64,000 bases of DNA from Candidatus Micrarchaeota archaeon. Lineage in GTDB: Archaea; Micrarchaeota; Micrarchaeia; Anstonellales; Bilamarchaeaceae. The notes under the pieces are model-generated. The model did no database searches and was not told the origin of the DNA. It saw only the letters and a list, made by a program, of their open reading frames with translations. Numbering within the stretch: position 1 is the stretch's first letter; each line of letters begins with the position of its first letter. Of the stretch, positions 1 through 64,000 are shown in pieces. The DNA lies in the NCBI GenBank assembly GCA_043827025.1, contig JBDRPL010000006.1, positions 1 through 64,000 on the forward strand, given 5' to 3'. The translations under genes were made by a program, and so were the position numbers.

Positions 1-849
1 ACTGACAAATGTTTCGTGAACAAGACTACGAATATTATGTGGATCAACATCCCTCACTTTTCAGGTTCTGATGCAACTGTAAAGGGGACCTCAGTGCCTG
101 GAGCGACATATTCCCACACATCAGAGACTTCAACAAAAGTACTTGGAACAAGTATTGAGGTCGCATGTGTTGACAGGTCAATAACATTAAATATAGACAA
201 AACAGACTCGGTTGTGAGGGTCGTTTCGACAGATTACCTGCAATCTTATGAAATGACATTAGAGGGTGGTAAATTCAGAAAAACAGGACTTGATAATGGA
301 GAGTATTATGTGATAGCAACAAGGAGCGGGTATAAGCAGTATAAAGAAAAAGTGACAGTCAACTGTGATGAAACCACCGTAGCGGAAGTTCTGCCCGAGC
401 CAGTTGTAATTGAAATAGAAGAAACCCCACCGACAGAACTGGGAGAGCAGGAACAGACTGTTGTAGAGGATAAGGCTATTGCAATGGAAAACACAAAAAC
501 AGCTATCGATAATGCAAATGCTGCAATCAAAAAGGCAGAATCGGAAAAAAGAACAGTAGGAATTGAAATTGCCAAGCAAAAGATAGAAGCTGCTGCATCA
601 GCATTCAATGCAAAGAACTATGAATATGGAAAAACATTGGCAGAAGAAGCCACTATTCTTGCAAACAACGCCCTAGCCCCAGCAACGAAGCCAGTTGAGA
701 CACCTACTCCAAAAATAGCGAATGCCCCCGCAAAGTCGGAGCCTATGGCACAAGGCATGGGTGGCATCCTTTTAATGTTGGGAGTGGGTGCAGTCCTACT
801 GGTTGTTCTTGTCGGGGCTTATTTTGTGATGAAAAGTAAGAAGAAATAG
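1..849 (+). CDS. Cell-surface protein, 5'-truncated (beta-rich domain, helical linker, C-terminal membrane anchor)
   Basis: Frame is open from base 1; ends in a hydrophobic helix followed by KSKKK. Confidence 0.6.
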   Translation, partial: TDKCFVNKTTNIMWINIPHFSGSDATVKGTSVPGATYSHTSETSTKVLGTSIEVACVDRSITLNIDKTDSVVRVVSTDYLQSYEMTLEGGKFRKTGLDNGEYYVIATRSGYKQYKEKVTVNCDETTVAEVLPEPVVIEIEETPPTELGEQEQTVVEDKAIAMENTKTAIDNANAAIKKAESEKRTVGIEIAKQKIEAAASAFNAKNYEYGKTLAEEATILANNALAPATKPVETPTPKIANAPAKSEPMAQGMGGILLMLGVGAVLLVVLVGAYFVMKSKKK

Positions 850-922
850 CATTTCACTTACTTCTTTCATTTTTTCTCAGTTTTTGAATAGATTTAAAAA
901 GATTGGAATATGATAGAACAAT

Positions 923-1546
923 ATGGGCATGCTCGAAAACTTTTCACTTCTCAAGAGATACGGCTTCAAACTCATTCCATATGCACTTGCCAAATCTGAA
1001 AAGGAAGCTGAGCAAATTGCAGAAAAATTAGGGTATCCAGTCGTACTGAAAGTAGTTTCTGATGAAATAGAGCATAAAACAGATTTTGGCGGGGTCAAAG
1101 TAGGGATAAGGAACAAGGAAACTTTGAAGCTCGCATATGGTGAAATAGTTGAAAGCACAAGAAAATATAAAATAAATGGCATCCTTGTGCAAAAAATGGC
1201 AAGAAAAGGAATTGAACTGATAATTGGTGGAAAGAAAGATCCCCAGTTCGGACACATGATTGTCCTTGGGCTTGGAGGAATATATGTTGAAATTTTTAGA
1301 GATGTAACTGCAAGAATATGCCCAATAAATAAGAAAGATGTTGAGGAAATGTTATTGGAATTGAAATCCCATCCAATTCTGGTCGGTGTAAGGGGCAAAA
1401 AACCAATAAACATGCCATCATTGACAACCCTACTTATTAAAACAAGCCAATTCATGCAAAAAGAGAATATAAAAGAAATAGATCTCAATCCTGTTGTTTT
1501 TGATTCTAAAGGTTGCGATATTATTGATGTGCGGTTCAGTAAATAA
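923..1546 (+). CDS. acdB: ADP-forming acetate/acyl-CoA ligase beta subunit (ATP-grasp)
   Basis: GYPVVLKV, HKTDFGGV, GLGGIYVE and EIDLNPV motifs; TATA (TTTAAAAA) about 22 nt upstream. Confidence 0.85.
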   Translation: MGMLENFSLLKRYGFKLIPYALAKSEKEAEQIAEKLGYPVVLKVVSDEIEHKTDFGGVKVGIRNKETLKLAYGEIVESTRKYKINGILVQKMARKGIELIIGGKKDPQFGHMIVLGLGGIYVEIFRDVTARICPINKKDVEEMLLELKSHPILVGVRGKKPINMPSLTTLLIKTSQFMQKENIKEIDLNPVVFDSKGCDIIDVRFSK

Positions 1547-1734
1547 GAGTTAACAACAAAACTCAAAACACCAAACCCAAGACAGTAGTATAGACCCCAT
1601 ACTTCTACTATTATTTGTCCCGTATAATAATAAAAATATAATGATATAATGTAACTATAGATACATTCTATTCATTCTTATTTCATTTTTTATATTATAT
1701 AAAAATAATAGTGGAACTGAGGGGTAGTGCTCCT

Positions 1735-3357
1735 CTATTCATAACAAAATTCGCAGATATAAACAGGAAACTCTACTCCAAACTCATTCAACAACATTTT
1801 TTTATCTACTTTCCCAACAATTCCTTTAGGTTTTTGTTTGGACAGAGTCTCAGATCCTTTTGGAAGAGATGTTTTTATCTCACCACACTCCTCAATTTCA
1901 AAGACCTTACTTTTCACTATTGATTTTTGCAGGTAGAAATTAATCCTCTTTTCAAACATCAATGTTTGTAAGTATCCCCTGAATATAGAAAAATCTACTT
2001 TTTTATCCATCACTCCAAATATTATCTTAGTCTTTGTTTTTCCATCCTCATAAATCTGTCCAACTTCATATATTTTTTGTGGCAAGCCTCTTATTCTGTT
2101 GGTTGAAAATACCTCCAAAATATCTGTAATCAAATTGTTTCTTATAACTTGGAAGTCTTCTGTACATGGATTCAGTACTTCTTTTAATTTTCCATCTGTG
2201 CTTAACATTGCCCTTTGCCTATTCTTTAAGATATATGTTCTTATCTCATCAAATCCCATACCTCTCAATATCTCATGTTCTTCACTATAACTGTCAACCA
2301 ATTCCCCTTTACTGAAGAAATTGGGCAAACTTGGTTCAAAATCATTATATCCATATGCAATAGCAACATCTTCAATCAAATCCACTTGGTGGATTATATC
2401 TGCCCTGTAACACGGAATCAAAACCTTGTTCTTCTCAACTCCATAACCCATTCTTTCAAGATATTTCTTCATCTCTGTTGCAGTTATTTCTGTTCCAAGT
2501 ATTTTATTCACATATTTCAAGTTCAGATTCATTTTCTTTGGTTCTAGTTTAGGGTAACTTTCCGGTTTCTTTCCATCGACGACTGTTACTGTATGTATTT
2601 CCCCACCAGCATCGGCATATGTACAGCAGATGATGTTCAGTGCAACAGTGATGGTGTTCTTGTCAGTGCCTGTGACTTCAACAAACACTTTTTTTGTTTC
2701 AGTAGTTACCTTTCCAGTTTCCTGCGAATTGACTATTGGAATGAGACACATTATTTTTTTGTTTCCGTCAAGGAAAACAGGGTATCTTTCTGCCTTTGCC
2801 AGCAGGTGACCGTACTCAGCTCCTTTAGGGTGTTTTGCAAGTATCTCTTTTGCAGTTGCTTCATGCGGGTAATTCAATGGGTGGTATTTGATATCCTCTG
2901 GTTTCATTGTGGTATAACTAACAGGAAAAACTATGTTTTCAAGGGGATAGAACCCAATCCCGAATTTTTTCCCTTTTCGACCAAGTGTTGCATTCAACTT
3001 ATCTTGTAGTTGGACCATGTTTTCTATTTCTTTATCATCAAACCTAATTCCTTTGATTACTGCACAAACAGTATGTGGTCTGATTTTTTTGACGCTTGGA
3101 TCAACATAAACTTTATGGTCTGATTTTTTGGCCAAGTACTCTTTCAGTCCGATTTCTTTTCCAAGATATGATTTAATTGCACGAACAATCCCTTCTTTTG
3201 AAAACAAGTCCGGCCTATTCGGTGTGAGTTCTATGATTATCTTCCCTTCTTTCTCTTCAGAGGGTGCACCTATTCCGCTCAACGTTTCGACCATCTCTTC
3301 TTTCGAAAGATCGACCTGTTCCTTCAATTCCGAATAATCAAACTCAACCACAGCCAT
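1735..3357 (-). CDS. pheT: Phenylalanyl-tRNA synthetase beta subunit (archaeal type)
   Basis: TPNRPDL, B3/4 domain, YRADIIHQVDLIEDVAIAYGY (B5). Confidence 0.95.
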   Translation of the reverse strand: MAVVEFDYSELKEQVDLSKEEMVETLSGIGAPSEEKEGKIIIELTPNRPDLFSKEGIVRAIKSYLGKEIGLKEYLAKKSDHKVYVDPSVKKIRPHTVCAVIKGIRFDDKEIENMVQLQDKLNATLGRKGKKFGIGFYPLENIVFPVSYTTMKPEDIKYHPLNYPHEATAKEILAKHPKGAEYGHLLAKAERYPVFLDGNKKIMCLIPIVNSQETGKVTTETKKVFVEVTGTDKNTITVALNIICCTYADAGGEIHTVTVVDGKKPESYPKLEPKKMNLNLKYVNKILGTEITATEMKKYLERMGYGVEKNKVLIPCYRADIIHQVDLIEDVAIAYGYNDFEPSLPNFFSKGELVDSYSEEHEILRGMGFDEIRTYILKNRQRAMLSTDGKLKEVLNPCTEDFQVIRNNLITDILEVFSTNRIRGLPQKIYEVGQIYEDGKTKTKIIFGVMDKKVDFSIFRGYLQTLMFEKRINFYLQKSIVKSKVFEIEECGEIKTSLPKGSETLSKQKPKGIVGKVDKKMLLNEFGVEFPVYICEFCYE

Positions 3358-4735
3358 TTTTCATCCTCTCTTTTGATCCTCTCTTATCTCTTCCGTATTT
3401 TGTTGGATATTCCTCATTCAAACACCCTGTGCAAAGTGGAAGGTCTATGGCCCTCTTCAAACCATCTATTGAAAGGTATCCAAGACTGTCAACGCCAAGG
3501 TACTTCCTTATTTCCTCTATTGATTTGTTATGTGCAATTAGTTCGCTGTATGTGGACATGTCTACACCATAATAGCACGGTGCTTTTATAGGTGGAGACG
3601 TTATTCTCAGATGCACTTCCTTTGCTCCCGCTGCACGGACCATTCCAATTATCTCCTTAAGCGTTGTGCCTCTGACTATACTGTCATCAACAAGCACAAC
3701 TCTCTTTCCAACTATGACTTCCTTCACAAGATTCAGTTTTAGTCGGACTGCTTCAGCCCTTTTTTCCTGCGAAGGCATGATGAATGTCCTTCCAATATAA
3801 CGGTTTTTTATGAACCCTTCCTCATACCTCATTCCCAGTTTTTCAGCATAACTCTGGCCTGCAGTTCTTGCAGTGTCTGGTATAGGAATAACTACATCTG
3901 CATCCACTGGCTGTTCCTTTGCAAGTTCGTCACCTAGTTTTTTTCTTGCTTCAAAAACACTTCTGCCATTTATGATTGAATCTGGCCTTGAGAAATATAC
4001 ATATTCAAACATGCACATGTATGGTTCTTTGCTGTTCAGCGTCTTTTTTGTAACTTGTTTTGTCTTATTGTCAATTATTACTATTTCTCCACCCTTGACA
4101 TCTCCATTTAATGTCACCCCGTTGATGTCCAATGCAACGGATTCTGATGCGAAGCAGATATAATCTTCATTTTCACCCCACACGAGTGGCCTTATGGAAT
4201 GGGGGTCTCTGAAAACTACTAATGAATCATTCAATATTCCTGCAGCAGAATAGCTGCCATCAACTTCATCAAGGGTTGTTTTAACTGCCTTTTCAATATT
4301 AGTTTTTTCCTTATGCAGGAAATAAAGCAGCACTTCGGAGTCCACCCTACTCATAAATTTATATCCTTTATCTTCAAGTTCTTTTCTTAGTCTATCATAT
4401 GCTGAAATGTGCCCATTATGAGCAACACTCACGTTATCATAAACAAGTGGCTGTATGTCACATTCATGGCATCTTCCTGTTGTAGGGTATCTAGTATGGC
4501 CTATGCCAATTTCTGCCTCAATTTTCAAATCTTCTTCCTTGAATACGTCACTCACAAGGCCAAGCCCTCTTATTTGATTTAACTCCTTGTTTTTCTGTTG
4601 AACTACCATTCCAGTTGCATCCTGGCCTCTGTGTTGCAATGCAATAAGTGCATTGTATAAGGCAGGTGTCACACTCTTGCCTTTCTTTGAGATGATGCCG
4701 ACTACGCCGCACTCTTCTTTCTTTTCAACAAGCAT
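3344..4735 (-). CDS. purF: Amidophosphoribosyltransferase
   Basis: EECGVVG propeptide/catalytic Cys, LQHRGQD, VLVDDSIVRGTT, Fe-S Cys motif CTGC. Confidence 0.97.
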   Translation of the reverse strand: MLVEKKEECGVVGIISKKGKSVTPALYNALIALQHRGQDATGMVVQQKNKELNQIRGLGLVSDVFKEEDLKIEAEIGIGHTRYPTTGRCHECDIQPLVYDNVSVAHNGHISAYDRLRKELEDKGYKFMSRVDSEVLLYFLHKEKTNIEKAVKTTLDEVDGSYSAAGILNDSLVVFRDPHSIRPLVWGENEDYICFASESVALDINGVTLNGDVKGGEIVIIDNKTKQVTKKTLNSKEPYMCMFEYVYFSRPDSIINGRSVFEARKKLGDELAKEQPVDADVVIPIPDTARTAGQSYAEKLGMRYEEGFIKNRYIGRTFIMPSQEKRAEAVRLKLNLVKEVIVGKRVVLVDDSIVRGTTLKEIIGMVRAAGAKEVHLRITSPPIKAPCYYGVDMSTYSELIAHNKSIEEIRKYLGVDSLGYLSIDGLKRAIDLPLCTGCLNEEYPTKYGRDKRGSKERMKNGCG

Positions 4736-4821
4736 ATATGTGTATATCTATTGACTGTTTTAAAAAACTAACTAGGCCAACCTGGAGGGAAGTATTCTCT
4801 AGGATTCTGAATCTCCCACAT

Positions 4822-5235
4822 TCAAAGATTCACAGTCTTCATCTGTACTTTCTTGTTCTGTTTCTTTAGCCTAATCTCCAACACTCCGTTGCGATGATCT
4901 GTTTTTACATCACTTATGTTCACATCTTCCGGGAGCGGAATAGTTCTGAAGTAGTTGAGGAACTGCCGTTCCACGTAGTAATATTCTTTTTTCTTGTCTA
5001 TTTCTCGTTTGTCGCTCAGCACAGTCACTACATTTTCCATTACAGTAAGTTTTATCTGGTCCTTTCCGATCCCAGGCATCTCAACATAAAGTATGAGTTC
5101 GTCTTTTGTCCCTTCCATATCAACAAGGGGCACGCGTATTCCAGTATTGTTTTCATCCGCTCCGAAATTTTCCATCATCCTGTCAACAGATCTCTTTATT
5201 CTTAACAAATCCTCATAGGGGGTATACGCGATCAT
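4822..5235 (-). CDS. Small heat-shock protein (Hsp20 family)
   Basis: Alpha-crystallin motifs EMPG, FRTIPLP, NGVLEIRL; start moved to the ATG after an AGGTGA SD. Confidence 0.9.
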   Translation of the reverse strand: MIAYTPYEDLLRIKRSVDRMMENFGADENNTGIRVPLVDMEGTKDELILYVEMPGIGKDQIKLTVMENVVTVLSDKREIDKKKEYYYVERQFLNYFRTIPLPEDVNISDVKTDHRNGVLEIRLKKQNKKVQMKTVNL

Positions 5236-5296
5236 GTTTTCACCTGACTTAATTGACTGTGGCAAATTATAAAAATGTTCTTCATAACAATTAACT

Positions 5297-5767
5297 ATGG
5301 TTTTTACGAAGCACGACTCCTTTGTTAAACAAATAATCATTTATCTGGCCAGAAAGGAGTACGACCTTGCATTTTCCCTTTCAAAAGAATTCGTAATTGC
5401 CTTTCCTGACGACCTTCTTTCTCATTTCCTGTTTGCAAAATCTGCGTTTTGGGTTCATAATTATGCTGTTGCCATAGAGCATGGGCGCATTGCTTTTAAT
5501 ATGTCTAGTGGGCAAGACCTTTTGACCACTGGGCTTCTGCTTTCAAGTTCGTATTATCTTTCAAATGAATTTGCAAAGGGCTACAAAGTCCTTCAATGTA
5601 TTGAATCAGGCCTTCCTGCTTCTGGGCTGAGTGTCGAGTTTGAGCAGCTTATGACCATCTATTTGCTTGCATTCAACAATCCAGAAGGGGCAGCACAGCA
5701 CATCAAGAAACTTTATGATTTGAACAGTAAGTATGCCGAAGATTTCATTGTAAGGTTTTTGGAATAG
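5297..5767 (+). CDS. TPR-like helical repeat protein
   Basis: TPR-like patterns (EYDLAFSL..FPDD..HFLFAKS..YAVAIEH); divergent from hsp20. Confidence 0.55.
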   Translation: MVFTKHDSFVKQIIIYLARKEYDLAFSLSKEFVIAFPDDLLSHFLFAKSAFWVHNYAVAIEHGRIAFNMSSGQDLLTTGLLLSSSYYLSNEFAKGYKVLQCIESGLPASGLSVEFEQLMTIYLLAFNNPEGAAQHIKKLYDLNSKYAEDFIVRFLE

Positions 5768-5968
5768 GTGCTTATAAAATTTGTTGGCGCTTAATCTTTG
5801 AGTTCCTTACCTATAGAGAAAGATCTGCCCAGTGTTCCTGTAGAAGAGATTCAAAGTCCTCTTGAGAGTTAGATAAAACTCTCTAGCTTCGTCTCCCGCC
5901 GTAGTCTTCCTCACCCTGTTTTTAAACCTGTCTCTTTATCATTTATCTTCTAAAACCTAGTGATTACT

Positions 5969-7132
5969 ATGAGAAGAGTTGCAATAATAGGCTGTGGCCT
6001 TTCAAAATTTGATGAACATTGGGAATCTGGCTTCAGGGATCTTGTTGTCAAGGCAGGAACAGAAGCCATAATCGACGCGAATCTGGGCGGAGCTAATATT
6101 GATGCGGGATTTGTAGGTACAATGGCTTCAGGCCGTTTCATAGGCCAGGAACATATAGGTGCATTGCTTGCAGACCAGATGGGGATCATACCTGTTCCAA
6201 TAACCCGGGTCGAAGGTGCCTGTGCATCTGGAGGATTGGCATTAAGGCAGGGGTTCATGGCAGTTGCATCCGGCCTTCATGATATTGTTGTAGTGGGTGG
6301 AGTCGAGAAAATGACTGACCTTGGCGGCAATTTAGTCAGTGATGTCCTTGGGGGTGCAGGTGACCAGGAATGGGAGCTTTTCATGGGCGCAACCTTCCCA
6401 GGTTTGTATGCATTGATGGCTAGAAGGCATATGTATGAATTCGGCACAACAAGCGAACAAATGGCTTCTGTTGCAGTCAAGAATCACAAGTTCGGTTCAA
6501 AGAACAAATATGCTCAATACCAAAATGAAATCACCATTGACACTGTTTTAAAGTCAAAGATGGTTGCAGATCCGCTTCATATGTTTGACTGTTCGCCAGT
6601 TACAGATGGTGCAGCTGCAGTTGTCCTTGCCCCTCTTGATGTTGCAAAGAAATACACAGAAAAACCAATTGAGATTGTTGCAAGTTCGCAGGCAAGCGAC
6701 TTCCTTGCTCTTCATTCCAGGAAATCAATCACAGGTTTGAATGCTACTAAAGTGGCAGCAAAGAAAGCCTATGAAATGGCGGGTGTGAAGCCAACAGACA
6801 TCGACCTTGCAGAAGTCCATGATTGCTTTACAATTGCTGAAATTATGGCAATAGAGGACCTTGGGTTCTTTGAAAAAGGAAAAGGAGGCCCGGCATCCCT
6901 GAACAAAGAGACGGATGTTGGCGGAAAAGTCGTTGTCAATACTTCTGGCGGTTTGAAGGCATGTGGCCACCCAGTTGGTGCAACGGGAGTCAAACAGGCA
7001 GTTGAAATCTCCTGGCAGTTAAGGGGCCAGGCAGGCGAACGACAATTGAAGGATCCTGAAGTTGGCCTAAGCCATAATGTTGGAGGGTCGGGTGCAACAA
7101 CAGTTGTTCATATTTACAAGAAAGGATTTTAG
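5969..7132 (+). CDS. Archaeal acetyl-CoA C-acetyltransferase (thiolase)
   Basis: EGACASGG, EVHDCFT, GHPVGATG and HNVGG motifs. Confidence 0.95.
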   Translation: MRRVAIIGCGLSKFDEHWESGFRDLVVKAGTEAIIDANLGGANIDAGFVGTMASGRFIGQEHIGALLADQMGIIPVPITRVEGACASGGLALRQGFMAVASGLHDIVVVGGVEKMTDLGGNLVSDVLGGAGDQEWELFMGATFPGLYALMARRHMYEFGTTSEQMASVAVKNHKFGSKNKYAQYQNEITIDTVLKSKMVADPLHMFDCSPVTDGAAAVVLAPLDVAKKYTEKPIEIVASSQASDFLALHSRKSITGLNATKVAAKKAYEMAGVKPTDIDLAEVHDCFTIAEIMAIEDLGFFEKGKGGPASLNKETDVGGKVVVNTSGGLKACGHPVGATGVKQAVEISWQLRGQAGERQLKDPEVGLSHNVGGSGATTVVHIYKKGF

Positions 7133-7195
7133 GTGATTATGCATGAGATGGAGAAATTTGAAAAATTTCGACAGAATAAACTTTGGTGAAAATTT

Positions 7196-7597
7196 ATGAG
7201 AGCATCCATTCCATTAACATGGAGAAGAATTCCAGAAAGATACAGAATGATTGGCGTCAGGTGCAACACATGTTCGACGAATTTCTTTCCAACAAGGCTT
7301 ATTTGTCCTAATTGCAGAAGAAAGGGAAAACTCGAACCATTCAAATATTCAGGTGAAGGTGAGATATATTCATTCACAGAAATCGACAGTCCGCCAGAAG
7401 GTTTCGAAGACCAGGCGCCTTATGTGCTTGCCCTTGTCAAATTGAAAGAAGGTGCAACCTTGACAGCACAGATTGTTGATGTGAGAATGAAGGACGTCAA
7501 GATTAGTGACAAGGTGAAGATGGTCTTCAGAGTCATTCAAAAGGATGATCCAGAGGGTTTGATTCATTACGGGTTTAAGTTCAAGCTTGTTGATTGA
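7196..7597 (+). CDS. DUF35 Zn-ribbon/OB-fold thiolase partner
   Basis: CNTC...CPNC ribbon, C-terminal YGFKF; directly follows the thiolase. Confidence 0.93.
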   Translation: MRASIPLTWRRIPERYRMIGVRCNTCSTNFFPTRLICPNCRRKGKLEPFKYSGEGEIYSFTEIDSPPEGFEDQAPYVLALVKLKEGATLTAQIVDVRMKDVKISDKVKMVFRVIQKDDPEGLIHYGFKFKLVD

Positions 7598-7599
7598 CG

Positions 7600-8310
7600 T
7601 CATTCTCTTTCTTCAACAATTATCTTTCCTTTCATATTTGGATAATTCGCAGAGTAATACTCGTAGCTTCCTACCTTGTTGAATGTGATTGAGCTCGTTT
7701 TGCCAACAGCAATGGTTCCTGTGCTGAAACTGGCAGTTCCATCTGTTGCTGATCTTGGGTATTGTGCCTTGTTCGTCCAGGTAATTGTGTCACCTGTTTT
7801 TATTGTGATTTCAGCAGGCTCATAAGCATAATCCTTGACCGCTACCTGATATGTCCCGGATTCTTCTTCAAGGCTACCAGCAATAAAATCAACCCTATCT
7901 GCGATTTTTGGCGAATAAGGATTGCCGTCATTTTGCACCAATTCTACTTCAAGCAGATGCTGGCCTTTTTTGATATTGCTCAGAACATATTGTTTTGAGA
8001 ACACCTCATCCATCTTTACTCCATCCAGATAAATTATGAAATGGCCTTCATTGTTTTTTGGGTTACTACTTCGGGTTATTATTAGGTTTTTTGTACTCAG
8101 TTGGATTGTCACTTCCTTGAATTCCCCAGTATCAACTACCTGTCCTTCTGTTGGCGAAATGATTGAAAAACTCGGCGCAACAACCGGCACCTCTTTTTGT
8201 TCAGTCGTGTTTATGGCTACAGCTTCCTGCGACTTCTGCTCAGCTGAGCCAATACAGCCAAATAAGAAGAAGGCAATAATCAAAACAGTGAAGATATTTC
8301 GTAGACGCAT
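7600..8310 (-). CDS. Lipoprotein with a C-terminal cupredoxin-like domain lacking the copper ligands
   Basis: LLFGC-type lipobox (FLFGC); YEPAEITIKTGDTITWTN...GSYEYY...MKGKIIV. Confidence 0.7.
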   Translation of the reverse strand: MRLRNIFTVLIIAFFLFGCIGSAEQKSQEAVAINTTEQKEVPVVAPSFSIISPTEGQVVDTGEFKEVTIQLSTKNLIITRSSNPKNNEGHFIIYLDGVKMDEVFSKQYVLSNIKKGQHLLEVELVQNDGNPYSPKIADRVDFIAGSLEEESGTYQVAVKDYAYEPAEITIKTGDTITWTNKAQYPRSATDGTASFSTGTIAVGKTSSITFNKVGSYEYYSANYPNMKGKIIVEERE

Positions 8311-8372
8311 ACTCTTTTCTTACTGACCAATGTTTTAAACTCTTTTCAGTCATTATTCTGCTGAGGCAAGCA

Positions 8373-9011
8373 ATGATAAAAGGGATTTTGTTTGATTTTG
8401 ATGGTGTGATAGTCGAGAGTGAACCACTTCACTTAAAATCATTCATTGAACTTCTCAAACCCTTTGGCATAAAATTGACTAAAGAAAGATGGTATGGGGA
8501 GTTTGCAGGGAGCGGAGCAAGAAATATAATGTCAGTCCTTTTCAAGGAAAATCACATTAATGAAGATGTCTATTTTTGGCTCAAGAAAAGAGCAGATTTG
8601 TTTCTTGGATATGCAAAAAAAGGAGAGCTGGAGCCTACAAAAGGACTTTTGGCGTTTCTCCATATCATCAGGGAAAAAGGCATATTGACAACTGTGAGTT
8701 CAAGCGGAAACAGAGATTACATCTCATTTTTGCTAGAACAGCTCAATCTATTGAAATATTTTGATATGCTTGTGACAGTTGAAGATGTAACAAAGAACAA
8801 GCCCGACCCGGAAATTTTTCTTGTCAGCGCAAAGAAATTGGGCCTCAAACCAGATGAATGCCTGGTTGTCGAAGATTCGAAAAACGGAGTCAAGGCAGGA
8901 AAAGCAGCTGGAATGGCTGTGGTGTGTGTAGAATCTCCTGCAAAGATAGATTGTAAATATAAGATAAAGGATTTTACAGGATTTCCGATGGACCTTCTGT
9001 CCAAAAGATAA
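8373..9011 (+). CDS. HAD-superfamily phosphatase (beta-PGM-like)
   Basis: FDFDGV, KPDPEIF, VVEDS..G..AG..AGM motifs. Confidence 0.92.
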   Translation: MIKGILFDFDGVIVESEPLHLKSFIELLKPFGIKLTKERWYGEFAGSGARNIMSVLFKENHINEDVYFWLKKRADLFLGYAKKGELEPTKGLLAFLHIIREKGILTTVSSSGNRDYISFLLEQLNLLKYFDMLVTVEDVTKNKPDPEIFLVSAKKLGLKPDECLVVEDSKNGVKAGKAAGMAVVCVESPAKIDCKYKIKDFTGFPMDLLSKR

Positions 9012-9123
9012 TGTGGAATCATGAATCACCACAGATTCCATCTAATCCAAACATATATATTGGTTTCCTTGTATATTTTTATTACCAGCCTCGTTTTTTC
9101 AAAAGACTGGTGAGAGTATAACT

Positions 9124-10302
9124 ATGATAAATCTCGAATTCAACCGAAAGACTAAAGATATACGTGTCAAGGAAGCATCTGACGTAAGCTCATTGCAGAA
9201 TGGATGCTATGGCACGATGAAGAAAGGCATAATTTATCTCCAACCTGAAGAAGTCCTTTACATAATGGACATAAGGAATGGGGAATGCCGGGATGAGGCA
9301 GGCAATATCTATTCTTTTAATGAGATTGCTTCTCTTTTTGCAGAGGATTCCAAATTCCTGGCGCGTTATCTTACCTATAAGGATTGGAGAGACAAGGGGC
9401 TCATACTACGGCCTGTTGAAGAGGCTGAGGGTAAACAATACGGCCACCATTCTGTCAAGAATTACAAGAAGTCTGAAATGAAACTTGATCGATATGCTTT
9501 TGATGGCATCTTTTTTCCAGACGATCTGATTACAATTGTTGATGATGCCTATGCAGGAAAGGAGTTGTATGAGAAGTATTGGCTTGGCCAATTTGGTACG
9601 TACAAGGCTTCCCACAGGGGAAAGATTTCAAAACTTGATGTCTATGAAACAATCTTCCTTCTGAAGCATGGCAGTCTCAGATTGAAGAATTCAACACTCA
9701 ATAAAGTCATGGCAGCAGCTGATGAGAGGATCAAATTCTTTGATGATATGTATTCTGTCTATGAGGACTGGAGAATCAGGAATTATGTTATCAAAACAGG
9801 TTTCAAATTCGGAACTCATTTTAGGATCTATTTCCCAGGTGCATCACCAATTCGTGATGAGAAGCAATGGATACATTCCAAACATGTCATTCATGTTTTC
9901 TCAAGAAGAAGCAAGATGATAATCTCAGAATGGTCTCGTGCTATAAGGGTAGCCCATTCAGTGAAAAAGACATTCATTCTCGCCATTCCTGGAAAAAAGA
10001 CAGAGATAAAAATAAATCCAAAGAAATCAAGGCTTGATTTTCTTGCTTATCACCGGAAAAATGGGAATATAGAAAAGCCAACTGATGGCAAGCCAAAATA
10101 TATGATGTACTCTCTTACAGAAGACGAATATATAGGTGGAACAGAGCTGGCGAATGCATTGGCAGAATGTGACCATTATGGTTTGGAGATGCTCATGGCC
10201 ATTTCAGACAGAGAGAGTTCTGTCACATGTTATGCTATAAAGAGAATCAATCTTCCAGGATCGGATTATGAATATTTTGAGATTGACTGGGTCCAGCCTT
10301 AA
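9124..10302 (+). CDS. endA: tRNA splicing endonuclease, three-unit epsilon2 (ARMAN)-like
   Basis: Catalytic unit KTGFKFGTHFRIY..HSKH..IRVAHSVKK; duplicated N-terminal unit (PEEVLY..YKDWRDKG); GTYKASH loop; 392 aa. Confidence 0.92.
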   Translation: MINLEFNRKTKDIRVKEASDVSSLQNGCYGTMKKGIIYLQPEEVLYIMDIRNGECRDEAGNIYSFNEIASLFAEDSKFLARYLTYKDWRDKGLILRPVEEAEGKQYGHHSVKNYKKSEMKLDRYAFDGIFFPDDLITIVDDAYAGKELYEKYWLGQFGTYKASHRGKISKLDVYETIFLLKHGSLRLKNSTLNKVMAAADERIKFFDDMYSVYEDWRIRNYVIKTGFKFGTHFRIYFPGASPIRDEKQWIHSKHVIHVFSRRSKMIISEWSRAIRVAHSVKKTFILAIPGKKTEIKINPKKSRLDFLAYHRKNGNIEKPTDGKPKYMMYSLTEDEYIGGTELANALAECDHYGLEMLMAISDRESSVTCYAIKRINLPGSDYEYFEIDWVQP

Positions 10303-10994
10303 TATAAAAGTGTTGGAACTGCGCTTAGTTTTCCACTATATTCCGGTTTCAATCCCAAGATTCCATCAGGGCCTATGCTTAAAATATTGACCGGTGTGCC
10401 TTTGGCTTGAATATAAAAGTACGCCCTTCCATTGTCAATATATGCTCCTGCAAACGCATTTTCACGGTTTAATTTTGAGTACTCGTCATATTTTTTTGGA
10501 TATAGTTTTTTGAAGGCCCTGAGTATAAATGAAGTATAAACAGGGTCCTGGGCTTTTTTGGATAGTTCCTGAACCTTATTTTCAGCTATAAGTTTTGAAA
10601 TATTCAGTGAAACATCTATGACATATTTTTCCGCACTGCTAACACTGATCTCTCCCTTTTCATTTTCATAAATTGCAAGAACCAAATCCTTATTGTGTTT
10701 CAAAAACAATGTGCCATTTTGCATATCCAAACTTAAGGCAAGCTTTTCAAAATTTAATCCGGATACTAAAGTTCCTTCACCCTGTTCTTTTAATTTATTC
10801 CTGATCTGAGCATGTATTGCTGGATTTTTGAGGTCAACCTGGAGAACTTTTTTATGGGCATGGAATGTTTGGAGACAAACGTCAGTCCATCTCATAGGAT
10901 CGGCAATACCCTTGGTTCGCCTGGAGATCTCTTCGTACATAAACTTTACGTTGCCATTAAATTCTTCGAATTCATTTTTTTGAGCTTGGGCCAT
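10299..10994 (-). CDS. Hypothetical protein (orphan)
   Basis: 231-aa ORF; TTTTAAA TATA about 22 nt upstream, abutting the IS end. Confidence 0.6.
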   Translation of the reverse strand: MAQAQKNEFEEFNGNVKFMYEEISRRTKGIADPMRWTDVCLQTFHAHKKVLQVDLKNPAIHAQIRNKLKEQGEGTLVSGLNFEKLALSLDMQNGTLFLKHNKDLVLAIYENEKGEISVSSAEKYVIDVSLNISKLIAENKVQELSKKAQDPVYTSFILRAFKKLYPKKYDEYSKLNRENAFAGAYIDNGRAYFYIQAKGTPVNILSIGPDGILGLKPEYSGKLSAVPTLLY

Positions 10995-11022
10995 AATTAC
11001 ATATTGGATAAAAACGTTTAAA

Positions 11023-11548
11023 ATGAACTACCCAACCGCAGCAAGCTGCGGGGTATCAACTGAATTCGTGTAATTTCAACTGCTTTGGATCTTCTCCTTG
11101 ATTCTTCACATATTTTGTTACTTCTTCAAGACCTCTGCCATCACCTACTGTGTCAATGTGGCCACCATCACTCCAGAATTCACTACCCAATAGCTCATCT
11201 TTTATCTCTGGAAACTGCTTGAATATTTTAATGGCAAGAACACTCTTACATATCTGCATTACTCTTGAAGGTGCATATCTAGGTGCAGCTTCAACTACAA
11301 TATGCAGATGATTTTTATCACTGCCTAAAGCATCAAAACGGAAGTAATATCTTTCTTCAATACCTTTGCATACTTCCTTGATAAGCTCAAAAACATCATC
11401 AGAGATAAGAGTTTTTCTGTATTTCAGTACAAAAACCATGTGGTATCTTATTCGGTAAGTACAATGAGGTGCATGTTTAACTTCCATGATATATTCACGC
11501 AGAAAAAAAGATAAGAAACTGTCGCTGCAAGCAGCGGGGTATTAACCC
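11023..11548 (-). mobile_element. IS200-type insertion sequence (tnpA only)
   Basis: Subterminal hairpins TACCCCGCTGCTTGCAGCG (left) and TACCCCGCAGCTTGCTGCGG (right) on the minus strand; the right end finishes GTAGTTCAT and the left end is preceded by TTCAT. Confidence 0.85.
11056..11487 (-). CDS. tnpA: IS200/IS605-family HUH (Y1) transposase
   Basis: YHMVFVLKYR, NHLHIVV (HUH), FWSDG and KYVKNQ (catalytic Tyr). Confidence 0.95.
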   Translation of the reverse strand: MEVKHAPHCTYRIRYHMVFVLKYRKTLISDDVFELIKEVCKGIEERYYFRFDALGSDKNHLHIVVEAAPRYAPSRVMQICKSVLAIKIFKQFPEIKDELLGSEFWSDGGHIDTVGDGRGLEEVTKYVKNQGEDPKQLKLHEFS

Positions 11549-11550
11549 AT

Positions 11551-11628
11551 GAACCGCTACAGGGAGCTTTCAGGGGGGAGGATCAGGAGGAACCTCAAAC
11601 TGAGGAGGGGCGCTCCCCTCCGCGGTTC
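11551..11628. other. GC-rich multi-stem structure (candidate ncRNA or non-autonomous element)
   Basis: GAACCGC/GCGGTTC closing stem, GGGAGC/GCTCCC, CCTCA/TGAGG and GAGGGG/CCCCTC pairings in an AT-rich context. Confidence 0.45.
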
Positions 11629-11639
11629 GGAATAAAATA

Positions 11640-11822
11640 CGGGCCCGATGTGATTTTAACTTCGCGCTTGCTCGTTAAAAAGTCGCAAACAAGTTCGCGA
11701 TGATTTGAACACATGACCTTCACCTTTCTTCGACCTCAAAAATTGTTTTTGGGTCTAAAAGCCTTTTTTCTAAAAAGGCTTTTTAGGAGAGTGTCGCTCT
11801 ATCCAAGCTGAGCTACGGGCCC
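11640..11822 (-). tRNA. tRNA-Arg(CCT) with two introns (37/38: 11783-11726, 58 nt; about 59/60: 11703-11654, 50 nt)
   Basis: Acceptor GGGCCCG/CGGGCCC, D-arm GCTC/GAGC, CT-CCT-A loop, T-arm ATGTG-TTCAAAT-CACAT after intron removal; relaxed BHB motifs. Confidence 0.88.
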
Positions 11823-11912
11823 ATTGTACATACTGAACCCGAGATCGAATAACTTCCGATCTTTTTGATGAAACTTTTTAGGCATCCCGAAAAAGTTTCT
11901 GCTACGGGCCCA
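11812..11912. repeat. 12-bp direct repeat (gctacgggccca) of the tRNA 5' end enclosing two hairpins
   Basis: Copies at 11812-11823 and 11901-11912; IR GAAACTTTTT/AAAAAGTTTC (11870-11899) and GATCGAA/TCCGATC between them. Confidence 0.85.
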
Positions 11913-11975
11913 CATACATATGTGTTAAAAACTCTTCATGGAATGTTTTATAAAAGATGTTTTTTTGGTGAAATC

Positions 11976-12731
11976 ATGGTTCCTGAGCTTGCAGAGCTTG
12001 TAAAGTCGTCGATCGAGCAGACTCTCGAGGATAAAATCGCAGTTGCATTCTCCGGTGGGTTGGACAGTGGCATTATTGCTCATGTTGCAAAGAAGTATGC
12101 ACAAGTCTCTTTATTCACTGCAGGTGTTGAAACTTCCCAGGATATTGCCTATGCTAAAAAGGCAGCAGAAGAGATGAAACTTCCACTCCACAAGCTAATT
12201 TTTGGTGAACCTGAGATATTGGATCTTTATGTAAAGTGCTATGAAATCGTTCCAGGGGATCTTCTCAAAACAGAGCTATTGGTACCAGCCTATAAAATCG
12301 CAGAATCCTGCAAGCACGGAAATGATGTGCTTTTGTTCGGAAGCGGTGCTGAAGAACTATTTGTTGGCTATGAAAGATATTATACTTACAAGGAAGAAGG
12401 CAAGGATTTGGACGCAATACTCAAGGAAGAATTCAGTTCGCTTCAGAAAAGGGAAATCACATGGATAACTAAGGTGTGTAGGAAGTTCGGGGTTGAAGCA
12501 AGATTCCCGTTCTATAACCGAAAACTATTCGAATTTGTTTCAACAATTCCTCTTGAGATGAGAATGACTGAAAGGGAATTGAAGAAAGGCCTTTTGAGGG
12601 ATGCAGCCAAATTCTTAGGTTTGCCAAAGATAATGCTTGAAAGAAAGAAGAAAGCAATGCAATATGGTTCTGGGATACATAATCTTTTGCTGAAGCATTC
12701 ACATGAACTGGTGGGAAGCAGACCTCAATAA
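11976..12731 (+). CDS. Asparagine synthase C-terminal-domain protein (no glutaminase domain)
   Basis: AFSGGLDS, GSGAEELFVGY, RKKKAMQYGSG; start after a GGTGA SD. Confidence 0.85.
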   Translation: MVPELAELVKSSIEQTLEDKIAVAFSGGLDSGIIAHVAKKYAQVSLFTAGVETSQDIAYAKKAAEEMKLPLHKLIFGEPEILDLYVKCYEIVPGDLLKTELLVPAYKIAESCKHGNDVLLFGSGAEELFVGYERYYTYKEEGKDLDAILKEEFSSLQKREITWITKVCRKFGVEARFPFYNRKLFEFVSTIPLEMRMTERELKKGLLRDAAKFLGLPKIMLERKKKAMQYGSGIHNLLLKHSHELVGSRPQ

Positions 12732-12746
12732 AAAACCCTAATGGAT

Positions 12747-14210
12747 TTAACTCAAAATCAGGTCTGCGATCCTTTCTGCACTGAACCTTTCCAGGTCCCC
12801 GTATCCTTGCCCGGTGCCAAGGTAGATTATGGGAACGCCGGTTATCTTTGAGATGGAAAGCACTGAGCCTCCCTTGGCATCACAATCCAATTTGGTGAGC
12901 ACGACCCCGTCAATGCCGATATTCTCCTTGAAGACAGACACCTGTTCTATTATTGCATTTCCTGCAATACTCTCGCCAACATAAAGCTTCAAATCCGGCT
13001 TTATCACACGTTCCATTTTCTTTAGTTCATTAATGAGATTAAGGTTGGTGTCCTGCCTTCCGGCAGTATCTATCAATACAACATCAATCTGATGCGCCTT
13101 TGAATAATTTACAGCATCATATGCAACTGCTGTAGGGTCAGCACCATAATCCCTTTTGATTATGTGCACCCCGAGCCTTTCAGCATGGACAGACATCTGT
13201 TCTATTGCAGCTGCCCTGAAGGTGTCTGCTGCTGCAAACACTACTTTGTAATTGTTATCAAGAAGCATCCTCGCTATTTTACCTATGGTTGTTGTCTTGC
13301 CAGCACCATTTGTCCCAAGGACCATTATCTTCACTGGTTTCTCAGCAGTCTTGACAAACTCAAGGATATCTACTCCTTCCTTATCAAGAGAAATTGTACT
13401 AATGATAGTGTCTTTGATAACTTTCTTGACAAAATCATTGATCTCGTTTTTCTTGACCTTTTCACCAACCAGCCTTTTGCCTAAATCTTCTTTCATGGAT
13501 TCTGCAACTTCAATTGCAACATCACTTTCAAGTAAATCCAATTCAAGTTCATCCAGCAATTCCTTCACATCTCCTTCAGAAATATCAATAGTTCCTGTGA
13601 ATACGCTTTTCACTTGTTTGAGTATCCCTACTTTAAGCAGAGATTCCTCTTTTTCATGCTTTTTAGGCTCTTCTTTTACAATTAGTTTAGGGGCCTCTTC
13701 GATCTCTTCAGGTATTTTCCCAATTTTTTCTTTCACAGGTTCTGGTTTTCTTGTTTCAGGCTCTTTCTTGCCAGCTATTATATTCTTGAATGATTCGAAA
13801 AGCCCTGATTTCTTAGGCTCCTCTTTTACAATTGGTTTTGGAGTTTGTTCTATATTTTCTTTTTTCTTGACAGTTTTTGAGAATTCATCAGCGCTTATGG
13901 CCTTATCAAAATCAAATTTCAGTTTTTTCGCAGGAGCTTCTTCTGTTTCTTCCTTGATTTTCTCAGCTTTGGCAGGCTTCTCTTGTTTCGCAATTTTTTC
14001 CGCCTTATGGACTTTTTTTTCAATTTTTTCGTGCTTGGATTTTTTAGTTTCCCCTGGACGTTCAACAATTAGCTCCTTTTTAAGTTCTTTTGATGGCTTA
14101 GGCTCTTCGTCAATTTCTTCAGGTTCAACTTTTTCTACGGGCTTCTCTTCCTCTTTCTTAGTCAGCTTGTCTATGAAACCAGTCAATTTTTTCTTCAGAA
14201 GCCCGAACAA
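12747..14210 (-). CDS. ftsY: SRP receptor FtsY with a long charged N-terminal region
   Basis: GTNGAGKTTT, DTFRAAA, DTAGR and TKLDCDAKGG motifs. Confidence 0.96.
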   Translation of the reverse strand: MFGLLKKKLTGFIDKLTKKEEEKPVEKVEPEEIDEEPKPSKELKKELIVERPGETKKSKHEKIEKKVHKAEKIAKQEKPAKAEKIKEETEEAPAKKLKFDFDKAISADEFSKTVKKKENIEQTPKPIVKEEPKKSGLFESFKNIIAGKKEPETRKPEPVKEKIGKIPEEIEEAPKLIVKEEPKKHEKEESLLKVGILKQVKSVFTGTIDISEGDVKELLDELELDLLESDVAIEVAESMKEDLGKRLVGEKVKKNEINDFVKKVIKDTIISTISLDKEGVDILEFVKTAEKPVKIMVLGTNGAGKTTTIGKIARMLLDNNYKVVFAAADTFRAAAIEQMSVHAERLGVHIIKRDYGADPTAVAYDAVNYSKAHQIDVVLIDTAGRQDTNLNLINELKKMERVIKPDLKLYVGESIAGNAIIEQVSVFKENIGIDGVVLTKLDCDAKGGSVLSISKITGVPIIYLGTGQGYGDLERFSAERIADLILS

Positions 14211-14230
14211 TGCAGAACACCCTGGGCTGT

Positions 14231-14668
14231 TTATATGTAGTCTTCGCCTAGGTTTTCTTCGACCTGTTTGTTGATCTGTGCAGCAGTTTTCAATTCTCTC
14301 AGCCTTTCTGTGGTTGTTATAAGCTGGTGTGAAATTTCTCTGTATTTTTTGGCAAGCTCTTCAACAGCCTTTTTTGTTGCCTCTATCCTTCTCCTTAATT
14401 CACGTGAGGCCATCTCAGCATCCATTTCTGTCATATATCCTGCTCCGATCGGTATGAGTATCTTTGTATTATACACATTGGCTTTTATGTAGGCTCCGCC
14501 GCCTATTGGCACAAGCGAATCCTCTACCTCCAGCCTTTTTGCAGTGTTTTCTGCATTTATGAGGTCTAGGTTGGTGAGGCTGACCCTGTCAACTTCCTTT
14601 TGTATGAGCCTGAGCTGTTCTTCGTAGACTCTTCTTTCATACATCAGTGCATTTGGCTCGTTTTTCAT
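14231..14668 (-). CDS. pfdA: Prefoldin alpha subunit
   Basis: LVPIGGGAYI...IPIGAGY hairpins between coiled coils; conserved operon position. Confidence 0.9.
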   Translation of the reverse strand: MKNEPNALMYERRVYEEQLRLIQKEVDRVSLTNLDLINAENTAKRLEVEDSLVPIGGGAYIKANVYNTKILIPIGAGYMTEMDAEMASRELRRRIEATKKAVEELAKKYREISHQLITTTERLRELKTAAQINKQVEENLGEDYI

Positions 14669-14844
14669 TATGCCACCTTCTGCACTTTTCCTATAATGAC
14701 TTCTCTTCTCGAAAGCCTATTGGTGGATCCGAAGAGCGCATAGGTTTTGTCTCTTGCATCCTTTTCGCTCTTTGCCTCGATTTCTTTTTCGAACACTCTT
14801 TTTTGATCCTTAAATTTCAATTGTCCTGAAACATTGAATTTCAT
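14668..14844 (-). CDS. rpl18a: 50S ribosomal protein L18a/eL20 (LX)
   Basis: F.KEIEA.SEKDARDK.YALFGS..RLSRR; operon position. Confidence 0.88.
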   Translation of the reverse strand: MKFNVSGQLKFKDQKRVFEKEIEAKSEKDARDKTYALFGSTNRLSRREVIIGKVQKVA

Positions 14845-14875
14845 ATATTCACCTTTGTTTATCATGATTATTAGA

Positions 14876-15535
14876 TTATAAAAATCCAAGCGATTCCTCG
14901 ATTCTGCCGAGTTCGTGCGCAGTTGTCTCTTCGCCTGCAACATACCCCTTGTCATTTGCAGTTAGCCCTACTGACACGAAGCCTACACCCTTGTTCACTG
15001 TGCCCTTATTGCCATCTACGCCCAATACAGACCTTAGGAATTCCAATTCCTTGTCATTTGCAGCATAGTTGGTGAAGAATCCTTTGTTGTTGCAGATGCA
15101 ACAACTCCCTACGGTGGAATGTCCTGCTATTTTTGTTTCTATGAGTTCTACCCCGAGTACATCTTCGATCTTCTTCTTTTCTTCCATGTTGACAAATCCA
15201 TTTACAATTCCTTTTTTGTCATTCACTGCGATATTATTGCCAAGCGCATTGTTCTTTTCACTTGAAACATGCACATTCATGCCTAATTGTTTTATCATCT
15301 TTATTTCGGCCTGTGTTGTTATGTTTGGAAGCACTATGCCATTCGAGTTCATCAAGACATATGCTCCAATAAGGTTGGTGTTTCCTATTGTGGTGTGCAC
15401 AAGTTCTGTCTTTAGGCTTTCTTTTATCTTCTGCCCTAGTTTTTCCGGACAGTCTGCAGGAACCAGCGAAAGCTTGTTGTTCGAGCGTATGAATAATCCC
15501 AACCAGGGATTCCCGTAATATATGCCTGTTTTCAT
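14876..15535 (-). CDS. eif6: Translation initiation factor 6
   Basis: GNPWLG, NSNG, GNNIAVND, GTVNKG, TTAHELGRIE. Confidence 0.95.
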   Translation of the reverse strand: MKTGIYYGNPWLGLFIRSNNKLSLVPADCPEKLGQKIKESLKTELVHTTIGNTNLIGAYVLMNSNGIVLPNITTQAEIKMIKQLGMNVHVSSEKNNALGNNIAVNDKKGIVNGFVNMEEKKKIEDVLGVELIETKIAGHSTVGSCCICNNKGFFTNYAANDKELEFLRSVLGVDGNKGTVNKGVGFVSVGLTANDKGYVAGEETTAHELGRIEESLGFL

Positions 15536-15933
15536 TTCTTTTCTTCCTTCTTTTCATTGCCTGTGCTTGTCGGACCTTTCTGCTCCTTTGCAGGCTTAGG
15601 CGGTTCCGTTGTTTTCTCCTCTTTCTTCTGCTCGTTTGCCCCTTCCTTTTTTTCCGCCTTTTTAGTTTCCTTTTCTATTTTTTCATCAGGAAGATAAACG
15701 CTTGCCACTCCATCTCTAACTATGACCCTTACCTTTATTTTTCTTGGAGGTTTTTCTATACCTCTGCACCATACTGAGCTGTTCAGGGCATTGCTGAGCT
15801 TTACATCGTCCGCCTTTGTGCTCTTTCCGATGAAATCGCGCAGTATTTTCACAGTCCTTTCAGTTCTCCTAGTCCTAGTGTACTCATAGGATTTTGTAAG
15901 ATTTACATTGATAACTTTTTCAACATCAGCCAT
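15532..15933 (-). CDS. rpl31e: 50S ribosomal protein L31e with a charged C-terminal tail
   Basis: LN..VW.RGIEKPPRKIKVR. Confidence 0.92.
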   Translation of the reverse strand: MADVEKVINVNLTKSYEYTRTRRTERTVKILRDFIGKSTKADDVKLSNALNSSVWCRGIEKPPRKIKVRVIVRDGVASVYLPDEKIEKETKKAEKKEGANEQKKEEKTTEPPKPAKEQKGPTSTGNEKKEEKK

Positions 15934-15942
15934 TCGAATCAC

Positions 15943-16095
15943 CTAATCCTTGATTTTATCCCTTCTCCAGTTCCTTCTGCTGTTGTTTGCCTGGACTTTT
16001 CTTTTTGTCCTTATTGTGACGAATATCGGAAGCCTTCGATTCTGCTTCTTTGCCTTTGCAAGGCGCCCTTTCTTTTCTGAATCCTTTTTACTCAT
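15943..16095 (-). CDS. rpl39e: 50S ribosomal protein L39e
   Basis: RLAKAKKQNRRLP...RRNWRR. Confidence 0.92.
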   Translation of the reverse strand: MSKKDSEKKGRLAKAKKQNRRLPIFVTIRTKRKVQANNSRRNWRRDKIKD

Positions 16096-16121
16096 AAAAT
16101 TCCCTCGTGAATATTCTATTT

Positions 16122-16412
16122 TCATTTCCTGTTGAATGTTATAGTTGGCTGCCTTTCTTTTTCAGAAAGGAGCGTCTTGAGGATCTGCTTCAATTCCTCG
16201 TCATTGATTTGTCTTTCTATTCTTTTATATATTGTGATTATGTTCTTCGCAGCCCCGAAATACAGGTCTTTGTTTGCGACCTTTACATTCGTTATCCGGC
16301 TATAAGCATCTTCGGTGAGGGCTGCCCTGAGGAGGCCATTTATTTTTTCTTCGACTTTTTTAGCCTCTTCGCGTTCGTTGGAGCCTTTCTGCTCTTCATT
16401 CTGTTCAGGCAT
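16122..16412 (-). CDS. PDCD5-like double-stranded DNA-binding protein
   Basis: LR..LTEDAYSRI.NVK.AN; I.DEELKQIL; conserved position after rps19e. Confidence 0.8.
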   Translation of the reverse strand: MPEQNEEQKGSNEREEAKKVEEKINGLLRAALTEDAYSRITNVKVANKDLYFGAAKNIITIYKRIERQINDEELKQILKTLLSEKERQPTITFNRK

Positions 16413-16812
16413 TCATGATCTCCTTTGCTATCTGGTCCATGAGTTTTCTTCCCTTTGCGCTCAGTTCCCTTCCCCGTTTGGTCTTTACCAGGTATCCTGC
16501 AGTTTCAAGTCCCTGCAAAGCCTTTCTTATGGTTGAACCTCCAGTAGGTCTGTGGTGTTCTGGGGCGAGTCCGTTCTTCTTTCTTCCGCCATAGTGCCTT
16601 CTCATCCTTTGAGTTCCTATGTGGGTATTCACATATGCTTGTCTCATAAGGGATGCGCACCTAATCTGCCAAAAGTTGCTTTGTTCTGGCGGTCGTTCGC
16701 AGTGCGGACCAGTCTTCACAAGCCCTACGAATTCCGGCTTTTTTATTTCTGAGAGCTTTTCAGCGAGTTTGCTGATCAATTCGTTAGGATCTACGTCTAA
16801 TGCTGTTACCAT
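16405..16812 (-). CDS. rps19e: 30S ribosomal protein S19e
   Basis: VKTG...ERPP, YGGRK, IRKALQGLE.AG. Confidence 0.96.
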   Translation of the reverse strand: MVTALDVDPNELISKLAEKLSEIKKPEFVGLVKTGPHCERPPEQSNFWQIRCASLMRQAYVNTHIGTQRMRRHYGGRKKNGLAPEHHRPTGGSTIRKALQGLETAGYLVKTKRGRELSAKGRKLMDQIAKEIMNA

Positions 16813-16910
16813 TCATTATCACCATATTTTTTTCATTTCTATTCCTAATCTATGCTTAAAATAGGAGTATAAACTCTAAATACATCAATTTTAAAAGATA
16901 TTTATTCTTG

Positions 16911-16961
16911 ATCGGAATCCTCAGATTCCGATGCTGAAAAATTTTTTATTAAAATTTTTCA
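16911..16961. repeat. Two tandem perfect inverted repeats in the divergent rps19e/serA-like promoter region
   Basis: ATCGGAATC-ctca-GATTCCGAT and TGAAAAATTTT-ttatt-AAAATTTTTCA. Confidence 0.8.
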
Positions 16962-17050
16962 CTCCTTTTTTTGCCTTCATTGTTATTCTTTGTGTCGAAT
17001 CGGATATTTTTCCGTTCATTTTTTATTATTTTGCGTTAAACATCTATTTT

Positions 17051-17938
17051 ATGAAAATCGTTGTGTCAGATACTCTGCTGCCCGAAGTGCTTTCAAAGAT
17101 GGAAGGTATTGGGACAGTGGTTTACAAGCCAAATGACTTGAACAAGGAACTGGAAGATGCAGATGCTCTAGTGGTGCGTAGCGCTACAAAAGTCACCCGT
17201 GAACTTCTTTCCCATGCCAAAAAACTGAAAGTAGTTGCACGTGCAGGGGTTGGATTGGATAATGTGGATATCCAGGCCTGCCAGGAAAGAGCCATCAAAG
17301 TAGTCAACACACCTTCTTCTTCAACCAATGCGGTTGCAGAACTTGCCATGTGTTTTATGATTTGCCTTCTGAGAAAGGTCTGCAAGGCCAATTCCTTGCT
17401 GAAGGGGGGTAAATGGGAAAAGAACTCGCTAGTGGGAAATGAGATTGCAGGAAAAACCCTTGGAATCGTGGGTTTTGGAAGAATAGGCTTCTCAGTTGGC
17501 CAGAAAGCCCATGCCCTTGGCATGAAGATTCTTGCATACGACCCCCATCCAAAGAAGATTGATTGGGTTAGCTTCGTTGATCTTGACACTCTTTACAAGG
17601 AGTCGGATATCATTTCACTTCATACGATTCTTGTCCCTGAAACTAGAAACATGATAAATTCGTCTTCAATAGCGAAGATGAAGCAAGGAGTTTATCTGAT
17701 GAATATTGCAAGAGGCGAGCTGGTTGATGAAAATGCATTGTATGATGCATGCAAGTCAGGAAAGGTTGCTGGCGCTGCCCTTGACGTTTTTCCATCAGAG
17801 CCATATTCCGGAAAATTGCTTGGGCTGGACAATATTTGTGCAACTCCTCACATAGGTGCAAGCACAAACGAGGCTCAGAGTGGAATTGGAGAAGAGCTCA
17901 TAATCAAACTTAAAGAGGCCCTTTCCCCTTCAGGATAA
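17051..17938 (+). CDS. D-2-hydroxyacid dehydrogenase (SerA-like, no ACT domain)
   Basis: RAGVGLDNVD, GIVGFGRIG, NIARG, ALDVF..EP, TPHIGAST. Confidence 0.9.
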   Translation: MKIVVSDTLLPEVLSKMEGIGTVVYKPNDLNKELEDADALVVRSATKVTRELLSHAKKLKVVARAGVGLDNVDIQACQERAIKVVNTPSSSTNAVAELAMCFMICLLRKVCKANSLLKGGKWEKNSLVGNEIAGKTLGIVGFGRIGFSVGQKAHALGMKILAYDPHPKKIDWVSFVDLDTLYKESDIISLHTILVPETRNMINSSSIAKMKQGVYLMNIARGELVDENALYDACKSGKVAGAALDVFPSEPYSGKLLGLDNICATPHIGASTNEAQSGIGEELIIKLKEALSPSG

Positions 17939-18010
17939 TTCCACAGCTCTCCCCTTTCTTCTCCATAAGACTTTTATACCTTGTTTTTGTTATCTTTCAC
18001 AGGTGGATTT

Positions 18011-18226
18011 GTGGAAATTCCGGAAGTAAAAAATTTGGTAGTACCAAGGCCATTTTCAGTAGGGGATGAGCTGGAAGTGACTATTGAGACTCATGGAAAG
18101 CAAGGGGATGGCATAGCCAAGAAAGATGGATTTGTCCTGTTCGTAAAAAATTCCAAGAAAGGAGATGTTTGCAGGATCAAGGTCATTGATGTTAAATTAA
18201 CATATGCTATTGCAGAGAAATTGTAA
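18011..18226 (+). CDS. Stand-alone TRAM-domain RNA-binding protein
   Basis: V.VGDELEVTIE..GKQGDGIAK.DGFVLFV. Confidence 0.88.
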   Translation: MEIPEVKNLVVPRPFSVGDELEVTIETHGKQGDGIAKKDGFVLFVKNSKKGDVCRIKVIDVKLTYAIAEKL

Positions 18227-18229
18227 TTT

Positions 18230-19450
18230 TTAATCATTATTTCTTTTCGCAATATTTAGGAATAATACTATCAATAGGATTCCGATCATTCCGAATTCGA
18301 TGTATGTTATCTTTGTCTTTTCTTCTTCATAACCAATGCCTTTCCTCATATTTTGGCCATTCACTGCTCCTGTTTCAGATGTGTTTCCATTATAACTCAG
18401 CATCCTGCTTCTTATGATTTCGCTGTGGGTTAGGATATTTCCGAATTCGTCCATAATCTCGACTTCAAGCAGGTTATCTCCGATTCCTGGATATGTGGAA
18501 TTTATTTCATATGCGTAGCCGAATGTCTTGCTTCCTCTGAGCAGCCCTTTTGGGATCGTGACATTTTCATGGTTTTCCTTTGCTCCATTAGTTTGGTTCA
18601 TAGTTTCAAGGGAGATTATTCTCTGCATTCCAAGAGAATCACTTTCTATGTCGAATAGGTGGAATTTCCATTCTTTGATTGTTTCATTGTTTAGTTTGAC
18701 TTGGGACGAATATATTTCCCTGTTCGTAAAAAATATGCTGTCAAACCTGTTGTTCCTGAACCACTGCTCCCTAAGTACAGGGGCCACAAGGAAGTGCTCT
18801 GTAGATTCTCCTTCCACCTGGTATGTGGAATTTATGGCAACATCGCGAGTCATGCTGATTTGATCATCAGGAGTTGGCTGTAGCCCGCAGCCAACCACAC
18901 CCTCTCCAAATGACTGTGGTTCCCACACCTCTCTTTTTCTGTCATATATGAAAGCGAACTGTACATTTATGCTGATTTGTATGGTGTCTTTTTCAGATGC
19001 TGCAAGTTCATTTGTGTTGAATGGTATTGTGAAATAAAATTCAGGGTTTTCGATTGTCTTTGTTATGTTCTTAAATACGAACTTTGCGATTGTTTGCACA
19101 TTATAATCTGCAAGTTCAAGGTTCGTCTTATCCACCTTCCCAAAGCAATAATATCCATCTTTAGAAGGTGTTTCGTCATGGTATTCTTCATCGTATCCTG
19201 AAGCAAAAGTCCAAAGGACATCCGGAACTTGCGAATAACTTATTCTGGAGTCTATGGATGGATCTATTGCAAGCATTGTTGCATTTGCAAAATATACTGG
19301 CCCTTCGGAATTGTTTTGCATCGCCGTATATTTGGCTGATGCTCCCACTAGCACATTCAGGTTATTCAATTCTACCTCATTTAGGGGGGGTATTTCATAG
19401 GTTGAAAAAATCAAGGTAATTGCCAATAGCATTGCAAGGGCACATTTCAC
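18230..19450 (-). CDS. Secreted/membrane-anchored hypothetical protein
   Basis: Signal peptide, many NxS/T sequons, C-terminal TM helix. Confidence 0.6.
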   Translation of the reverse strand: MKCALAMLLAITLIFSTYEIPPLNEVELNNLNVLVGASAKYTAMQNNSEGPVYFANATMLAIDPSIDSRISYSQVPDVLWTFASGYDEEYHDETPSKDGYYCFGKVDKTNLELADYNVQTIAKFVFKNITKTIENPEFYFTIPFNTNELAASEKDTIQISINVQFAFIYDRKREVWEPQSFGEGVVGCGLQPTPDDQISMTRDVAINSTYQVEGESTEHFLVAPVLREQWFRNNRFDSIFFTNREIYSSQVKLNNETIKEWKFHLFDIESDSLGMQRIISLETMNQTNGAKENHENVTIPKGLLRGSKTFGYAYEINSTYPGIGDNLLEVEIMDEFGNILTHSEIIRSRMLSYNGNTSETGAVNGQNMRKGIGYEEEKTKITYIEFGMIGILLIVLFLNIAKRNND

Positions 19451-21333
19451 AAAAAGTCCTCCAGTTTTTCTAGAGTTACTAATTCTATTTGCCTATTGAA
19501 CTGAGATACTCGCATACCTGCCTTTTCATCTTGGCTCATCTTTCCGATTGCTTCTTGTTTTTCGGATTCGCTTTCGAAAACCACGATGGCCCTTTTAGAA
19601 AACTTGTCGCCAAAGAATCCGATCTCATAATTCTTGGTCACGAATCTATCTCCTTTTTCATGGAATTCTATTCCCTTTCCGATGAGCCTATCCTTTACCT
19701 TTCTTTTCATGGTGTTTTTTTCCAGATTTGCAGTGCCTATTTGATAGTACCCGTCATGCGAAGCCATTCTCTTTGACTTTTCCATTGACCTCAGTATTTC
19801 CTCGACGTTTCCTTCACTCACTTCTGCATCATCTGTAAAATGCTTCTTTAGTAATATGACTATTTCTTCGACAGTGATTGGTCCGTCAATGTCAAGGTCT
19901 TTTTTTGCATAGCTGAATATCTTTAGCAGCTCTTGAGGCCTTATCACAAGTTCTTTTCTGTTTTTGAATTGCGCTTCCGCAAGCTTTATTACATAAACAG
20001 GCTTTTTTATCATCTTCGTCCAGAGGTATATCAGGAAGATAACCAGTATTCCAGGAATACCATATTTTAGGTATGTGTCTATGATGCTTTCGTCATTATT
20101 ATCTACAGTTAGCCCATAATCTGCATTTTGGTATCGTATCCATATGACATTCTTCCCTTTTTTCAGATCTGCCCTAAGGACTATTTGTCCGTTGGTTATG
20201 AATGCTTTTTTTGTATTTTCAGAATCCTCAAGCCAGGCAAGGGCCTCGCCATTTTCTATCGGCTTTCCATCTATGGTGGCATCCACAGTTATGCGTTGGC
20301 CATATCTTTCAGCCAGACTCATTTCTATTTTTTTGATATGCAATATTCCGCCGCCTATTGTTCCAGTATCATCACTTACATCCACAATAAAATCCCCTGT
20401 CTGATTCAGCAGGAACCTTTTTGAGAAATAGTTCTGTTCTATGACCCTCTGGAGTTTTTCCCTGGCGATTTCATATCCCCCCTTTCGTATTGTCAGGTAA
20501 GCAGTTCCATTGGTTTTGTTAAGGAAGAACTCATATTCTATTTGTTCTCCCGGGTAAATATCTAGGTATCCAAGGCTCAGGTCTTGTTTGTCCAGTAATC
20601 TATCCAAGACCTTCATAGCTCCTGTTTTGTCAGGATATATCAAACGCAGATAATTATGCTGTGAAGCGTTCAAGTGGATTATTTCCATGGAATCTACATT
20701 CACCACATATTTTTCTGCACCTCCAAATGATCCCTCCAGGATATCGCGGAATACATTGTCTTTTTTTGCAAAATAGTCTATGAGGTCCATTTCCTTGACA
20801 ACGATTCCAGAGTATTTTTCATCATACCATTCTAGCTTCTTCATTTCGATGTCGAATATGAGGTCCTTTCTTCCGATGTAGATTATTTTCGTTTCGGAAT
20901 ATCTATCAAAATTATCCAGGATTTCCTTTGGCATGGCTCCAGTTGGAATCACAAAAGTCCCATTTTTTGGAGCAAACGTCTCATCAACTATTTTTACCTT
21001 GTAACCATAACCTTCTATTTCTTTGGCTTGCATTACCAAATCATCAAATCTCTCATATCCAAGCCCTCTTTTTCTGAGAATGTATATCTCCCTGCTGGGA
21101 AGTTCGTCTAGTAATATTGCAGTGATGTTTCCAGAACTTCCGTTCGCCAGGACTGCATATGCAATGTTGCCTATGCTGCCTATTTCAATTATCCCTATGC
21201 CTTCCTTTGCATTCTTCTGATCAGGTGCGCTGTTATTTCCTAAAAAAAGCACGAGCAATATCATTGAGAGAACAACAATTGCGATTCCCATCTCCTTTGC
21301 TTTCATCCAGTCAAAACCCCGATAACTATTCAC
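19447..21333 (-). CDS. Membrane protein with a large extracellular region and a cytoplasmic C-terminal domain
   Basis: N-terminal TM, second TM near residue 425, about 190-aa C-terminal tail; coupled to pheS. Confidence 0.6.
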   Translation of the reverse strand: MNSYRGFDWMKAKEMGIAIVVLSMILLVLFLGNNSAPDQKNAKEGIGIIEIGSIGNIAYAVLANGSSGNITAILLDELPSREIYILRKRGLGYERFDDLVMQAKEIEGYGYKVKIVDETFAPKNGTFVIPTGAMPKEILDNFDRYSETKIIYIGRKDLIFDIEMKKLEWYDEKYSGIVVKEMDLIDYFAKKDNVFRDILEGSFGGAEKYVVNVDSMEIIHLNASQHNYLRLIYPDKTGAMKVLDRLLDKQDLSLGYLDIYPGEQIEYEFFLNKTNGTAYLTIRKGGYEIAREKLQRVIEQNYFSKRFLLNQTGDFIVDVSDDTGTIGGGILHIKKIEMSLAERYGQRITVDATIDGKPIENGEALAWLEDSENTKKAFITNGQIVLRADLKKGKNVIWIRYQNADYGLTVDNNDESIIDTYLKYGIPGILVIFLIYLWTKMIKKPVYVIKLAEAQFKNRKELVIRPQELLKIFSYAKKDLDIDGPITVEEIVILLKKHFTDDAEVSEGNVEEILRSMEKSKRMASHDGYYQIGTANLEKNTMKRKVKDRLIGKGIEFHEKGDRFVTKNYEIGFFGDKFSKRAIVVFESESEKQEAIGKMSQDEKAGMRVSQFNRQIELVTLEKLEDFL

Positions 21334-22670
21334 AACCTTGCTTTTTTAAGAAAGCCCAGGTCATTTTTATAGAATTCCCGTATGTCTTCCAGCCCTAAGA
21401 GCATCATTAGTGGCCTTTCAAGACTAAGTCCCCATGCAAGAACTGGGTAAGTGTCTGCAAGAGGTATACTTACTTCTGGCCTGAACATTCCTGCCCCTCC
21501 CAATTCCATCCATTGTTTTCTTGGTTCGAAATAAACTTCTATCTCAAGGCTTGGCTCAGTATATGGGAAGTAGCTAGGCCTGAATCTTATTTTGTCGAAT
21601 CCAAGGCTTTTATAGAATTCTTTCAATATGCCTAACAAATCCCTGAATGTCGCACCTTCCCATGAGATTATGCCTTCTATCTGGTAGAACTCTGCAAGAT
21701 GTTTGTAATCTGTAGCTTCATTCCTGAACACCTTTCCTATTGCAAAATATCTTTTTGCATCTCCCTTTTTTATCTTTGAAAGATATCTTGCGCTTAATGC
21801 TGTGGTATGTGTTCTTAGGACAAGCCTTTCAGCTTCCTCTTCCTTCCATTCGTATCCCCAGCCTTTTTCGTGGGCTTCCTTGACTTTCTTAACAAGTTTC
21901 GCATCAGGAAGAGCTTCCTTTCCTTCAACATAGAAGGTATCTGCAAGTTCCCTTGCAGGATGGTCCTGCGGCTGGAACAAGGAATCAAAATTCCAGAATG
22001 CACTTTGGACTATGCTTCCTTCCATTTCACAGAAGCCCATGGAAAGAAATGTTGATTTTATCTTTGATTCCAGTTTAGAGAGTGGGTGTTCCTTGCCTAA
22101 GGGTGCATTCTCGCTTTCCACGGAAATATCAAATCCTTCACTTATCTGAACTTGTTTTCCCGTGTACTCAATTATCACAGATTTTGTCGCCTTAGTCTCC
22201 ACAAGCTTTCTGCGTTTGAGATCCTCAATGAGATGATCGTCTAAAATAGAGATGCCTGATTTTAATTTGGAGTACAATGTCTGGAATTTCTTTTCACTAG
22301 CATCCACTTCCTGTGGATTTGCAGTAGGCACTACGATTCCCTCTTCTATCTTTATCCATTTCTTTGCATTTCCAAGTCCAAAACGCCTTTCATCCTGGGC
22401 CAGATCACCTATCTTCAATTTCCCCTCACATGCCCTTTTGTATATATTGCTTTCAGGAGTTCCGTTTTTAGCATATTTTGCAAATTCTTCAGTGGGTACG
22501 AAAACCTGGGTTTCTGTTGAGAAAAGGTTCAGGTATCCATTGGATTTGAGGGATTCGGATGCGCGCCTTACAGTATCTGCGTCAAGTCCTGTTGCTTGCA
22601 CTGCTTCTTCCATTAGGCATTTCTTCTTTCTCATGATAAAGTCAAGTATTTCTTTTTCTCCCTTGTACAT
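21330..22670 (-). CDS. pheS: Phenylalanyl-tRNA synthetase alpha subunit
   Basis: FWNFDSLFQPQDHPAR, LRTHTT, FRNE, YFPYTEPS, WGLSLER. Confidence 0.97.
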   Translation of the reverse strand: MYKGEKEILDFIMRKKKCLMEEAVQATGLDADTVRRASESLKSNGYLNLFSTETQVFVPTEEFAKYAKNGTPESNIYKRACEGKLKIGDLAQDERRFGLGNAKKWIKIEEGIVVPTANPQEVDASEKKFQTLYSKLKSGISILDDHLIEDLKRRKLVETKATKSVIIEYTGKQVQISEGFDISVESENAPLGKEHPLSKLESKIKSTFLSMGFCEMEGSIVQSAFWNFDSLFQPQDHPARELADTFYVEGKEALPDAKLVKKVKEAHEKGWGYEWKEEEAERLVLRTHTTALSARYLSKIKKGDAKRYFAIGKVFRNEATDYKHLAEFYQIEGIISWEGATFRDLLGILKEFYKSLGFDKIRFRPSYFPYTEPSLEIEVYFEPRKQWMELGGAGMFRPEVSIPLADTYPVLAWGLSLERPLMMLLGLEDIREFYKNDLGFLKKARL

Positions 22671-22674
22671 AGGC

Positions 22675-23520
22675 TCACTTTTTTGGTTTTACGCTGTTTA
22701 GGTAAAAATATGAAAAGAACAATATAATAAGTATTAGAATTATGGCCATGCCTTCATTGCTGTATACTGTGTTTTGAACCTTTTGGAACGAGTCTCTGAA
22801 AAATCCGCTTACTTCAGAGTAGATCGTTTCTTCTGTTTCAAAAACAAGGACTGGGTTTGCAGGAGGCGTATTTGTCCACACCACTTGTTCCAGGCTCATT
22901 GGGAACTTTTCGTTTTCCAAGCCAGTACCCATGGGTTTCAGATCGCTCGGAGTTTTGATTATCGCGCCTTTTGGAAGCTCGATTATGACGATGTGGTTCT
23001 TATCTATTATTGTCTGGTTTTTGTCTGTGGTGGTGAACAGCAGTATTTTGTCATTTAATGTATACCTGGTTGTTCTTGGCTTGTATTTTTCAAGAGTGAA
23101 TATCCCTGTTTCGCTTACTGGAATGCCGTCTGAATCCCGCTTTGGTTTTGCAATGTATTGTATCCATATCTCCGCAATACAGGCTTTTTGATAGACATTG
23201 CACCTATTATCGTTTATAGGCTGCGGGACTATGCTTAATTCCTCCATGGCGATTCTTGAAGTGTCTATGTTGTATTGTATCTCTTTTACTCCTGTTACGT
23301 TGAACCAGAATGACAATTCGTTCCTGTTGATTCCGCTTTCATACGACTGACGGTCTTCATCACCGGTTATGGTGAACCGTATCTTTTCATTTATTCTTGC
23401 AGATCCGTCCTTTCCAATATCGCCTATTCCAACTTCAACTTTGTTGAAAGTGAATGTTGCAAAGCTGGTTGTAGCTATAATTATAAGGATAAGGCAGGCA
23501 ATCGCAATATTTTTCTTCAT
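22675..23520 (-). CDS. Secreted/membrane-anchored hypothetical protein
   Basis: Signal peptide and C-terminal TM with a basic tail. Confidence 0.6.
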   Translation of the reverse strand: MKKNIAIACLILIIIATTSFATFTFNKVEVGIGDIGKDGSARINEKIRFTITGDEDRQSYESGINRNELSFWFNVTGVKEIQYNIDTSRIAMEELSIVPQPINDNRCNVYQKACIAEIWIQYIAKPKRDSDGIPVSETGIFTLEKYKPRTTRYTLNDKILLFTTTDKNQTIIDKNHIVIIELPKGAIIKTPSDLKPMGTGLENEKFPMSLEQVVWTNTPPANPVLVFETEETIYSEVSGFFRDSFQKVQNTVYSNEGMAIILILIILFFSYFYLNSVKPKK

Positions 23521-23583
23521 GAAAAATATGTCGTTGATAACTAATTAAAATCTACGCTTTCATATTATCTCGGTGATTTTTCT

Positions 23584-24318
23584 ATGAAAAAACTAATAAT
23601 TATGGGATTGATCTGTTTTGCCTTGCTCTTTGGGTGCACTGGCAATCAGACAGGCACGGACCCTCTAATGAAACCTGCTGACACAACAAAGCCAGCAGAT
23701 ACTTTCAAACCTGTTGACACTACTAAACCTGTTGATACTGCCAAGCCTTCTGACACAGGAGATGCCATTCCAAAAACACTTTCTGCAACCGAGGTTGCGA
23801 CGAATTTCTTCAATAATGGGAAGGTTGCATCATGGAAGGTCACATATGAATTTGTTTCAGGTTCTCAATCATACGTCATGGTCCAATACAAGCGAGGGGG
23901 AAGTGATATGAGGACTGATCTCTCAATGCAGGGAACTGAATCAAGAGTTTACTTTCTTTCAGACATTTTATACTCGTGCAATAAACAAGGTGAAACATGG
24001 GTCTGTTATTCCATGGCAGGATTCGAAAGCGAAGATACCTTTTCAAAAGCAGTTGCAACATTACCACGCTATATGATAACCGAACTGCCGAGCATGCAAC
24101 TTGCAGGTGTTGATGCAAAATGCTACAATCTGAAGGATGCTGATGGGTTGGAGATGGATTATTGTTTCTCTCCTGAGGGAGTGCCTCTTTACATAAGGAC
24201 AGGTGCAACATCGCAGCTTCCCGAGGTAGTTGTAAAGGCAACCTCCTACAGCGCGCAGGTTACAGATGCTGATTTCCAGCTTCCTGCTGAACCTCAGAAT
24301 ATGGAAGATCTCTACTAA
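23584..24318 (+). CDS. Lipoprotein of unknown function
   Basis: LLFGC lipobox; four Cys in a beta-rich domain ending DFQLP. Confidence 0.7.
   Translation: MKKLIIMGLICFALLFGCTGNQTGTDPLMKPADTTKPADTFKPVDTTKPVDTAKPSDTGDAIPKTLSATEVATNFFNNGKVASWKVTYEFVSGSQSYVMVQYKRGGSDMRTDLSMQGTESRVYFLSDILYSCNKQGETWVCYSMAGFESEDTFSKAVATLPRYMITELPSMQLAGVDAKCYNLKDADGLEMDYCFSPEGVPLYIRTGATSQLPEVVVKATSYSAQVTDADFQLPAEPQNMEDLY
23671..23760 (+). repeat. Five 18-bp tandem repeats encoding KPxDTx
   Basis: aaacctgctgacacaaca / aagccagcagatactttc / aaacctgttgacactact / aaacctgttgatactgcc / aagccttctgacacagga. Confidence 0.85.
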
Positions 24319-24361
24319 TTTTTTTATTTTCTTTTTTTAATTTTTGAATCCGAGTGATTTT

Positions 24362-24949
24362 ATGACTGAGTACAAAACATTGGAAAATCTGGCAAAGGCA
24401 TTCATTGGAGAGAGTATGGCTAGGAATCGTTATACTATGTATGCAGGAATTGCCAGAAAAGAAGGGTATCAACAGATTGGCGATTTGTTCATAGTTACTG
24501 CTGAAAATGAATTTGAGCATGCGGAATGGAACATGAGGATGCTGAACTCAGTCATGGAAAAAACAGGCAAAAAAATCGAATTGAAAGTTGATTCTGATGT
24601 TTCTCATGTAGTGAAAACAACTGTTGAAAATCTTGCGTCTGCAATAGAGGGGGAAAATTATGAAACTACTAAAATGTATCCTGGATTTGCAGATGTTGCG
24701 CAGAATGAGGGGTTTGCAGATGTTGCAGCAAGGCTTCGTGCAATAGGAAGGGCAGAAGCACACCATGAAGAACGCTACACTAAGCTCATCGAACAAGTCA
24801 AAGCAGGCACTGTGTTCAAGAAATCTGAAAATGTGCAATGGGTCTGTTCAAAATGTGGCTATGCTCACGATGGTCTGACACCTCCATTAAAGTGTCCTGC
24901 GTGTGATCATGATCGTTCATATTACATGCTTAAATGTGAAAAATATTAG
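24362..24949 (+). CDS. rbr: Rubrerythrin
   Basis: AFIGESMARNRY, ENEFEHA, EAHHE, C-terminal CSKC...CPAC. Confidence 0.95.
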   Translation: MTEYKTLENLAKAFIGESMARNRYTMYAGIARKEGYQQIGDLFIVTAENEFEHAEWNMRMLNSVMEKTGKKIELKVDSDVSHVVKTTVENLASAIEGENYETTKMYPGFADVAQNEGFADVAARLRAIGRAEAHHEERYTKLIEQVKAGTVFKKSENVQWVCSKCGYAHDGLTPPLKCPACDHDRSYYMLKCEKY

Positions 24950-24998
24950 AGGTGGGTGTTTGCTTGGGCAGGAATTCCCTGCAAATTGCGCCTATCTC
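24949..24998 (+). terminator. Long G-U-containing stem-loop directly after the rbr stop
   Basis: GAGGTGGGTGT pairs with GCGCCTATCTC; inner GCAGG/CCTGC hairpin. Confidence 0.4.
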
Positions 24999-25049
24999 TA
25001 ATTCAGTTTTATAGAAAAACTTTTTAAGTCTCTATTTTCATATCATATC

Positions 25050-25475
25050 ATGTTTGAAGTATTCGATCTTCCTGTGGTGCGCCTTATTATAGCAGCCCTT
25101 GCAGGGCTTTTTATTGGGTTTACGCGAAGGAGGATGAATGTGGGTGGAAGGACATTTGCCCTTATTGCACTTGGTTCTGCGATTTTTACTATTGTTTCAG
25201 TTGAGACTGCGATTTATGCTGTTGAGGGAGGGCTCGTACCTACAGCTGACCCTACCAGAGTTATTGCCCAGATCGTTTCAGGAATTGGTTTCCTTGGCGT
25301 TGGAGTTATCTGGAAATCAAATGCGAGGGTTGGTGGATTGACAACCGCAGCAACAATCTGGGTCACAGCAGGCCTTGGAATACTTGCAGGCTTGGCGATG
25401 TGGGACCTTCTGCTTGCCTCGTTTGTGATATCCTTGCTTACACTTCATTCAAAACATGCATTGAAAGAAGACTAA
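25050..25475 (+). CDS. MgtC/SapB-family membrane protein
   Basis: G.RTFALI.LG, DPTRVIAQIVSGIGFLG, GLTTAATIW. Confidence 0.92.
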   Translation: MFEVFDLPVVRLIIAALAGLFIGFTRRRMNVGGRTFALIALGSAIFTIVSVETAIYAVEGGLVPTADPTRVIAQIVSGIGFLGVGVIWKSNARVGGLTTAATIWVTAGLGILAGLAMWDLLLASFVISLLTLHSKHALKED

Positions 25476-25509
25476 TCTTCAGCCAATAATTAGTTCTCCT
25501 GCGTTTTCG

Positions 25510-26376
25510 CTATTTCAATTCCTCGCACAACTCAGTTATATCCACATCCAACGAAGAATCTACCAATTCCTTTCCTTTCATCTGCGGAAGCTGGTCGTCA
25601 TATGTTGGCCTTAGCTCTTTATAGAATACTCCAACAGGCACCTTTGCATAATTAGTTTTCTGGTCTTCATATGCTATTTCCAATGCCTTCATCTTGTCTT
25701 TCGGAGTATAGCCTGCCTGTTGCAGGTCATAGATTCTTTCCTTGAACCATTGGTAGGAATTATGTTTATTGAAAGTAACGCATGGTTGGAAAACATCCAC
25801 AAGTGCAAATCCCTTATGTTCAATTGCCTGCTTCATTATTGATTTCATATGAACAGGATCTCCTGCGAATGTTCTTGAAACGAATGTGGCCCCATTCACA
25901 ATTGCATTTGCAATTGGATTGAACTGCACTTCGATTGAGCCAAAAGGCGTTGATTTTGTTTTCATTCCTTTTTTAGTAGTTGGCGATGCTTGGCCAGTTG
26001 TCAGGCCATATATCTCATTATTATGCACAATGTAGGTCAGGTCATAATTCCTTCTTGCGATGTGGATGAAATGCTGCACTCCTTCGCCATAACCATCCCC
26101 GTCCCCACCCATTGCAACAACAGTCAATCTCCTGTTTGCCATTTTTATTGCAGAAGCAAGAGGGAGGGGCCTTCCATGGATTCCTTCATATCCATATGTG
26201 TTAATGTAGTGTGGGATCTTTGAAGAACATCCTATCCCTGAAACTATTACTGTGTCTTTTCTTTCTAGGTCAAGTTCGCTTAAAGCGCTTTTTATCCCCG
26301 TCAAAATACCATAATCCCCACATCCTGGACACCATTGGGGTTTTTCTTTTGTTGCAAATTCTTGTAATGCTGCCAT
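25510..26376 (-). CDS. 2-oxoacid:ferredoxin oxidoreductase beta subunit
   Basis: WCPGCGD, SGIGCS, GGDGD, YGLTTGQASPT. Confidence 0.95.
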   Translation of the reverse strand: MAALQEFATKEKPQWCPGCGDYGILTGIKSALSELDLERKDTVIVSGIGCSSKIPHYINTYGYEGIHGRPLPLASAIKMANRRLTVVAMGGDGDGYGEGVQHFIHIARRNYDLTYIVHNNEIYGLTTGQASPTTKKGMKTKSTPFGSIEVQFNPIANAIVNGATFVSRTFAGDPVHMKSIMKQAIEHKGFALVDVFQPCVTFNKHNSYQWFKERIYDLQQAGYTPKDKMKALEIAYEDQKTNYAKVPVGVFYKELRPTYDDQLPQMKGKELVDSSLDVDITELCEELK

Positions 26377-26381
26377 TCCAA

Positions 26382-28196
26382 TCACTTCTGTTCCTTTGAA
26401 TACTTATCAGGACTGTAATACTCATAGTCCTCTTCCCTTATTACTATCCGCTTTTCTCCCTTGAATTTAGCCTTTTTCAACTTCTTGATCTCTTCCACAA
26501 TCTCTTCTGCGAAGATTGGCCTTCCATCGTATCTTAAGATACAAAAGCCAGGCTCCCAGCCAGTTTCTTCCTTTAATACTCCTGCGAACTGCGCATTGTG
26601 GTTATTCTCAATCATCACTGTTACTTTTGATTTTGAAAGCAAGGCAAGGATTTTTTTCTGATCCAGGGGGCATACATAAGTAAATACTATTGCATTTGCC
26701 TTTATGCCTTCTTTTTCAAGCAACCCCAATGAGTCAAGCACGGGGAGTTTATGCGATCCCCACGTCACCAATGTTATTTCAGCATCCTTTGCCCCATAAA
26801 CCTTTGGCAATGGAATATCTTTCAACAAGTCCTTTATTTTTTTGTCATTTCTTTTCTCGACCATCTTTGACCTTGTCATGAAGTCTTCAGTAGTCTCTCC
26901 TGTTTCACCATGCTCATATGAGCTTGCAACATGCATTCCATTTGGCTCGCCAGGGAATGACCTTGGCGAAATCCCATTATCTGTGAACATATATCGTTTG
27001 AATCTCTTGCCAGCCTCAAGCTGTGGCAAACCATTTGCAATCTTTCCCCTTTCTATTTTGACATTAGTTTGGTCTATGTCTGCTGAGAATTGGCTTTCTG
27101 CAAGGAATTTATCAGATAAGAGAATCACTGGAATCTGGTATTTTTCTGCAAGGTTGAAGCACTCTGCAGTAAGGTAGAATGATTCTTCAACATCTCCCGG
27201 TGCAATCACAACCCTAAGGAAGCTTCCCTGGGATGAGTGGAGTGCAAACCTCAGGTCTGCCTGTTCTGTCCAGGTTGGCAGTCCTGTGCTTGGTCCGCCT
27301 CTTTGTGAAAGATAAACTACCAGTGGTGTTTCTGCAATCGCTGACATGCCTATGGTTTCAGTCATCAGTGCAAATCCCCCTCCAGAGGTCCCTGTCATGG
27401 CCCTTACTCCTGCATAGGCTGCACCTATTGCATAATTGACAGCAGATATTTCATCTTCGGTATGTTTCACAAAGATATCTGCCTTTCTTTCATTTACTGC
27501 AAGATAATGAAGGACATTGGACGCAGGCGTCATTGGATAGGCAGCATAGATTTTCATACCCGCCTTTATTGCTCCAAGTGCAATTGCTTCGTTTCCTGCG
27601 AGAAACATCTTCCTGTTTTTTGAAATTGGCTTGACATCTTTCACGAGTTCATGCTTTGTCGCATTTATGAAATCAAGGCCTGCCTTTGCAACATCCAGGT
27701 TCTTTTTGACGATTTCATCACCTTTTCTTGAGAATTCATCTGTAAGAACCTGTTTGAGCATTTCAAAAGGATAGTCAACAAGTCCAAGTGTTGCGCCCAT
27801 TGCAATGACATTTTTCATCATTGGCTCTGCACCCAAATCAGTTATTATTTTTGTGAATGGAATTGCATAGAGTTTGACATCCTTTCGTACATCAAGGCCT
27901 GCCAAATCAATGTTTGCATCATAAATCAATGCCCCATTTTTATTTATCTTGTCTTTATGGAAAAGCACTGCATCCTTGTTCAGTGCAACAACTATATCCA
28001 CTGTCTTTCTTGGGCAATATATCTGTTTGTCTGAAACGTCGATTTGATATACGTTATGCCCTCCTCTGATAAGCGAAGGGTATTCAGGATAACCTACTAC
28101 ATTCAGGCCGCCTCTTGTGAAGAGCTTGCCCATCGTCCTTCCAGTGACAAACACACCGTCTCCGGCAGTTGCACCTATTTTCCATGTGAATTCCAT
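26382..28196 (-). CDS. 2-oxoacid:ferredoxin oxidoreductase alpha (gamma-alpha fused) subunit
   Basis: YPSLIRGGH, YPMTPAS, EDEI, TSGGGF, QRGGPSTGLPT. Confidence 0.95.
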   Translation of the reverse strand: MEFTWKIGATAGDGVFVTGRTMGKLFTRGGLNVVGYPEYPSLIRGGHNVYQIDVSDKQIYCPRKTVDIVVALNKDAVLFHKDKINKNGALIYDANIDLAGLDVRKDVKLYAIPFTKIITDLGAEPMMKNVIAMGATLGLVDYPFEMLKQVLTDEFSRKGDEIVKKNLDVAKAGLDFINATKHELVKDVKPISKNRKMFLAGNEAIALGAIKAGMKIYAAYPMTPASNVLHYLAVNERKADIFVKHTEDEISAVNYAIGAAYAGVRAMTGTSGGGFALMTETIGMSAIAETPLVVYLSQRGGPSTGLPTWTEQADLRFALHSSQGSFLRVVIAPGDVEESFYLTAECFNLAEKYQIPVILLSDKFLAESQFSADIDQTNVKIERGKIANGLPQLEAGKRFKRYMFTDNGISPRSFPGEPNGMHVASSYEHGETGETTEDFMTRSKMVEKRNDKKIKDLLKDIPLPKVYGAKDAEITLVTWGSHKLPVLDSLGLLEKEGIKANAIVFTYVCPLDQKKILALLSKSKVTVMIENNHNAQFAGVLKEETGWEPGFCILRYDGRPIFAEEIVEEIKKLKKAKFKGEKRIVIREEDYEYYSPDKYSKEQK

Positions 28197-28329
28197 TTCA
28201 TGACCTCGATAATATGTAATAACCTGTATCTTGTGCCTTAATCAAGGTTCTAGAATTAGCAACTAAGCATTTAAAAACTATCTAAGAGGCATTCGACGTT
28301 AGACGAACATTCCTTATTTCTCTATAAAA

Positions 28330-29538
28330 TTACCAATAGTTTGCTGTTTCTATGTATTTTTCGATCCAGTCGGCAACTGATTTCCCTTTACTGCTCCTAA
28401 GCCTTTTAACTTCTTTGATTGCCCATATCACATCTGCAGTATCTTTTCCATCTCTTAAAATGTCCAGGCATTTTTTGCCAAGCTCCCATAGCTTTACTCT
28501 AAGTCCGGGTATGCTGTTGATTGTTTCAAGTAGAAGCACTATCTGTGGAATATTGAGTTTTGCATTCATCAGTTCTTTTTCTGCAGATGCTCTTTTATAC
28601 GGGTCTGCCAATTGGTCTTGTAGTATAAGGAAGGCGTCATGAGTTATCCTTTCTGCCTCTGGTTTTTTTTCAGTAGGTTCTGCCTGAGCCTGCTCTGCCA
28701 TATTTGAATTGCTGGATTGCAACATTGCCAGCACCTTATCAATAAATCTTCTTTCCAGAGGTGGGGGGGTTGAAGTCAAATGATATCTCAATACGTCACA
28801 TACGGCCTCTGCAGTTTCTTTATCAATTGGTTTTCCATTAATTGTTGCAATTCTTTGTGAAGGGATAATCAGAACCTTATTCATATCTTTAGGGTCTCCA
28901 ATTGTTATTATTGCTTCAAAAGGACTCAAAACCCCTTCCAGGTCCAAACCTTCAAGCCTTACACTTCCTTTTGATGCTTCTTTGACTCCTCTTTCTATTT
29001 GCTGCATAAGCCTTCTATTTTTTCCATTGAGAAAAGCAATTTCTTGGTTAAGATCACCAACTTTAGGACATTGTTCTCCAAGACATTCTTTTTCAGTTGT
29101 TTTAGGATATCCATTTTTCAGTAGAAATTTTGCTATCCTTGCCTCTAAAAATCTTATTGTACGTTTTGCTAAACCACTTACATATGAGCTTTGGTGGTAG
29201 CGGATCCTGTCATTGTTTAGGAATCTTAGCCCAGTTATTAGCTCCTGGATTTCTGCGTCCCTTGGTTCTTCGTCTTTGCTATGTACGATCACACGTCCCT
29301 TGCATGGTTCAACGCTGGAATCATATGATTCTAATTCTAAGACTCTTTTTTCATGAATTTGTATGGATGTTGTTGTTGTACGGTTATCCCACCAAATTTC
29401 CCCCATTTTACGTGCAGGAAGCGTATCTGGAGGTAATTTTGCATTTGATCCAGGAGTTAAGCTGGTACTGGTTGTCTTGGGGGAAGTTGGCCCAAGTCCT
29501 TGTTTTGCTGGAAGTGCTTTTTGTTGTTGCGATGCCAT
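28330..29538 (-). CDS. Hypothetical protein (orphan, low-complexity N-terminus)
   Basis: 402-aa ORF with no recognised motif. Confidence 0.6.
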   Translation of the reverse strand: MASQQQKALPAKQGLGPTSPKTTSTSLTPGSNAKLPPDTLPARKMGEIWWDNRTTTTSIQIHEKRVLELESYDSSVEPCKGRVIVHSKDEEPRDAEIQELITGLRFLNNDRIRYHQSSYVSGLAKRTIRFLEARIAKFLLKNGYPKTTEKECLGEQCPKVGDLNQEIAFLNGKNRRLMQQIERGVKEASKGSVRLEGLDLEGVLSPFEAIITIGDPKDMNKVLIIPSQRIATINGKPIDKETAEAVCDVLRYHLTSTPPPLERRFIDKVLAMLQSSNSNMAEQAQAEPTEKKPEAERITHDAFLILQDQLADPYKRASAEKELMNAKLNIPQIVLLLETINSIPGLRVKLWELGKKCLDILRDGKDTADVIWAIKEVKRLRSSKGKSVADWIEKYIETANYW

Positions 29539-29600
29539 ATTAACACTAATATATAATCATAACCACAATGTTTTTAAAGACTTTCGTGCTGAGGTTAAGT

Positions 29601-30974
29601 ATGTGCGCACGAGTCATTAGCTTGGCTGACCGCCTTCATGCAAGGGCCAGCAGAGGCCAAAGGGCGCCGCTTGACAGGTCTGATTTTCTTCATCGTGTCG
29701 TTTTAGATGAATACTCTGCATTTCAACCCTGTGATCATCCTCAGAGGCTTATGCCTGTTCATGCATTTGAACCTGGAAATGCAAGACAGGTGGTTTCAAG
29801 ACTTTCCAATCTTCCAGAGGGTCTGCCAAATGTTTTTACCGGTGGGCAAAGCATACAGAGGTTTAGCGGGGAAGTCAGAAGCCTGGCAGCCAGGAACCGT
29901 TCTGATTTCCTGACTGAGTTGGCCGAACTTTATCGTGTTGGTGAAGTAAGTTCTCCATTTATAATCTCGTCAACTACTGATGTTCTTAATTTTAGGTTCC
30001 AGATGGAGCTTAATGGAATACAAAATGCAGAAGAGCTTGTAACTACAAGAAGGCGTCCTTTTGACGGCTCGATACTAACAAGTCCTGTGGAATTGGCAAT
30101 AATTGCTTGTGCTGTTGCACGGATGGCGAATTATGATGCGTTTCTTGCAAAACTCGATGTTGGTTACATACGATATGCTTTTGATGGCACTGAGCCGCAT
30201 TACATGTTCCACGTTCAACCAGTGCTTGGGGTTTGTTTCATAGACCATGAGGGCATTGTTCAAACTTATCTTCCGGCAATTCCACGAATTGAGATGGATC
30301 AAGTAACTCCTGTTTTTGATGACGGTGGGGAGTTTCAAGGGTTTCAGGAAAAAATAACACAATATTCAGATTTCATAAGCCCACATACTCATTTGCCTGT
30401 TGGGGCATTTGAAATACTCTCTGATTGCGCAGCATTTGCAATTGCAAACATCTCGCAGTCAGACCTTAACAAGTTCCTTCTCACTGTTGATCTTGAGAGG
30501 TCTGGAGGTATCAGGCATCCTGTCTTTAACAGGCAAGGCATGCCTTTCGAAACGATGCTGCAGAGATTCAGGGACGAAGTCATGAAACCGTTGAAAGACA
30601 GCCTTTATCTCCTGCCTGAATTCGATTCACTTCAGGAAACTTTGGTTTCTCATCTTAATGAGGTCATGAGTGCATATTTCCATCGCTTTACTGTTACAAG
30701 GACTTCCGAGTTGTTGAAACTGCTTTTCGAAACAGTTCGTGTTGGATTCGAGGCAATGGAACAACCTGCTGCCCTTTCTGAGACTGTAAAACAGATGCAC
30801 ACTACTATTCGTATTAATACCCTGCAACGTGGAAGGCCTCGGGATTTCATTCTTTTTGATGGCACAATCAGGAATGCTTTAAGCGAACATTTCCCGGAAT
30901 ATGATACTGGCAAATACATGAAGGAGATGCTTGGTGTTGAGATTCAAAAACCTGATTTTCATATCGTGAGGTAG
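29601..30974 (+). CDS. Hypothetical protein, possible degenerate transglutaminase-like core
   Basis: TATA (TTTTTAAA) about 22 nt upstream of ATG 29601; SPVELAIIACAVARMANYDAFL segment. Confidence 0.55.
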   Translation: MCARVISLADRLHARASRGQRAPLDRSDFLHRVVLDEYSAFQPCDHPQRLMPVHAFEPGNARQVVSRLSNLPEGLPNVFTGGQSIQRFSGEVRSLAARNRSDFLTELAELYRVGEVSSPFIISSTTDVLNFRFQMELNGIQNAEELVTTRRRPFDGSILTSPVELAIIACAVARMANYDAFLAKLDVGYIRYAFDGTEPHYMFHVQPVLGVCFIDHEGIVQTYLPAIPRIEMDQVTPVFDDGGEFQGFQEKITQYSDFISPHTHLPVGAFEILSDCAAFAIANISQSDLNKFLLTVDLERSGGIRHPVFNRQGMPFETMLQRFRDEVMKPLKDSLYLLPEFDSLQETLVSHLNEVMSAYFHRFTVTRTSELLKLLFETVRVGFEAMEQPAALSETVKQMHTTIRINTLQRGRPRDFILFDGTIRNALSEHFPEYDTGKYMKEMLGVEIQKPDFHIVR

Positions 30975-30981
30975 ATTCATC

Positions 30982-31923
30982 ATGTATTCTCCCCAATTAC
31001 ACGTTCCAACAGTTTTCGATTTAAGATTGCGAATGTTCGGAGTAACTCTTGCATGTAATCATGGTTGCAGCAAATGCCTTACGGATGCAAAGCCGAATGG
31101 CGAACAGATGCCTTTTGAATTGATTTCAAGGATTCTCGATTCAGGCATGAAACTTTACGACCATGGCATTTCATTGAGTTTTGGAGAACCACTTCTTTAC
31201 CTGCAAGGTGAAAAAGACCTTGGAGATGTTGTCAAATTGTTCGCACTCAGGACGCATCACATTGGAATTCTCACAGGAGGTATATGTTTTGATGCTGATT
31301 CTAGCATGGAAAATGCTCTTAGAAAACTCGAAAGATTCAAGCATAAACTTTCATTTACTGTAAGTTTTGACTTTATTGAGAAGAATGAATGGTATGCCTG
31401 TCTTCTTGCCAACAAGACAATCCAAATTCTTCTTGGACATGGGTTCAAGGTTGAACATCTGCAGTCCTGCTATGTGCAGGGAGACCAGAATATGAAAGCA
31501 AGGACAAAGTTTCTTACAGAGCAGTTGATTATTGATAATAGATTACGCGGATCATGCGATTATCTTCTTTCCGAAGCTTCAGCAATAGGCAGGGCAAGAA
31601 ATGTTTCTGGAGTTCGTGAAAAATCGCTTCAGGAACATAACGATGATGATTGCGATGCAATGGGTATCTGTCAGTTGGATACTGAAAGAAAACTAGGAGT
31701 TTTGCCTAATGGGGACCTTACGCCCTGTGTGACTAACTTTGCCTCTAATATCCTGCCTTTTGGCAATATTCAAAAGGATTCCCCAGCTCAGCTTCAAATT
31801 AAATACAAGGAATACGTAGCAGAGCTTCAGAAGCTCAGAAGAGAAGGCGATCCAAACAGAAAGCTTTGTTATCTGCACATGGAACGAGATATGAAGGCAA
31901 AATCAATACGCAGGCACTGCTAA
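30982..31923 (+). CDS. Radical SAM protein with a Twitch/SPASM-like C-terminal domain
   Basis: CNHGCSKC, SFGEPLL, C...VLPNGDLTPC...FGNI...LCYLH. Confidence 0.85.
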   Translation: MYSPQLHVPTVFDLRLRMFGVTLACNHGCSKCLTDAKPNGEQMPFELISRILDSGMKLYDHGISLSFGEPLLYLQGEKDLGDVVKLFALRTHHIGILTGGICFDADSSMENALRKLERFKHKLSFTVSFDFIEKNEWYACLLANKTIQILLGHGFKVEHLQSCYVQGDQNMKARTKFLTEQLIIDNRLRGSCDYLLSEASAIGRARNVSGVREKSLQEHNDDDCDAMGICQLDTERKLGVLPNGDLTPCVTNFASNILPFGNIQKDSPAQLQIKYKEYVAELQKLRREGDPNRKLCYLHMERDMKAKSIRRHC

Positions 31924-32996
31924 TCTAGAAACTCATCCCATATCTTAGTTACAATCAGTTTTTTGCATTCTGCCTTGCATCCAAGCAGTGATGAGAAGTT
32001 CGGTTTCGTTTTATTCCCGTCGCCAGAGATCAATTCTTTTATGTAGGTTCCAGCCTCTGCAGTAATATAAATATCGAACATATTTCGATTCTGATTTTCA
32101 ACCTTCAAATCAATTATTTTTCTTTTTCGAATCTTATCTGCTCTTCTATGGGCAACCCTTGTCGGAGTTCTTTGGCCAATCACAGTTCCAACAAGCTCAA
32201 TTATCTTCTTTTCATCCTCTTCTGTAAATTCGCGGTCAAGTTCTACGGTTGCAAGATACTGCTTGTTGAAATGCGAATTGGAAACTAATTCAACACATCC
32301 ACGGTCAACGAATCGCAGGTCGGAAATCTCCACCCCATTCACAATTTCTTTCCTTATTCTTCCAAGATCGAGTTTGTGCATCTTAGGACCTTTCATCTCC
32401 AATACGAATGCCCTTCCTGCAATATTGGTGACATCGACATCTTCACGGCCAGATGCATGCATATAATATTCACCACAATTCGAATGCTTCTTGAACACTT
32501 CACCGACTATCTCTTCTATAGAAACATAATTCTTCCCAGTATCACTGCAATCATTGCATCCTTTTCCATTGCATCTCTTGCAGAACCACCTGCTTTGGGA
32601 GATGCCAGGAATCAGTTTCCTGTATCTTCCGAAAACGAACAAAGGCTCTATTTCCCTAGATGTTTCCATCTTCTTGAAGTCAAAAATATATTTGTTAATC
32701 GCATTGATTGAATAGTCAGCGCCAGTCTCTTTTATTATATGCGATATTATCTTCCTGTTTAGATAATTTTTCATGCTTTCTGAAAGATGCCTGTCCCATA
32801 CTTTCTCTTCGTTGATGAGCCATTTCTTTGGAATGTAGGTTGAAATTGAAAATAAGTCTCCTTTACCAAGTTTTATATCTGCCTTTCGTACAAACTCTTC
32901 GAATTTGTCTAGCGCATTTCCACAGATGCAGCAGTCTCCACTCTCAAACCTGTTTCCATTTGCAGAATTGCATGTTTTGCACAATCTCATCTTCAA
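31920..32996 (-). CDS. pus10: tRNA pseudouridine(54/55) synthase Pus10
   Basis: GRYRKL..GISQ, HASGREDVD, QRTPTRVAHRRAD, GTYIKELISGD. Confidence 0.95.
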   Translation of the reverse strand: MKMRLCKTCNSANGNRFESGDCCICGNALDKFEEFVRKADIKLGKGDLFSISTYIPKKWLINEEKVWDRHLSESMKNYLNRKIISHIIKETGADYSINAINKYIFDFKKMETSREIEPLFVFGRYRKLIPGISQSRWFCKRCNGKGCNDCSDTGKNYVSIEEIVGEVFKKHSNCGEYYMHASGREDVDVTNIAGRAFVLEMKGPKMHKLDLGRIRKEIVNGVEISDLRFVDRGCVELVSNSHFNKQYLATVELDREFTEEDEKKIIELVGTVIGQRTPTRVAHRRADKIRKRKIIDLKVENQNRNMFDIYITAEAGTYIKELISGDGNKTKPNFSSLLGCKAECKKLIVTKIWDEFLD

Positions 32997-33005
32997 CCAT
33001 CAAAA

Positions 33006-33350
33006 TTATAATCCAATATCCTTACGAGGCTCTGAAGGAAGGTCATTCTTGATTCTATATCCTTCGAGAATAAGCGAAGCTCTTTTCACCTTTGGTTCCC
33101 TTGCACCTAATTTTTTATTTCTCATTTTTTGTAAATATATCCCGAAATCAGCAAGCGTCTGCGATCCGTTTTCCACAAGTTGCCGCATGATGTCCACGAC
33201 AAGCCCTTTCCCTTCAACATCATTTCCCCAAACAGTGAGTGCAAGTGAAACCTGGTTTATGAAATGTGTTTTATCAGTTTCGCTCATGCGTTTCCATATC
33301 TCTGCGATTCTTGTTTTTACCTCAGGATCAACATTTTCGAAAATATCCAT
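33006..33350 (-). CDS. Hypothetical helical protein
   Basis: 114-aa ORF in an operon with pus10. Confidence 0.65.
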   Translation of the reverse strand: MDIFENVDPEVKTRIAEIWKRMSETDKTHFINQVSLALTVWGNDVEGKGLVVDIMRQLVENGSQTLADFGIYLQKMRNKKLGAREPKVKRASLILEGYRIKNDLPSEPRKDIGL

Positions 33351-33665
33351 TTACACCACCCATTTTACTTTCCCTTGTTCAAGTGCATCCACCAGTTTCG
33401 CAACATCTTTGATAACTTCCTGTGGGATCTCCAGCTTCTTCCCTTCAATTTCTACAGCAACAGGGACAGCGCCCATGAGATTTTTCTTAGGTTGTTGTTG
33501 AAGAGCTATCTTTTCATAATCTCTAAGTTGTTCATCAAGTGTTTGTTTCGGGTTTCTGGCACCGCCTTTGGTTGCTACTGCTTCAGTTATGAGGTCAGCT
33601 ATTTCTCTGAGGATGTTCTTTTCAGTTTTCTTCTTTTCTTCCAGTTTCTGCTGAGGCGCCACCAT
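33351..33665 (-). CDS. Hypothetical protein
   Basis: 104-aa ORF abutting the next gene; upstream TTTTAAG TATA. Confidence 0.6.
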   Translation of the reverse strand: MVAPQQKLEEKKKTEKNILREIADLITEAVATKGGARNPKQTLDEQLRDYEKIALQQQPKKNLMGAVPVAVEIEGKKLEIPQEVIKDVAKLVDALEQGKVKWVV

Positions 33666-33732
33666 AAAACTTCACATTAGTCTATTGCTTGAAAATCTTA
33701 AAAGGGTATGCAATGGTGCAGCGATAAATATT

Positions 33733-36108
33733 TCAGAAAAACGACTCAAGCCCCTTCTGCTTTCCACCGACTTTCAGATCTGTCTCGTCAAATCCCAATT
33801 CCTTCAATATCTTCATAACTGCAGGAAGCAATTGGTTGTTTATATAATAATCCACATCGTAGTCTTTTGCAAACTCTAATGGTTCTGCCTTTTCAGATAT
33901 CGTCTTACCTTTCTTAGTTACGACGTATCTTATTATGCTGCCCTTGGTTATGTCAACACCACGTTCAATTGCTTTCAAAGCTGCTGAAATCTCAGGGCTT
34001 TTTATCTCGTATTTAGACGGGGGTTTGCTGATCTGGGTGCTGATTGCAAGTTCCTCAAGATTTACCTTGCCTTCCTTCAGTCGTTTGATCGTATTTTGCA
34101 CGATCTCAACTGCCTTTTCCTTGCTTCCGTCTTTCAATATAGCTTCAAGCACTTTCCTTTGTGTGTTGCGTGCTATACCTGACCAATCCCTTCTTACAAG
34201 TTCAAATCCACGTATCTTTATCCTTCCATCCTCACTTATCAAAGCATATTTCTTCTTTGCCCCGACATCTTTTCCAGCCACTTTCTTTGTGACAAAAACT
34301 CCTCGCGGATAGAATGCTTCTAACTCCAATTCCATTCTTTCAGGAAGCTTTTTGTTCACCTTTTCCATGAATTCAAGGACTTCGTTCTTGTGTTTGTAAA
34401 TCAAAAACACAGAATCCGTGTCGCTATAAAGGACTTCCATCCCTTTTTTCCCAGCTTCTGCTATTGTATTCTGTATGTGCTCTCTTCCCCATGCAGTTGT
34501 GCTTGCACCACACTTCCTCGAATACCATCTTGCGCGCGGGTAGACGCTGAATCCATAGAAGCTATTTGCAAGTATTTTCAAGGAGAATTGTCTTGCGTTC
34601 AATCTTTTGTATTCTTCAGAATCCTTACTAAGCGATTTCAGCTGTTTCTTTATTTTGCTCCTTGCCTCAATGACATCTTCAAGCACCATTGGGATTATTC
34701 CTTTTGGTTTTTTCATGAACCTGGTGCCGTCTGGGGCAACATGCACATCATTTGTTTCAGAATCAGCAACAGTCTCGGGACTTATATTATAGGATGTTAT
34801 TATGGATGGGTACAATCCCCTGAAGTCAAGCACTGCGATGTTTTCATATATCCCTGGCTTTGGTAGTTTTACATATGCTCCTTGTATTGGGTTGCCCATT
34901 CTTTCCTGGATTTCAGATCCTCTGGGTTTCGGAGGAATCACAAACTCATGCTTTGCAGCATTGAACATCAATAGCTGTTCTACTAACTGGCCGCTGGTAG
35001 ATATGCTAACTTCGAAAAGAGGCATCTTTGTAATAATGCTGAGCTCTTTTAATATTGGCAGGAATTCTTTTCCAAGCACGTCTGTAGCATCAGCATCCAT
35101 TAGGGAATAATCAGCCAGTTCATCTATTTCGTTGCTGTCCCATATTTCCCAGATATTGAGTCTCTGGACCATCTTCTTTCCTTTTCCAGTTATTGATGCG
35201 TACACTGCTTCAAGAGTGTATTGATTTGTTTTTATCAGGCCTATGAATCCGAAGAACCTTGCTGGTGGATACAAGTCGATATGTATCCTTCCATTCAGCT
35301 TCACACCATTTATCATGCCCTTGCTTATGCTTTTTATCTTTCCTGGCCACCTTCCGAATTGGAGATTCGTTCTTAGAATTTCTGATCTTTTTTCCAGGTA
35401 CGGAAAATCGAAATTTGTTGAATTGTAGCCAAGCAGGACATCCGGATCCTCTTCTTTTAGCACTTTTCCGAATTCTTCAAGTGCTTCCTTTTCATTCTTT
35501 TTTGTTTTCACGAATTTGCGATCTGATCTCTTGTAAGTGGCAACGCCCCTTGTCTTTCCATGCCAACTTATCATTATTACAGGATCTATCTCTTCTCTAG
35601 GTGCGCCTTTTGGATTGTAGGTTTCTATGTCGAATGCAAGTGTTTTCAATGACATCTCTGTTTCTTCCTGGGATCTTATCTTCTTTATGAATTTCCCATC
35701 GACTTCGTATTTAATAATTGAGAAAGGCGTCAACCCAAAATCAAGCATGAATCTTTTTGCAAATGGGATTGCGTATTCATAACACGTGAATGGCATGGCT
35801 GCTTTCAATACTGGGACGAACGCAGGCTCCCTGCAATATATTTTCAGAAATTTCTTTTTTTCCATTCCAAGTATCTTGGTTACCTGCTCTACCCTTTCCA
35901 CTGATGCAACCTCTCCGGTTTTGAGTGTTGCCTTGACTTTCAGAACAAGGTCTTTCTTTTCAATTGGCGCATCTGCATAAAAATATGGCAAGTATTTGTA
36001 GTATCTTCTGCACGGCCTTTTCCCTTTCAAATAAAGACGTACGTATGTTTCATTGTCCTTGACAATATAATCTGCATCTATGAAATAAGCCTTCTTTAGC
36101 ATAACCAT
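33733..36108 (-). CDS. polB: Family B DNA polymerase
   Basis: FDIET, YNSTNFDFPYL, DFRGLYPSII, KILANSFYG, YSDTDS, KKKYA. Confidence 0.97.
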   Translation of the reverse strand: MVMLKKAYFIDADYIVKDNETYVRLYLKGKRPCRRYYKYLPYFYADAPIEKKDLVLKVKATLKTGEVASVERVEQVTKILGMEKKKFLKIYCREPAFVPVLKAAMPFTCYEYAIPFAKRFMLDFGLTPFSIIKYEVDGKFIKKIRSQEETEMSLKTLAFDIETYNPKGAPREEIDPVIMISWHGKTRGVATYKRSDRKFVKTKKNEKEALEEFGKVLKEEDPDVLLGYNSTNFDFPYLEKRSEILRTNLQFGRWPGKIKSISKGMINGVKLNGRIHIDLYPPARFFGFIGLIKTNQYTLEAVYASITGKGKKMVQRLNIWEIWDSNEIDELADYSLMDADATDVLGKEFLPILKELSIITKMPLFEVSISTSGQLVEQLLMFNAAKHEFVIPPKPRGSEIQERMGNPIQGAYVKLPKPGIYENIAVLDFRGLYPSIITSYNISPETVADSETNDVHVAPDGTRFMKKPKGIIPMVLEDVIEARSKIKKQLKSLSKDSEEYKRLNARQFSLKILANSFYGFSVYPRARWYSRKCGASTTAWGREHIQNTIAEAGKKGMEVLYSDTDSVFLIYKHKNEVLEFMEKVNKKLPERMELELEAFYPRGVFVTKKVAGKDVGAKKKYALISEDGRIKIRGFELVRRDWSGIARNTQRKVLEAILKDGSKEKAVEIVQNTIKRLKEGKVNLEELAISTQISKPPSKYEIKSPEISAALKAIERGVDITKGSIIRYVVTKKGKTISEKAEPLEFAKDYDVDYYINNQLLPAVMKILKELGFDETDLKVGGKQKGLESFF

Positions 36109-36172
36109 ATATCACAGGCTGTTATTTTAAAGAATACGAAAAAGAAGAATTATAAAAGAAAAAAATTTATAT

Positions 36173-36904
36173 TTATCTCTTCAAAGCGACTTCCTTGTCT
36201 GTCAATTCAGTAAGGACGTCATCGTGGATGAATCTCCTTCCACCAACCTTTACGTGTGGGATTCTTCCTCTATCGAGCCTTCTTTCGAATGCGTTTCTCT
36301 TTATTCTGATTCCTTTTTTATGCATCTCTTTTACAGCTTCGCTTACAGAATAATAATTCTGGCTGATATGTGTCAATGCCTCGACTGCGTTTCTTGGAAT
36401 CAATCTTCGCGTTCCGAACTTTACAGAAGGTACGCTTCCTTTTTCTATTCTTCCTATAAATGCCCTGAAGTTTATCTTACCATTCGTCTTTTTGTATTCT
36501 TGGTAAGCTTCCCTAACCGTGTAAAAGTCCTTCTTCGTATTTAATATGTCGTCGAGAACTGATCTCGGTATGAATCTTTTCCTACCTACCTTTACGAATG
36601 GTATTGTGCCACGCTCTATCCTTCCGCCGAATGCCCTGAATGAAATGTAAAGTCCATTTCCTTTCAGATAATCATATGCGCTTCTCACGGAATAGATGCT
36701 GTGCCTTGATTCAAGATCGTCTTCATTCACTCTCTGTTTGTAGAGATTTTGTGCTGCTTTGAAGACTGTGGCAACTGATCCGGAAAGTGATTTCTCATCT
36801 CTTTCCCTGATCTTTTTTATATTTTCCACATTCAGCATCTTGTAGTCTTCAACTACCCTATCGTTCGTATCTGTTTCAATTATTATTCTTTTTCCTCTTG
36901 GCAT
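36173..36904 (-). CDS. DNA-binding protein with three tandem excisionase/BldC-like (HTH_17-type) units
   Basis: Three repeats of Y(S/T)V.EA...I...AF..R(I/L)E(R/K)G.(I/V)P.VK.G.RR.I. Confidence 0.8.
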   Translation of the reverse strand: MPRGKRIIIETDTNDRVVEDYKMLNVENIKKIRERDEKSLSGSVATVFKAAQNLYKQRVNEDDLESRHSIYSVRSAYDYLKGNGLYISFRAFGGRIERGTIPFVKVGRKRFIPRSVLDDILNTKKDFYTVREAYQEYKKTNGKINFRAFIGRIEKGSVPSVKFGTRRLIPRNAVEALTHISQNYYSVSEAVKEMHKKGIRIKRNAFERRLDRGRIPHVKVGGRRFIHDDVLTELTDKEVALKR

Positions 36905-36988
36905 GTTCACACCTTCATTTTGTTGTTAAGTATGGTAATACATTATTCCATAGGGTTTATAAATACTACCATCTTTCACTTCGTTTTA

Positions 36989-38242
36989 TCACTCTTTCCT
37001 GAACCATAAACGGTACGCCCCATATACGAAAACGATTAATAAAATCACTCCACCTGCAACATATTCTATCGGGAGTCCGCTTTTTTGAGGAGGTTTGTCC
37101 CCAACCGCCGTTTCGTTTTTAGTCTGGTTGTTGTCCACTGCTACTGGCGGGTTTCCAGGTATGCTTAGCCTGGCTTCAAGACTTTGCTTGTTTCCTTCTT
37201 TGTCGCTGACATCTATGACAATGGATACAATGCTTCCCTCAGTCTTCGGGATCTCTGCCTTGAATTGGTCTTTTGTAACAGGGTAAATCACCGCTTTTTT
37301 CCAATTTCCTGATCCATCTATTTCATACTTCAAGCTTATACTTTCAGTTACCACCCCGCTGGCATATCCACCAGCATCCTTTACACTTATCAAAACTTCC
37401 GCCACCTTCTCCTTAATCTGTGTTTTCAATAAGATTTCAGGCGGAGTCTTATCAAAAATGACTTCGTATTCTTTATTCAAAGAAAGATCCACTTCTATTG
37501 TTTTTTCACTTCCTCCGTATGTTACCAAGAGAGTTTGTTGGGCAGACATAATGTCTTTGAAGTTTGCCTCACCATTCTCGTCTGTTTGGTACCTCTTTCC
37601 CAAGAACTCTATTTCTGCCTGGACAGGTTTGCCATATTCATCAATTGTCCTGATTTTCATAGGATAGAAGTCGGCTCTTAGATTGACTGTTGAATCATCT
37701 TCTACAAGTATTTGTTTCTGTATCTTTTCACCAGAAACTGTCATAAAAACTATATGGTTTCCTGGCGCAAGGTCAAAAGTTACCCACCCAGTTTCCCCAC
37801 TGCTCCTTTCAATTCCATCAACAATTATCTTTGCATTTTTTATTGCAGCTCCATTTTGGTCTGTTAAAACCATGAGCGTCTTGTAGGTATTGAACCTCAA
37901 GTCTGTCCTTCCTTGTCCCACACCTATTGTTTTTGTTATGTTTTGTCCTTGGTATATGCCATTCACACCTATATCGCAATCCGTTCTCATAATCTCCTGT
38001 TCAGTATTGTAAATCATAAATTCCACAAGCCCGCTTGAATTTGTTGGCAGTGTCTTGGTTTTAGCTGTTTTATCATAGGCAATACTATATGTCAGGTATA
38101 CCAAAGCGCCTTCAATGGGCCTTACCTTCGCATCAATTGCCCTGACTTGTATATCATCCACAAACCCAGGTTCACACACACCCATTGTTGCAAAACTCAG
38201 GGCGATGAAAATCATTAAATGGAGGATAAAACGTATTTTCAT
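36989..38242 (-). CDS. Surface protein with tandem transthyretin/Ig-like beta domains
   Basis: Signal peptide; repeated D..G.P(I/V)..A.(I/V)...T...G...F units; C-terminal TM. Confidence 0.65.
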   Translation of the reverse strand: MKIRFILHLMIFIALSFATMGVCEPGFVDDIQVRAIDAKVRPIEGALVYLTYSIAYDKTAKTKTLPTNSSGLVEFMIYNTEQEIMRTDCDIGVNGIYQGQNITKTIGVGQGRTDLRFNTYKTLMVLTDQNGAAIKNAKIIVDGIERSSGETGWVTFDLAPGNHIVFMTVSGEKIQKQILVEDDSTVNLRADFYPMKIRTIDEYGKPVQAEIEFLGKRYQTDENGEANFKDIMSAQQTLLVTYGGSEKTIEVDLSLNKEYEVIFDKTPPEILLKTQIKEKVAEVLISVKDAGGYASGVVTESISLKYEIDGSGNWKKAVIYPVTKDQFKAEIPKTEGSIVSIVIDVSDKEGNKQSLEARLSIPGNPPVAVDNNQTKNETAVGDKPPQKSGLPIEYVAGGVILLIVFVYGAYRLWFRKE

Positions 38243-38520
38243 GATAATACTTTAAACAGAAAGTATATAAATATGATGTTTTTCATCGTTAAATGTTAAA
38301 ATCTTGTTTGAAAATACTATTTTTGTGTATTTTTACTATTATTTGCACATTTTTAGGGTCCAAAATGTGGTTTTGTACATTTTAAATGCAATATTTTGAA
38401 TAATGTCACATGAATAGTCAAATCATGGTTCATGTTTAGGTGGTTGTGTGGACCATAGAATCAGATGCCCAACAGAACACATAAGTACATTTAAGAACAT
38501 TTCCATACACACTGTATTAT

Positions 38521-39213
38521 ATAAAACAATTACATGCTCAAAGTGCAAACGGAAGAAATCAAAGAACCATAGTTGCTCGCATTGCGACAACTACTACGGC
38601 AGCAATTATCGGATTACAGGGGTTGATGGGTTTGCCTTTAATTGAATCTGTTGCTATTGCACAACCGAGACCTGCTCCTACAAGGTTATATGATTATTCC
38701 ACAAATCCTGTTAGGGAACTTTCTGCCGAAGAAGCAGTGTTAACTCTTAATAGAGCAGTTAATGATCTGGATAGTGCTCGTAGCACACTTCGCCTTACTG
38801 GAACAAAAGCAATTCCCCTGTTAATTGAAAGATTGAGCAATCCAGATCTCTCGGTGAGAATTGAAGCTGCTGAATTGATTGGGAGTATCGCACGAGAAGA
38901 TGACAGTGTTGATCTTAATAATCCATATTTGTTTAAATGTTCTGTAGCAATTTCTCCGCTCACTGAAGCATTGAAGAGTTCTGATCCACGTTGGAAGTCA
39001 CAGGCTGCTGAAACTATCGGAGTTCTGGCAGTAGCGGCACGCGAGAAATACGGTGTTCTTGCCTTTGAAACAGTCGATCTGTTCTCTCTTGCAATACCTG
39101 ATTTAACTGAACTAAGCAAAGATACTGCGAATCCCATGGGGCAAGTAAATGCAGTCTGGGCGCTTCAGCGTATTGCTGCATGCATTCATGTTAATTCACA
39201 ACGTGAGAAATGA
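38521..39213 (+). CDS. HEAT/PBS-lyase-repeat protein, probably with an N-terminal signal (start uncertain; ATA proposed)
   Basis: AIPLLIERL...VRIEAAELIG, AISPLTEAL...AAETIG, AIPDLTEL...AVWAL; the frame is open upstream to 38485. Confidence 0.7.
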   Translation: MKQLHAQSANGRNQRTIVARIATTTTAAIIGLQGLMGLPLIESVAIAQPRPAPTRLYDYSTNPVRELSAEEAVLTLNRAVNDLDSARSTLRLTGTKAIPLLIERLSNPDLSVRIEAAELIGSIAREDDSVDLNNPYLFKCSVAISPLTEALKSSDPRWKSQAAETIGVLAVAAREKYGVLAFETVDLFSLAIPDLTELSKDTANPMGQVNAVWALQRIAACIHVNSQREK

Positions 39214-39241
39214 TATTTTTTACTTTTTTATAAATAAAAAA

Positions 39242-39424
39242 CGAGCTCGGTAGGATTTGTTCCATGGTAAAAGCCGCGTGGCTTTTGACCAATCCCTTTA
39301 CTTTTGCCATTAGAAATCCTTGGTCCAAAAGTAATGGGCTTGAACCCACAACCTACAGGTTGCTCCAGCAATTTGGAGAAGGCTTCCGAAGCCTATCGCT
39401 CTATCCAAGTTGAGCTACGAGCCC
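39242..39424 (-). tRNA. tRNA-Arg(TCG) with two introns (37/38: 39385-39361, 25 nt; 58/59: 39339-39257, 83 nt)
   Basis: Acceptor GGGCTCG/CGAGCTC, anticodon stem ATAGG/CCTGT, T-stem GTGGG/CCTAC; BHB helices CTTC/GGAG and GTTC/GAAC; TTTATAA TATA upstream. Confidence 0.9.
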
Positions 39425-39475
39425 GTAGCAATTATTTCTGTTGACAATTAGTTATAAATCTACCGAAAAAAGAAG

Positions 39476-40384
39476 TTATTTCGTAGTTATCTCACAACCC
39501 TTTTCAGTAACAATTATCGTATGCTCTGCCTGTGAAACTATTCCCTTTCCCGTATCTTTCAAAACAGGATAGCCTCGTATTACTTGGCTTGACAATAATT
39601 CTCGAAGCGATGCACCTACTAACATTTTCGATTTGAATTCCTTTCTTATCCATCTTTCTGCGAACGGTGTCATTCCGTAATTATCTAGAACATGCTTCAA
39701 TATCTGCCTTGTGTGCCTCATCCTTATTGGATTCGGACCGTAGATGCTGAATATCTCTACCTGCTCAGAATCTTCAACATATCCTGCTCCATTGGTTGCG
39801 AACGGTTCTATTGCAAAAACATCCCCAACCTGGAATTGGTAGTTATCCTTTGTCTTTACACTTGGAACATCAATGCCTGCATGCAGATCATATCTTCTTA
39901 TCATATGGCCGCTGAGGTTGCTTATCGGCTTGAAGCCGAATGATTTTATTGTTTCTTCAACCACTCCGCCAACTTCACCATTTGTTATCCCTGGCTTTAT
40001 CGTCTGCAATGCTTTTTCTAATGCAGCTTCTGAAGCTTCGATTAGTTTTTGATTTTTGTCACTCAGATCAACACTGTAGGCAGTGTCTGCAATTGCTCCG
40101 TTAAGGTGTGCGCCTATATCTATCTTTACAAGGTCTGTTTCTTTTAGGCATTGCTGGCACTCTACTTCCGGAGTGTAATGAGCTGCAATCTCGTTTATTG
40201 AAATATTCACTGGAAACGCAACCTTCAAGCCTTCTTCTACAATCATCTGCTCTATTGTTTCTGCAATGTCAAGAAGCGGAGTTCCTATCATTATAAGCGA
40301 CTTGCTTTCTTCTCTGATCTTTGAGGTTATTCGGCCTGCTTGCCTGTAATCTTCTAGATCTTCTTTTTCTTCTATTTCTTCCAT
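39476..40384 (-). CDS. map: Type II methionine aminopeptidase
   Basis: AFPVNIS.NEIAAHYTP, KIDIGAH, NLSGH, AIEPF, QAEHT. Confidence 0.96.
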   Translation of the reverse strand: MEEIEEKEDLEDYRQAGRITSKIREESKSLIMIGTPLLDIAETIEQMIVEEGLKVAFPVNISINEIAAHYTPEVECQQCLKETDLVKIDIGAHLNGAIADTAYSVDLSDKNQKLIEASEAALEKALQTIKPGITNGEVGGVVEETIKSFGFKPISNLSGHMIRRYDLHAGIDVPSVKTKDNYQFQVGDVFAIEPFATNGAGYVEDSEQVEIFSIYGPNPIRMRHTRQILKHVLDNYGMTPFAERWIRKEFKSKMLVGASLRELLSSQVIRGYPVLKDTGKGIVSQAEHTIIVTEKGCEITTK

Positions 40385-40462
40385 ATCTCAATTTCTGTTC
40401 AGGAGGGTTAAAAAAACTGAGCGAATAATCCTTATTTCTTTCTTTTCTAAGTATTATCTGTT

Positions 40463-42997
40463 ATGCCAACCCTAGTGGAATTGATCAAGGAGAGGTTCAA
40501 AGACCTTACTGAAATACAGAAGCTAGCAATACCTAGGATTCTAAATGGCGAGAATGTTTTGATTATGGCTCCCACTGGATTCGGAAAAACAGAATCCGCA
40601 TTACTCCCTGTCCTCGAAAAAATAAATAAAAAAGAACCTGGCATACAAGCACTTTACATCTCACCGCTTCGAGCATTGTCGCGAGACTTGAAACAGAGAT
40701 TCGATTGGTGGTGCGACCGCCTTGAAATAAGCCATGATGCGAGAACGGGGGATACTACTGCTCATGAACGGACAAAGCACAGAAACAAGCCACCCCAAAT
40801 ATTACTGACAACTCCAGAAAGTCTCCAAGCGTTATTCATTGGAAAAGTGATGCGTGAGCATCTTAAGAAGATAAAATTCGTCATTGTTGATGAAATCCAC
40901 GACATTCTCGACACGAAACGAGGTTCGCAATTGTCAATGGCACTTGAGCGATTGGCAGAAGTTGCGAATTTCCAAAGACTGGGGCTGTCAGCAACTGTTT
41001 CAAATGAAGCCGAAGCTGCAAAACTTCTTTTTGGAGAAAGGCAGTATGCAATTGCAGAAGTGGGAAAGAAAAGAGCGCTTGACATCACAATTGAGAATTT
41101 GCATTCGCAGGATCAGCGCATCAAACGGCTCAAAGAACTTTCCGAAACCAACAGAAGCCTTATTTTTGTCAATACGCGTGCGATTGCAGAAGAAGTCGGA
41201 GCAACGCTCAAGAAAGAAGGCGCTCCGATAGATGTGCATCATGGATCTTTATCAAAAGAAGTTCGATTAAGCGCAGAAGACAAGTTCAAATCAGGAGAAA
41301 CCAAATCATTGATTGCAACTTCCTCACTTGAATTAGGAATAGATGTCGGAGACGTTAATCTTGTTGTTCAATTCTCATCTCCAAGACAAGTTGCAAGGCT
41401 TGTGCAAAGGGTTGGAAGAAGCGGCCATGCGCTTGACAAGACTCCAAAAGGTATCGTAATTACGACTGACCTTGATGACTATTTAGAGGCAGAGGCAATA
41501 CTCTCGCTTCTCAAAAATGGATGGATGGAGGACAAAAAAGTCCAAAGAGGAGCATATGATGTCATCGCGCACCAAGTAATCGGAGTCTGCTTAGACAATT
41601 TCGGAAATCTTAACCTCCGAGATGTTCACAAAATTCTTTCAAGGAGCTATGCTTATGATATAAGCTATGAAAAGCTGAAGTTGGTTGCCCTTCAACTTTA
41701 TTCTGAAAGCATTCTTTCATATAATGACAATGGAGACGAATTCCTAATAAGGCCAACTAGGAATGCGAGGGAGTATTATTACTCGAATCTATCGACTATT
41801 CCAAAGGAAAAGAAATACTTCATGAAGAATATTTCATCCAATTCGAATGTTGCTTTGCTTGATGAAAAGTTTGTTCTCAATCTAGAGATCGGCTCAAGTT
41901 TCCTTGCAAAAGGCCAGCCATGGATGGTCATAGACATCACTGAGAATGAAGTTCTGGTGGATCCAAGCGTTGCAAGTGAAATTTCCATTCCTGAATGGAT
42001 TGGTGAAGAGATTCCAGTGGATCTTCAGGTTGCACAGAATGTCCTTGAACTCAGAAGACTGCGGAAAGAGTCAGACATGAAATCAAATGAGGCGGTAATG
42101 GAACTTGTTGGCGAAGTAATTATCATTCACACCTGCCTTGGGACAAAAATAAATGAAACAATCAGCAGAATATTTTCCTACAATCTTTCAAAACTTGTTG
42201 GTGAAACAGTCCGTTCAGTTGTCGATCCATACCGAATCATTGTAAAACTTCCATTCCCGCTTGACGAGAAGCATCTGCTTCCTGCACTTAAAACTCCAAG
42301 TATACGCGCAACACTTGAACGCAGTCTGGAAGAATCATTCTTAATGAAGATGATGTTCACCCATGTTGCACGATTGTTTGGATTATTGGCACCCGATGCG
42401 AAAATCTCAGGCCGTTTCATCTATGCAATGAGGAATTCAATTATTTATGATGAATGCCTGAGAACAATTTTCTCAAGGTTTTTCGATGTTGATCGCACTG
42501 AGAAAATACTTCCAGATCTAAAGATAAAGGTCGAAAAAAGAGAAAAGTTCTCAAAACTTGCGCAGCTTGGCATTGACAGGCTTTCAAGCGGTGAGGCGAT
42601 AGGATCATTTGAACCAAGAAAGGAGATGGTGATGGCTTTCAAGGAAAGGACACTATCCAAAACATTAGAGTTGCAGTGCCTTAATTGTGGCGCAACAAAA
42701 CTGTTGTATCTTTACACTGCTCCAACCGACCCAAAACAGATTAAATGTGCAAAATGCAACCAACAGGCACTTACAATAAAAGGAGAAAGAAGAAGCGCAG
42801 AAGAAAAGGCACAGATGGCATCATTGATTAGAAATTACGGAAAGAATGCCTTGATTGCATTGGCAAGCTATGGTGTAGGTCCAAGGGTGGCGGAATACAC
42901 GCTCAAGAGATTGCACAGGACAGAGGATGAATTCTATCTCGACCTTATAGAGGCGCAGAAGAATTTCATAAAAAACAAGAAATACTGGAAAATTTGA
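40463..42997 (+). CDS. lhr: Lhr-family SF2 helicase with a C-terminal Zn finger
   Basis: APTGFGKT, DEIH, LSAT, HHGSL, SSLELGIDVG, QRVGRSGH, CLNC/CAKC. Confidence 0.93.
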   Translation: MPTLVELIKERFKDLTEIQKLAIPRILNGENVLIMAPTGFGKTESALLPVLEKINKKEPGIQALYISPLRALSRDLKQRFDWWCDRLEISHDARTGDTTAHERTKHRNKPPQILLTTPESLQALFIGKVMREHLKKIKFVIVDEIHDILDTKRGSQLSMALERLAEVANFQRLGLSATVSNEAEAAKLLFGERQYAIAEVGKKRALDITIENLHSQDQRIKRLKELSETNRSLIFVNTRAIAEEVGATLKKEGAPIDVHHGSLSKEVRLSAEDKFKSGETKSLIATSSLELGIDVGDVNLVVQFSSPRQVARLVQRVGRSGHALDKTPKGIVITTDLDDYLEAEAILSLLKNGWMEDKKVQRGAYDVIAHQVIGVCLDNFGNLNLRDVHKILSRSYAYDISYEKLKLVALQLYSESILSYNDNGDEFLIRPTRNAREYYYSNLSTIPKEKKYFMKNISSNSNVALLDEKFVLNLEIGSSFLAKGQPWMVIDITENEVLVDPSVASEISIPEWIGEEIPVDLQVAQNVLELRRLRKESDMKSNEAVMELVGEVIIIHTCLGTKINETISRIFSYNLSKLVGETVRSVVDPYRIIVKLPFPLDEKHLLPALKTPSIRATLERSLEESFLMKMMFTHVARLFGLLAPDAKISGRFIYAMRNSIIYDECLRTIFSRFFDVDRTEKILPDLKIKVEKREKFSKLAQLGIDRLSSGEAIGSFEPRKEMVMAFKERTLSKTLELQCLNCGATKLLYLYTAPTDPKQIKCAKCNQQALTIKGERRSAEEKAQMASLIRNYGKNALIALASYGVGPRVAEYTLKRLHRTEDEFYLDLIEAQKNFIKNKKYWKI

Positions 42998-43021
42998 AAT
43001 TTGTCTTTGTTGTTAATCTTA

Positions 43022-44470
43022 TTATCTGGTTAATCTGGTTACCCTTCTTTTCACGACTGGCGTTTCAGATGTCGGGGGCGGCCTGATGCGGATGTCACAT
43101 GTCCGGTGTCGCTCACAAATCAGTCCTCCAAGAGGGCTGTCTCTTTGTGCTTTGTTTAAACCAATCCGATCGACAAACTGTCCCACAAACTCATGGTGCG
43201 CCCTATAGATTTGCAGGACGTCATTTTCCAGGACATTGCCAAATGTCGATCCTCTGGTACCTGGGCCAAGGCAGGAAATGGTTACGTCTCCATTTGCCCT
43301 TATCCTAAATCTTGGCAGTGGTGTAGAAACATTCATTGTCTTGCAATAGTTCTTTATCTCCTCAGGTTCTTGATCACGTGGATAATTATAAGAAGCTCTT
43401 CCATATAAAGAAGAAACAGTACGCCTGGTTGCACGTATAAAATATTCGAGCCCTAGTCGTTGTTCCATGTCTTCCAGTGCCTTTTCTGTTTCCTGAGTTA
43501 TTCTTGGGCTGAAACGGGTGTCCCTGGGGTTCGGGTACATTACGTTTGAATATATCGAATGGAGCCCGACATCCATGAGTACTTCAACTGTTTCACGTAT
43601 TCTTTCCAGATATCTTTCCCTGTTTTTTATTGCTATTGGGTTTATCAGGTTGAAGCTGAGGAATATGTTCAGGTCTCCGATGTATGGGCCGGATAGCGTT
43701 TTAAGGCCTTCAAGTATTTTCATGCCTGTTTTTCTGTTTTGAGGCAGGAGCCCTGCGGTGGTAAATGAAACCTGCACACCATAATCGGCAATGAGCCTTC
43801 TGATGATTCCAGAGAGGCTGGTAGGGTACAAAAGCACCTCGCCATCTGAAAGGAATACATCTCGGCTGAATATTATCTCCTTGGAGTCCAGTAGTTCTGA
43901 GAGCAGTTCCTCTGGCATCAATTCGTCAGAGGGTTCTGCTTGGATTGAACAATAATCGCATTTACACCTGCATGTTTCGGCAACATTTATTGAACCTACA
44001 ACCATACCCAGGTCAGGCGAATCAAGTTCTAGCATTGGGTGGATGAAGAAGCCCGTGGCTGCAAATCTGCGCAGTTCTTTTTCAAGGGTACGGAGTTTTT
44101 CAATCGCATCTTTATAGTCGTATTTGTCCCGATTCCTTTCATTTAAACCTTCCCTGCTTTTTTTCTGAATCTTGCCAAGGTATTTCAAAATTTCTGTTTT
44201 CTTGGTATCCATTGCTTCTATACTGCTGGCAGGATGTGCCTTTGCAAATACTCTTCTCAAGGTGATTGCCAGTTTTTCCAGCAATGCATATCCATCAAGC
44301 AATTTATGCTTTTCTGATGGCATAAGCATTTGAAATCTTTTAAGAGGGTATTCAACAGGTTGGCCTGTCAGCAGATACATAACTTCCGAATAAAATCCAT
44401 TGAACTCTTGATAGAACTGTGACGGATTCATGTCAAGATGGCTGGGTTTATATCTTTTGTAATCGTGCAT
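43022..44470 (-). CDS. Radical SAM protein with a helical N-terminal extension and a Twitch-like domain
   Basis: CRCKCDYC, SDGEVLL, C...IRANGDVTISC...FGNV...ICERH. Confidence 0.85.
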   Translation of the reverse strand: MHDYKRYKPSHLDMNPSQFYQEFNGFYSEVMYLLTGQPVEYPLKRFQMLMPSEKHKLLDGYALLEKLAITLRRVFAKAHPASSIEAMDTKKTEILKYLGKIQKKSREGLNERNRDKYDYKDAIEKLRTLEKELRRFAATGFFIHPMLELDSPDLGMVVGSINVAETCRCKCDYCSIQAEPSDELMPEELLSELLDSKEIIFSRDVFLSDGEVLLYPTSLSGIIRRLIADYGVQVSFTTAGLLPQNRKTGMKILEGLKTLSGPYIGDLNIFLSFNLINPIAIKNRERYLERIRETVEVLMDVGLHSIYSNVMYPNPRDTRFSPRITQETEKALEDMEQRLGLEYFIRATRRTVSSLYGRASYNYPRDQEPEEIKNYCKTMNVSTPLPRFRIRANGDVTISCLGPGTRGSTFGNVLENDVLQIYRAHHEFVGQFVDRIGLNKAQRDSPLGGLICERHRTCDIRIRPPPTSETPVVKRRVTRLTR

Positions 44471-44589
44471 TTTTGTTTCTCCTAACCCTATTATTGCAGT
44501 GAAATACTTAAAAATACATCGATTAACACATAGAATCCCGACTTTCCGATTTCATTGTTTTTTATATCTTTTCTTTCCATTATTATCTT

Positions 44590-44973
44590 ATGGGAATCCT
44601 TGATCTTTTCAAAAAGAACCGCAGTTTGAAGCAGACGATTGTAATGCGCAATGACCTTAGCATGGGCAAAGGCAAGATTGCAGCACAGGCTTCACATGCT
44701 TCTCTTTCCAGTTTTCTTCGAGTCCGATCTAAATCATCAGATATTGCAGAAAACTGGCTCAATGAAGGGCAGAAGAAAATCGTTCTCAAGGTTGATTCAG
44801 AACGCGAATTAGTCGAATTCTTCCAGAAGTGCAAGGATGCTGGCATTCCATGCGAGTTGATAATGGATGCAGGTCATACGCAAGTAGCCTCAGGAACAAA
44901 AACATGCTTCGGTGCAGGGCCATGGTATGAGAATGAAATCGACAAGGTACTCGGGAAATTGAAACTGCTGTGA
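44590..44973 (+). CDS. pth2: Peptidyl-tRNA hydrolase Pth2
   Basis: DLSMGKGKIAAQASHAS, GQKKIVLK, DAGHTQV. Confidence 0.95.
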   Translation: MGILDLFKKNRSLKQTIVMRNDLSMGKGKIAAQASHASLSSFLRVRSKSSDIAENWLNEGQKKIVLKVDSERELVEFFQKCKDAGIPCELIMDAGHTQVASGTKTCFGAGPWYENEIDKVLGKLKLL

Positions 44974-45761
44974 TTGACGTGTTTGATTTGTTTGATCAGG
45001 CATTTTTGATAAAACTGGTTCTTTCTTTCCTTGTTTCAGGAGCCTGGGCAGTCTTTGCATTGAAGATTGCTGAGAAAACAGGGACGAAACTGGGAAGTAT
45101 TATTCTTTCATTGCCTTCAACAACATTATTCGCATTGCTTTTCATTGGATGGATCCAGGGAATGGATGCAGTGGCCCAGGCGGCATCAGTAAGCCTTGGG
45201 ATGATCGGAATTGTTGCAATGTTCCTGCTTATCTTTGTCAAGCTATTAGATAGGTTCAAACTGTCGGCACTTTTGTTTTCGATACTTGCCTGGTTCGTAC
45301 TGTCAGTCATTCTGTTGCATCTTTCGCTCGGCATTTTCCAATCTTTTCTGGCAGGCGTGCTTCTTTTCATTGTTTCATTCATTGCGCTCAGGAGCATCAA
45401 ATCCAAAACAACCAAAATAGAATCAACGGACATGCAAATGCTTACTCGTTTTATGCTGGTGGGTTCTCTGGTTTCCATTTCTATTATTATCTCCAAGCTG
45501 GCCGGCCCGCAATGGGGAGGAGTATTTGCCACGTTCCCTGCCATGTTCGCCTCTTCACTTTATGTTTCATACAATGCCTATGGCATAAAGTTCACAAAAG
45601 CAATGGCTGCCAACACAACCTATGCATTTCCTGGTTTCTTTACATATGTGCTTGGAGTTTATTTTCTCTATCCGATCTGTGGACTTGTTTTGGGAACGAT
45701 CTTGTCCTTCATAATCAGTTTAATTACTATCTACATATTTAATTTGATATTCAAGAGGTAA
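44970..45761 (+). CDS. Multi-pass membrane protein (internally duplicated, DUF3147-like)
   Basis: About 8 TM helices; two halves with G...G.I...(L/F)P motifs. Confidence 0.65.
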   Translation: MIDVFDLFDQAFLIKLVLSFLVSGAWAVFALKIAEKTGTKLGSIILSLPSTTLFALLFIGWIQGMDAVAQAASVSLGMIGIVAMFLLIFVKLLDRFKLSALLFSILAWFVLSVILLHLSLGIFQSFLAGVLLFIVSFIALRSIKSKTTKIESTDMQMLTRFMLVGSLVSISIIISKLAGPQWGGVFATFPAMFASSLYVSYNAYGIKFTKAMAANTTYAFPGFFTYVLGVYFLYPICGLVLGTILSFIISLITIYIFNLIFKR

Positions 45762-45765
45762 GAAT

Positions 45766-46302
45766 ATGCGCGTCCTACTAATTCACGGCTGGGGAGGAAG
45801 TGATGAAAGGCACTGGCAGAGCTGGCTATGTGAAGAACTGAAGAAACAGAATATCGAAGTCCATTTTCCTTTGCTTCCTCATGCTGATTTGCCAAAACTA
45901 GATGAATGGCTCACGGCTTTGGAAAAGGAAGTAAAAACATTTGGCGATGATCTTGTTCTGATTGGCCATTCACTTGGCTGCCCAACCATCCTCCATCTTC
46001 TGGAAAAGCACAAAGCAGGCAAAGCAATTCTTGTTTGTGGATTCGCAAAGGACCTCGGAATCAATGAGATAAGGGATTTTGTCAACAAGCCTTTTGACTG
46101 GAAAAAAATAAAGCAAAACTGCAAAGATATCCTTTGCATAAGTTCTGATAATGACCATTACATTCCAATTGAGGTCGCAGAGGATTTGGCAAAGAATCTT
46201 GGCGTGAAATTGATTGTCGAGCACAATGCGGAGCACATCTATGCACCTAAGTTTGGGCCTTATCCGAGAATGCTTGAACTTCTTTCATCTAAAAGGTCGT
46301 GA
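45766..46302 (+). CDS. RBBP9/YdeN-family alpha/beta hydrolase
   Basis: IHGWGGS..HWQ.WL, GHSLG, SDND. Confidence 0.9.
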   Translation: MRVLLIHGWGGSDERHWQSWLCEELKKQNIEVHFPLLPHADLPKLDEWLTALEKEVKTFGDDLVLIGHSLGCPTILHLLEKHKAGKAILVCGFAKDLGINEIRDFVNKPFDWKKIKQNCKDILCISSDNDHYIPIEVAEDLAKNLGVKLIVEHNAEHIYAPKFGPYPRMLELLSSKRS

Positions 46303-47238
46303 ATTCCTTCTCAATGGCCTCAGATTCAACTTATCTAATTTTTCCATCTCAATCGGATTAAGCGCAGCTCTCAAGTCTGCCTCTATCAGAACTGCAGGAT
46401 AAGCGTAGCTCCTGCTTATCTTTGAAAGTGATTGCACTATTGTTGCAACCTTGTCAAATTCTTTTGTCAAAAATTCTACCCGTATTGGTGTATCATCCCC
46501 AAGAGGCCTCATGTAAAAGAAATAAATTTTTGCTTCCAGATCTTTTAGCACAGGTGTCTTCTTTTCAGAATATGTCATTGCAAATGTTCTCTCATTCTCA
46601 TTTAGCATGTGGTGCATCAGTCCGATATCCCCGCAGAACTCTACACCAAACTCATGCGCAAACCTTTTGCTTCTCGTATCTTTAGTTACTCCGATCACCA
46701 TCACATTCTTTGCAAACAGCTTCTTGTAATTCTCAATCGTCTTTTTGTAGTTCTCAAATAGCAAACTCTTTTCATCAGGCCTGTCATTTGGCAAAGGAAC
46801 AAGCGATCCGTCAATCATTACAATATCTGGAGAGAATTTATCTACAAGCTCAATTGCATTTTCTATCTCTTCATTCAATCGGATAAGGTTTCGAGAGATT
46901 AGAACCTCATGTTCGTCAAGAGAATGTGAGACATGTAGTTTAGTTTCAGGTGCAATGGAAGGGTGGTGCTTGCATGAAACCAGCTTCGAATATTGATAAA
47001 CAAAACTCACACCAACCGTCTTTGTCAAAACCACGTCGTAGCCCTGTGCTTCGCGCGCAAGCAATCCAGAATCAACTGCACAAATCTTGTAATTCATCTG
47101 TTCCGTTCCTAGCATATGAATCAATTCCTTTTCGATTTCAGAATTAGGATTTTTCGAACGTATTAGCTGCGCCCTCTCATCTATCTTGTTTTCAAGTTCA
47201 TGGAGGTAAAGAATTATCTGCTCAATTTGTTCTGACAT
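46285..47238 (-). CDS. nurA: NurA-family nuclease
   Basis: AVDSG, MIDGSL, GVTK, YPAVLIEAD. Confidence 0.85.
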   Translation of the reverse strand: MSEQIEQIILYLHELENKIDERAQLIRSKNPNSEIEKELIHMLGTEQMNYKICAVDSGLLAREAQGYDVVLTKTVGVSFVYQYSKLVSCKHHPSIAPETKLHVSHSLDEHEVLISRNLIRLNEEIENAIELVDKFSPDIVMIDGSLVPLPNDRPDEKSLLFENYKKTIENYKKLFAKNVMVIGVTKDTRSKRFAHEFGVEFCGDIGLMHHMLNENERTFAMTYSEKKTPVLKDLEAKIYFFYMRPLGDDTPIRVEFLTKEFDKVATIVQSLSKISRSYAYPAVLIEADLRAALNPIEMEKLDKLNLRPLRRNSRPFR

Positions 47239-47339
47239 GATTCTAATATGGATATTGAATCTAAATAAGTTATCTATACGGAACCCCTGCAGTTGGCTTA
47301 ATAGAAAGCTATTAAAACCTCAGAACCTTAACAACTCTC

Positions 47340-48023
47340 ATGTCTTTCAAAGTCGACAGAATCCCAATAGGCATTCCGGGAATTGATGTGCTTATAGAAG
47401 GAGGTTTTGAAAAGAATTCTGCAAATCTTGTCCGTGGTGGTACAGGCACTGGCAAGACAATTTTTTCACTCCAATTTATCCACAATGGTCTTAAGAAAAA
47501 GGAAAATGGCGTTTACCTCAGTTTTTCAGAAACAAAGCAGGAAATCTATACGCATGGCCGTATGTTCGGATGGGATTTGGAGCGGTATGAAAAAAATAAC
47601 AACTTTGGATTTTTACGGTATGCACCGCACGAGGTTGCAAAAGTCGTTGAAGGTGGAGGGGGAACTATTCGTGATTTTATCGAAAGCATTGATGCAAAGC
47701 GTCTTGTCATAGATTCTTTGACTGCATATGCAATGCCGTTCCAATCCGATTATGCCTCAAATCAGTCTATACTTGAATTGTTTGAAATGCTTAGGGATTT
47801 GGACTGTACGACCATAGTCACCTCAGAAACCAATGCGAATATCTCACTTGCTGACGATGAGAGGCTTGGGTACCTCACCGACGCAATCATTAACCTTTAT
47901 TATGTTAGGAAAGATTCCACCAGAAAAAGGAGTCTTGAAGTTGTAAAAATGAGAAACACTCATCATTCTGAAAAACTTCATAACTATCAGATAACCAAGA
48001 ACGGGATCAGTATCAAAAGGTGA
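47340..48023 (+). CDS. KaiC/RecA-superfamily single-domain ATPase
   Basis: GIPGID.LI.GG, GGTGTGKT, RLVIDS, VVKMRNT.H; heads the pilus operon. Confidence 0.9.
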   Translation: MSFKVDRIPIGIPGIDVLIEGGFEKNSANLVRGGTGTGKTIFSLQFIHNGLKKKENGVYLSFSETKQEIYTHGRMFGWDLERYEKNNNFGFLRYAPHEVAKVVEGGGGTIRDFIESIDAKRLVIDSLTAYAMPFQSDYASNQSILELFEMLRDLDCTTIVTSETNANISLADDERLGYLTDAIINLYYVRKDSTRKRSLEVVKMRNTHHSEKLHNYQITKNGISIKR

Positions 48024-48026
48024 ATT

Positions 48027-50261
48027 ATGGAACGCGGACAGGCAAGCACTGAGTTTCTTCTTGTATTTTCCTTCATGCTCGTGCTTATCTTAGCAGTTGT
48101 TTTTATAACTCAGGAACAGGCAAGCAGCATCAGCCTTGTCAAATCACATAATGAAGGTGCGAATGCAGTGAATCAGATACTTTCCGCTGCAAAAGACGTT
48201 TACTCACAAGGAGAAGGTGCCAAAAGGAAAATACTAGTTCAGATTCCACAGGGCTACGACCCTGCAAACTCCTATGTACGCGATAGAATAATCAATTTGA
48301 GGGTTGTCGGGTCAGATCATTCTGCAATAACCGAGTTCGATGTGCGCGGAACCCTTCCTTCTGAATCAGGAGGCCACTGGGTATGGGCGATTTCAGAGGG
48401 AAATCGTGTGCGTATTGGAGATGCCATGCTTGAACTGGACAAGAATTCGATATATCTTTTGATGAGCAGCAATTCAACTGCAAGTACATCTTTTTCCATG
48501 ACCAATATTTGGATAAGGTCTCTTGACATAAGCGCCAGTGCAGAATGGAATCCAGTAGATGTTGAGATGGATGGACTACCATCTTCATTTTCTCTTGGAG
48601 TTGACGCATCAAAAAGCATAACTCTTGATTTTACATCAGGAGCTAATGCAACCGGAGAATATTCCGGCCAGATCAGTTTTATTGCAATTGATTCGGAAGG
48701 AAGCACTGAAACGATATATGTCCCAATTATAGTCGAGGTAGTCCCATATGGTTCATTGATTTCCGCTGACATACAAGGACCTCTTGTCACTAATATGCTT
48801 CAGTCCCCTTCACCTGCAATCAAAATGCAGCCTCTTGCAATATTTGCGGATGCTGATGATAGTTCCACTGGAGAAAGCACAATAAAGGGCTGCCAGATCG
48901 ATGCAGATAATTCTAATAATTGGCAGAATATGCTGCCTGTTGACGGGACATATGATCAGACTACGGAATCCGTTGTCTTTAACTATACCAGCGGATTTGC
49001 ACTAGGTTCTCATGTTGTCAGAGCCAAATGTACGGATTCTGAAGATAACATAGGGCCTACTGCCTATTACTATTTTGAAGTAGTTGAGTCAGATGCATTG
49101 GGACCGATAGTAATCTCTATGAATCATACGGAATGGCCAACAACCCTTTCTGAAATCGTTGTGGGTGGCGTAGCAACTGATGCATACACTGGCAATAGCA
49201 ATCTCGAGAGCTGCAGTGTCAAGGTTGATTCTGGGAATTGGAATGTAGTCATCCCTGTTGATGGGTCTTGGAATTCGCCGACTGAAAATTTTACATATAA
49301 TGTAGGCCAGCTGGACGTGGGTTATCATACGGTGTATTATCAATGTACTGATGAATTGGGTAATGTGGGTGGCGTATATATTGACAGTTTCGGAATCGTT
49401 GACGTTGACTTAATGGTTGTATTGGACAGGTCAGGATCCATGGCATGGTACATCGTGAATGTAACTAATAGTAACAGTGTTTCTGCCTCAAGCACAGGAT
49501 GGTCATGGGTCAAAAGCATAGATGTTACTCAGAAGAACGGGGACCTTGCAAATATCACTGCAGAGATTAGGGCAAGCGCAGGAGGGTGCACAGCCTATTT
49601 TAATGCAACAATTGATGGGGTGACTGTTGCAAATGGTAGCCGTACTTCGACTTCATATGGAAAGGTGGTGAGCAGTGCTGATCTTTCTGGTTATGATGCG
49701 CCGTACACAGTTGATCTTTGGCTGAGGCGTAGTTCTTCTGGGTGTACTGTCTATAACCGTTTTTTCGCATTGCAGCAGCCTCCTCAAAAAATGCAGGCTG
49801 TTAAAGATGCATCCAAGAATTTCATTGATATTGCGGGAAATGACATACAGGCAGGCCTTGTTTCTTTCAGCACAAGCGCAACCACGGATAAGACTCTTGC
49901 AATGATGACTTCTGCAAACCAGGCAACTCTTAAGGCGGCAATTGATGCACTAGTTCCTTATGGCAGTACTTGTTTGGAGTGTGGGCTTAAATATGCAGCA
50001 AATGAATTGGTTTCAGCAAGGGCAAGGCCTGAGGCAAACAAGGTCATAATTTTCCTTACTGATGGCGTTGGAAACGTAGGGGATTCAGTTGATGGCGCAG
50101 TGTACTGCAGGGAACGTGATATCACAGTTTATACAATTGGATTCGGTGATGATGTGGATGATACAGAACTCACAAATATCGCGCTTCTCACAGGCGGGGA
50201 TTATTATTATGCGCCTAATGTTGAAACACTTACTGCAATATTCCAGAATATTGGCAAATGA
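48027..50261 (+). CDS. Type IV pilin-like adhesin with Ig-like repeats and a vWA domain
   Basis: Class III signal RGQ|ASTEFL; MIDAS DRSGS; IIFLTDG; VYTIGFG. Confidence 0.85.
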   Translation: MERGQASTEFLLVFSFMLVLILAVVFITQEQASSISLVKSHNEGANAVNQILSAAKDVYSQGEGAKRKILVQIPQGYDPANSYVRDRIINLRVVGSDHSAITEFDVRGTLPSESGGHWVWAISEGNRVRIGDAMLELDKNSIYLLMSSNSTASTSFSMTNIWIRSLDISASAEWNPVDVEMDGLPSSFSLGVDASKSITLDFTSGANATGEYSGQISFIAIDSEGSTETIYVPIIVEVVPYGSLISADIQGPLVTNMLQSPSPAIKMQPLAIFADADDSSTGESTIKGCQIDADNSNNWQNMLPVDGTYDQTTESVVFNYTSGFALGSHVVRAKCTDSEDNIGPTAYYYFEVVESDALGPIVISMNHTEWPTTLSEIVVGGVATDAYTGNSNLESCSVKVDSGNWNVVIPVDGSWNSPTENFTYNVGQLDVGYHTVYYQCTDELGNVGGVYIDSFGIVDVDLMVVLDRSGSMAWYIVNVTNSNSVSASSTGWSWVKSIDVTQKNGDLANITAEIRASAGGCTAYFNATIDGVTVANGSRTSTSYGKVVSSADLSGYDAPYTVDLWLRRSSSGCTVYNRFFALQQPPQKMQAVKDASKNFIDIAGNDIQAGLVSFSTSATTDKTLAMMTSANQATLKAAIDALVPYGSTCLECGLKYAANELVSARARPEANKVIIFLTDGVGNVGDSVDGAVYCRERDITVYTIGFGDDVDDTELTNIALLTGGDYYYAPNVETLTAIFQNIGK

Positions 50262-50270
50262 GGGAAACTG

Positions 50271-50651
50271 ATGAAGGGCCAGGTACTTACTGAATTTTTG
50301 ATAATCTTTCTTGTTTTCCTATGGCTCATACTCATATACCTCTATGTTTTTTCAGATTATTTTTCATCTTATCACTATAGCGACACCAATCTTCGCATAT
50401 TCTCTTCATCTCATCAGCTTGCATCTGCCATAAACTCGGTTTTCATTGCAGGACCTGGGGCATCATATAATTTTTCAGCTGACCTGAACGATTTCGAGAT
50501 AAGCATCAATAAGAATAGTATTACAGTGAATTTCGAAAACCGGACAACAAGCAGTGCTTCGCTGATAACTGAGAATGTGGTTTTGCTACACAATGTGAAC
50601 GAACCGGAAATTTCAATAAGGAACAATGGTGGGGTAATTGAAATACGCTAA
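50271..50651 (+). CDS. Minor type IV pilin-like protein
   Basis: KG|QVLTEF followed by a hydrophobic helix. Confidence 0.8.
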   Translation: MKGQVLTEFLIIFLVFLWLILIYLYVFSDYFSSYHYSDTNLRIFSSSHQLASAINSVFIAGPGASYNFSADLNDFEISINKNSITVNFENRTTSSASLITENVVLLHNVNEPEISIRNNGGVIEIR

Positions 50652-51120
50652 AGGCCAAATATGGTCCACAGACCTTCTCATCGCTTCATTGGTGATGTTG
50701 GCTATTTTTTTCATTTTTGTCATCAGCTGGAACAATCTTGGGTACAATTGGAATAGTTCGCAAATTCAGAACAAAATCTATTTTGCAGCCCTTTTTGCAA
50801 GCGATGCCCTTATAGCACAGGACAGCGGCAACTGGGAGAACGAGGAAACATTGGAAAATGCAACTTCGTTTGGAATTGTTGGAGAGCGAAATGAATTGGA
50901 TAACAAAAAACTTAGCAGGCTTGCATCTGCAAATTATACTGTTGTGAAGGAAAAGTTAGGTATAGAGGGATATGGATTATTCATTAACATAACTAATGGT
51001 TCCGGAACTTTTTATGTATTCGGGGTCAAGCCAACGAACTACGATCAAACTGTGGTTGTAGAGCGGCTTGCAATCCTTAATGGCAGCGTTGTCAAGGTAA
51101 AGGTGAATGTATGGCAATGA
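50638..51120 (+). CDS. Minor type IV pilin-like protein
   Basis: KG|QIWSTDLLIA. Confidence 0.8.
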   Translation: MKYAKGQIWSTDLLIASLVMLAIFFIFVISWNNLGYNWNSSQIQNKIYFAALFASDALIAQDSGNWENEETLENATSFGIVGERNELDNKKLSRLASANYTVVKEKLGIEGYGLFINITNGSGTFYVFGVKPTNYDQTVVVERLAILNGSVVKVKVNVWQ

Positions 51121-51134
51121 ATCCGGAGCATGCT

Positions 51135-51536
51135 ATGAAAGGTTATATTTTTACACTTGACAGCATGTTCGCCCTCCTGTTGACCTTGACAATTGTCATC
51201 CTTATCTCGAGCCAGGTTTTCGAGCCAAGGGTTTCACGAGACATGTATCTCAAACAAATATCTGAAGATACATTGACTGTCCTTGAGAAGAGCGGCGGCC
51301 TTGGCCAGTTCGCGACTGGAACCAACAATACTCCTGCGAGGGAAATACTTAGGCTAAGTAGCGAATCTATTTGCATAAAGCTGGAGCTCTATGATGAGCA
51401 CTCACTTAACAAATCAATTGTGAAGTCCAATTGCAATCAAAGCAGTAGTGGAGAGATTGAAGTTTTTTATCGTTTCTATACTCGGGGAAATGACAATTAC
51501 TTTGTAAAATCGTATGCATGGTATGCAGGTGAATAA
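51135..51536 (+). CDS. Minor type IV pilin-like protein
   Basis: KG|YIFTLDSMFA. Confidence 0.78.
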   Translation: MKGYIFTLDSMFALLLTLTIVILISSQVFEPRVSRDMYLKQISEDTLTVLEKSGGLGQFATGTNNTPAREILRLSSESICIKLELYDEHSLNKSIVKSNCNQSSSGEIEVFYRFYTRGNDNYFVKSYAWYAGE

Positions 51537-52364
51537 ATGAAGGGAATGCTTGTATCTCTGATCACATTGACTATGGTTGCAGTTTTGTTCCTGCTTTGGC
51601 TTTCTACAACAAAGGCATCCATGTATTTTGAAAATGCGCTTTCAGATTCATATCTTCATAGCTATCCTGGTTTTCTCGGAGACGATCTTTTTTATGATGT
51701 GAATTCCATTGCAGGTCCGCAGATCATTCTTGATAAGGATAATTACACACGCCTTTTCATAAATGAGACTCTTCCAAAATCAAACATCTCCTCCAAGCTC
51801 CAGAACTATGCCTCTTTTGTAAGAAACATAGCTTCCAACCAATCTAATGCAAGCCTTGAACTTGATGTTTCAGGCATTGCGGATGGAACAACTGAATTGA
51901 CGCTGATGCAAGATTACCTTTACATCCACAATTGGTCTTCAGGTGAAGTGAATTCGATTCATTTTCAGAAAATCGATTCTGATTCTGATGTCAACACCTA
52001 TTATATCAATGTGACAGTGCCTGCATACAGAAAAAGCCTAAACGATTTTGCATGGATAGAAGAAGGTGACATGAATGCGACATTAATCTATACTGATTAC
52101 AATGGCACAGTCACCACTCATGGAAGCCTGAGCTCTGCTGCAACCAATGATTTTAGACTTGAATATGAGCCAAATGGAAAACTCGAAATAAGGTTAGGCA
52201 GGAAAGTAAATTCAGGCGAACTTTACCTAAAAGCAACCAATGCAACAGTTACAGTCACTCTAATTGCCGTTCTTCCACTGAAGGACAATTCTGCAATGCA
52301 ATACAATGCAACCTTCAATTACAGCCATGCAGATGTAAGAAGGGATTCCTATGTCATGCGATAA
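51537..52364 (+). CDS. Pilin-like/accessory pilus protein
   Basis: MKG followed by a hydrophobic helix; many sequons; operon context. Confidence 0.65.
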   Translation: MKGMLVSLITLTMVAVLFLLWLSTTKASMYFENALSDSYLHSYPGFLGDDLFYDVNSIAGPQIILDKDNYTRLFINETLPKSNISSKLQNYASFVRNIASNQSNASLELDVSGIADGTTELTLMQDYLYIHNWSSGEVNSIHFQKIDSDSDVNTYYINVTVPAYRKSLNDFAWIEEGDMNATLIYTDYNGTVTTHGSLSSAATNDFRLEYEPNGKLEIRLGRKVNSGELYLKATNATVTVTLIAVLPLKDNSAMQYNATFNYSHADVRRDSYVMR

Positions 52365-52427
52365 TCCAAATACAAACGCAAAATCAAAAGAAATAGAAAT
52401 AAAAACCTGAACAGGATGGTAATAGCA

Positions 52428-54134
52428 ATGTTGCGCACCCCTATAGATGACCTTTTGGAATATCTTGCAAAAACCAAGACTGCGAATCTCGAGCAGATTT
52501 CAAAGGACCTCAAGTGGAATGTCCATTCACTTGAAAGGGTAATCCGTATCCTGGAGCAGGAAAAATATTTGGATGTCAGATATGCCATCAGCCCGTTTTC
52601 CAAGACAACAATCGGGTTGAAACCAATTTCTGAACTCAAGGAAAAAATAAAGCCAAAGGGAAAGCCGGTTTCTGATTATGTCATCATGGATTCAGGCCAG
52701 CATCCGCTTGCTAAAGTTTTCATAATCCAGACTCAGGACGATTCCAGACCAACGTATCTCATAGACATGCCTGAGACTTCAATGCCTATGAAATCGTATA
52801 TCAACATATTGAGGAATGAAATCTCCGCAGACCTTCTTGATGAAGTATCAAAGGACAAGATGATCGAATTGGTTTCAATAAGGCTGAAGCAGGACATGCC
52901 TATAGATGAAAAGGTACTTCCAGAGATATCTGGCATAATGATCCGCGAGATGTATGGTCTCGGAGATATAGATATCTTGGTGAGCGATGTCCTGCTTGAA
53001 GAAATAGTGGTCAATTCAGCAAAAAATCCTGTTGCCGTTTATCATAGGAAGTTTGGCTGGCTCAGGACCAACATATTTCTTGTTAGTGAGGATCAGATAT
53101 CAAACATATCTGCCCAAATCGCCAGGAGGATTGGAAAACAGATAAGCATACTCAATCCTATTCTTGATGCGCACCTTGAGACTGGCGATCGTGTAAATGC
53201 AACCCTTTCCCCTGTATCTGAAGGTAATACAATTACCATGAGGCTTTTTGCAAGGGATCCCTGGACGATAGTTAGCCTGATAAGCTCTCACACATTCTCA
53301 GTGGAGATGGTTGCACTTCTCTGGCAGGCAATACATTACGAGATGAATGTCATAGTTGGAGGAGGTACAGGAAGCGGAAAGACAAGCAGTCTTAACAGCC
53401 TTCTTGCACTCATTCCATCTTATCAAAGGATAATCACAATAGAAGATACAAGAGAGTTGGTGCTTCCGAAGTTTCAGTGGAACTGGGTGCCAATGGTAAC
53501 AAGGCCTCCGAACCCAGAAGGGCTTGGAGAAGTCACAATGCTTGACCTCGTCGTCAATTCTTTGAGGATGAGGCCTGACAGGATAATCATGGGAGAAATC
53601 AGAAGAAAGAAAGAGGCAGAAGTTCTTTTCGAGGCAATGCACACAGGACATTCTGTCTATGGCACAATACATGCAAATACTGGTGCGCAGGTGCTGAAGA
53701 GATTGATAGAGCCTCCTATAGAGGTGCCTCAATCCGAGGTTGAAGATATAACTTTATTGATAGTCCACTACAGGGACAGAAGGAAGAATGTAAGGCGCGC
53801 TCTTGAACTTTCCGAAGTGCTTCCGGGCACTGATTCACCGAAAGTCAACCAGTTGTATCATTGGAGGCCGAGGACAGATACCTTCGAGACTGTGAAGGAG
53901 CCTCACAGGTATTATGAAGAGCTTAATCTTAACACAGGCATGACTCCAAATGAAATAATCGATGACCAGAAGAAGAAGCAGATGGTTCTTGAGTGGATGG
54001 TCAAGAATAACCTTGCAGATATAAATCAGGTCGGTCTTGTGATGAAGGATTATTATTCCGATGATTCGGACCTGGTTGATTCAATAAAGAAGAAATATAC
54101 TCCTAAAAAGATATTTGGTGATGAACTCGTATGA
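52428..54134 (+). CDS. Type IV pilus assembly ATPase (TadA/CpaF/VirB11-like) with an N-terminal wHTH-like region
   Basis: GGTGSGKTS, ITIEDTREL, LRMRPDRIIMGE, AMHTGH..GTIHA. Confidence 0.95.
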   Translation: MLRTPIDDLLEYLAKTKTANLEQISKDLKWNVHSLERVIRILEQEKYLDVRYAISPFSKTTIGLKPISELKEKIKPKGKPVSDYVIMDSGQHPLAKVFIIQTQDDSRPTYLIDMPETSMPMKSYINILRNEISADLLDEVSKDKMIELVSIRLKQDMPIDEKVLPEISGIMIREMYGLGDIDILVSDVLLEEIVVNSAKNPVAVYHRKFGWLRTNIFLVSEDQISNISAQIARRIGKQISILNPILDAHLETGDRVNATLSPVSEGNTITMRLFARDPWTIVSLISSHTFSVEMVALLWQAIHYEMNVIVGGGTGSGKTSSLNSLLALIPSYQRIITIEDTRELVLPKFQWNWVPMVTRPPNPEGLGEVTMLDLVVNSLRMRPDRIIMGEIRRKKEAEVLFEAMHTGHSVYGTIHANTGAQVLKRLIEPPIEVPQSEVEDITLLIVHYRDRRKNVRRALELSEVLPGTDSPKVNQLYHWRPRTDTFETVKEPHRYYEELNLNTGMTPNEIIDDQKKKQMVLEWMVKNNLADINQVGLVMKDYYSDDSDLVDSIKKKYTPKKIFGDELV

Positions 54135-55036
54135 GCCAGATGATAAAGATTCCTTTTTTGCTAGTCCCTCCGAAAGCAATAGAATCCCATAGCAGGCTCA
54201 TGGCAATCGGCAGGGCCTCAAGAAAAATAACTCCTAATCTAAAGAATAATCTTCAGGCATTATATTATACTATTTCTCCGGAATCTTATTTCATGGCATG
54301 CCTTCTTTCATCGCTGGCATACATTTTCGTTTTTTGCATCCTGGTTTTTTCAGTGCTTTTAGTTTTCACTATGGACGCCCCGATGGATGACACATTCACA
54401 AAATCCCTTGCCCTTGGGTTTATTTTTGGGTTCATGTTTTTCATGCTTTTGCTTATGTACCCCTCTATCCTTGTCAAGAAGATAAGTGCCAAGAAAAACA
54501 AGAATGTTCTTTTTGCTCTGAGGGAGGTTGTTTTGAGCGTGGAAAGTGGCATAACCCTTTTCGATTCTATGAAGAATGTTTCCACAGTTGCAGACTATGG
54601 ATTTGTTGCTGATGATTTTAGGAGGGTCGTGAAGAAGATAGAGTCTGGTTATTCTGAAAAGGAGGCATTGCAGGAGATTGCCATAACCAACCAGAATGAG
54701 TATATGAAACGGGCAGCATGGCAGATAATAAATTCTATTGAAACAGGTTCGCAGGTAGGCCCAACACTTGGAACTGTGATTGATGCGCTTGAGAAACAGA
54801 TTTATAGGGAAATCCGCATCTATTCCTCCAACTTGAATTTCATTATGCTTGTTTATCTTCTTGGTGCGGCAGCCCTTCCTTCAATTGGAATCGCTTTCCT
54901 TGTTTTGCTGTCTTTGTTTGGAGGGCTTGGAGTCGACACAAGCACAATTGGGCTTCTTGTTGGAACTTCAGTCGTTTTTCAGATTGTGGTTATAGGTTAC
55001 GTCAACAGCACGAGGCCAGATCTTTTCGGTGGTTGA
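54131..55036 (+). CDS. Type IV pilus membrane platform protein (TadB/C, T2SS-F-like)
   Basis: TM pattern, ESG.TLFD.M...DYG.VA.DF, ETG. Confidence 0.85.
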   Translation: MSQMIKIPFLLVPPKAIESHSRLMAIGRASRKITPNLKNNLQALYYTISPESYFMACLLSSLAYIFVFCILVFSVLLVFTMDAPMDDTFTKSLALGFIFGFMFFMLLLMYPSILVKKISAKKNKNVLFALREVVLSVESGITLFDSMKNVSTVADYGFVADDFRRVVKKIESGYSEKEALQEIAITNQNEYMKRAAWQIINSIETGSQVGPTLGTVIDALEKQIYREIRIYSSNLNFIMLVYLLGAAALPSIGIAFLVLLSLFGGLGVDTSTIGLLVGTSVVFQIVVIGYVNSTRPDLFGG

Positions 55037-56020
55037 ATGCTTGAACACCTTTTCATTCCTATAGCCAGGCTTTTTGGCCAGGGTTTCATAACTAATGCAA
55101 GAACAAAACTTTCCTATGCAGGTATCAGCACTGATGCAGAGGTGTGGCTGGGTTCAGCTATTTCATTGCCTTTGTTTGTATCTTTGTTTGGGGCTGCAGT
55201 AACCTATCTTATGGTTCCTGTTAACAAGGAGTTCAACACCATAATTGTATTTTCAGGTGTCCTCATGCTTACCCTTATTTTAGGCTACATCGAGATTTTT
55301 TTCAAGATTGCCAACAGGGTGAAGAAAGTGGAGGCTGTGTTGCCTGATTTCCTTTTGCTGATAGGTTCAAATCTTCGGGCAGGCATGACGCCTTATTCTG
55401 CATTCATGTCTTCAGCAAGGCCTGAATTCAACCCATTGTATGAGGAAGTGAAAAAACTTTCCAATGTAGTGAGCTCGAAAACATCTCTGGGCGAAGCCCT
55501 TTATATGCTTACGAATAGGTTCGATTCACAGATACTTAGGAAAACAATCGGCTTGTTTTCAAAAGGTTCGAAATCCGGAGCTCATCTGGCTGACCTGTTG
55601 TTTTCCAATGCTGAGGAGATAAGGAAAATACACGAATTGAGGCAGGAGTTGATCTCATCCACTCGCTCATATTCCGTGTTTTTGGCATTCATCGTAGTTT
55701 TTGTAATGCCCTTTCTTCTTTCCATCTCCATCCATTTTCTCACTGTTTTTTCAACGATTCAAGAGGATATTGGCATAAGCGGAGATCTCAGTGCAGGCGT
55801 AATCATATTCAGCGGCCAGGTGGGAATAACTTCTGAGGAAATGCTTGCAATAGCATCAATAACCCTTGCACTCACCACGTTCTTTGCATCTCTGCTTATG
55901 GGCGTCATCAACACTGGAAAGGCGCTGTATGGCATAAAGTACTTTTTTATAATGCTCCTTCCTGCATTCGTATTTTTCTTCTTTGCACAGCAGATAATAC
56001 AATCGACGGTTCCATTTTGA
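55037..56020 (+). CDS. Second pilus membrane platform protein (TadC-like)
   Basis: LPDFLLLIGSNLRAGMT, ARPEF.PL, SG..LADLL. Confidence 0.88.
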   Translation: MLEHLFIPIARLFGQGFITNARTKLSYAGISTDAEVWLGSAISLPLFVSLFGAAVTYLMVPVNKEFNTIIVFSGVLMLTLILGYIEIFFKIANRVKKVEAVLPDFLLLIGSNLRAGMTPYSAFMSSARPEFNPLYEEVKKLSNVVSSKTSLGEALYMLTNRFDSQILRKTIGLFSKGSKSGAHLADLLFSNAEEIRKIHELRQELISSTRSYSVFLAFIVVFVMPFLLSISIHFLTVFSTIQEDIGISGDLSAGVIIFSGQVGITSEEMLAIASITLALTTFFASLLMGVINTGKALYGIKYFFIMLLPAFVFFFFAQQIIQSTVPF

Positions 56021-56083
56021 GATTTAATCTAAGACAACCCAATAGATTATAAGCATGCTCCCAGATAAATGCACGGTGAATTC

Positions 56084-56542
56084 ATGGTTAATATCAAAGG
56101 TCAAATCTCTACTGAATATTTAGTTATACTTGCAGTTGTATTGGTCATTGCATTGGTTGTTGTATATATCCTTAGCCAGTCTGTTGCAGGCGTTTCAGGC
56201 ACAATCGAAAAAACGAATCAGGCATATTGGGCAGGACAATCCCCCATTGCAGTCACTGGCTACACAGCATCAGGAGTTGCATTGAAATTGACATTGAAGA
56301 ATGTTGATGCGCAGAAGTTGACTGTGACAAGCATTGCAGGAAGCGGAATCTCCACCCTTTCACAGAATGTCACATTTGAAATCGGTGAAGAAAAGGAAGT
56401 AGCTCTTGCACTTGACAGTATCTGCATTCCTGCAACGCCCTTTGAATATAAGGACATAACTTTCACATATGCTAAAGGCACTTCAACAGGTTTAGTGGAA
56501 TCAGGGGCGAAATCCGTTATGGGAAAATGTGCATCTAGCTGA
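56084..56542 (+). CDS. Major type IV pilin (copy 1)
   Basis: KG|QISTEYLVILAVVLVIALVVV; own TATA and GGTGA SD. Confidence 0.88.
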   Translation: MVNIKGQISTEYLVILAVVLVIALVVVYILSQSVAGVSGTIEKTNQAYWAGQSPIAVTGYTASGVALKLTLKNVDAQKLTVTSIAGSGISTLSQNVTFEIGEEKEVALALDSICIPATPFEYKDITFTYAKGTSTGLVESGAKSVMGKCASS

Positions 56543-56599
56543 GGCAGTTCGGAATGAAATATTTATAAGCGTATTCTCCCATACTCTTTTGGTGATATA

Positions 56600-57052
56600 A
56601 TGTTTAGTAAGAAAGGCCAGGTCTCCACAGAGTATTTAGTTATTCTTGCGGTAGTACTGGTTATTGCTTTAGTTGTAGTATACATACTAAGCCAATCAAG
56701 CAGCGGAGTCTCAAGCACTCTTGAGAAGACAAGTCAGGCATATTGGGCAGGACAATCCCCTATTGCAGTTACTGGCTATAAGGCAGCAACAACCACATTG
56801 ACAGTAACCTTGAAGAATGTCGATGCACAGAAATTGACTGTTACGAATATCGTAGGAAGCGGTGTTACAGCATATACAACCAACGTTACATTGAATGTTG
56901 GTGAAGAAAAAGAAGTTGCATTAACCCTTCCAACTGCATGTACTTCAGGCGCTGCGTATGAGTATGATGATCTTGTGTTCACATATGCCAAAGGTGCATC
57001 AACCGGCCTTATTGAAGCTGGAGACAAAGCACTTGTAGGAAAGTGTACATAG
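56600..57052 (+). CDS. Major type IV pilin (copy 2)
   Basis: KKG|QVSTEYLVILAVVLVIALVVV; TTTATAA TATA; T-rich terminator downstream. Confidence 0.88.
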   Translation: MFSKKGQVSTEYLVILAVVLVIALVVVYILSQSSSGVSSTLEKTSQAYWAGQSPIAVTGYKAATTTLTVTLKNVDAQKLTVTNIVGSGVTAYTTNVTLNVGEEKEVALTLPTACTSGAAYEYDDLVFTYAKGASTGLIEAGDKALVGKCT

Positions 57053-57177
57053 TTTCATTTTTTTTCATTTTATCTTTTTACCCTTTTACCCCTGTTTTGT
57101 CTATGGGCTAATCCTTTCATAACGAATTAAAATCTAATCCTACAATAGTGCTACTATTCTTCAGGAGTGTGTTTTTT

Positions 57178-58179
57178 ATGAGAATAGCTATCAGCGGATT
57201 CGGACGGATTGGAAAGATGTTTTTGCGTGCAGCAGTTGCCCAGAATGTTCTTGGCAATGGAATTGACATCGTTGCAATCAATACATTGAGCCCTATTGAA
57301 ACACATATCCATCTTTTCAAGCATGACTCTGCAATGGGTAAATTCAATGGCAAGGTCGAGATTGTGGATGGGGATCTAGTTGTCAATGGCCACAGAATCA
57401 AATGGGTCAAGGAAGTCGATCCTCTGAAGTTGCCTTGGAAGGAATTGAAGATAGACCTTGTTTTAGAAAGCAGCGGAGAGTTCCGCTCTAGGGAAGATGC
57501 TGAGAAGCACCTAAAGGCAGGTGCACAGAAAGTCCTGATCTCTGCACCAGGCAAGGATGTTGATGCAACTATAGTTCCAGGTGTTAATGAGCACATACTC
57601 ACCCCTGAGATGAAGGTTCTGTCGCTTGCATCTTGTACTACCAATGGCCTTGCCCCAGTTTTGAAAGTCATAGATCAAGTATGGGGGATAGAAAAGGGTT
57701 TCCTGAGCACCATCCATGCGTATACTAATGACCAGAGAATACTTGATGGGAGCCATAAGGACCTTAGGCGTGCAAGAGCTGCAGCTGTTAACATCATTCC
57801 AACAACCACAGGTGCAGCAAAGGCAATAGGCCAGGTTTTGCCTCAGCTTGATGGCAAACTCGATGGAATCGCATTCAGGGTTCCAGTTATAGATGGTTCC
57901 ATAAATGACATAACCCTGGTACTCAGGAAAGAGGCCAATGCAAAGGATGTGAATAAGGAATTGAAAAGGGCAAGCCATGAAGAGCTGAAAGGTATTATTG
58001 AATATACGGAAGAACCTATAGTTTCCTCAGATGTCATAGGCACCTCTTTTTCAGGGATAGTGGATGGTTTGCTGACAAAAGCGAATGGCAATCTTCTCAA
58101 GCTGTCTGTCTGGTATGACAATGAATTCGGTTATTCTAATAGGCTGGTAGATCTTGTCAAAAAACTTGCAAAAATGTGA
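57178..58179 (+). CDS. gap: Class I (bacterial-type) glyceraldehyde-3-phosphate dehydrogenase
   Basis: GFGRIG, ASCTTN, DLRRARAAA.NIIPTTTGAAKA, WYDNEFGYS. Confidence 0.95.
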   Translation: MRIAISGFGRIGKMFLRAAVAQNVLGNGIDIVAINTLSPIETHIHLFKHDSAMGKFNGKVEIVDGDLVVNGHRIKWVKEVDPLKLPWKELKIDLVLESSGEFRSREDAEKHLKAGAQKVLISAPGKDVDATIVPGVNEHILTPEMKVLSLASCTTNGLAPVLKVIDQVWGIEKGFLSTIHAYTNDQRILDGSHKDLRRARAAAVNIIPTTTGAAKAIGQVLPQLDGKLDGIAFRVPVIDGSINDITLVLRKEANAKDVNKELKRASHEELKGIIEYTEEPIVSSDVIGTSFSGIVDGLLTKANGNLLKLSVWYDNEFGYSNRLVDLVKKLAKM

Positions 58180-58189
58180 GTGGTATTAG

Positions 58190-59206
58190 ATGAAGATACT
58201 CACACTAGATAATGAATTCATGAAGATTGCAGTGGATAACTTTGAGGATCTCTGGCATCTTGATAAGGTTCTGGAGCTAGGGGATGTGGCAGAAGCGTCT
58301 ACAATGCGCACAGTCAAATTCGGGAACAAGGAAGAGAAAAAGCCTGTTTTCATTGCAATAAAGATCGAGAAAATCGAGTTTTCAGAATCAGTTAATAGGC
58401 TTAGGCTACTTGGAAAAATTATTCGCGGAACACCTGAGGATCTTATACAGCTTGGAAAATATCATACTATTGAAGTAGAACCTGGTTCGAAGGTTGCCAT
58501 AATAAAGAAATGGAAGTCCTTTCAGATAAATAGATTGAAGCAGGCTGAGAAGGAGACCAGCAGACCCAAGATACGGGTTATTGTATTGGATGACGAACAT
58601 GCTCTTTTTGCAGAAGTGCGTGGCAGCGGTATAAAGTATGGGTTAGAGATAAGGAATACGACTTCCAAGAAGGATGAGAAATATGAAGAAAGGGTACGCC
58701 AGTATTTCGGCGACATAACAAAAGAGATCGAATCAACTAAAGAGAAATATATTGTTGCAGGCCCTGGCTTTTTCAAGGACAACCTCAAAAAATTCATACA
58801 TGATAAATACCCTCAGCTCCTCCAGAAGCTTATCTTCGAGAGTTGTAGCTATGCAGAAAGAAGCGGGGTTGATGAGCTTATGAAGAATGGGGCCCTTGAG
58901 AAAATTCTTGGGCAGGAACGGATGCTGCAGGAAGCAAAAATGCTCGAAGAGTTCATGGCTAATGTGGGCAAGGACAATAATCTTTCTATTTATGGACTTG
59001 ACCAGGTGAAGGATGCTGTGAATCATCATTCTGTGCAGAAGCTCCTTGTCCTGGACTCCTTATTAAGGAAATCCGAAGAAGTACAGCAGATCGTCGAAAC
59101 GGTCGAGCATTTTGGAGGCAAAATATTTATATTTTCTTCTGAGAGTGATTATGGTATGCGTTTAAATGGCTTTGGAGGCATAGTTGCAATAGCCAGATTT
59201 AGGTGA
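58190..59206 (+). CDS. pelA: Pelota mRNA surveillance protein
   Basis: EDLWHL, RLRLLGKI, GKYHTIEV, AGPGFFK, L.GFGGIVAIARF. Confidence 0.95.
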   Translation: MKILTLDNEFMKIAVDNFEDLWHLDKVLELGDVAEASTMRTVKFGNKEEKKPVFIAIKIEKIEFSESVNRLRLLGKIIRGTPEDLIQLGKYHTIEVEPGSKVAIIKKWKSFQINRLKQAEKETSRPKIRVIVLDDEHALFAEVRGSGIKYGLEIRNTTSKKDEKYEERVRQYFGDITKEIESTKEKYIVAGPGFFKDNLKKFIHDKYPQLLQKLIFESCSYAERSGVDELMKNGALEKILGQERMLQEAKMLEEFMANVGKDNNLSIYGLDQVKDAVNHHSVQKLLVLDSLLRKSEEVQQIVETVEHFGGKIFIFSSESDYGMRLNGFGGIVAIARFR

Positions 59207-59210
59207 TCAG

Positions 59211-60602
59211 ATGTCTGAAAACGGAAAAATGACAATTGCTAGAAAGGATTATCTCCTATGGGGAGGTTTGTTGTTATTGATAGTGCTTGCATCATATTTT
59301 TTGATGTCCAGTCCGAACATTCCTGGTCCTGGTGAATTTGGGCCTTTAAACAAAACCAATACATCAGGTGTCATTCTTACTCCTGAGTTCGTGACTGTTT
59401 CAGCTGTTTCAATAAAAGCTGAAAATTGCGAGCTTTGCAAAGGCGATGAGAAGATGATTCAGATACTTAAGAACGCTTCATATTATAGTGATCTTAGGAT
59501 AGGCGATGAACTCACACTTGATTATTCTTCTAAGGAAGCGCAGGATTATATCTCAAAATATAACCTTACTGTCTTTCCAACACTCATACTTTCAAAAGAG
59601 GCGAACCAAAGCCCGATATTCATGAAGGTTATGGATGCACCTAAATCACTCAGGGACTGGTCTATGGAATCCGATGGGGTATTTGTGCTTAGGAACCCTC
59701 CTGCACCTTATCAATCTAGAGGGGAGATGTACGGCATAGTGGAAGGCATTGAGATTGGAAGTAGCCAATGTCCAGCATGCACGGATTACAATCAGATCTA
59801 CAAATTCTTTAATCTAAAACAATTGTATTATACGATACAGAAATACAATGACACTGATCAGGAAGCCAAGGAGCTCATTGCCAAATACAACATAACTCAG
59901 ATTCCTGTGCTATTGATTAACAAATCCATAGAGAAGAATGAACAAGATTTCGGTTACTTCAATGATTCCTATGGTGAATATTTTGATCTCCAGGGAGACT
60001 ATTATATCTTTAGGAATATTCCTCCGCCTTATTTTGACCTTATTGAAAATAGGATAAGGGAAGGGATGGTCAGTTTGGTTGAATTGAGCGACAGGTATTG
60101 CACTGACTGCTATGCTGTCGCTGCGCATCAGCTTCTTCTGGAGGATGTCGGATTGTTTTTCATCAATATTGAACAATATGATATCAATGACATGGATGGA
60201 TTTGAGATAATAAGGGAATATGGAATAAATAAATTTCCTACAGTGTTACTTTCAGAAGATGCAATGGATTATGCGAGAATAAGGGACAGCTGGCATAGGC
60301 TTGGCACAGAGGAGGCTGATGGCTGGCTGGTGTTCAGGAACATGACTCAAATAAAGACTACGAATTACACTTATCTGCCTGGCCCTACATTCACCCATTT
60401 TGCAGTGAACACATCCTCTCCTCTTACAGTAAGCATTGGAAACAGAACTGCTACCCATGTGGTTGGCCCATTCACTGCAACGACTCCGAACACATATGTT
60501 TTGACAATAGTTTCAGCAGACAATGCAACCATAAGCAGGACGATCTCAGGGATGACAGATATCAATGTCGTCTATCAGGAAGGAATCTATATATTAAACT
60601 AA
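59211..60602 (+). CDS. Membrane-anchored protein with three tandem thioredoxin-like CxxC units
   Basis: CELC, CPAC and CTDC, each followed by I.KY(N/G)(I/L)...P.(L/V)(I/L)L and a D(G/Y)..(V/I)(L/F)RN motif. Confidence 0.75.
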   Translation: MSENGKMTIARKDYLLWGGLLLLIVLASYFLMSSPNIPGPGEFGPLNKTNTSGVILTPEFVTVSAVSIKAENCELCKGDEKMIQILKNASYYSDLRIGDELTLDYSSKEAQDYISKYNLTVFPTLILSKEANQSPIFMKVMDAPKSLRDWSMESDGVFVLRNPPAPYQSRGEMYGIVEGIEIGSSQCPACTDYNQIYKFFNLKQLYYTIQKYNDTDQEAKELIAKYNITQIPVLLINKSIEKNEQDFGYFNDSYGEYFDLQGDYYIFRNIPPPYFDLIENRIREGMVSLVELSDRYCTDCYAVAAHQLLLEDVGLFFINIEQYDINDMDGFEIIREYGINKFPTVLLSEDAMDYARIRDSWHRLGTEEADGWLVFRNMTQIKTTNYTYLPGPTFTHFAVNTSSPLTVSIGNRTATHVVGPFTATTPNTYVLTIVSADNATISRTISGMTDINVVYQEGIYILN

Positions 60603-60623
60603 AAAATAATTTTTTTATTTTAT

Positions 60624-61697
60624 TTAGGAACTTGTTATCATTTCCTGTTTTTTAGGAAGAACAAATTCGAATCTTTTTGCAAACTGCCTGTAGTGCCAAT
60701 CCATGTATCCTGCAAATCTTTTTGCAGCAAGTGTGCCAGGTATTCCAGCATATCCTTCGTACATGTGCGACCAGTTAATGCCTTTTCCACCATGGCATCG
60801 TACTACCAGTGAAAGCACTGCATATAATGTATTATTTGTTATCTCATAGCCTGGCCCTTCCTCAGCTGGAAAATTCATCATTGCATAGCCGCCTAGTTTT
60901 CTTATCGGACGGTTGAACATATACTTTTTTGCATATCTTGGATCTTTGTAATATGTATGTCTTGGTGTTAGCTGTATTCCGATCTGATATAAACCCACAT
61001 ATACTGATTCACTGCGCTCTTTTTTCACTATCATAGTGGCATTCGGATAATAACCGCTTTCATGGTCAATTGTTGGCAAAATCCGTAATGGATCTATCCC
61101 ATATATATTCCCAATCATCACCGCGGCGATTGTTGCATGATATACGACTTGTCTTGTTATTTTTCTTTTTCCTTTGTAATATTCAAGCCTACCTTCTACA
61201 AAGTCATCTATTGCCTTTTCATTGATTCGCAATGACTCTGCAAGTGTTTCTGGAGTCACGCCTTCATGTGCGTTTACTATTCCTGCAAGTGTCCTGCACA
61301 TTACCTGGAAGTTTGCATTTTGGCTCATTTCAATCTCTAATTTTCTTCTCTCGTCATCATCCATAATAAGATCTGGATCTACAGTAGTCTCGCTGATTAT
61401 GTCTTGATATTTTTTTGCTTCGTTTTCCCACCATTTTTTAGGTAGGGGTGATATTCTTTCCTTTATGTCAGGTACTGATTTCTCGAGAGCATTTGCTACT
61501 TCGCTTTCGCTATAATGCATTTTCTGTACTTCTGCCTCTGCCATATGGTAGATTCTTTTAATTTGTGTTGTGACTGCTCCTTCGGCTTGTGGGAGCATGA
61601 TAATATTGGCAAGAAGGGCAGTGCATGTACTAATTTTGCCTAGTATGCCTGGTTTTGAGGTATGACTTAAGCTGGGTGTTTTTTTTATTAATCGCAT
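60624..61697 (-). CDS. Lytic transglycosylase (SLT/lysozyme-like) domain protein
   Basis: YGIDP..I..TIDHESGYYPNA...GLYQI...N..YA; N-terminal basic and hydrophobic segment. Confidence 0.7.
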   Translation of the reverse strand: MRLIKKTPSLSHTSKPGILGKISTCTALLANIIMLPQAEGAVTTQIKRIYHMAEAEVQKMHYSESEVANALEKSVPDIKERISPLPKKWWENEAKKYQDIISETTVDPDLIMDDDERRKLEIEMSQNANFQVMCRTLAGIVNAHEGVTPETLAESLRINEKAIDDFVEGRLEYYKGKRKITRQVVYHATIAAVMIGNIYGIDPLRILPTIDHESGYYPNATMIVKKERSESVYVGLYQIGIQLTPRHTYYKDPRYAKKYMFNRPIRKLGGYAMMNFPAEEGPGYEITNNTLYAVLSLVVRCHGGKGINWSHMYEGYAGIPGTLAAKRFAGYMDWHYRQFAKRFEFVLPKKQEMITSS

Positions 61698-61735
61698 AAC
61701 GTGTTTCTAAGTGGTTAAATTTATATTACTTGGTT

Positions 61736-62800
61736 TCAGACATATCCTTCAATTAGCACATCATCCTGTACTTGTTTGATTGCAATTGCTTTCAAATGCC
61801 AGGCATCCTTCATTTTTTCCACCCCTTTTCCTTCAAATAGATTTATGCCGTTTCCCAATATTTGGCATGAGATAAAAATAGCGATTTTGTTTATCAATCC
61901 AGATTCAAGCATTGTTGTTGCCAATTCACTCCCTCCTTCCACAAGTATGGAAGTGATACCTATTTCACCAAGCTTCTCAAGCAATACTTTGAGGTCAATA
62001 TGGCCTTCTGATGTTTCTGGCAGGACAAGGACTTCCACACCTTCTTTTTCCAGCTTCTTTCTTTTCTCCTTGTCGTGTTTTGCGCTTGTTGCGATTATCC
62101 TTCTAGCATTGGGTTCAATCCAATTATGGCCAACAGGTGCCTTAAGATAACTGTCAACAATTATCCTTATTGGGTTTTCAGTGCCTGATTTTCTAGATGT
62201 CAGTCTTGGATTATCTACGAGCACAGTATTGATTCCGACCATTATTGCATCATATTCGCTTCTCCAGGAATTGGAAAGCGCCCTAGACTGTGCATTAGAT
62301 ATGTATTTGGAATCGCCTGTCTTAGTAGCAATTCTGCCATCAAGGGTCATTGCCAATTTCAGCATGACAAACGGTTTTCTTGTCTTTATCCAGTGGAAGA
62401 ATGATTCATTCATTTTATTACATTCCTCGTCTTCTAATATTTTGGCTTCAATCCCCTTTTTCTTGAGTTCAGAAACACTGTTCACCTTTGGGTTCTTGTC
62501 TCTGCACCCTATGATGACCTCTTTGAGCCCAGCTTCAATTATTGCACTGGTGCATGGAGGCGTCTTCTCATAATGTGAGCAAGGCTCAAGCGTCACATAA
62601 AGAGCAGCGCCTTTCAGCTCTTCCTTGTTTTTAACTGATTTTATTGCAGCTATCTCAGCATGGTCTCCGCCGAACTTAGCATGAAATCCTTCTCCAATTA
62701 TCTTGCCATTCTTTACAATAACAGCGCCTACTCTTGGATTAGGGGAAGGCCTTGCCTTTTTTGCAAGCTTCAATGCATGTTCTATATATTGGTTAGTCAT
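61736..62800 (-). CDS. ribD: Bifunctional riboflavin deaminase/reductase (bacterial type)
   Basis: PNPRVGAVIV, HAE, TLEPCSH..TPPC, LAMTLDGRIA, VEGG. Confidence 0.96.
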   Translation of the reverse strand: MTNQYIEHALKLAKKARPSPNPRVGAVIVKNGKIIGEGFHAKFGGDHAEIAAIKSVKNKEELKGAALYVTLEPCSHYEKTPPCTSAIIEAGLKEVIIGCRDKNPKVNSVSELKKKGIEAKILEDEECNKMNESFFHWIKTRKPFVMLKLAMTLDGRIATKTGDSKYISNAQSRALSNSWRSEYDAIMVGINTVLVDNPRLTSRKSGTENPIRIIVDSYLKAPVGHNWIEPNARRIIATSAKHDKEKRKKLEKEGVEVLVLPETSEGHIDLKVLLEKLGEIGITSILVEGGSELATTMLESGLINKIAIFISCQILGNGINLFEGKGVEKMKDAWHLKAIAIKQVQDDVLIEGYV

Positions 62801-62806
62801 ACGGGG

Positions 62807-63367
62807 TCACACTAGATGATCAAGCTTCTCTCTCTTTGTTTTTAAGTATTGCCTATTGTATTGGTTGGGTTTTATTGTAAGCGAGATACGCTCCACTACT
62901 ATCCCGTTTTCCTCCAAACCTTTCATTTTGTTTGGGTTATTCGTAAGCAGTTTTATCTTCTTTATCCCAAAATATTCGATTATCTTTGCAGCCACTTTGT
63001 AATCTCGATCATCACCATTGAACCCAAGTTTTTTGTTTGCATCAACCGTGTCAATTCCATTATCTTGGAGCGAGTATGCCTTTATCTTGTTCGCCAGTCC
63101 AATACCTCTTCCTTCTTGATCCAGATAAATAATCATGCCGCCTTCATTCCCAATTTGGGCCATTGAAGCTTCCAATTGCTCGCGGCAATCACATCTCAAC
63201 GACCCAAGCGTATCTCCTGTAAGGCATTTTGAATGGACTCGAACCAGCATTCCCTCTTTCGGTTCTTTGTTTGCAAGTACGATATGTTCGTTATCTTTTT
63301 CTTTGAATGCATATATGCAGAATTCTCCGAATTTAGTGGGAATCTTTGATTTTGCAACGAATTCCAT
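62807..63367 (-). CDS. ribA: GTP cyclohydrolase II
   Basis: VRVHSKCLTGD.LGS.RCDC, QEGRGIGL.NKI, LLTNNP. Confidence 0.96.
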   Translation of the reverse strand: MEFVAKSKIPTKFGEFCIYAFKEKDNEHIVLANKEPKEGMLVRVHSKCLTGDTLGSLRCDCREQLEASMAQIGNEGGMIIYLDQEGRGIGLANKIKAYSLQDNGIDTVDANKKLGFNGDDRDYKVAAKIIEYFGIKKIKLLTNNPNKMKGLEENGIVVERISLTIKPNQYNRQYLKTKREKLDHLV

Positions 63368-63379
63368 AATTTCATCTCC

Positions 63380-64000
63380 TTATCTGAGCCTTTGGCAAAG
63401 CTTGATTGCTGCTATCACTGCGTTTCTTGCATATTCTTCTTTCCTTTCTTCTGCCTGTTTTTCATTTGCTCCAGGCCCTATTATGCCTAAGGTTACGGGC
63501 ATGTTGAATTCCAGCGACAATCTTGATAATTGGTTTGCAGTTGAGTTCGCAATTACTTCATCGTGTTTTGTTTCTCCTTTGATTACTGCGCCCAGTGTAA
63601 CAATTGCGTCATTCCTTTTATCAAGCAATAACTTCTTTACTGCCAATGGGATGTCAAAACAGCCTGGAACAAAAATGATTTCGCCAATCTCGATTTTGTT
63701 CTCTGTGCAGGTTTTCTTCGCAACATTGACCATAAATTCGGTTATCTCTTTTTCGAATTCACCCACAACAAACCCAAACCTAATCTGTTTCTTCTTTCCC
63801 CATTCACCTTCATCTTCGAATCCCTGTCTTATTCCTTTTCCAGCCTGTTCGATTAGTTTGTTCGGGTTAAGTATAATGTCAACTGCATTGCAAGTATGTT
63901 TTCTAATTCGATTCTCCGCGATTTTCATCACTTTTTGTTCATTCCATGCTTCAGTTTCAAAGACAAAGACTTCGATTATGTGCTTTCCTGAATTCAATTT
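63380..64000 (-). CDS. Fusion of archaeal riboflavin synthase (C-terminal part visible) and lumazine synthase; 5'-truncated by the window
   Basis: KHIIEVFV.E.EA...AENR...H..NA.....NP..L...AG.G.RQGFED (RibC-like) in frame with VVGEF..VPGCFDIP..LGAVIKGETKHD (RibH). Confidence 0.8.
   Translation of the reverse strand, partial: KLNSGKHIIEVFVFETEAWNEQKVMKIAENRIRKHTCNAVDIILNPNKLIEQAGKGIRQGFEDEGEWGKKKQIRFGFVVGEFEKEITEFMVNVAKKTCTENKIEIGEIIFVPGCFDIPLAVKKLLLDKRNDAIVTLGAVIKGETKHDEVIANSTANQLSRLSLEFNMPVTLGIIGPGANEKQAEERKEEYARNAVIAAIKLCQRLR

Follow-up and report, generated by a model that had tools for sequence, protein, structure and literature searches.

A short A/T-rich triplex-type repeat at the tRNA genes and tRNA introns of a Micrarchaeota archaeon

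The tRNA genes of this archaeon, both in the window (the whole 64,000-nt stretch that was analysed) and elsewhere in its genome, are populated by a family of short A/T repeats with fixed polarity and three-way covariation, whose sites are filled or empty from one relative to the next. On balance, we favor the view that these palindromes are a non-autonomous DNA mini-repeat, a single strand of which could form a hairpin with an added third strand, and that they are inserted by nick-initiated copying. Some would survive inside tRNA genes by being spliced out. A literature search returned no paper on this A/T triplex-type repeat.

Design and distribution of the A/T module

The module is 30–45 nt long and consists, in that order, of a pyrimidine arm, a purine arm and a purine tail. 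An earlier note on this DNA had proposed a shared palindrome-plus-tail design; the family is real, but the tail is the mirror image of the purine arm, a feature that the note had missed. A strict census of the genome gave 19 matches, 17 of which were in tRNA loci (8.2 kb, 0.6% of the genome DNA), and the 17 best genome-wide matches to a covariance model trained on other genomes were all in tRNA loci as well. The strict census found nothing in the reversed genome, and dinucleotide shuffles of the tRNA loci gave 0.01 strict matches per shuffle. The proposed colonization of tRNA genes, and a similarity beyond that of shuffled hairpins, are thus borne out. A model scan of relatives, the check named beforehand, recovered further copies, with 0–74 per genome among 61 genomes of the host's family, 35 of which had no model match; since the genomes are related, these counts are not independent events.

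The structure is strongly conserved, and 18 sequences were aligned in equal register. In the test for covariation, a C–G stem pair at positions 2–5 was accompanied by a tail G in 36 of 38 cases, compared to 7 of 586 for a T–A pair (the tail opposite the 586 stem A cells was A in 560, T in 14, C in 5 and G in 7). Shifted registers reduced the agreement to 1/38 and 0/38, and in a separate metagenome set the three-way covariation was 18/18 and 236/236. The linker, too, varies together with the base of the stem (36/54 vs 2/34). The order of the strands, with the third strand mirroring the purine arm after the pyrimidine and purine arms, is that of class II intrastrand triplexes, defined by Holder 2015 (PMC4666352) as Y-R-reverse Hoogsteen, and the modules keep to A(T).A-T and G.G-C triples. 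We therefore predict a class II purine-motif fold (A.A-T, G.G-C) of the BoxC kind. The A/T modules do not fit the G/C-rich TMECO consensus, so that they would work alike but belong to another sequence family.

Polarity is fixed: the foot of the hairpin lies at the junction and the tail points away from it, often in inverted doublets. In 51 tRNA-linked modules the foot is on an exon or a tRNA end; two were flagged, neither of which is a true exception. The transcribed strand carries the purine-motif version in 15 of the 17 matches in the host's own tRNA loci. Inverted doublets and arrays are present at several loci (L016, L059, L071, L135). The same module, in both orientations, occurs in Clostridia and Methanosarcinales, downstream of stop codons, within rRNA and C/D-like RNAs, and in bacteria that lack BHB splicing.

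Modules in introns and at tRNA ends

Two tRNA genes of the window, both on the minus strand, illustrate these insertions. The tRNA-Arg(CCT) gene (11640–11822), recognized from its sequence, has exons at 11822–11784, 11725–11704 and 11653–11640, and its A27–A43 mismatch is common to its orthologues. Its 58-nt 37/38 intron (11726–11783) has two hairpins and a relaxed BHB as the predicted splice motif, with 3/4 central pairs and no h' helix. From the first intron base runs a module of the GCC subtype (11746–11783; strict census; 20.9 bits, E 0.085). The perfect 12-bp inverted repeat at the start of the intron (11783–11726), followed by the AGACCCAAAAA tail, is as the earlier note had written it. 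This tail is also predicted to pair in the second hairpin, which is a point against the triplex explanation. The second intron, in the T-loop (59/60; 50 nt; 11654–11703), has no module and is missing from the congener G123.

Upstream of this gene, a leader unit of ~89–90 nt (11823–11912, minus strand) is also missing from G123. Its first 12 nt (11912–11901) repeat the tRNA 5' end, a direct duplication that had been recognized previously, and are followed by a module of the GAAAC subtype (11862–11899; strict census; model score 44.5 bits) and a second hairpin. The module is identical at 40/40 nt to the start of a Gly(CCC) intron on contig C5. From this arrangement the unit is read as an insertion with target duplication. 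Neither a spliced intron nor a decoy strand for an early intron was adopted as an explanation of the leader, as the second copy is uninterrupted and there is no consistent BHB. A further suggestion, a mimic of the acceptor stem at the end of leaders, was dropped: 6–7/7 pairs could be formed, but shuffles often matched this, and only Arg-CCT stood out (P=0.02).

In tRNA-Arg(TCG) (39242–39424), the 25-nt 37/38 intron (39361–39385) has a strict BHB and no module; a similar intron is present in several relatives, and it appears to be an old one. The 83-nt T-loop intron (58/59; 39257–39339), with a 4/4 central helix and two hairpins, is missing from G123, G072 and G075. It had been presented as another member of the family. 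The hairpin at 39269–39292 and the second stem do exist, but the inner T/A arms are absent, there is no strict match, and the covariance model finds nothing in this intron even with filters off and E<=10. At best, 39269–39292 is a degenerate or long-linker copy, and the same is possible for the stretch 39334–39282.

The four window introns have 3/4, 3/4, 4/4 and 4/4 central BHB pairs, and their predicted removal gives back a complete cloverleaf; intronless orthologues exist. The enzyme for such splicing would be encoded nearby, as claimed, at 9124–10302 (plus strand). This endA gene encodes a single three-unit chain of 392 aa, about 390 aa being expected for the epsilon2 type, with a full-length match to PDB 4fz2 (E 1e-131), while other EndA types match only in part. 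ARAGORN and Rfam found nothing in the window, and Rfam at E<=0.1 gave no match in 20 module loci; with such inserts, most tRNA genes escape the standard finders, which reported 0 in the window. Three RNA runs of the same study yielded only short pieces, from other organisms.

The same pattern extends beyond the window. Among 54 module-led introns with 26 called anticodons (the count includes about four mis-registered rows), 49 have a central BHB helix of at least 3/4, compared to 16% of control 4-mers, and in 48 the module begins within 0–2 nt of the 5' splice site. The host genome also has intron families that cross isotypes. Orthologous introns, whose invariance would have spoken against the earlier note, do vary: the sites differ or are empty in the congener, and across relatives their occupancy follows no pattern. 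At the foot, direct duplications were found for 5 of 237 A/T modules (0.4 when permuted; 2 tandem arrays) and for 10 of 59 modules of a G/C cousin described below (0.15 when permuted; 2 tandem arrays). They measure 11–40 nt at some copies and occur at non-RNA sites too. A 5' copy accompanies 10 of the 40 tRNAs of the genome, with 0.3 expected. Module-led 37/38 introns showed no target duplication (1.2 of 6 bases), nor did most stand-alone copies. MITEs, which in canonical form have terminal inverted repeats shared with a DDE transposon and a duplication of fixed length, offer a comparison: the doublets here give inverted ends, the duplications vary from 11 to 40 nt, and no parent element was found.

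On the reading that we favor, a trans-acting, nick-initiated copying reaction would read the folded DNA and insert the module at RNA genes that are structured and highly transcribed, often duplicating the sequence at the foot. An insert might be kept only if it can be spliced, if the tRNA end is rebuilt, or if it lies outside the gene. Where the end of the intron pairs with the exon, the relaxed epsilon2 EndA could remove it; where the duplication rebuilds a whole tRNA end, the insert would become a leader or trailer, as in the 11823–11912 unit.

Two points against this reading are that the purine-motif version is nearly always on the transcribed strand and that the tRNA targeting of the A/T module is so strict, which a process acting on RNA would explain more readily. 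Introns, excised or circular, could be joined to pre-tRNAs cut by EndA, then copied into DNA and fixed through recombination; the end duplications would then be one-sided conversions by tRNA copies and the three-strand pattern an RNA tertiary contact. The placement of the module at the 5' splice site, the cross-isotype families, the insertions in rRNA and C/D-like RNAs and the presence of one RT-like gene (in two frames) all agree with this route. We nevertheless consider it unlikely, given that copies occur in both orientations, follow stop codons and are present in bacteria that have no BHB splicing, that duplications are seen at non-RNA sites as well, and that an RT was found in only three of the ten richest relatives. 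Holder 2015 (PMC4666352) also reports that purine-motif triplexes cannot form in RNA.

The IS200 element and the search for a mover

Another candidate mover, proposed in the earlier note from proximity, is the Y1 transposase encoded at 11056–11487 (minus strand; 143 aa; PF01797). The protein scored 107.6 bits with NF033573 (cut-off 55) and only 21.3 with the RAYT model (cut-off 80), which identifies it, by profile match, as an IS200 TnpA and not a RAYT. Application of the guide rule predicts an element at 11023–11631 (minus strand), with target TTAT at 11635–11632, a right cut after TCAT at 11023, and hairpins at 11539–11523 (left) and 11053–11036 (right). Contigs of other organisms diverge from the sequence at 11021–11022, by this right end, and the element is missing from the syntenic site of G123. 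For C9, C33 and four of the five scripted cases the guide 4-mer predicts the boundary 4-mer at 3/3 positions, and for L393 at 2/3, with the register chosen from the right end. Both the window element and its own PATE family of nine copies obey the guide/cleavage rule described for IS200/IS605 elements and PATEs (PMC3201880, PMC3119063).

The predicted distance of the left cut from the hairpin is ~90 nt, since a folded G/C module stands between the two. This triplex-type module (11550–11631, minus strand), which the earlier note had left out, lies 8 nt behind the tRNA 3' end, has a 7-bp closing stem, and is ordered as purine arm, pyrimidine arm and mirrored pyrimidine tail. In several IS200 ends a G/C module separates the predicted cut from the left hairpin, and in relatives the G/C module also starts or flanks tRNA introns. 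The left end of another IS200, on C9, resembles the start of the Val(CAC) intron. A pattern search of 301 genomes for further IS-linked G/C ends yielded no new case, and at the genome level the G/C module does not track tnpA (11/36 vs 19/84, P=0.37). Judged from these sequences, the G/C cousin links TnpA to a triplex-type repeat distinct from the A/T family, and the IS200 TnpA is probably a vehicle for this cousin and not a general mover.

Movement of the A/T palindromes in trans by this TnpA, in the manner of PATEs or REPINs, seems improbable to us, although the inverted doublets resemble REPINs and the enzyme has both its PATE family and the G/C connection. The anticipated co-occurrence was not seen: for the A/T module with tnpA the genome counts were 6/19 vs 24/101 (P=0.56), and tnpA was found in 2 of the 10 richest genomes compared to 11 of 35 empty ones. 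Just 1 of 273 A/T modules lies near an IS200-type hairpin. The A/T junctions have no fixed tetranucleotide, their bases being variable, and the modules lack the traits of PATEs or IS200 derivatives (shared hairpin, tetranucleotide, no duplication). The 11–40-nt duplications also count against it, since IS605-type elements and PATEs are described as making none (PMC3119063).

The search for any other mover was negative within its scope. No protein recurs as a neighbor in about 275 module loci, and no cognate RAYT gene is flanked by A/T repeats. Genes for TnpA, RT and a four-helix-bundle protein (the last in three of the ten richest relatives) do not track module copy number. DUF559/Vsr-like and four-helix-bundle genes near tRNA-Val(CAC) were considered and set aside, neither being flanked by a module, and no GIY-YIG gene was found.

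A host-beneficial RNA element, acting as a 5'-end shield or processing aid for excised introns, trailers and mRNAs and spread among RNA genes by gene conversion, would need no dedicated mover. In its favor, the sense module would be the 5'-terminal structure after every cut (at the start of introns and trailers, and before some start codons), and its structural conservation is strong. We regard this as a poor prospect in view of the copy numbers of 0–74, the 35 of 61 family genomes with no model match, and the patternless filling of orthologous sites. Chance AT-rich hairpins in ordinary BHB introns, which the census, shuffles, reversed controls, other-genome model and covariation oppose and which are already refuted for 11746–11783 and 11862–11899, can be dismissed for the family; they do account for two sites once listed as weaker relatives, neither of which has a model match. 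The hairpin at 7153 has 7 bp, a type with 463 examples in the genome (z=-1.2); that at 16935 has 10 bp, lacks a mirrored tail and belongs to a type with 25 examples.

Significance and relation to known systems

An Asgard preprint of October 2026 (10.64898/2026.10.13.758758) describes the arrival of tRNA introns in archaea as an open question. The module would provide an arriving unit that can be defined by its sequence and polarity, has both filled and empty alleles, and is subject to a filter for survival, either splicing by EndA or duplication of an end. The origin of these introns would thereby become testable, the come-and-go of repeats between relatives offering a route. Intrastrand triplex repeats, known from E. 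coli with no clear role, would gain proof from natural covariation and a connection with mobility. More tentatively, the modules may be a minimal cross-domain mobile DNA, read via an intrastrand triple helix and inserted foot-first with variable duplication, a G/C member of which is carried by IS200 left ends; new BHB introns and duplicated tRNA ends in DPANN archaea could at present derive mainly from it.

Transposition of tRNA introns was reportedly proposed for Thermoproteales by Fujishima in 2010, from related introns in different isotypes and positions. What is shared in our case is the 30–45-nt module that opens the intron, its tail end being host-specific; leaders, trailers, rRNA, intergenic DNA and bacteria contain it as well. 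The multi-intron tRNAs described for Micrarchaeum ARMAN-2 (PMC3239211) have the same 37/38, D-loop and T-loop BHB introns, relaxed hBH motifs and EndA type, whereas repeat modules, present outside introns too, make up the introns here, which are 25–180 nt long.

The BoxC/PIT/TMECO repeats of bacteria, whose mechanism of spread is given as unknown (PMC4666352), share class II order, inverted pairs, and variable copy number and flanks between relatives. Our module differs in being A/T-rich, with 4–6 triples and a mixed stem base in its predicted structure, and in lying at archaeal tRNA splice sites and ends; the main text of that paper contains no mention of tRNA. REP/REPIN-RAYT systems (PMC3116915, PMC3337134) are alike in their short palindromes, inverted doublets, tandem arrays and patchy expansions, but the module has no RAYT beside it, has a third-strand tail, and is intragenic in tRNAs. 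IS200/IS605 elements and PATEs have ends that the A/T modules lack, and some modules have target duplications. Finally, att-type duplications (Sugahara et al. 2012, PMC3293823) likewise place a directly repeated tRNA end beside an insert, while the insert here is 30–110 nt and comes without an integrase, and equal duplications are also seen at sites other than tRNAs.

A triplex-type repeat family in tRNA loci

The genome under study, a 1.33-Mb assembly (92% complete) from which the window takes contig C6, positions 1-64000, has about 42 tRNA loci by signature scans, the majority of them interrupted. The endA gene at 9124-10302 is of the epsilon2 type, which is part of the basis for placement in the Micrarchaeota. 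Neither ARAGORN nor Rfam called a tRNA in the window; two Arg genes with two introns apiece, Arg(CCT) (11640-11822, minus strand) and Arg(TCG) (39242-39424, minus strand), are readable in its sequence. The palindrome that the earlier note described at the opening of the Arg(CCT) anticodon intron, and the palindrome with tail upstream, in the leader unit (11823-11912, minus strand), are exact. Both are copies of a 30-45 nt repeat, here the A/T module, in which a pyrimidine arm and a purine arm are followed by a tail that mirrors the purine arm, a feature absent from that note.

Of 19 genome matches to a strict search rule, which asked for a stem base closing in C-G, pyrimidine/purine arms, a linker whose last base is C and a mirrored tail, 17 lie within tRNA loci, which make up 8,152 of 1,325,056 bases; the other two are poor matches in coding DNA, and the remaining non-coding DNA had none. 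The reversed genome sequence yielded no match, and dinucleotide shuffles of the tRNA loci (n = 200) a mean of 0.01. The 17 best matches (E ≤ 0.13) to a covariance model trained on 18 modules, all from other genomes, likewise fall within tRNA loci; since 150 of 1,872 candidates were scored, weak copies elsewhere may have been missed. The hairpin reported at 39269-39292, within Arg(TCG), is genuine but has no inner arms and escaped both the strict census and the model, and the supposed weaker relatives at 7153 and 16935 are ordinary hairpins.

Tail and stem covary. Among 159 distinct modules, with tail positions 2-5 unconstrained, a stem C-G pair is matched by a tail G at the equal position in 36/38 cells, versus 7/586 for a stem T-A pair, these cells being non-independent events in which G nonetheless occurs at four different positions across several phyla. 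Shifting the register leaves 1/38 and 0/38 C-G matches. The counts in a second set of 129 metagenome modules, from a pattern in which tail positions 2-3 could be A or G, were 18/18 and 236/236, four unpaired-stem cells having been dropped. The junction-adjacent base also covaries with the linker, being T in 36/54 A-T cases versus 2/34 G-C or C-G cases, pattern-matched modules excluded. Judged by sequence, the design is that of the class II purine-motif intrastrand triplex of Holder et al. 2015 (PMC4666352), who describe such structures as unable to form in RNA; the module would then fold as a triplex, and its complementary strand as one of the pyrimidine motif. Intrastrand triplex repeats and BHB introns are already known kinds. 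Our literature search, with thin coverage of subscription papers and supplements outside its scope, found no paper describing triplex-type repeats in archaeal tRNA introns.

One narrow A/T-module pattern is present in 20/121 genomes of the order, with no match in the reversed control, and in at least 119 stretches of a species-genome collection, 80 of them titled; the taxa among the matches listed are Micrarchaeota, Woesearchaeota/Nanoarchaeota, Aenigmarchaeota, Iainarchaeota, Undinarchaeota, uncultured Methanosarcinales and Clostridia. Model matches per family genome, all counts being lower bounds, run from 0 (35 of 61 genomes) to at least 74. Genome G121 (84% complete; loci L470-L499) has 74, several in each tRNA gene, and a search there for a Y1 tnpA, an RT and the four-helix-bundle gene found none.

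Polarity, splicing and turnover

We sorted 254 modules relative to tRNAs by regex, which saw no tRNA at 199. Sense modules have their hairpin foot on a 5' exon in 42 cases and on a tRNA 3' end in six, and three antisense modules stand on a 3' exon; two more are false bacterial calls, and two flagged polarity exceptions are a 5' duplication (L033) and a 23S rRNA (L147). Many introns are made up of inverted module doublets.

Of 54 module-led 37/38 introns, taken from 55 loci picked by eye and bounded solely by reference to the anticodon stem and the T arm, 48 have a module that starts 0-2 nt from the splice site. The central helix of the BHB splice motif has at least three of four pairs in 49 of the 54 (36 perfect), versus 16% of interior 4-mers. 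The Arg(CCT) intron has three of four central pairs and no h' helix, a relaxed form that epsilon2 EndA cleaves according to PMC3239211. The anticodon stem of this gene (11784-11811, 11726-11720) has an A27-A43 (or G-A) mismatch, seen also in several relatives.

Further copies exist, and orthologous introns are variable, contrary to two of the outcomes that the earlier note would have taken as refutation. The congener G123 (74% complete) has a syntenic Arg(CCT) that is without the leader duplication, the T-loop intron and the downstream IS, and whose anticodon intron differs; its Arg(TCG) retains an old 25-nt intron type and has no T-loop intron. Introns of Ala, Val, Thr, Ser and Arg(GCG) have been exchanged, gained or lost between the two genomes.

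The IS200 transposase, the G/C module and duplications

The adjacent TnpA (11056-11487, minus strand, in an IS200 with predicted ends, 11023-11631) had been proposed as the mover of the family, and the A/T module does not track tnpA. No other tnpA lies within 0.3-1.5 kb of A/T modules in about 275 loci; 1/273 modules is near an IS200-type hairpin, by a regex composed after the data were seen; co-occurrence by genome is 6/19 versus 24/101, and tnpA is found in 2/10 module-richest versus 11/35 module-empty family genomes. The window enzyme, one of three in the genome, is an IS200 TnpA and not a RAYT. Its PATEs (IS200 derivatives of about 115 and 215 nt) have nine left ends with its hairpins, none within a tRNA, and seven follow TGAT, matching the guide prediction. 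Both hairpins are common to the window IS200 and the copies at C9:47776, C10:12790, C18:3393, C21:4875 and C26:8687, as well as the long forms at C30:48274 and the ends of contigs C14, C15, C18 and C28. One PATE is located between tRNA-Phe and tRNA-Met.

A G/C-rich cousin, the G/C module (11550-11631, minus strand), separates the IS hairpin from the tRNA 3' end; it has a purine arm, a pyrimidine arm and a mirrored tail. It is present in 52/176 genomes of the order; in the L418 copy, where the A is shifted the T is shifted too, in arm and tail alike. An IS200-type hairpin lies 3' of 5/29 copies versus 0/54 control windows. The IS608 pairing rule includes a fourth pair. In a test whose register was set from the IS right end, the four bases directly before the module are those predicted by the guide in 4/5 scripted cases, with four different guides; the rule also fits genome G100 (by eye) and the C9 and C33 ends, which carry another G/C module. 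The fit is 2/3 at L393 and at the site beside the window IS hairpin, and 2/9 PATE copies tolerate 2/3 too. The rule's other pairs follow PMC3201880. Because the guide predicts the bases just before it, the G/C module is predicted, and most likely, to lie within the IS200 left end.

Most G/C copies stand alone, without an IS target (TnAT at 5/48). One opens an Arg(TCT) intron (L416), others lie downstream of tRNA 3' ends (L399, L400, L417), and the genome's own Ser(GGA) intron ends with an antisense copy. A third module, G/C-rich and of hairpin-and-tail form (C9:19997-20033, C33:1-75, C25:57048-57083; L484, L230), occurs at another IS200 left end and also stands at the start of a T-loop intron and of Val(CAC) introns.

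A 5'-end copy of at least 7 nt, no more than 200 nt upstream, accompanies 10/40 of the genome's tRNA genes (0.3 expected; two Ser loci omitted), and 3'-end copies accompany 4/40; three tRNA leaders contain an A/T module. Direct repeats ending within 4 nt of the hairpin foot flank 10/59 G/C modules (permuted mean 0.15) and 5/237 A/T modules (0.4), tandem arrays accounting for two of each; outside arrays they are 12-40 nt long. Foot duplications also occur at non-tRNA sites, and one further case is at a stop codon in G121. No target duplication was seen at module-led introns. IS605-type elements make none, according to PMC3119063. The module may insert at the DNA level, with a survival filter acting on insertions; the Arg(CCT) leader would be an insertion at tRNA position 11/12 rescued through its target duplication.

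Other sites and repeats

In the 16S rRNA, an insert of about 45 nt (C24:22600-22632, minus strand) combines a degenerate module, a weak model match (E 2), with a clean BHB; 23S rRNA inserts of the module occur at L022 and L147. Apparent C/D box RNAs carry the module behind a D'-like box at L004, L125 and L390, and at L276, L281-L283, L294 and L317 the module sits immediately 5' of ribosome-binding sites in small-gene arrays of viral-looking metagenome contigs. In Woesearchaeota and Methanosarcinales, stop codons mark the start of a longer element made up of a pseudoknot-like head, the module and an end hairpin, and a similar head occurs in Clostridia (L038, L047, L048, L061, L065, L066, L075, L077, L083, L097, L123; L036, L058, L073, L101); an Rfam search gave no match.

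Further repeat families lie within introns and flanks of tRNA loci on C2, C9, C10, C12, C19, C30, C32 and C35, among them GAACTTCGTTC units and, in D-loop introns and leaders, TTGAAC/GTTCAA hairpins. An RT-like gene in two reading frames lies at C11:15985-18293, beside an ORF with what we take to be a DGR-target-like end. Heptamer repeats at the tRNA loci resemble those around a four-helix-bundle gene (C25:57527-57922).
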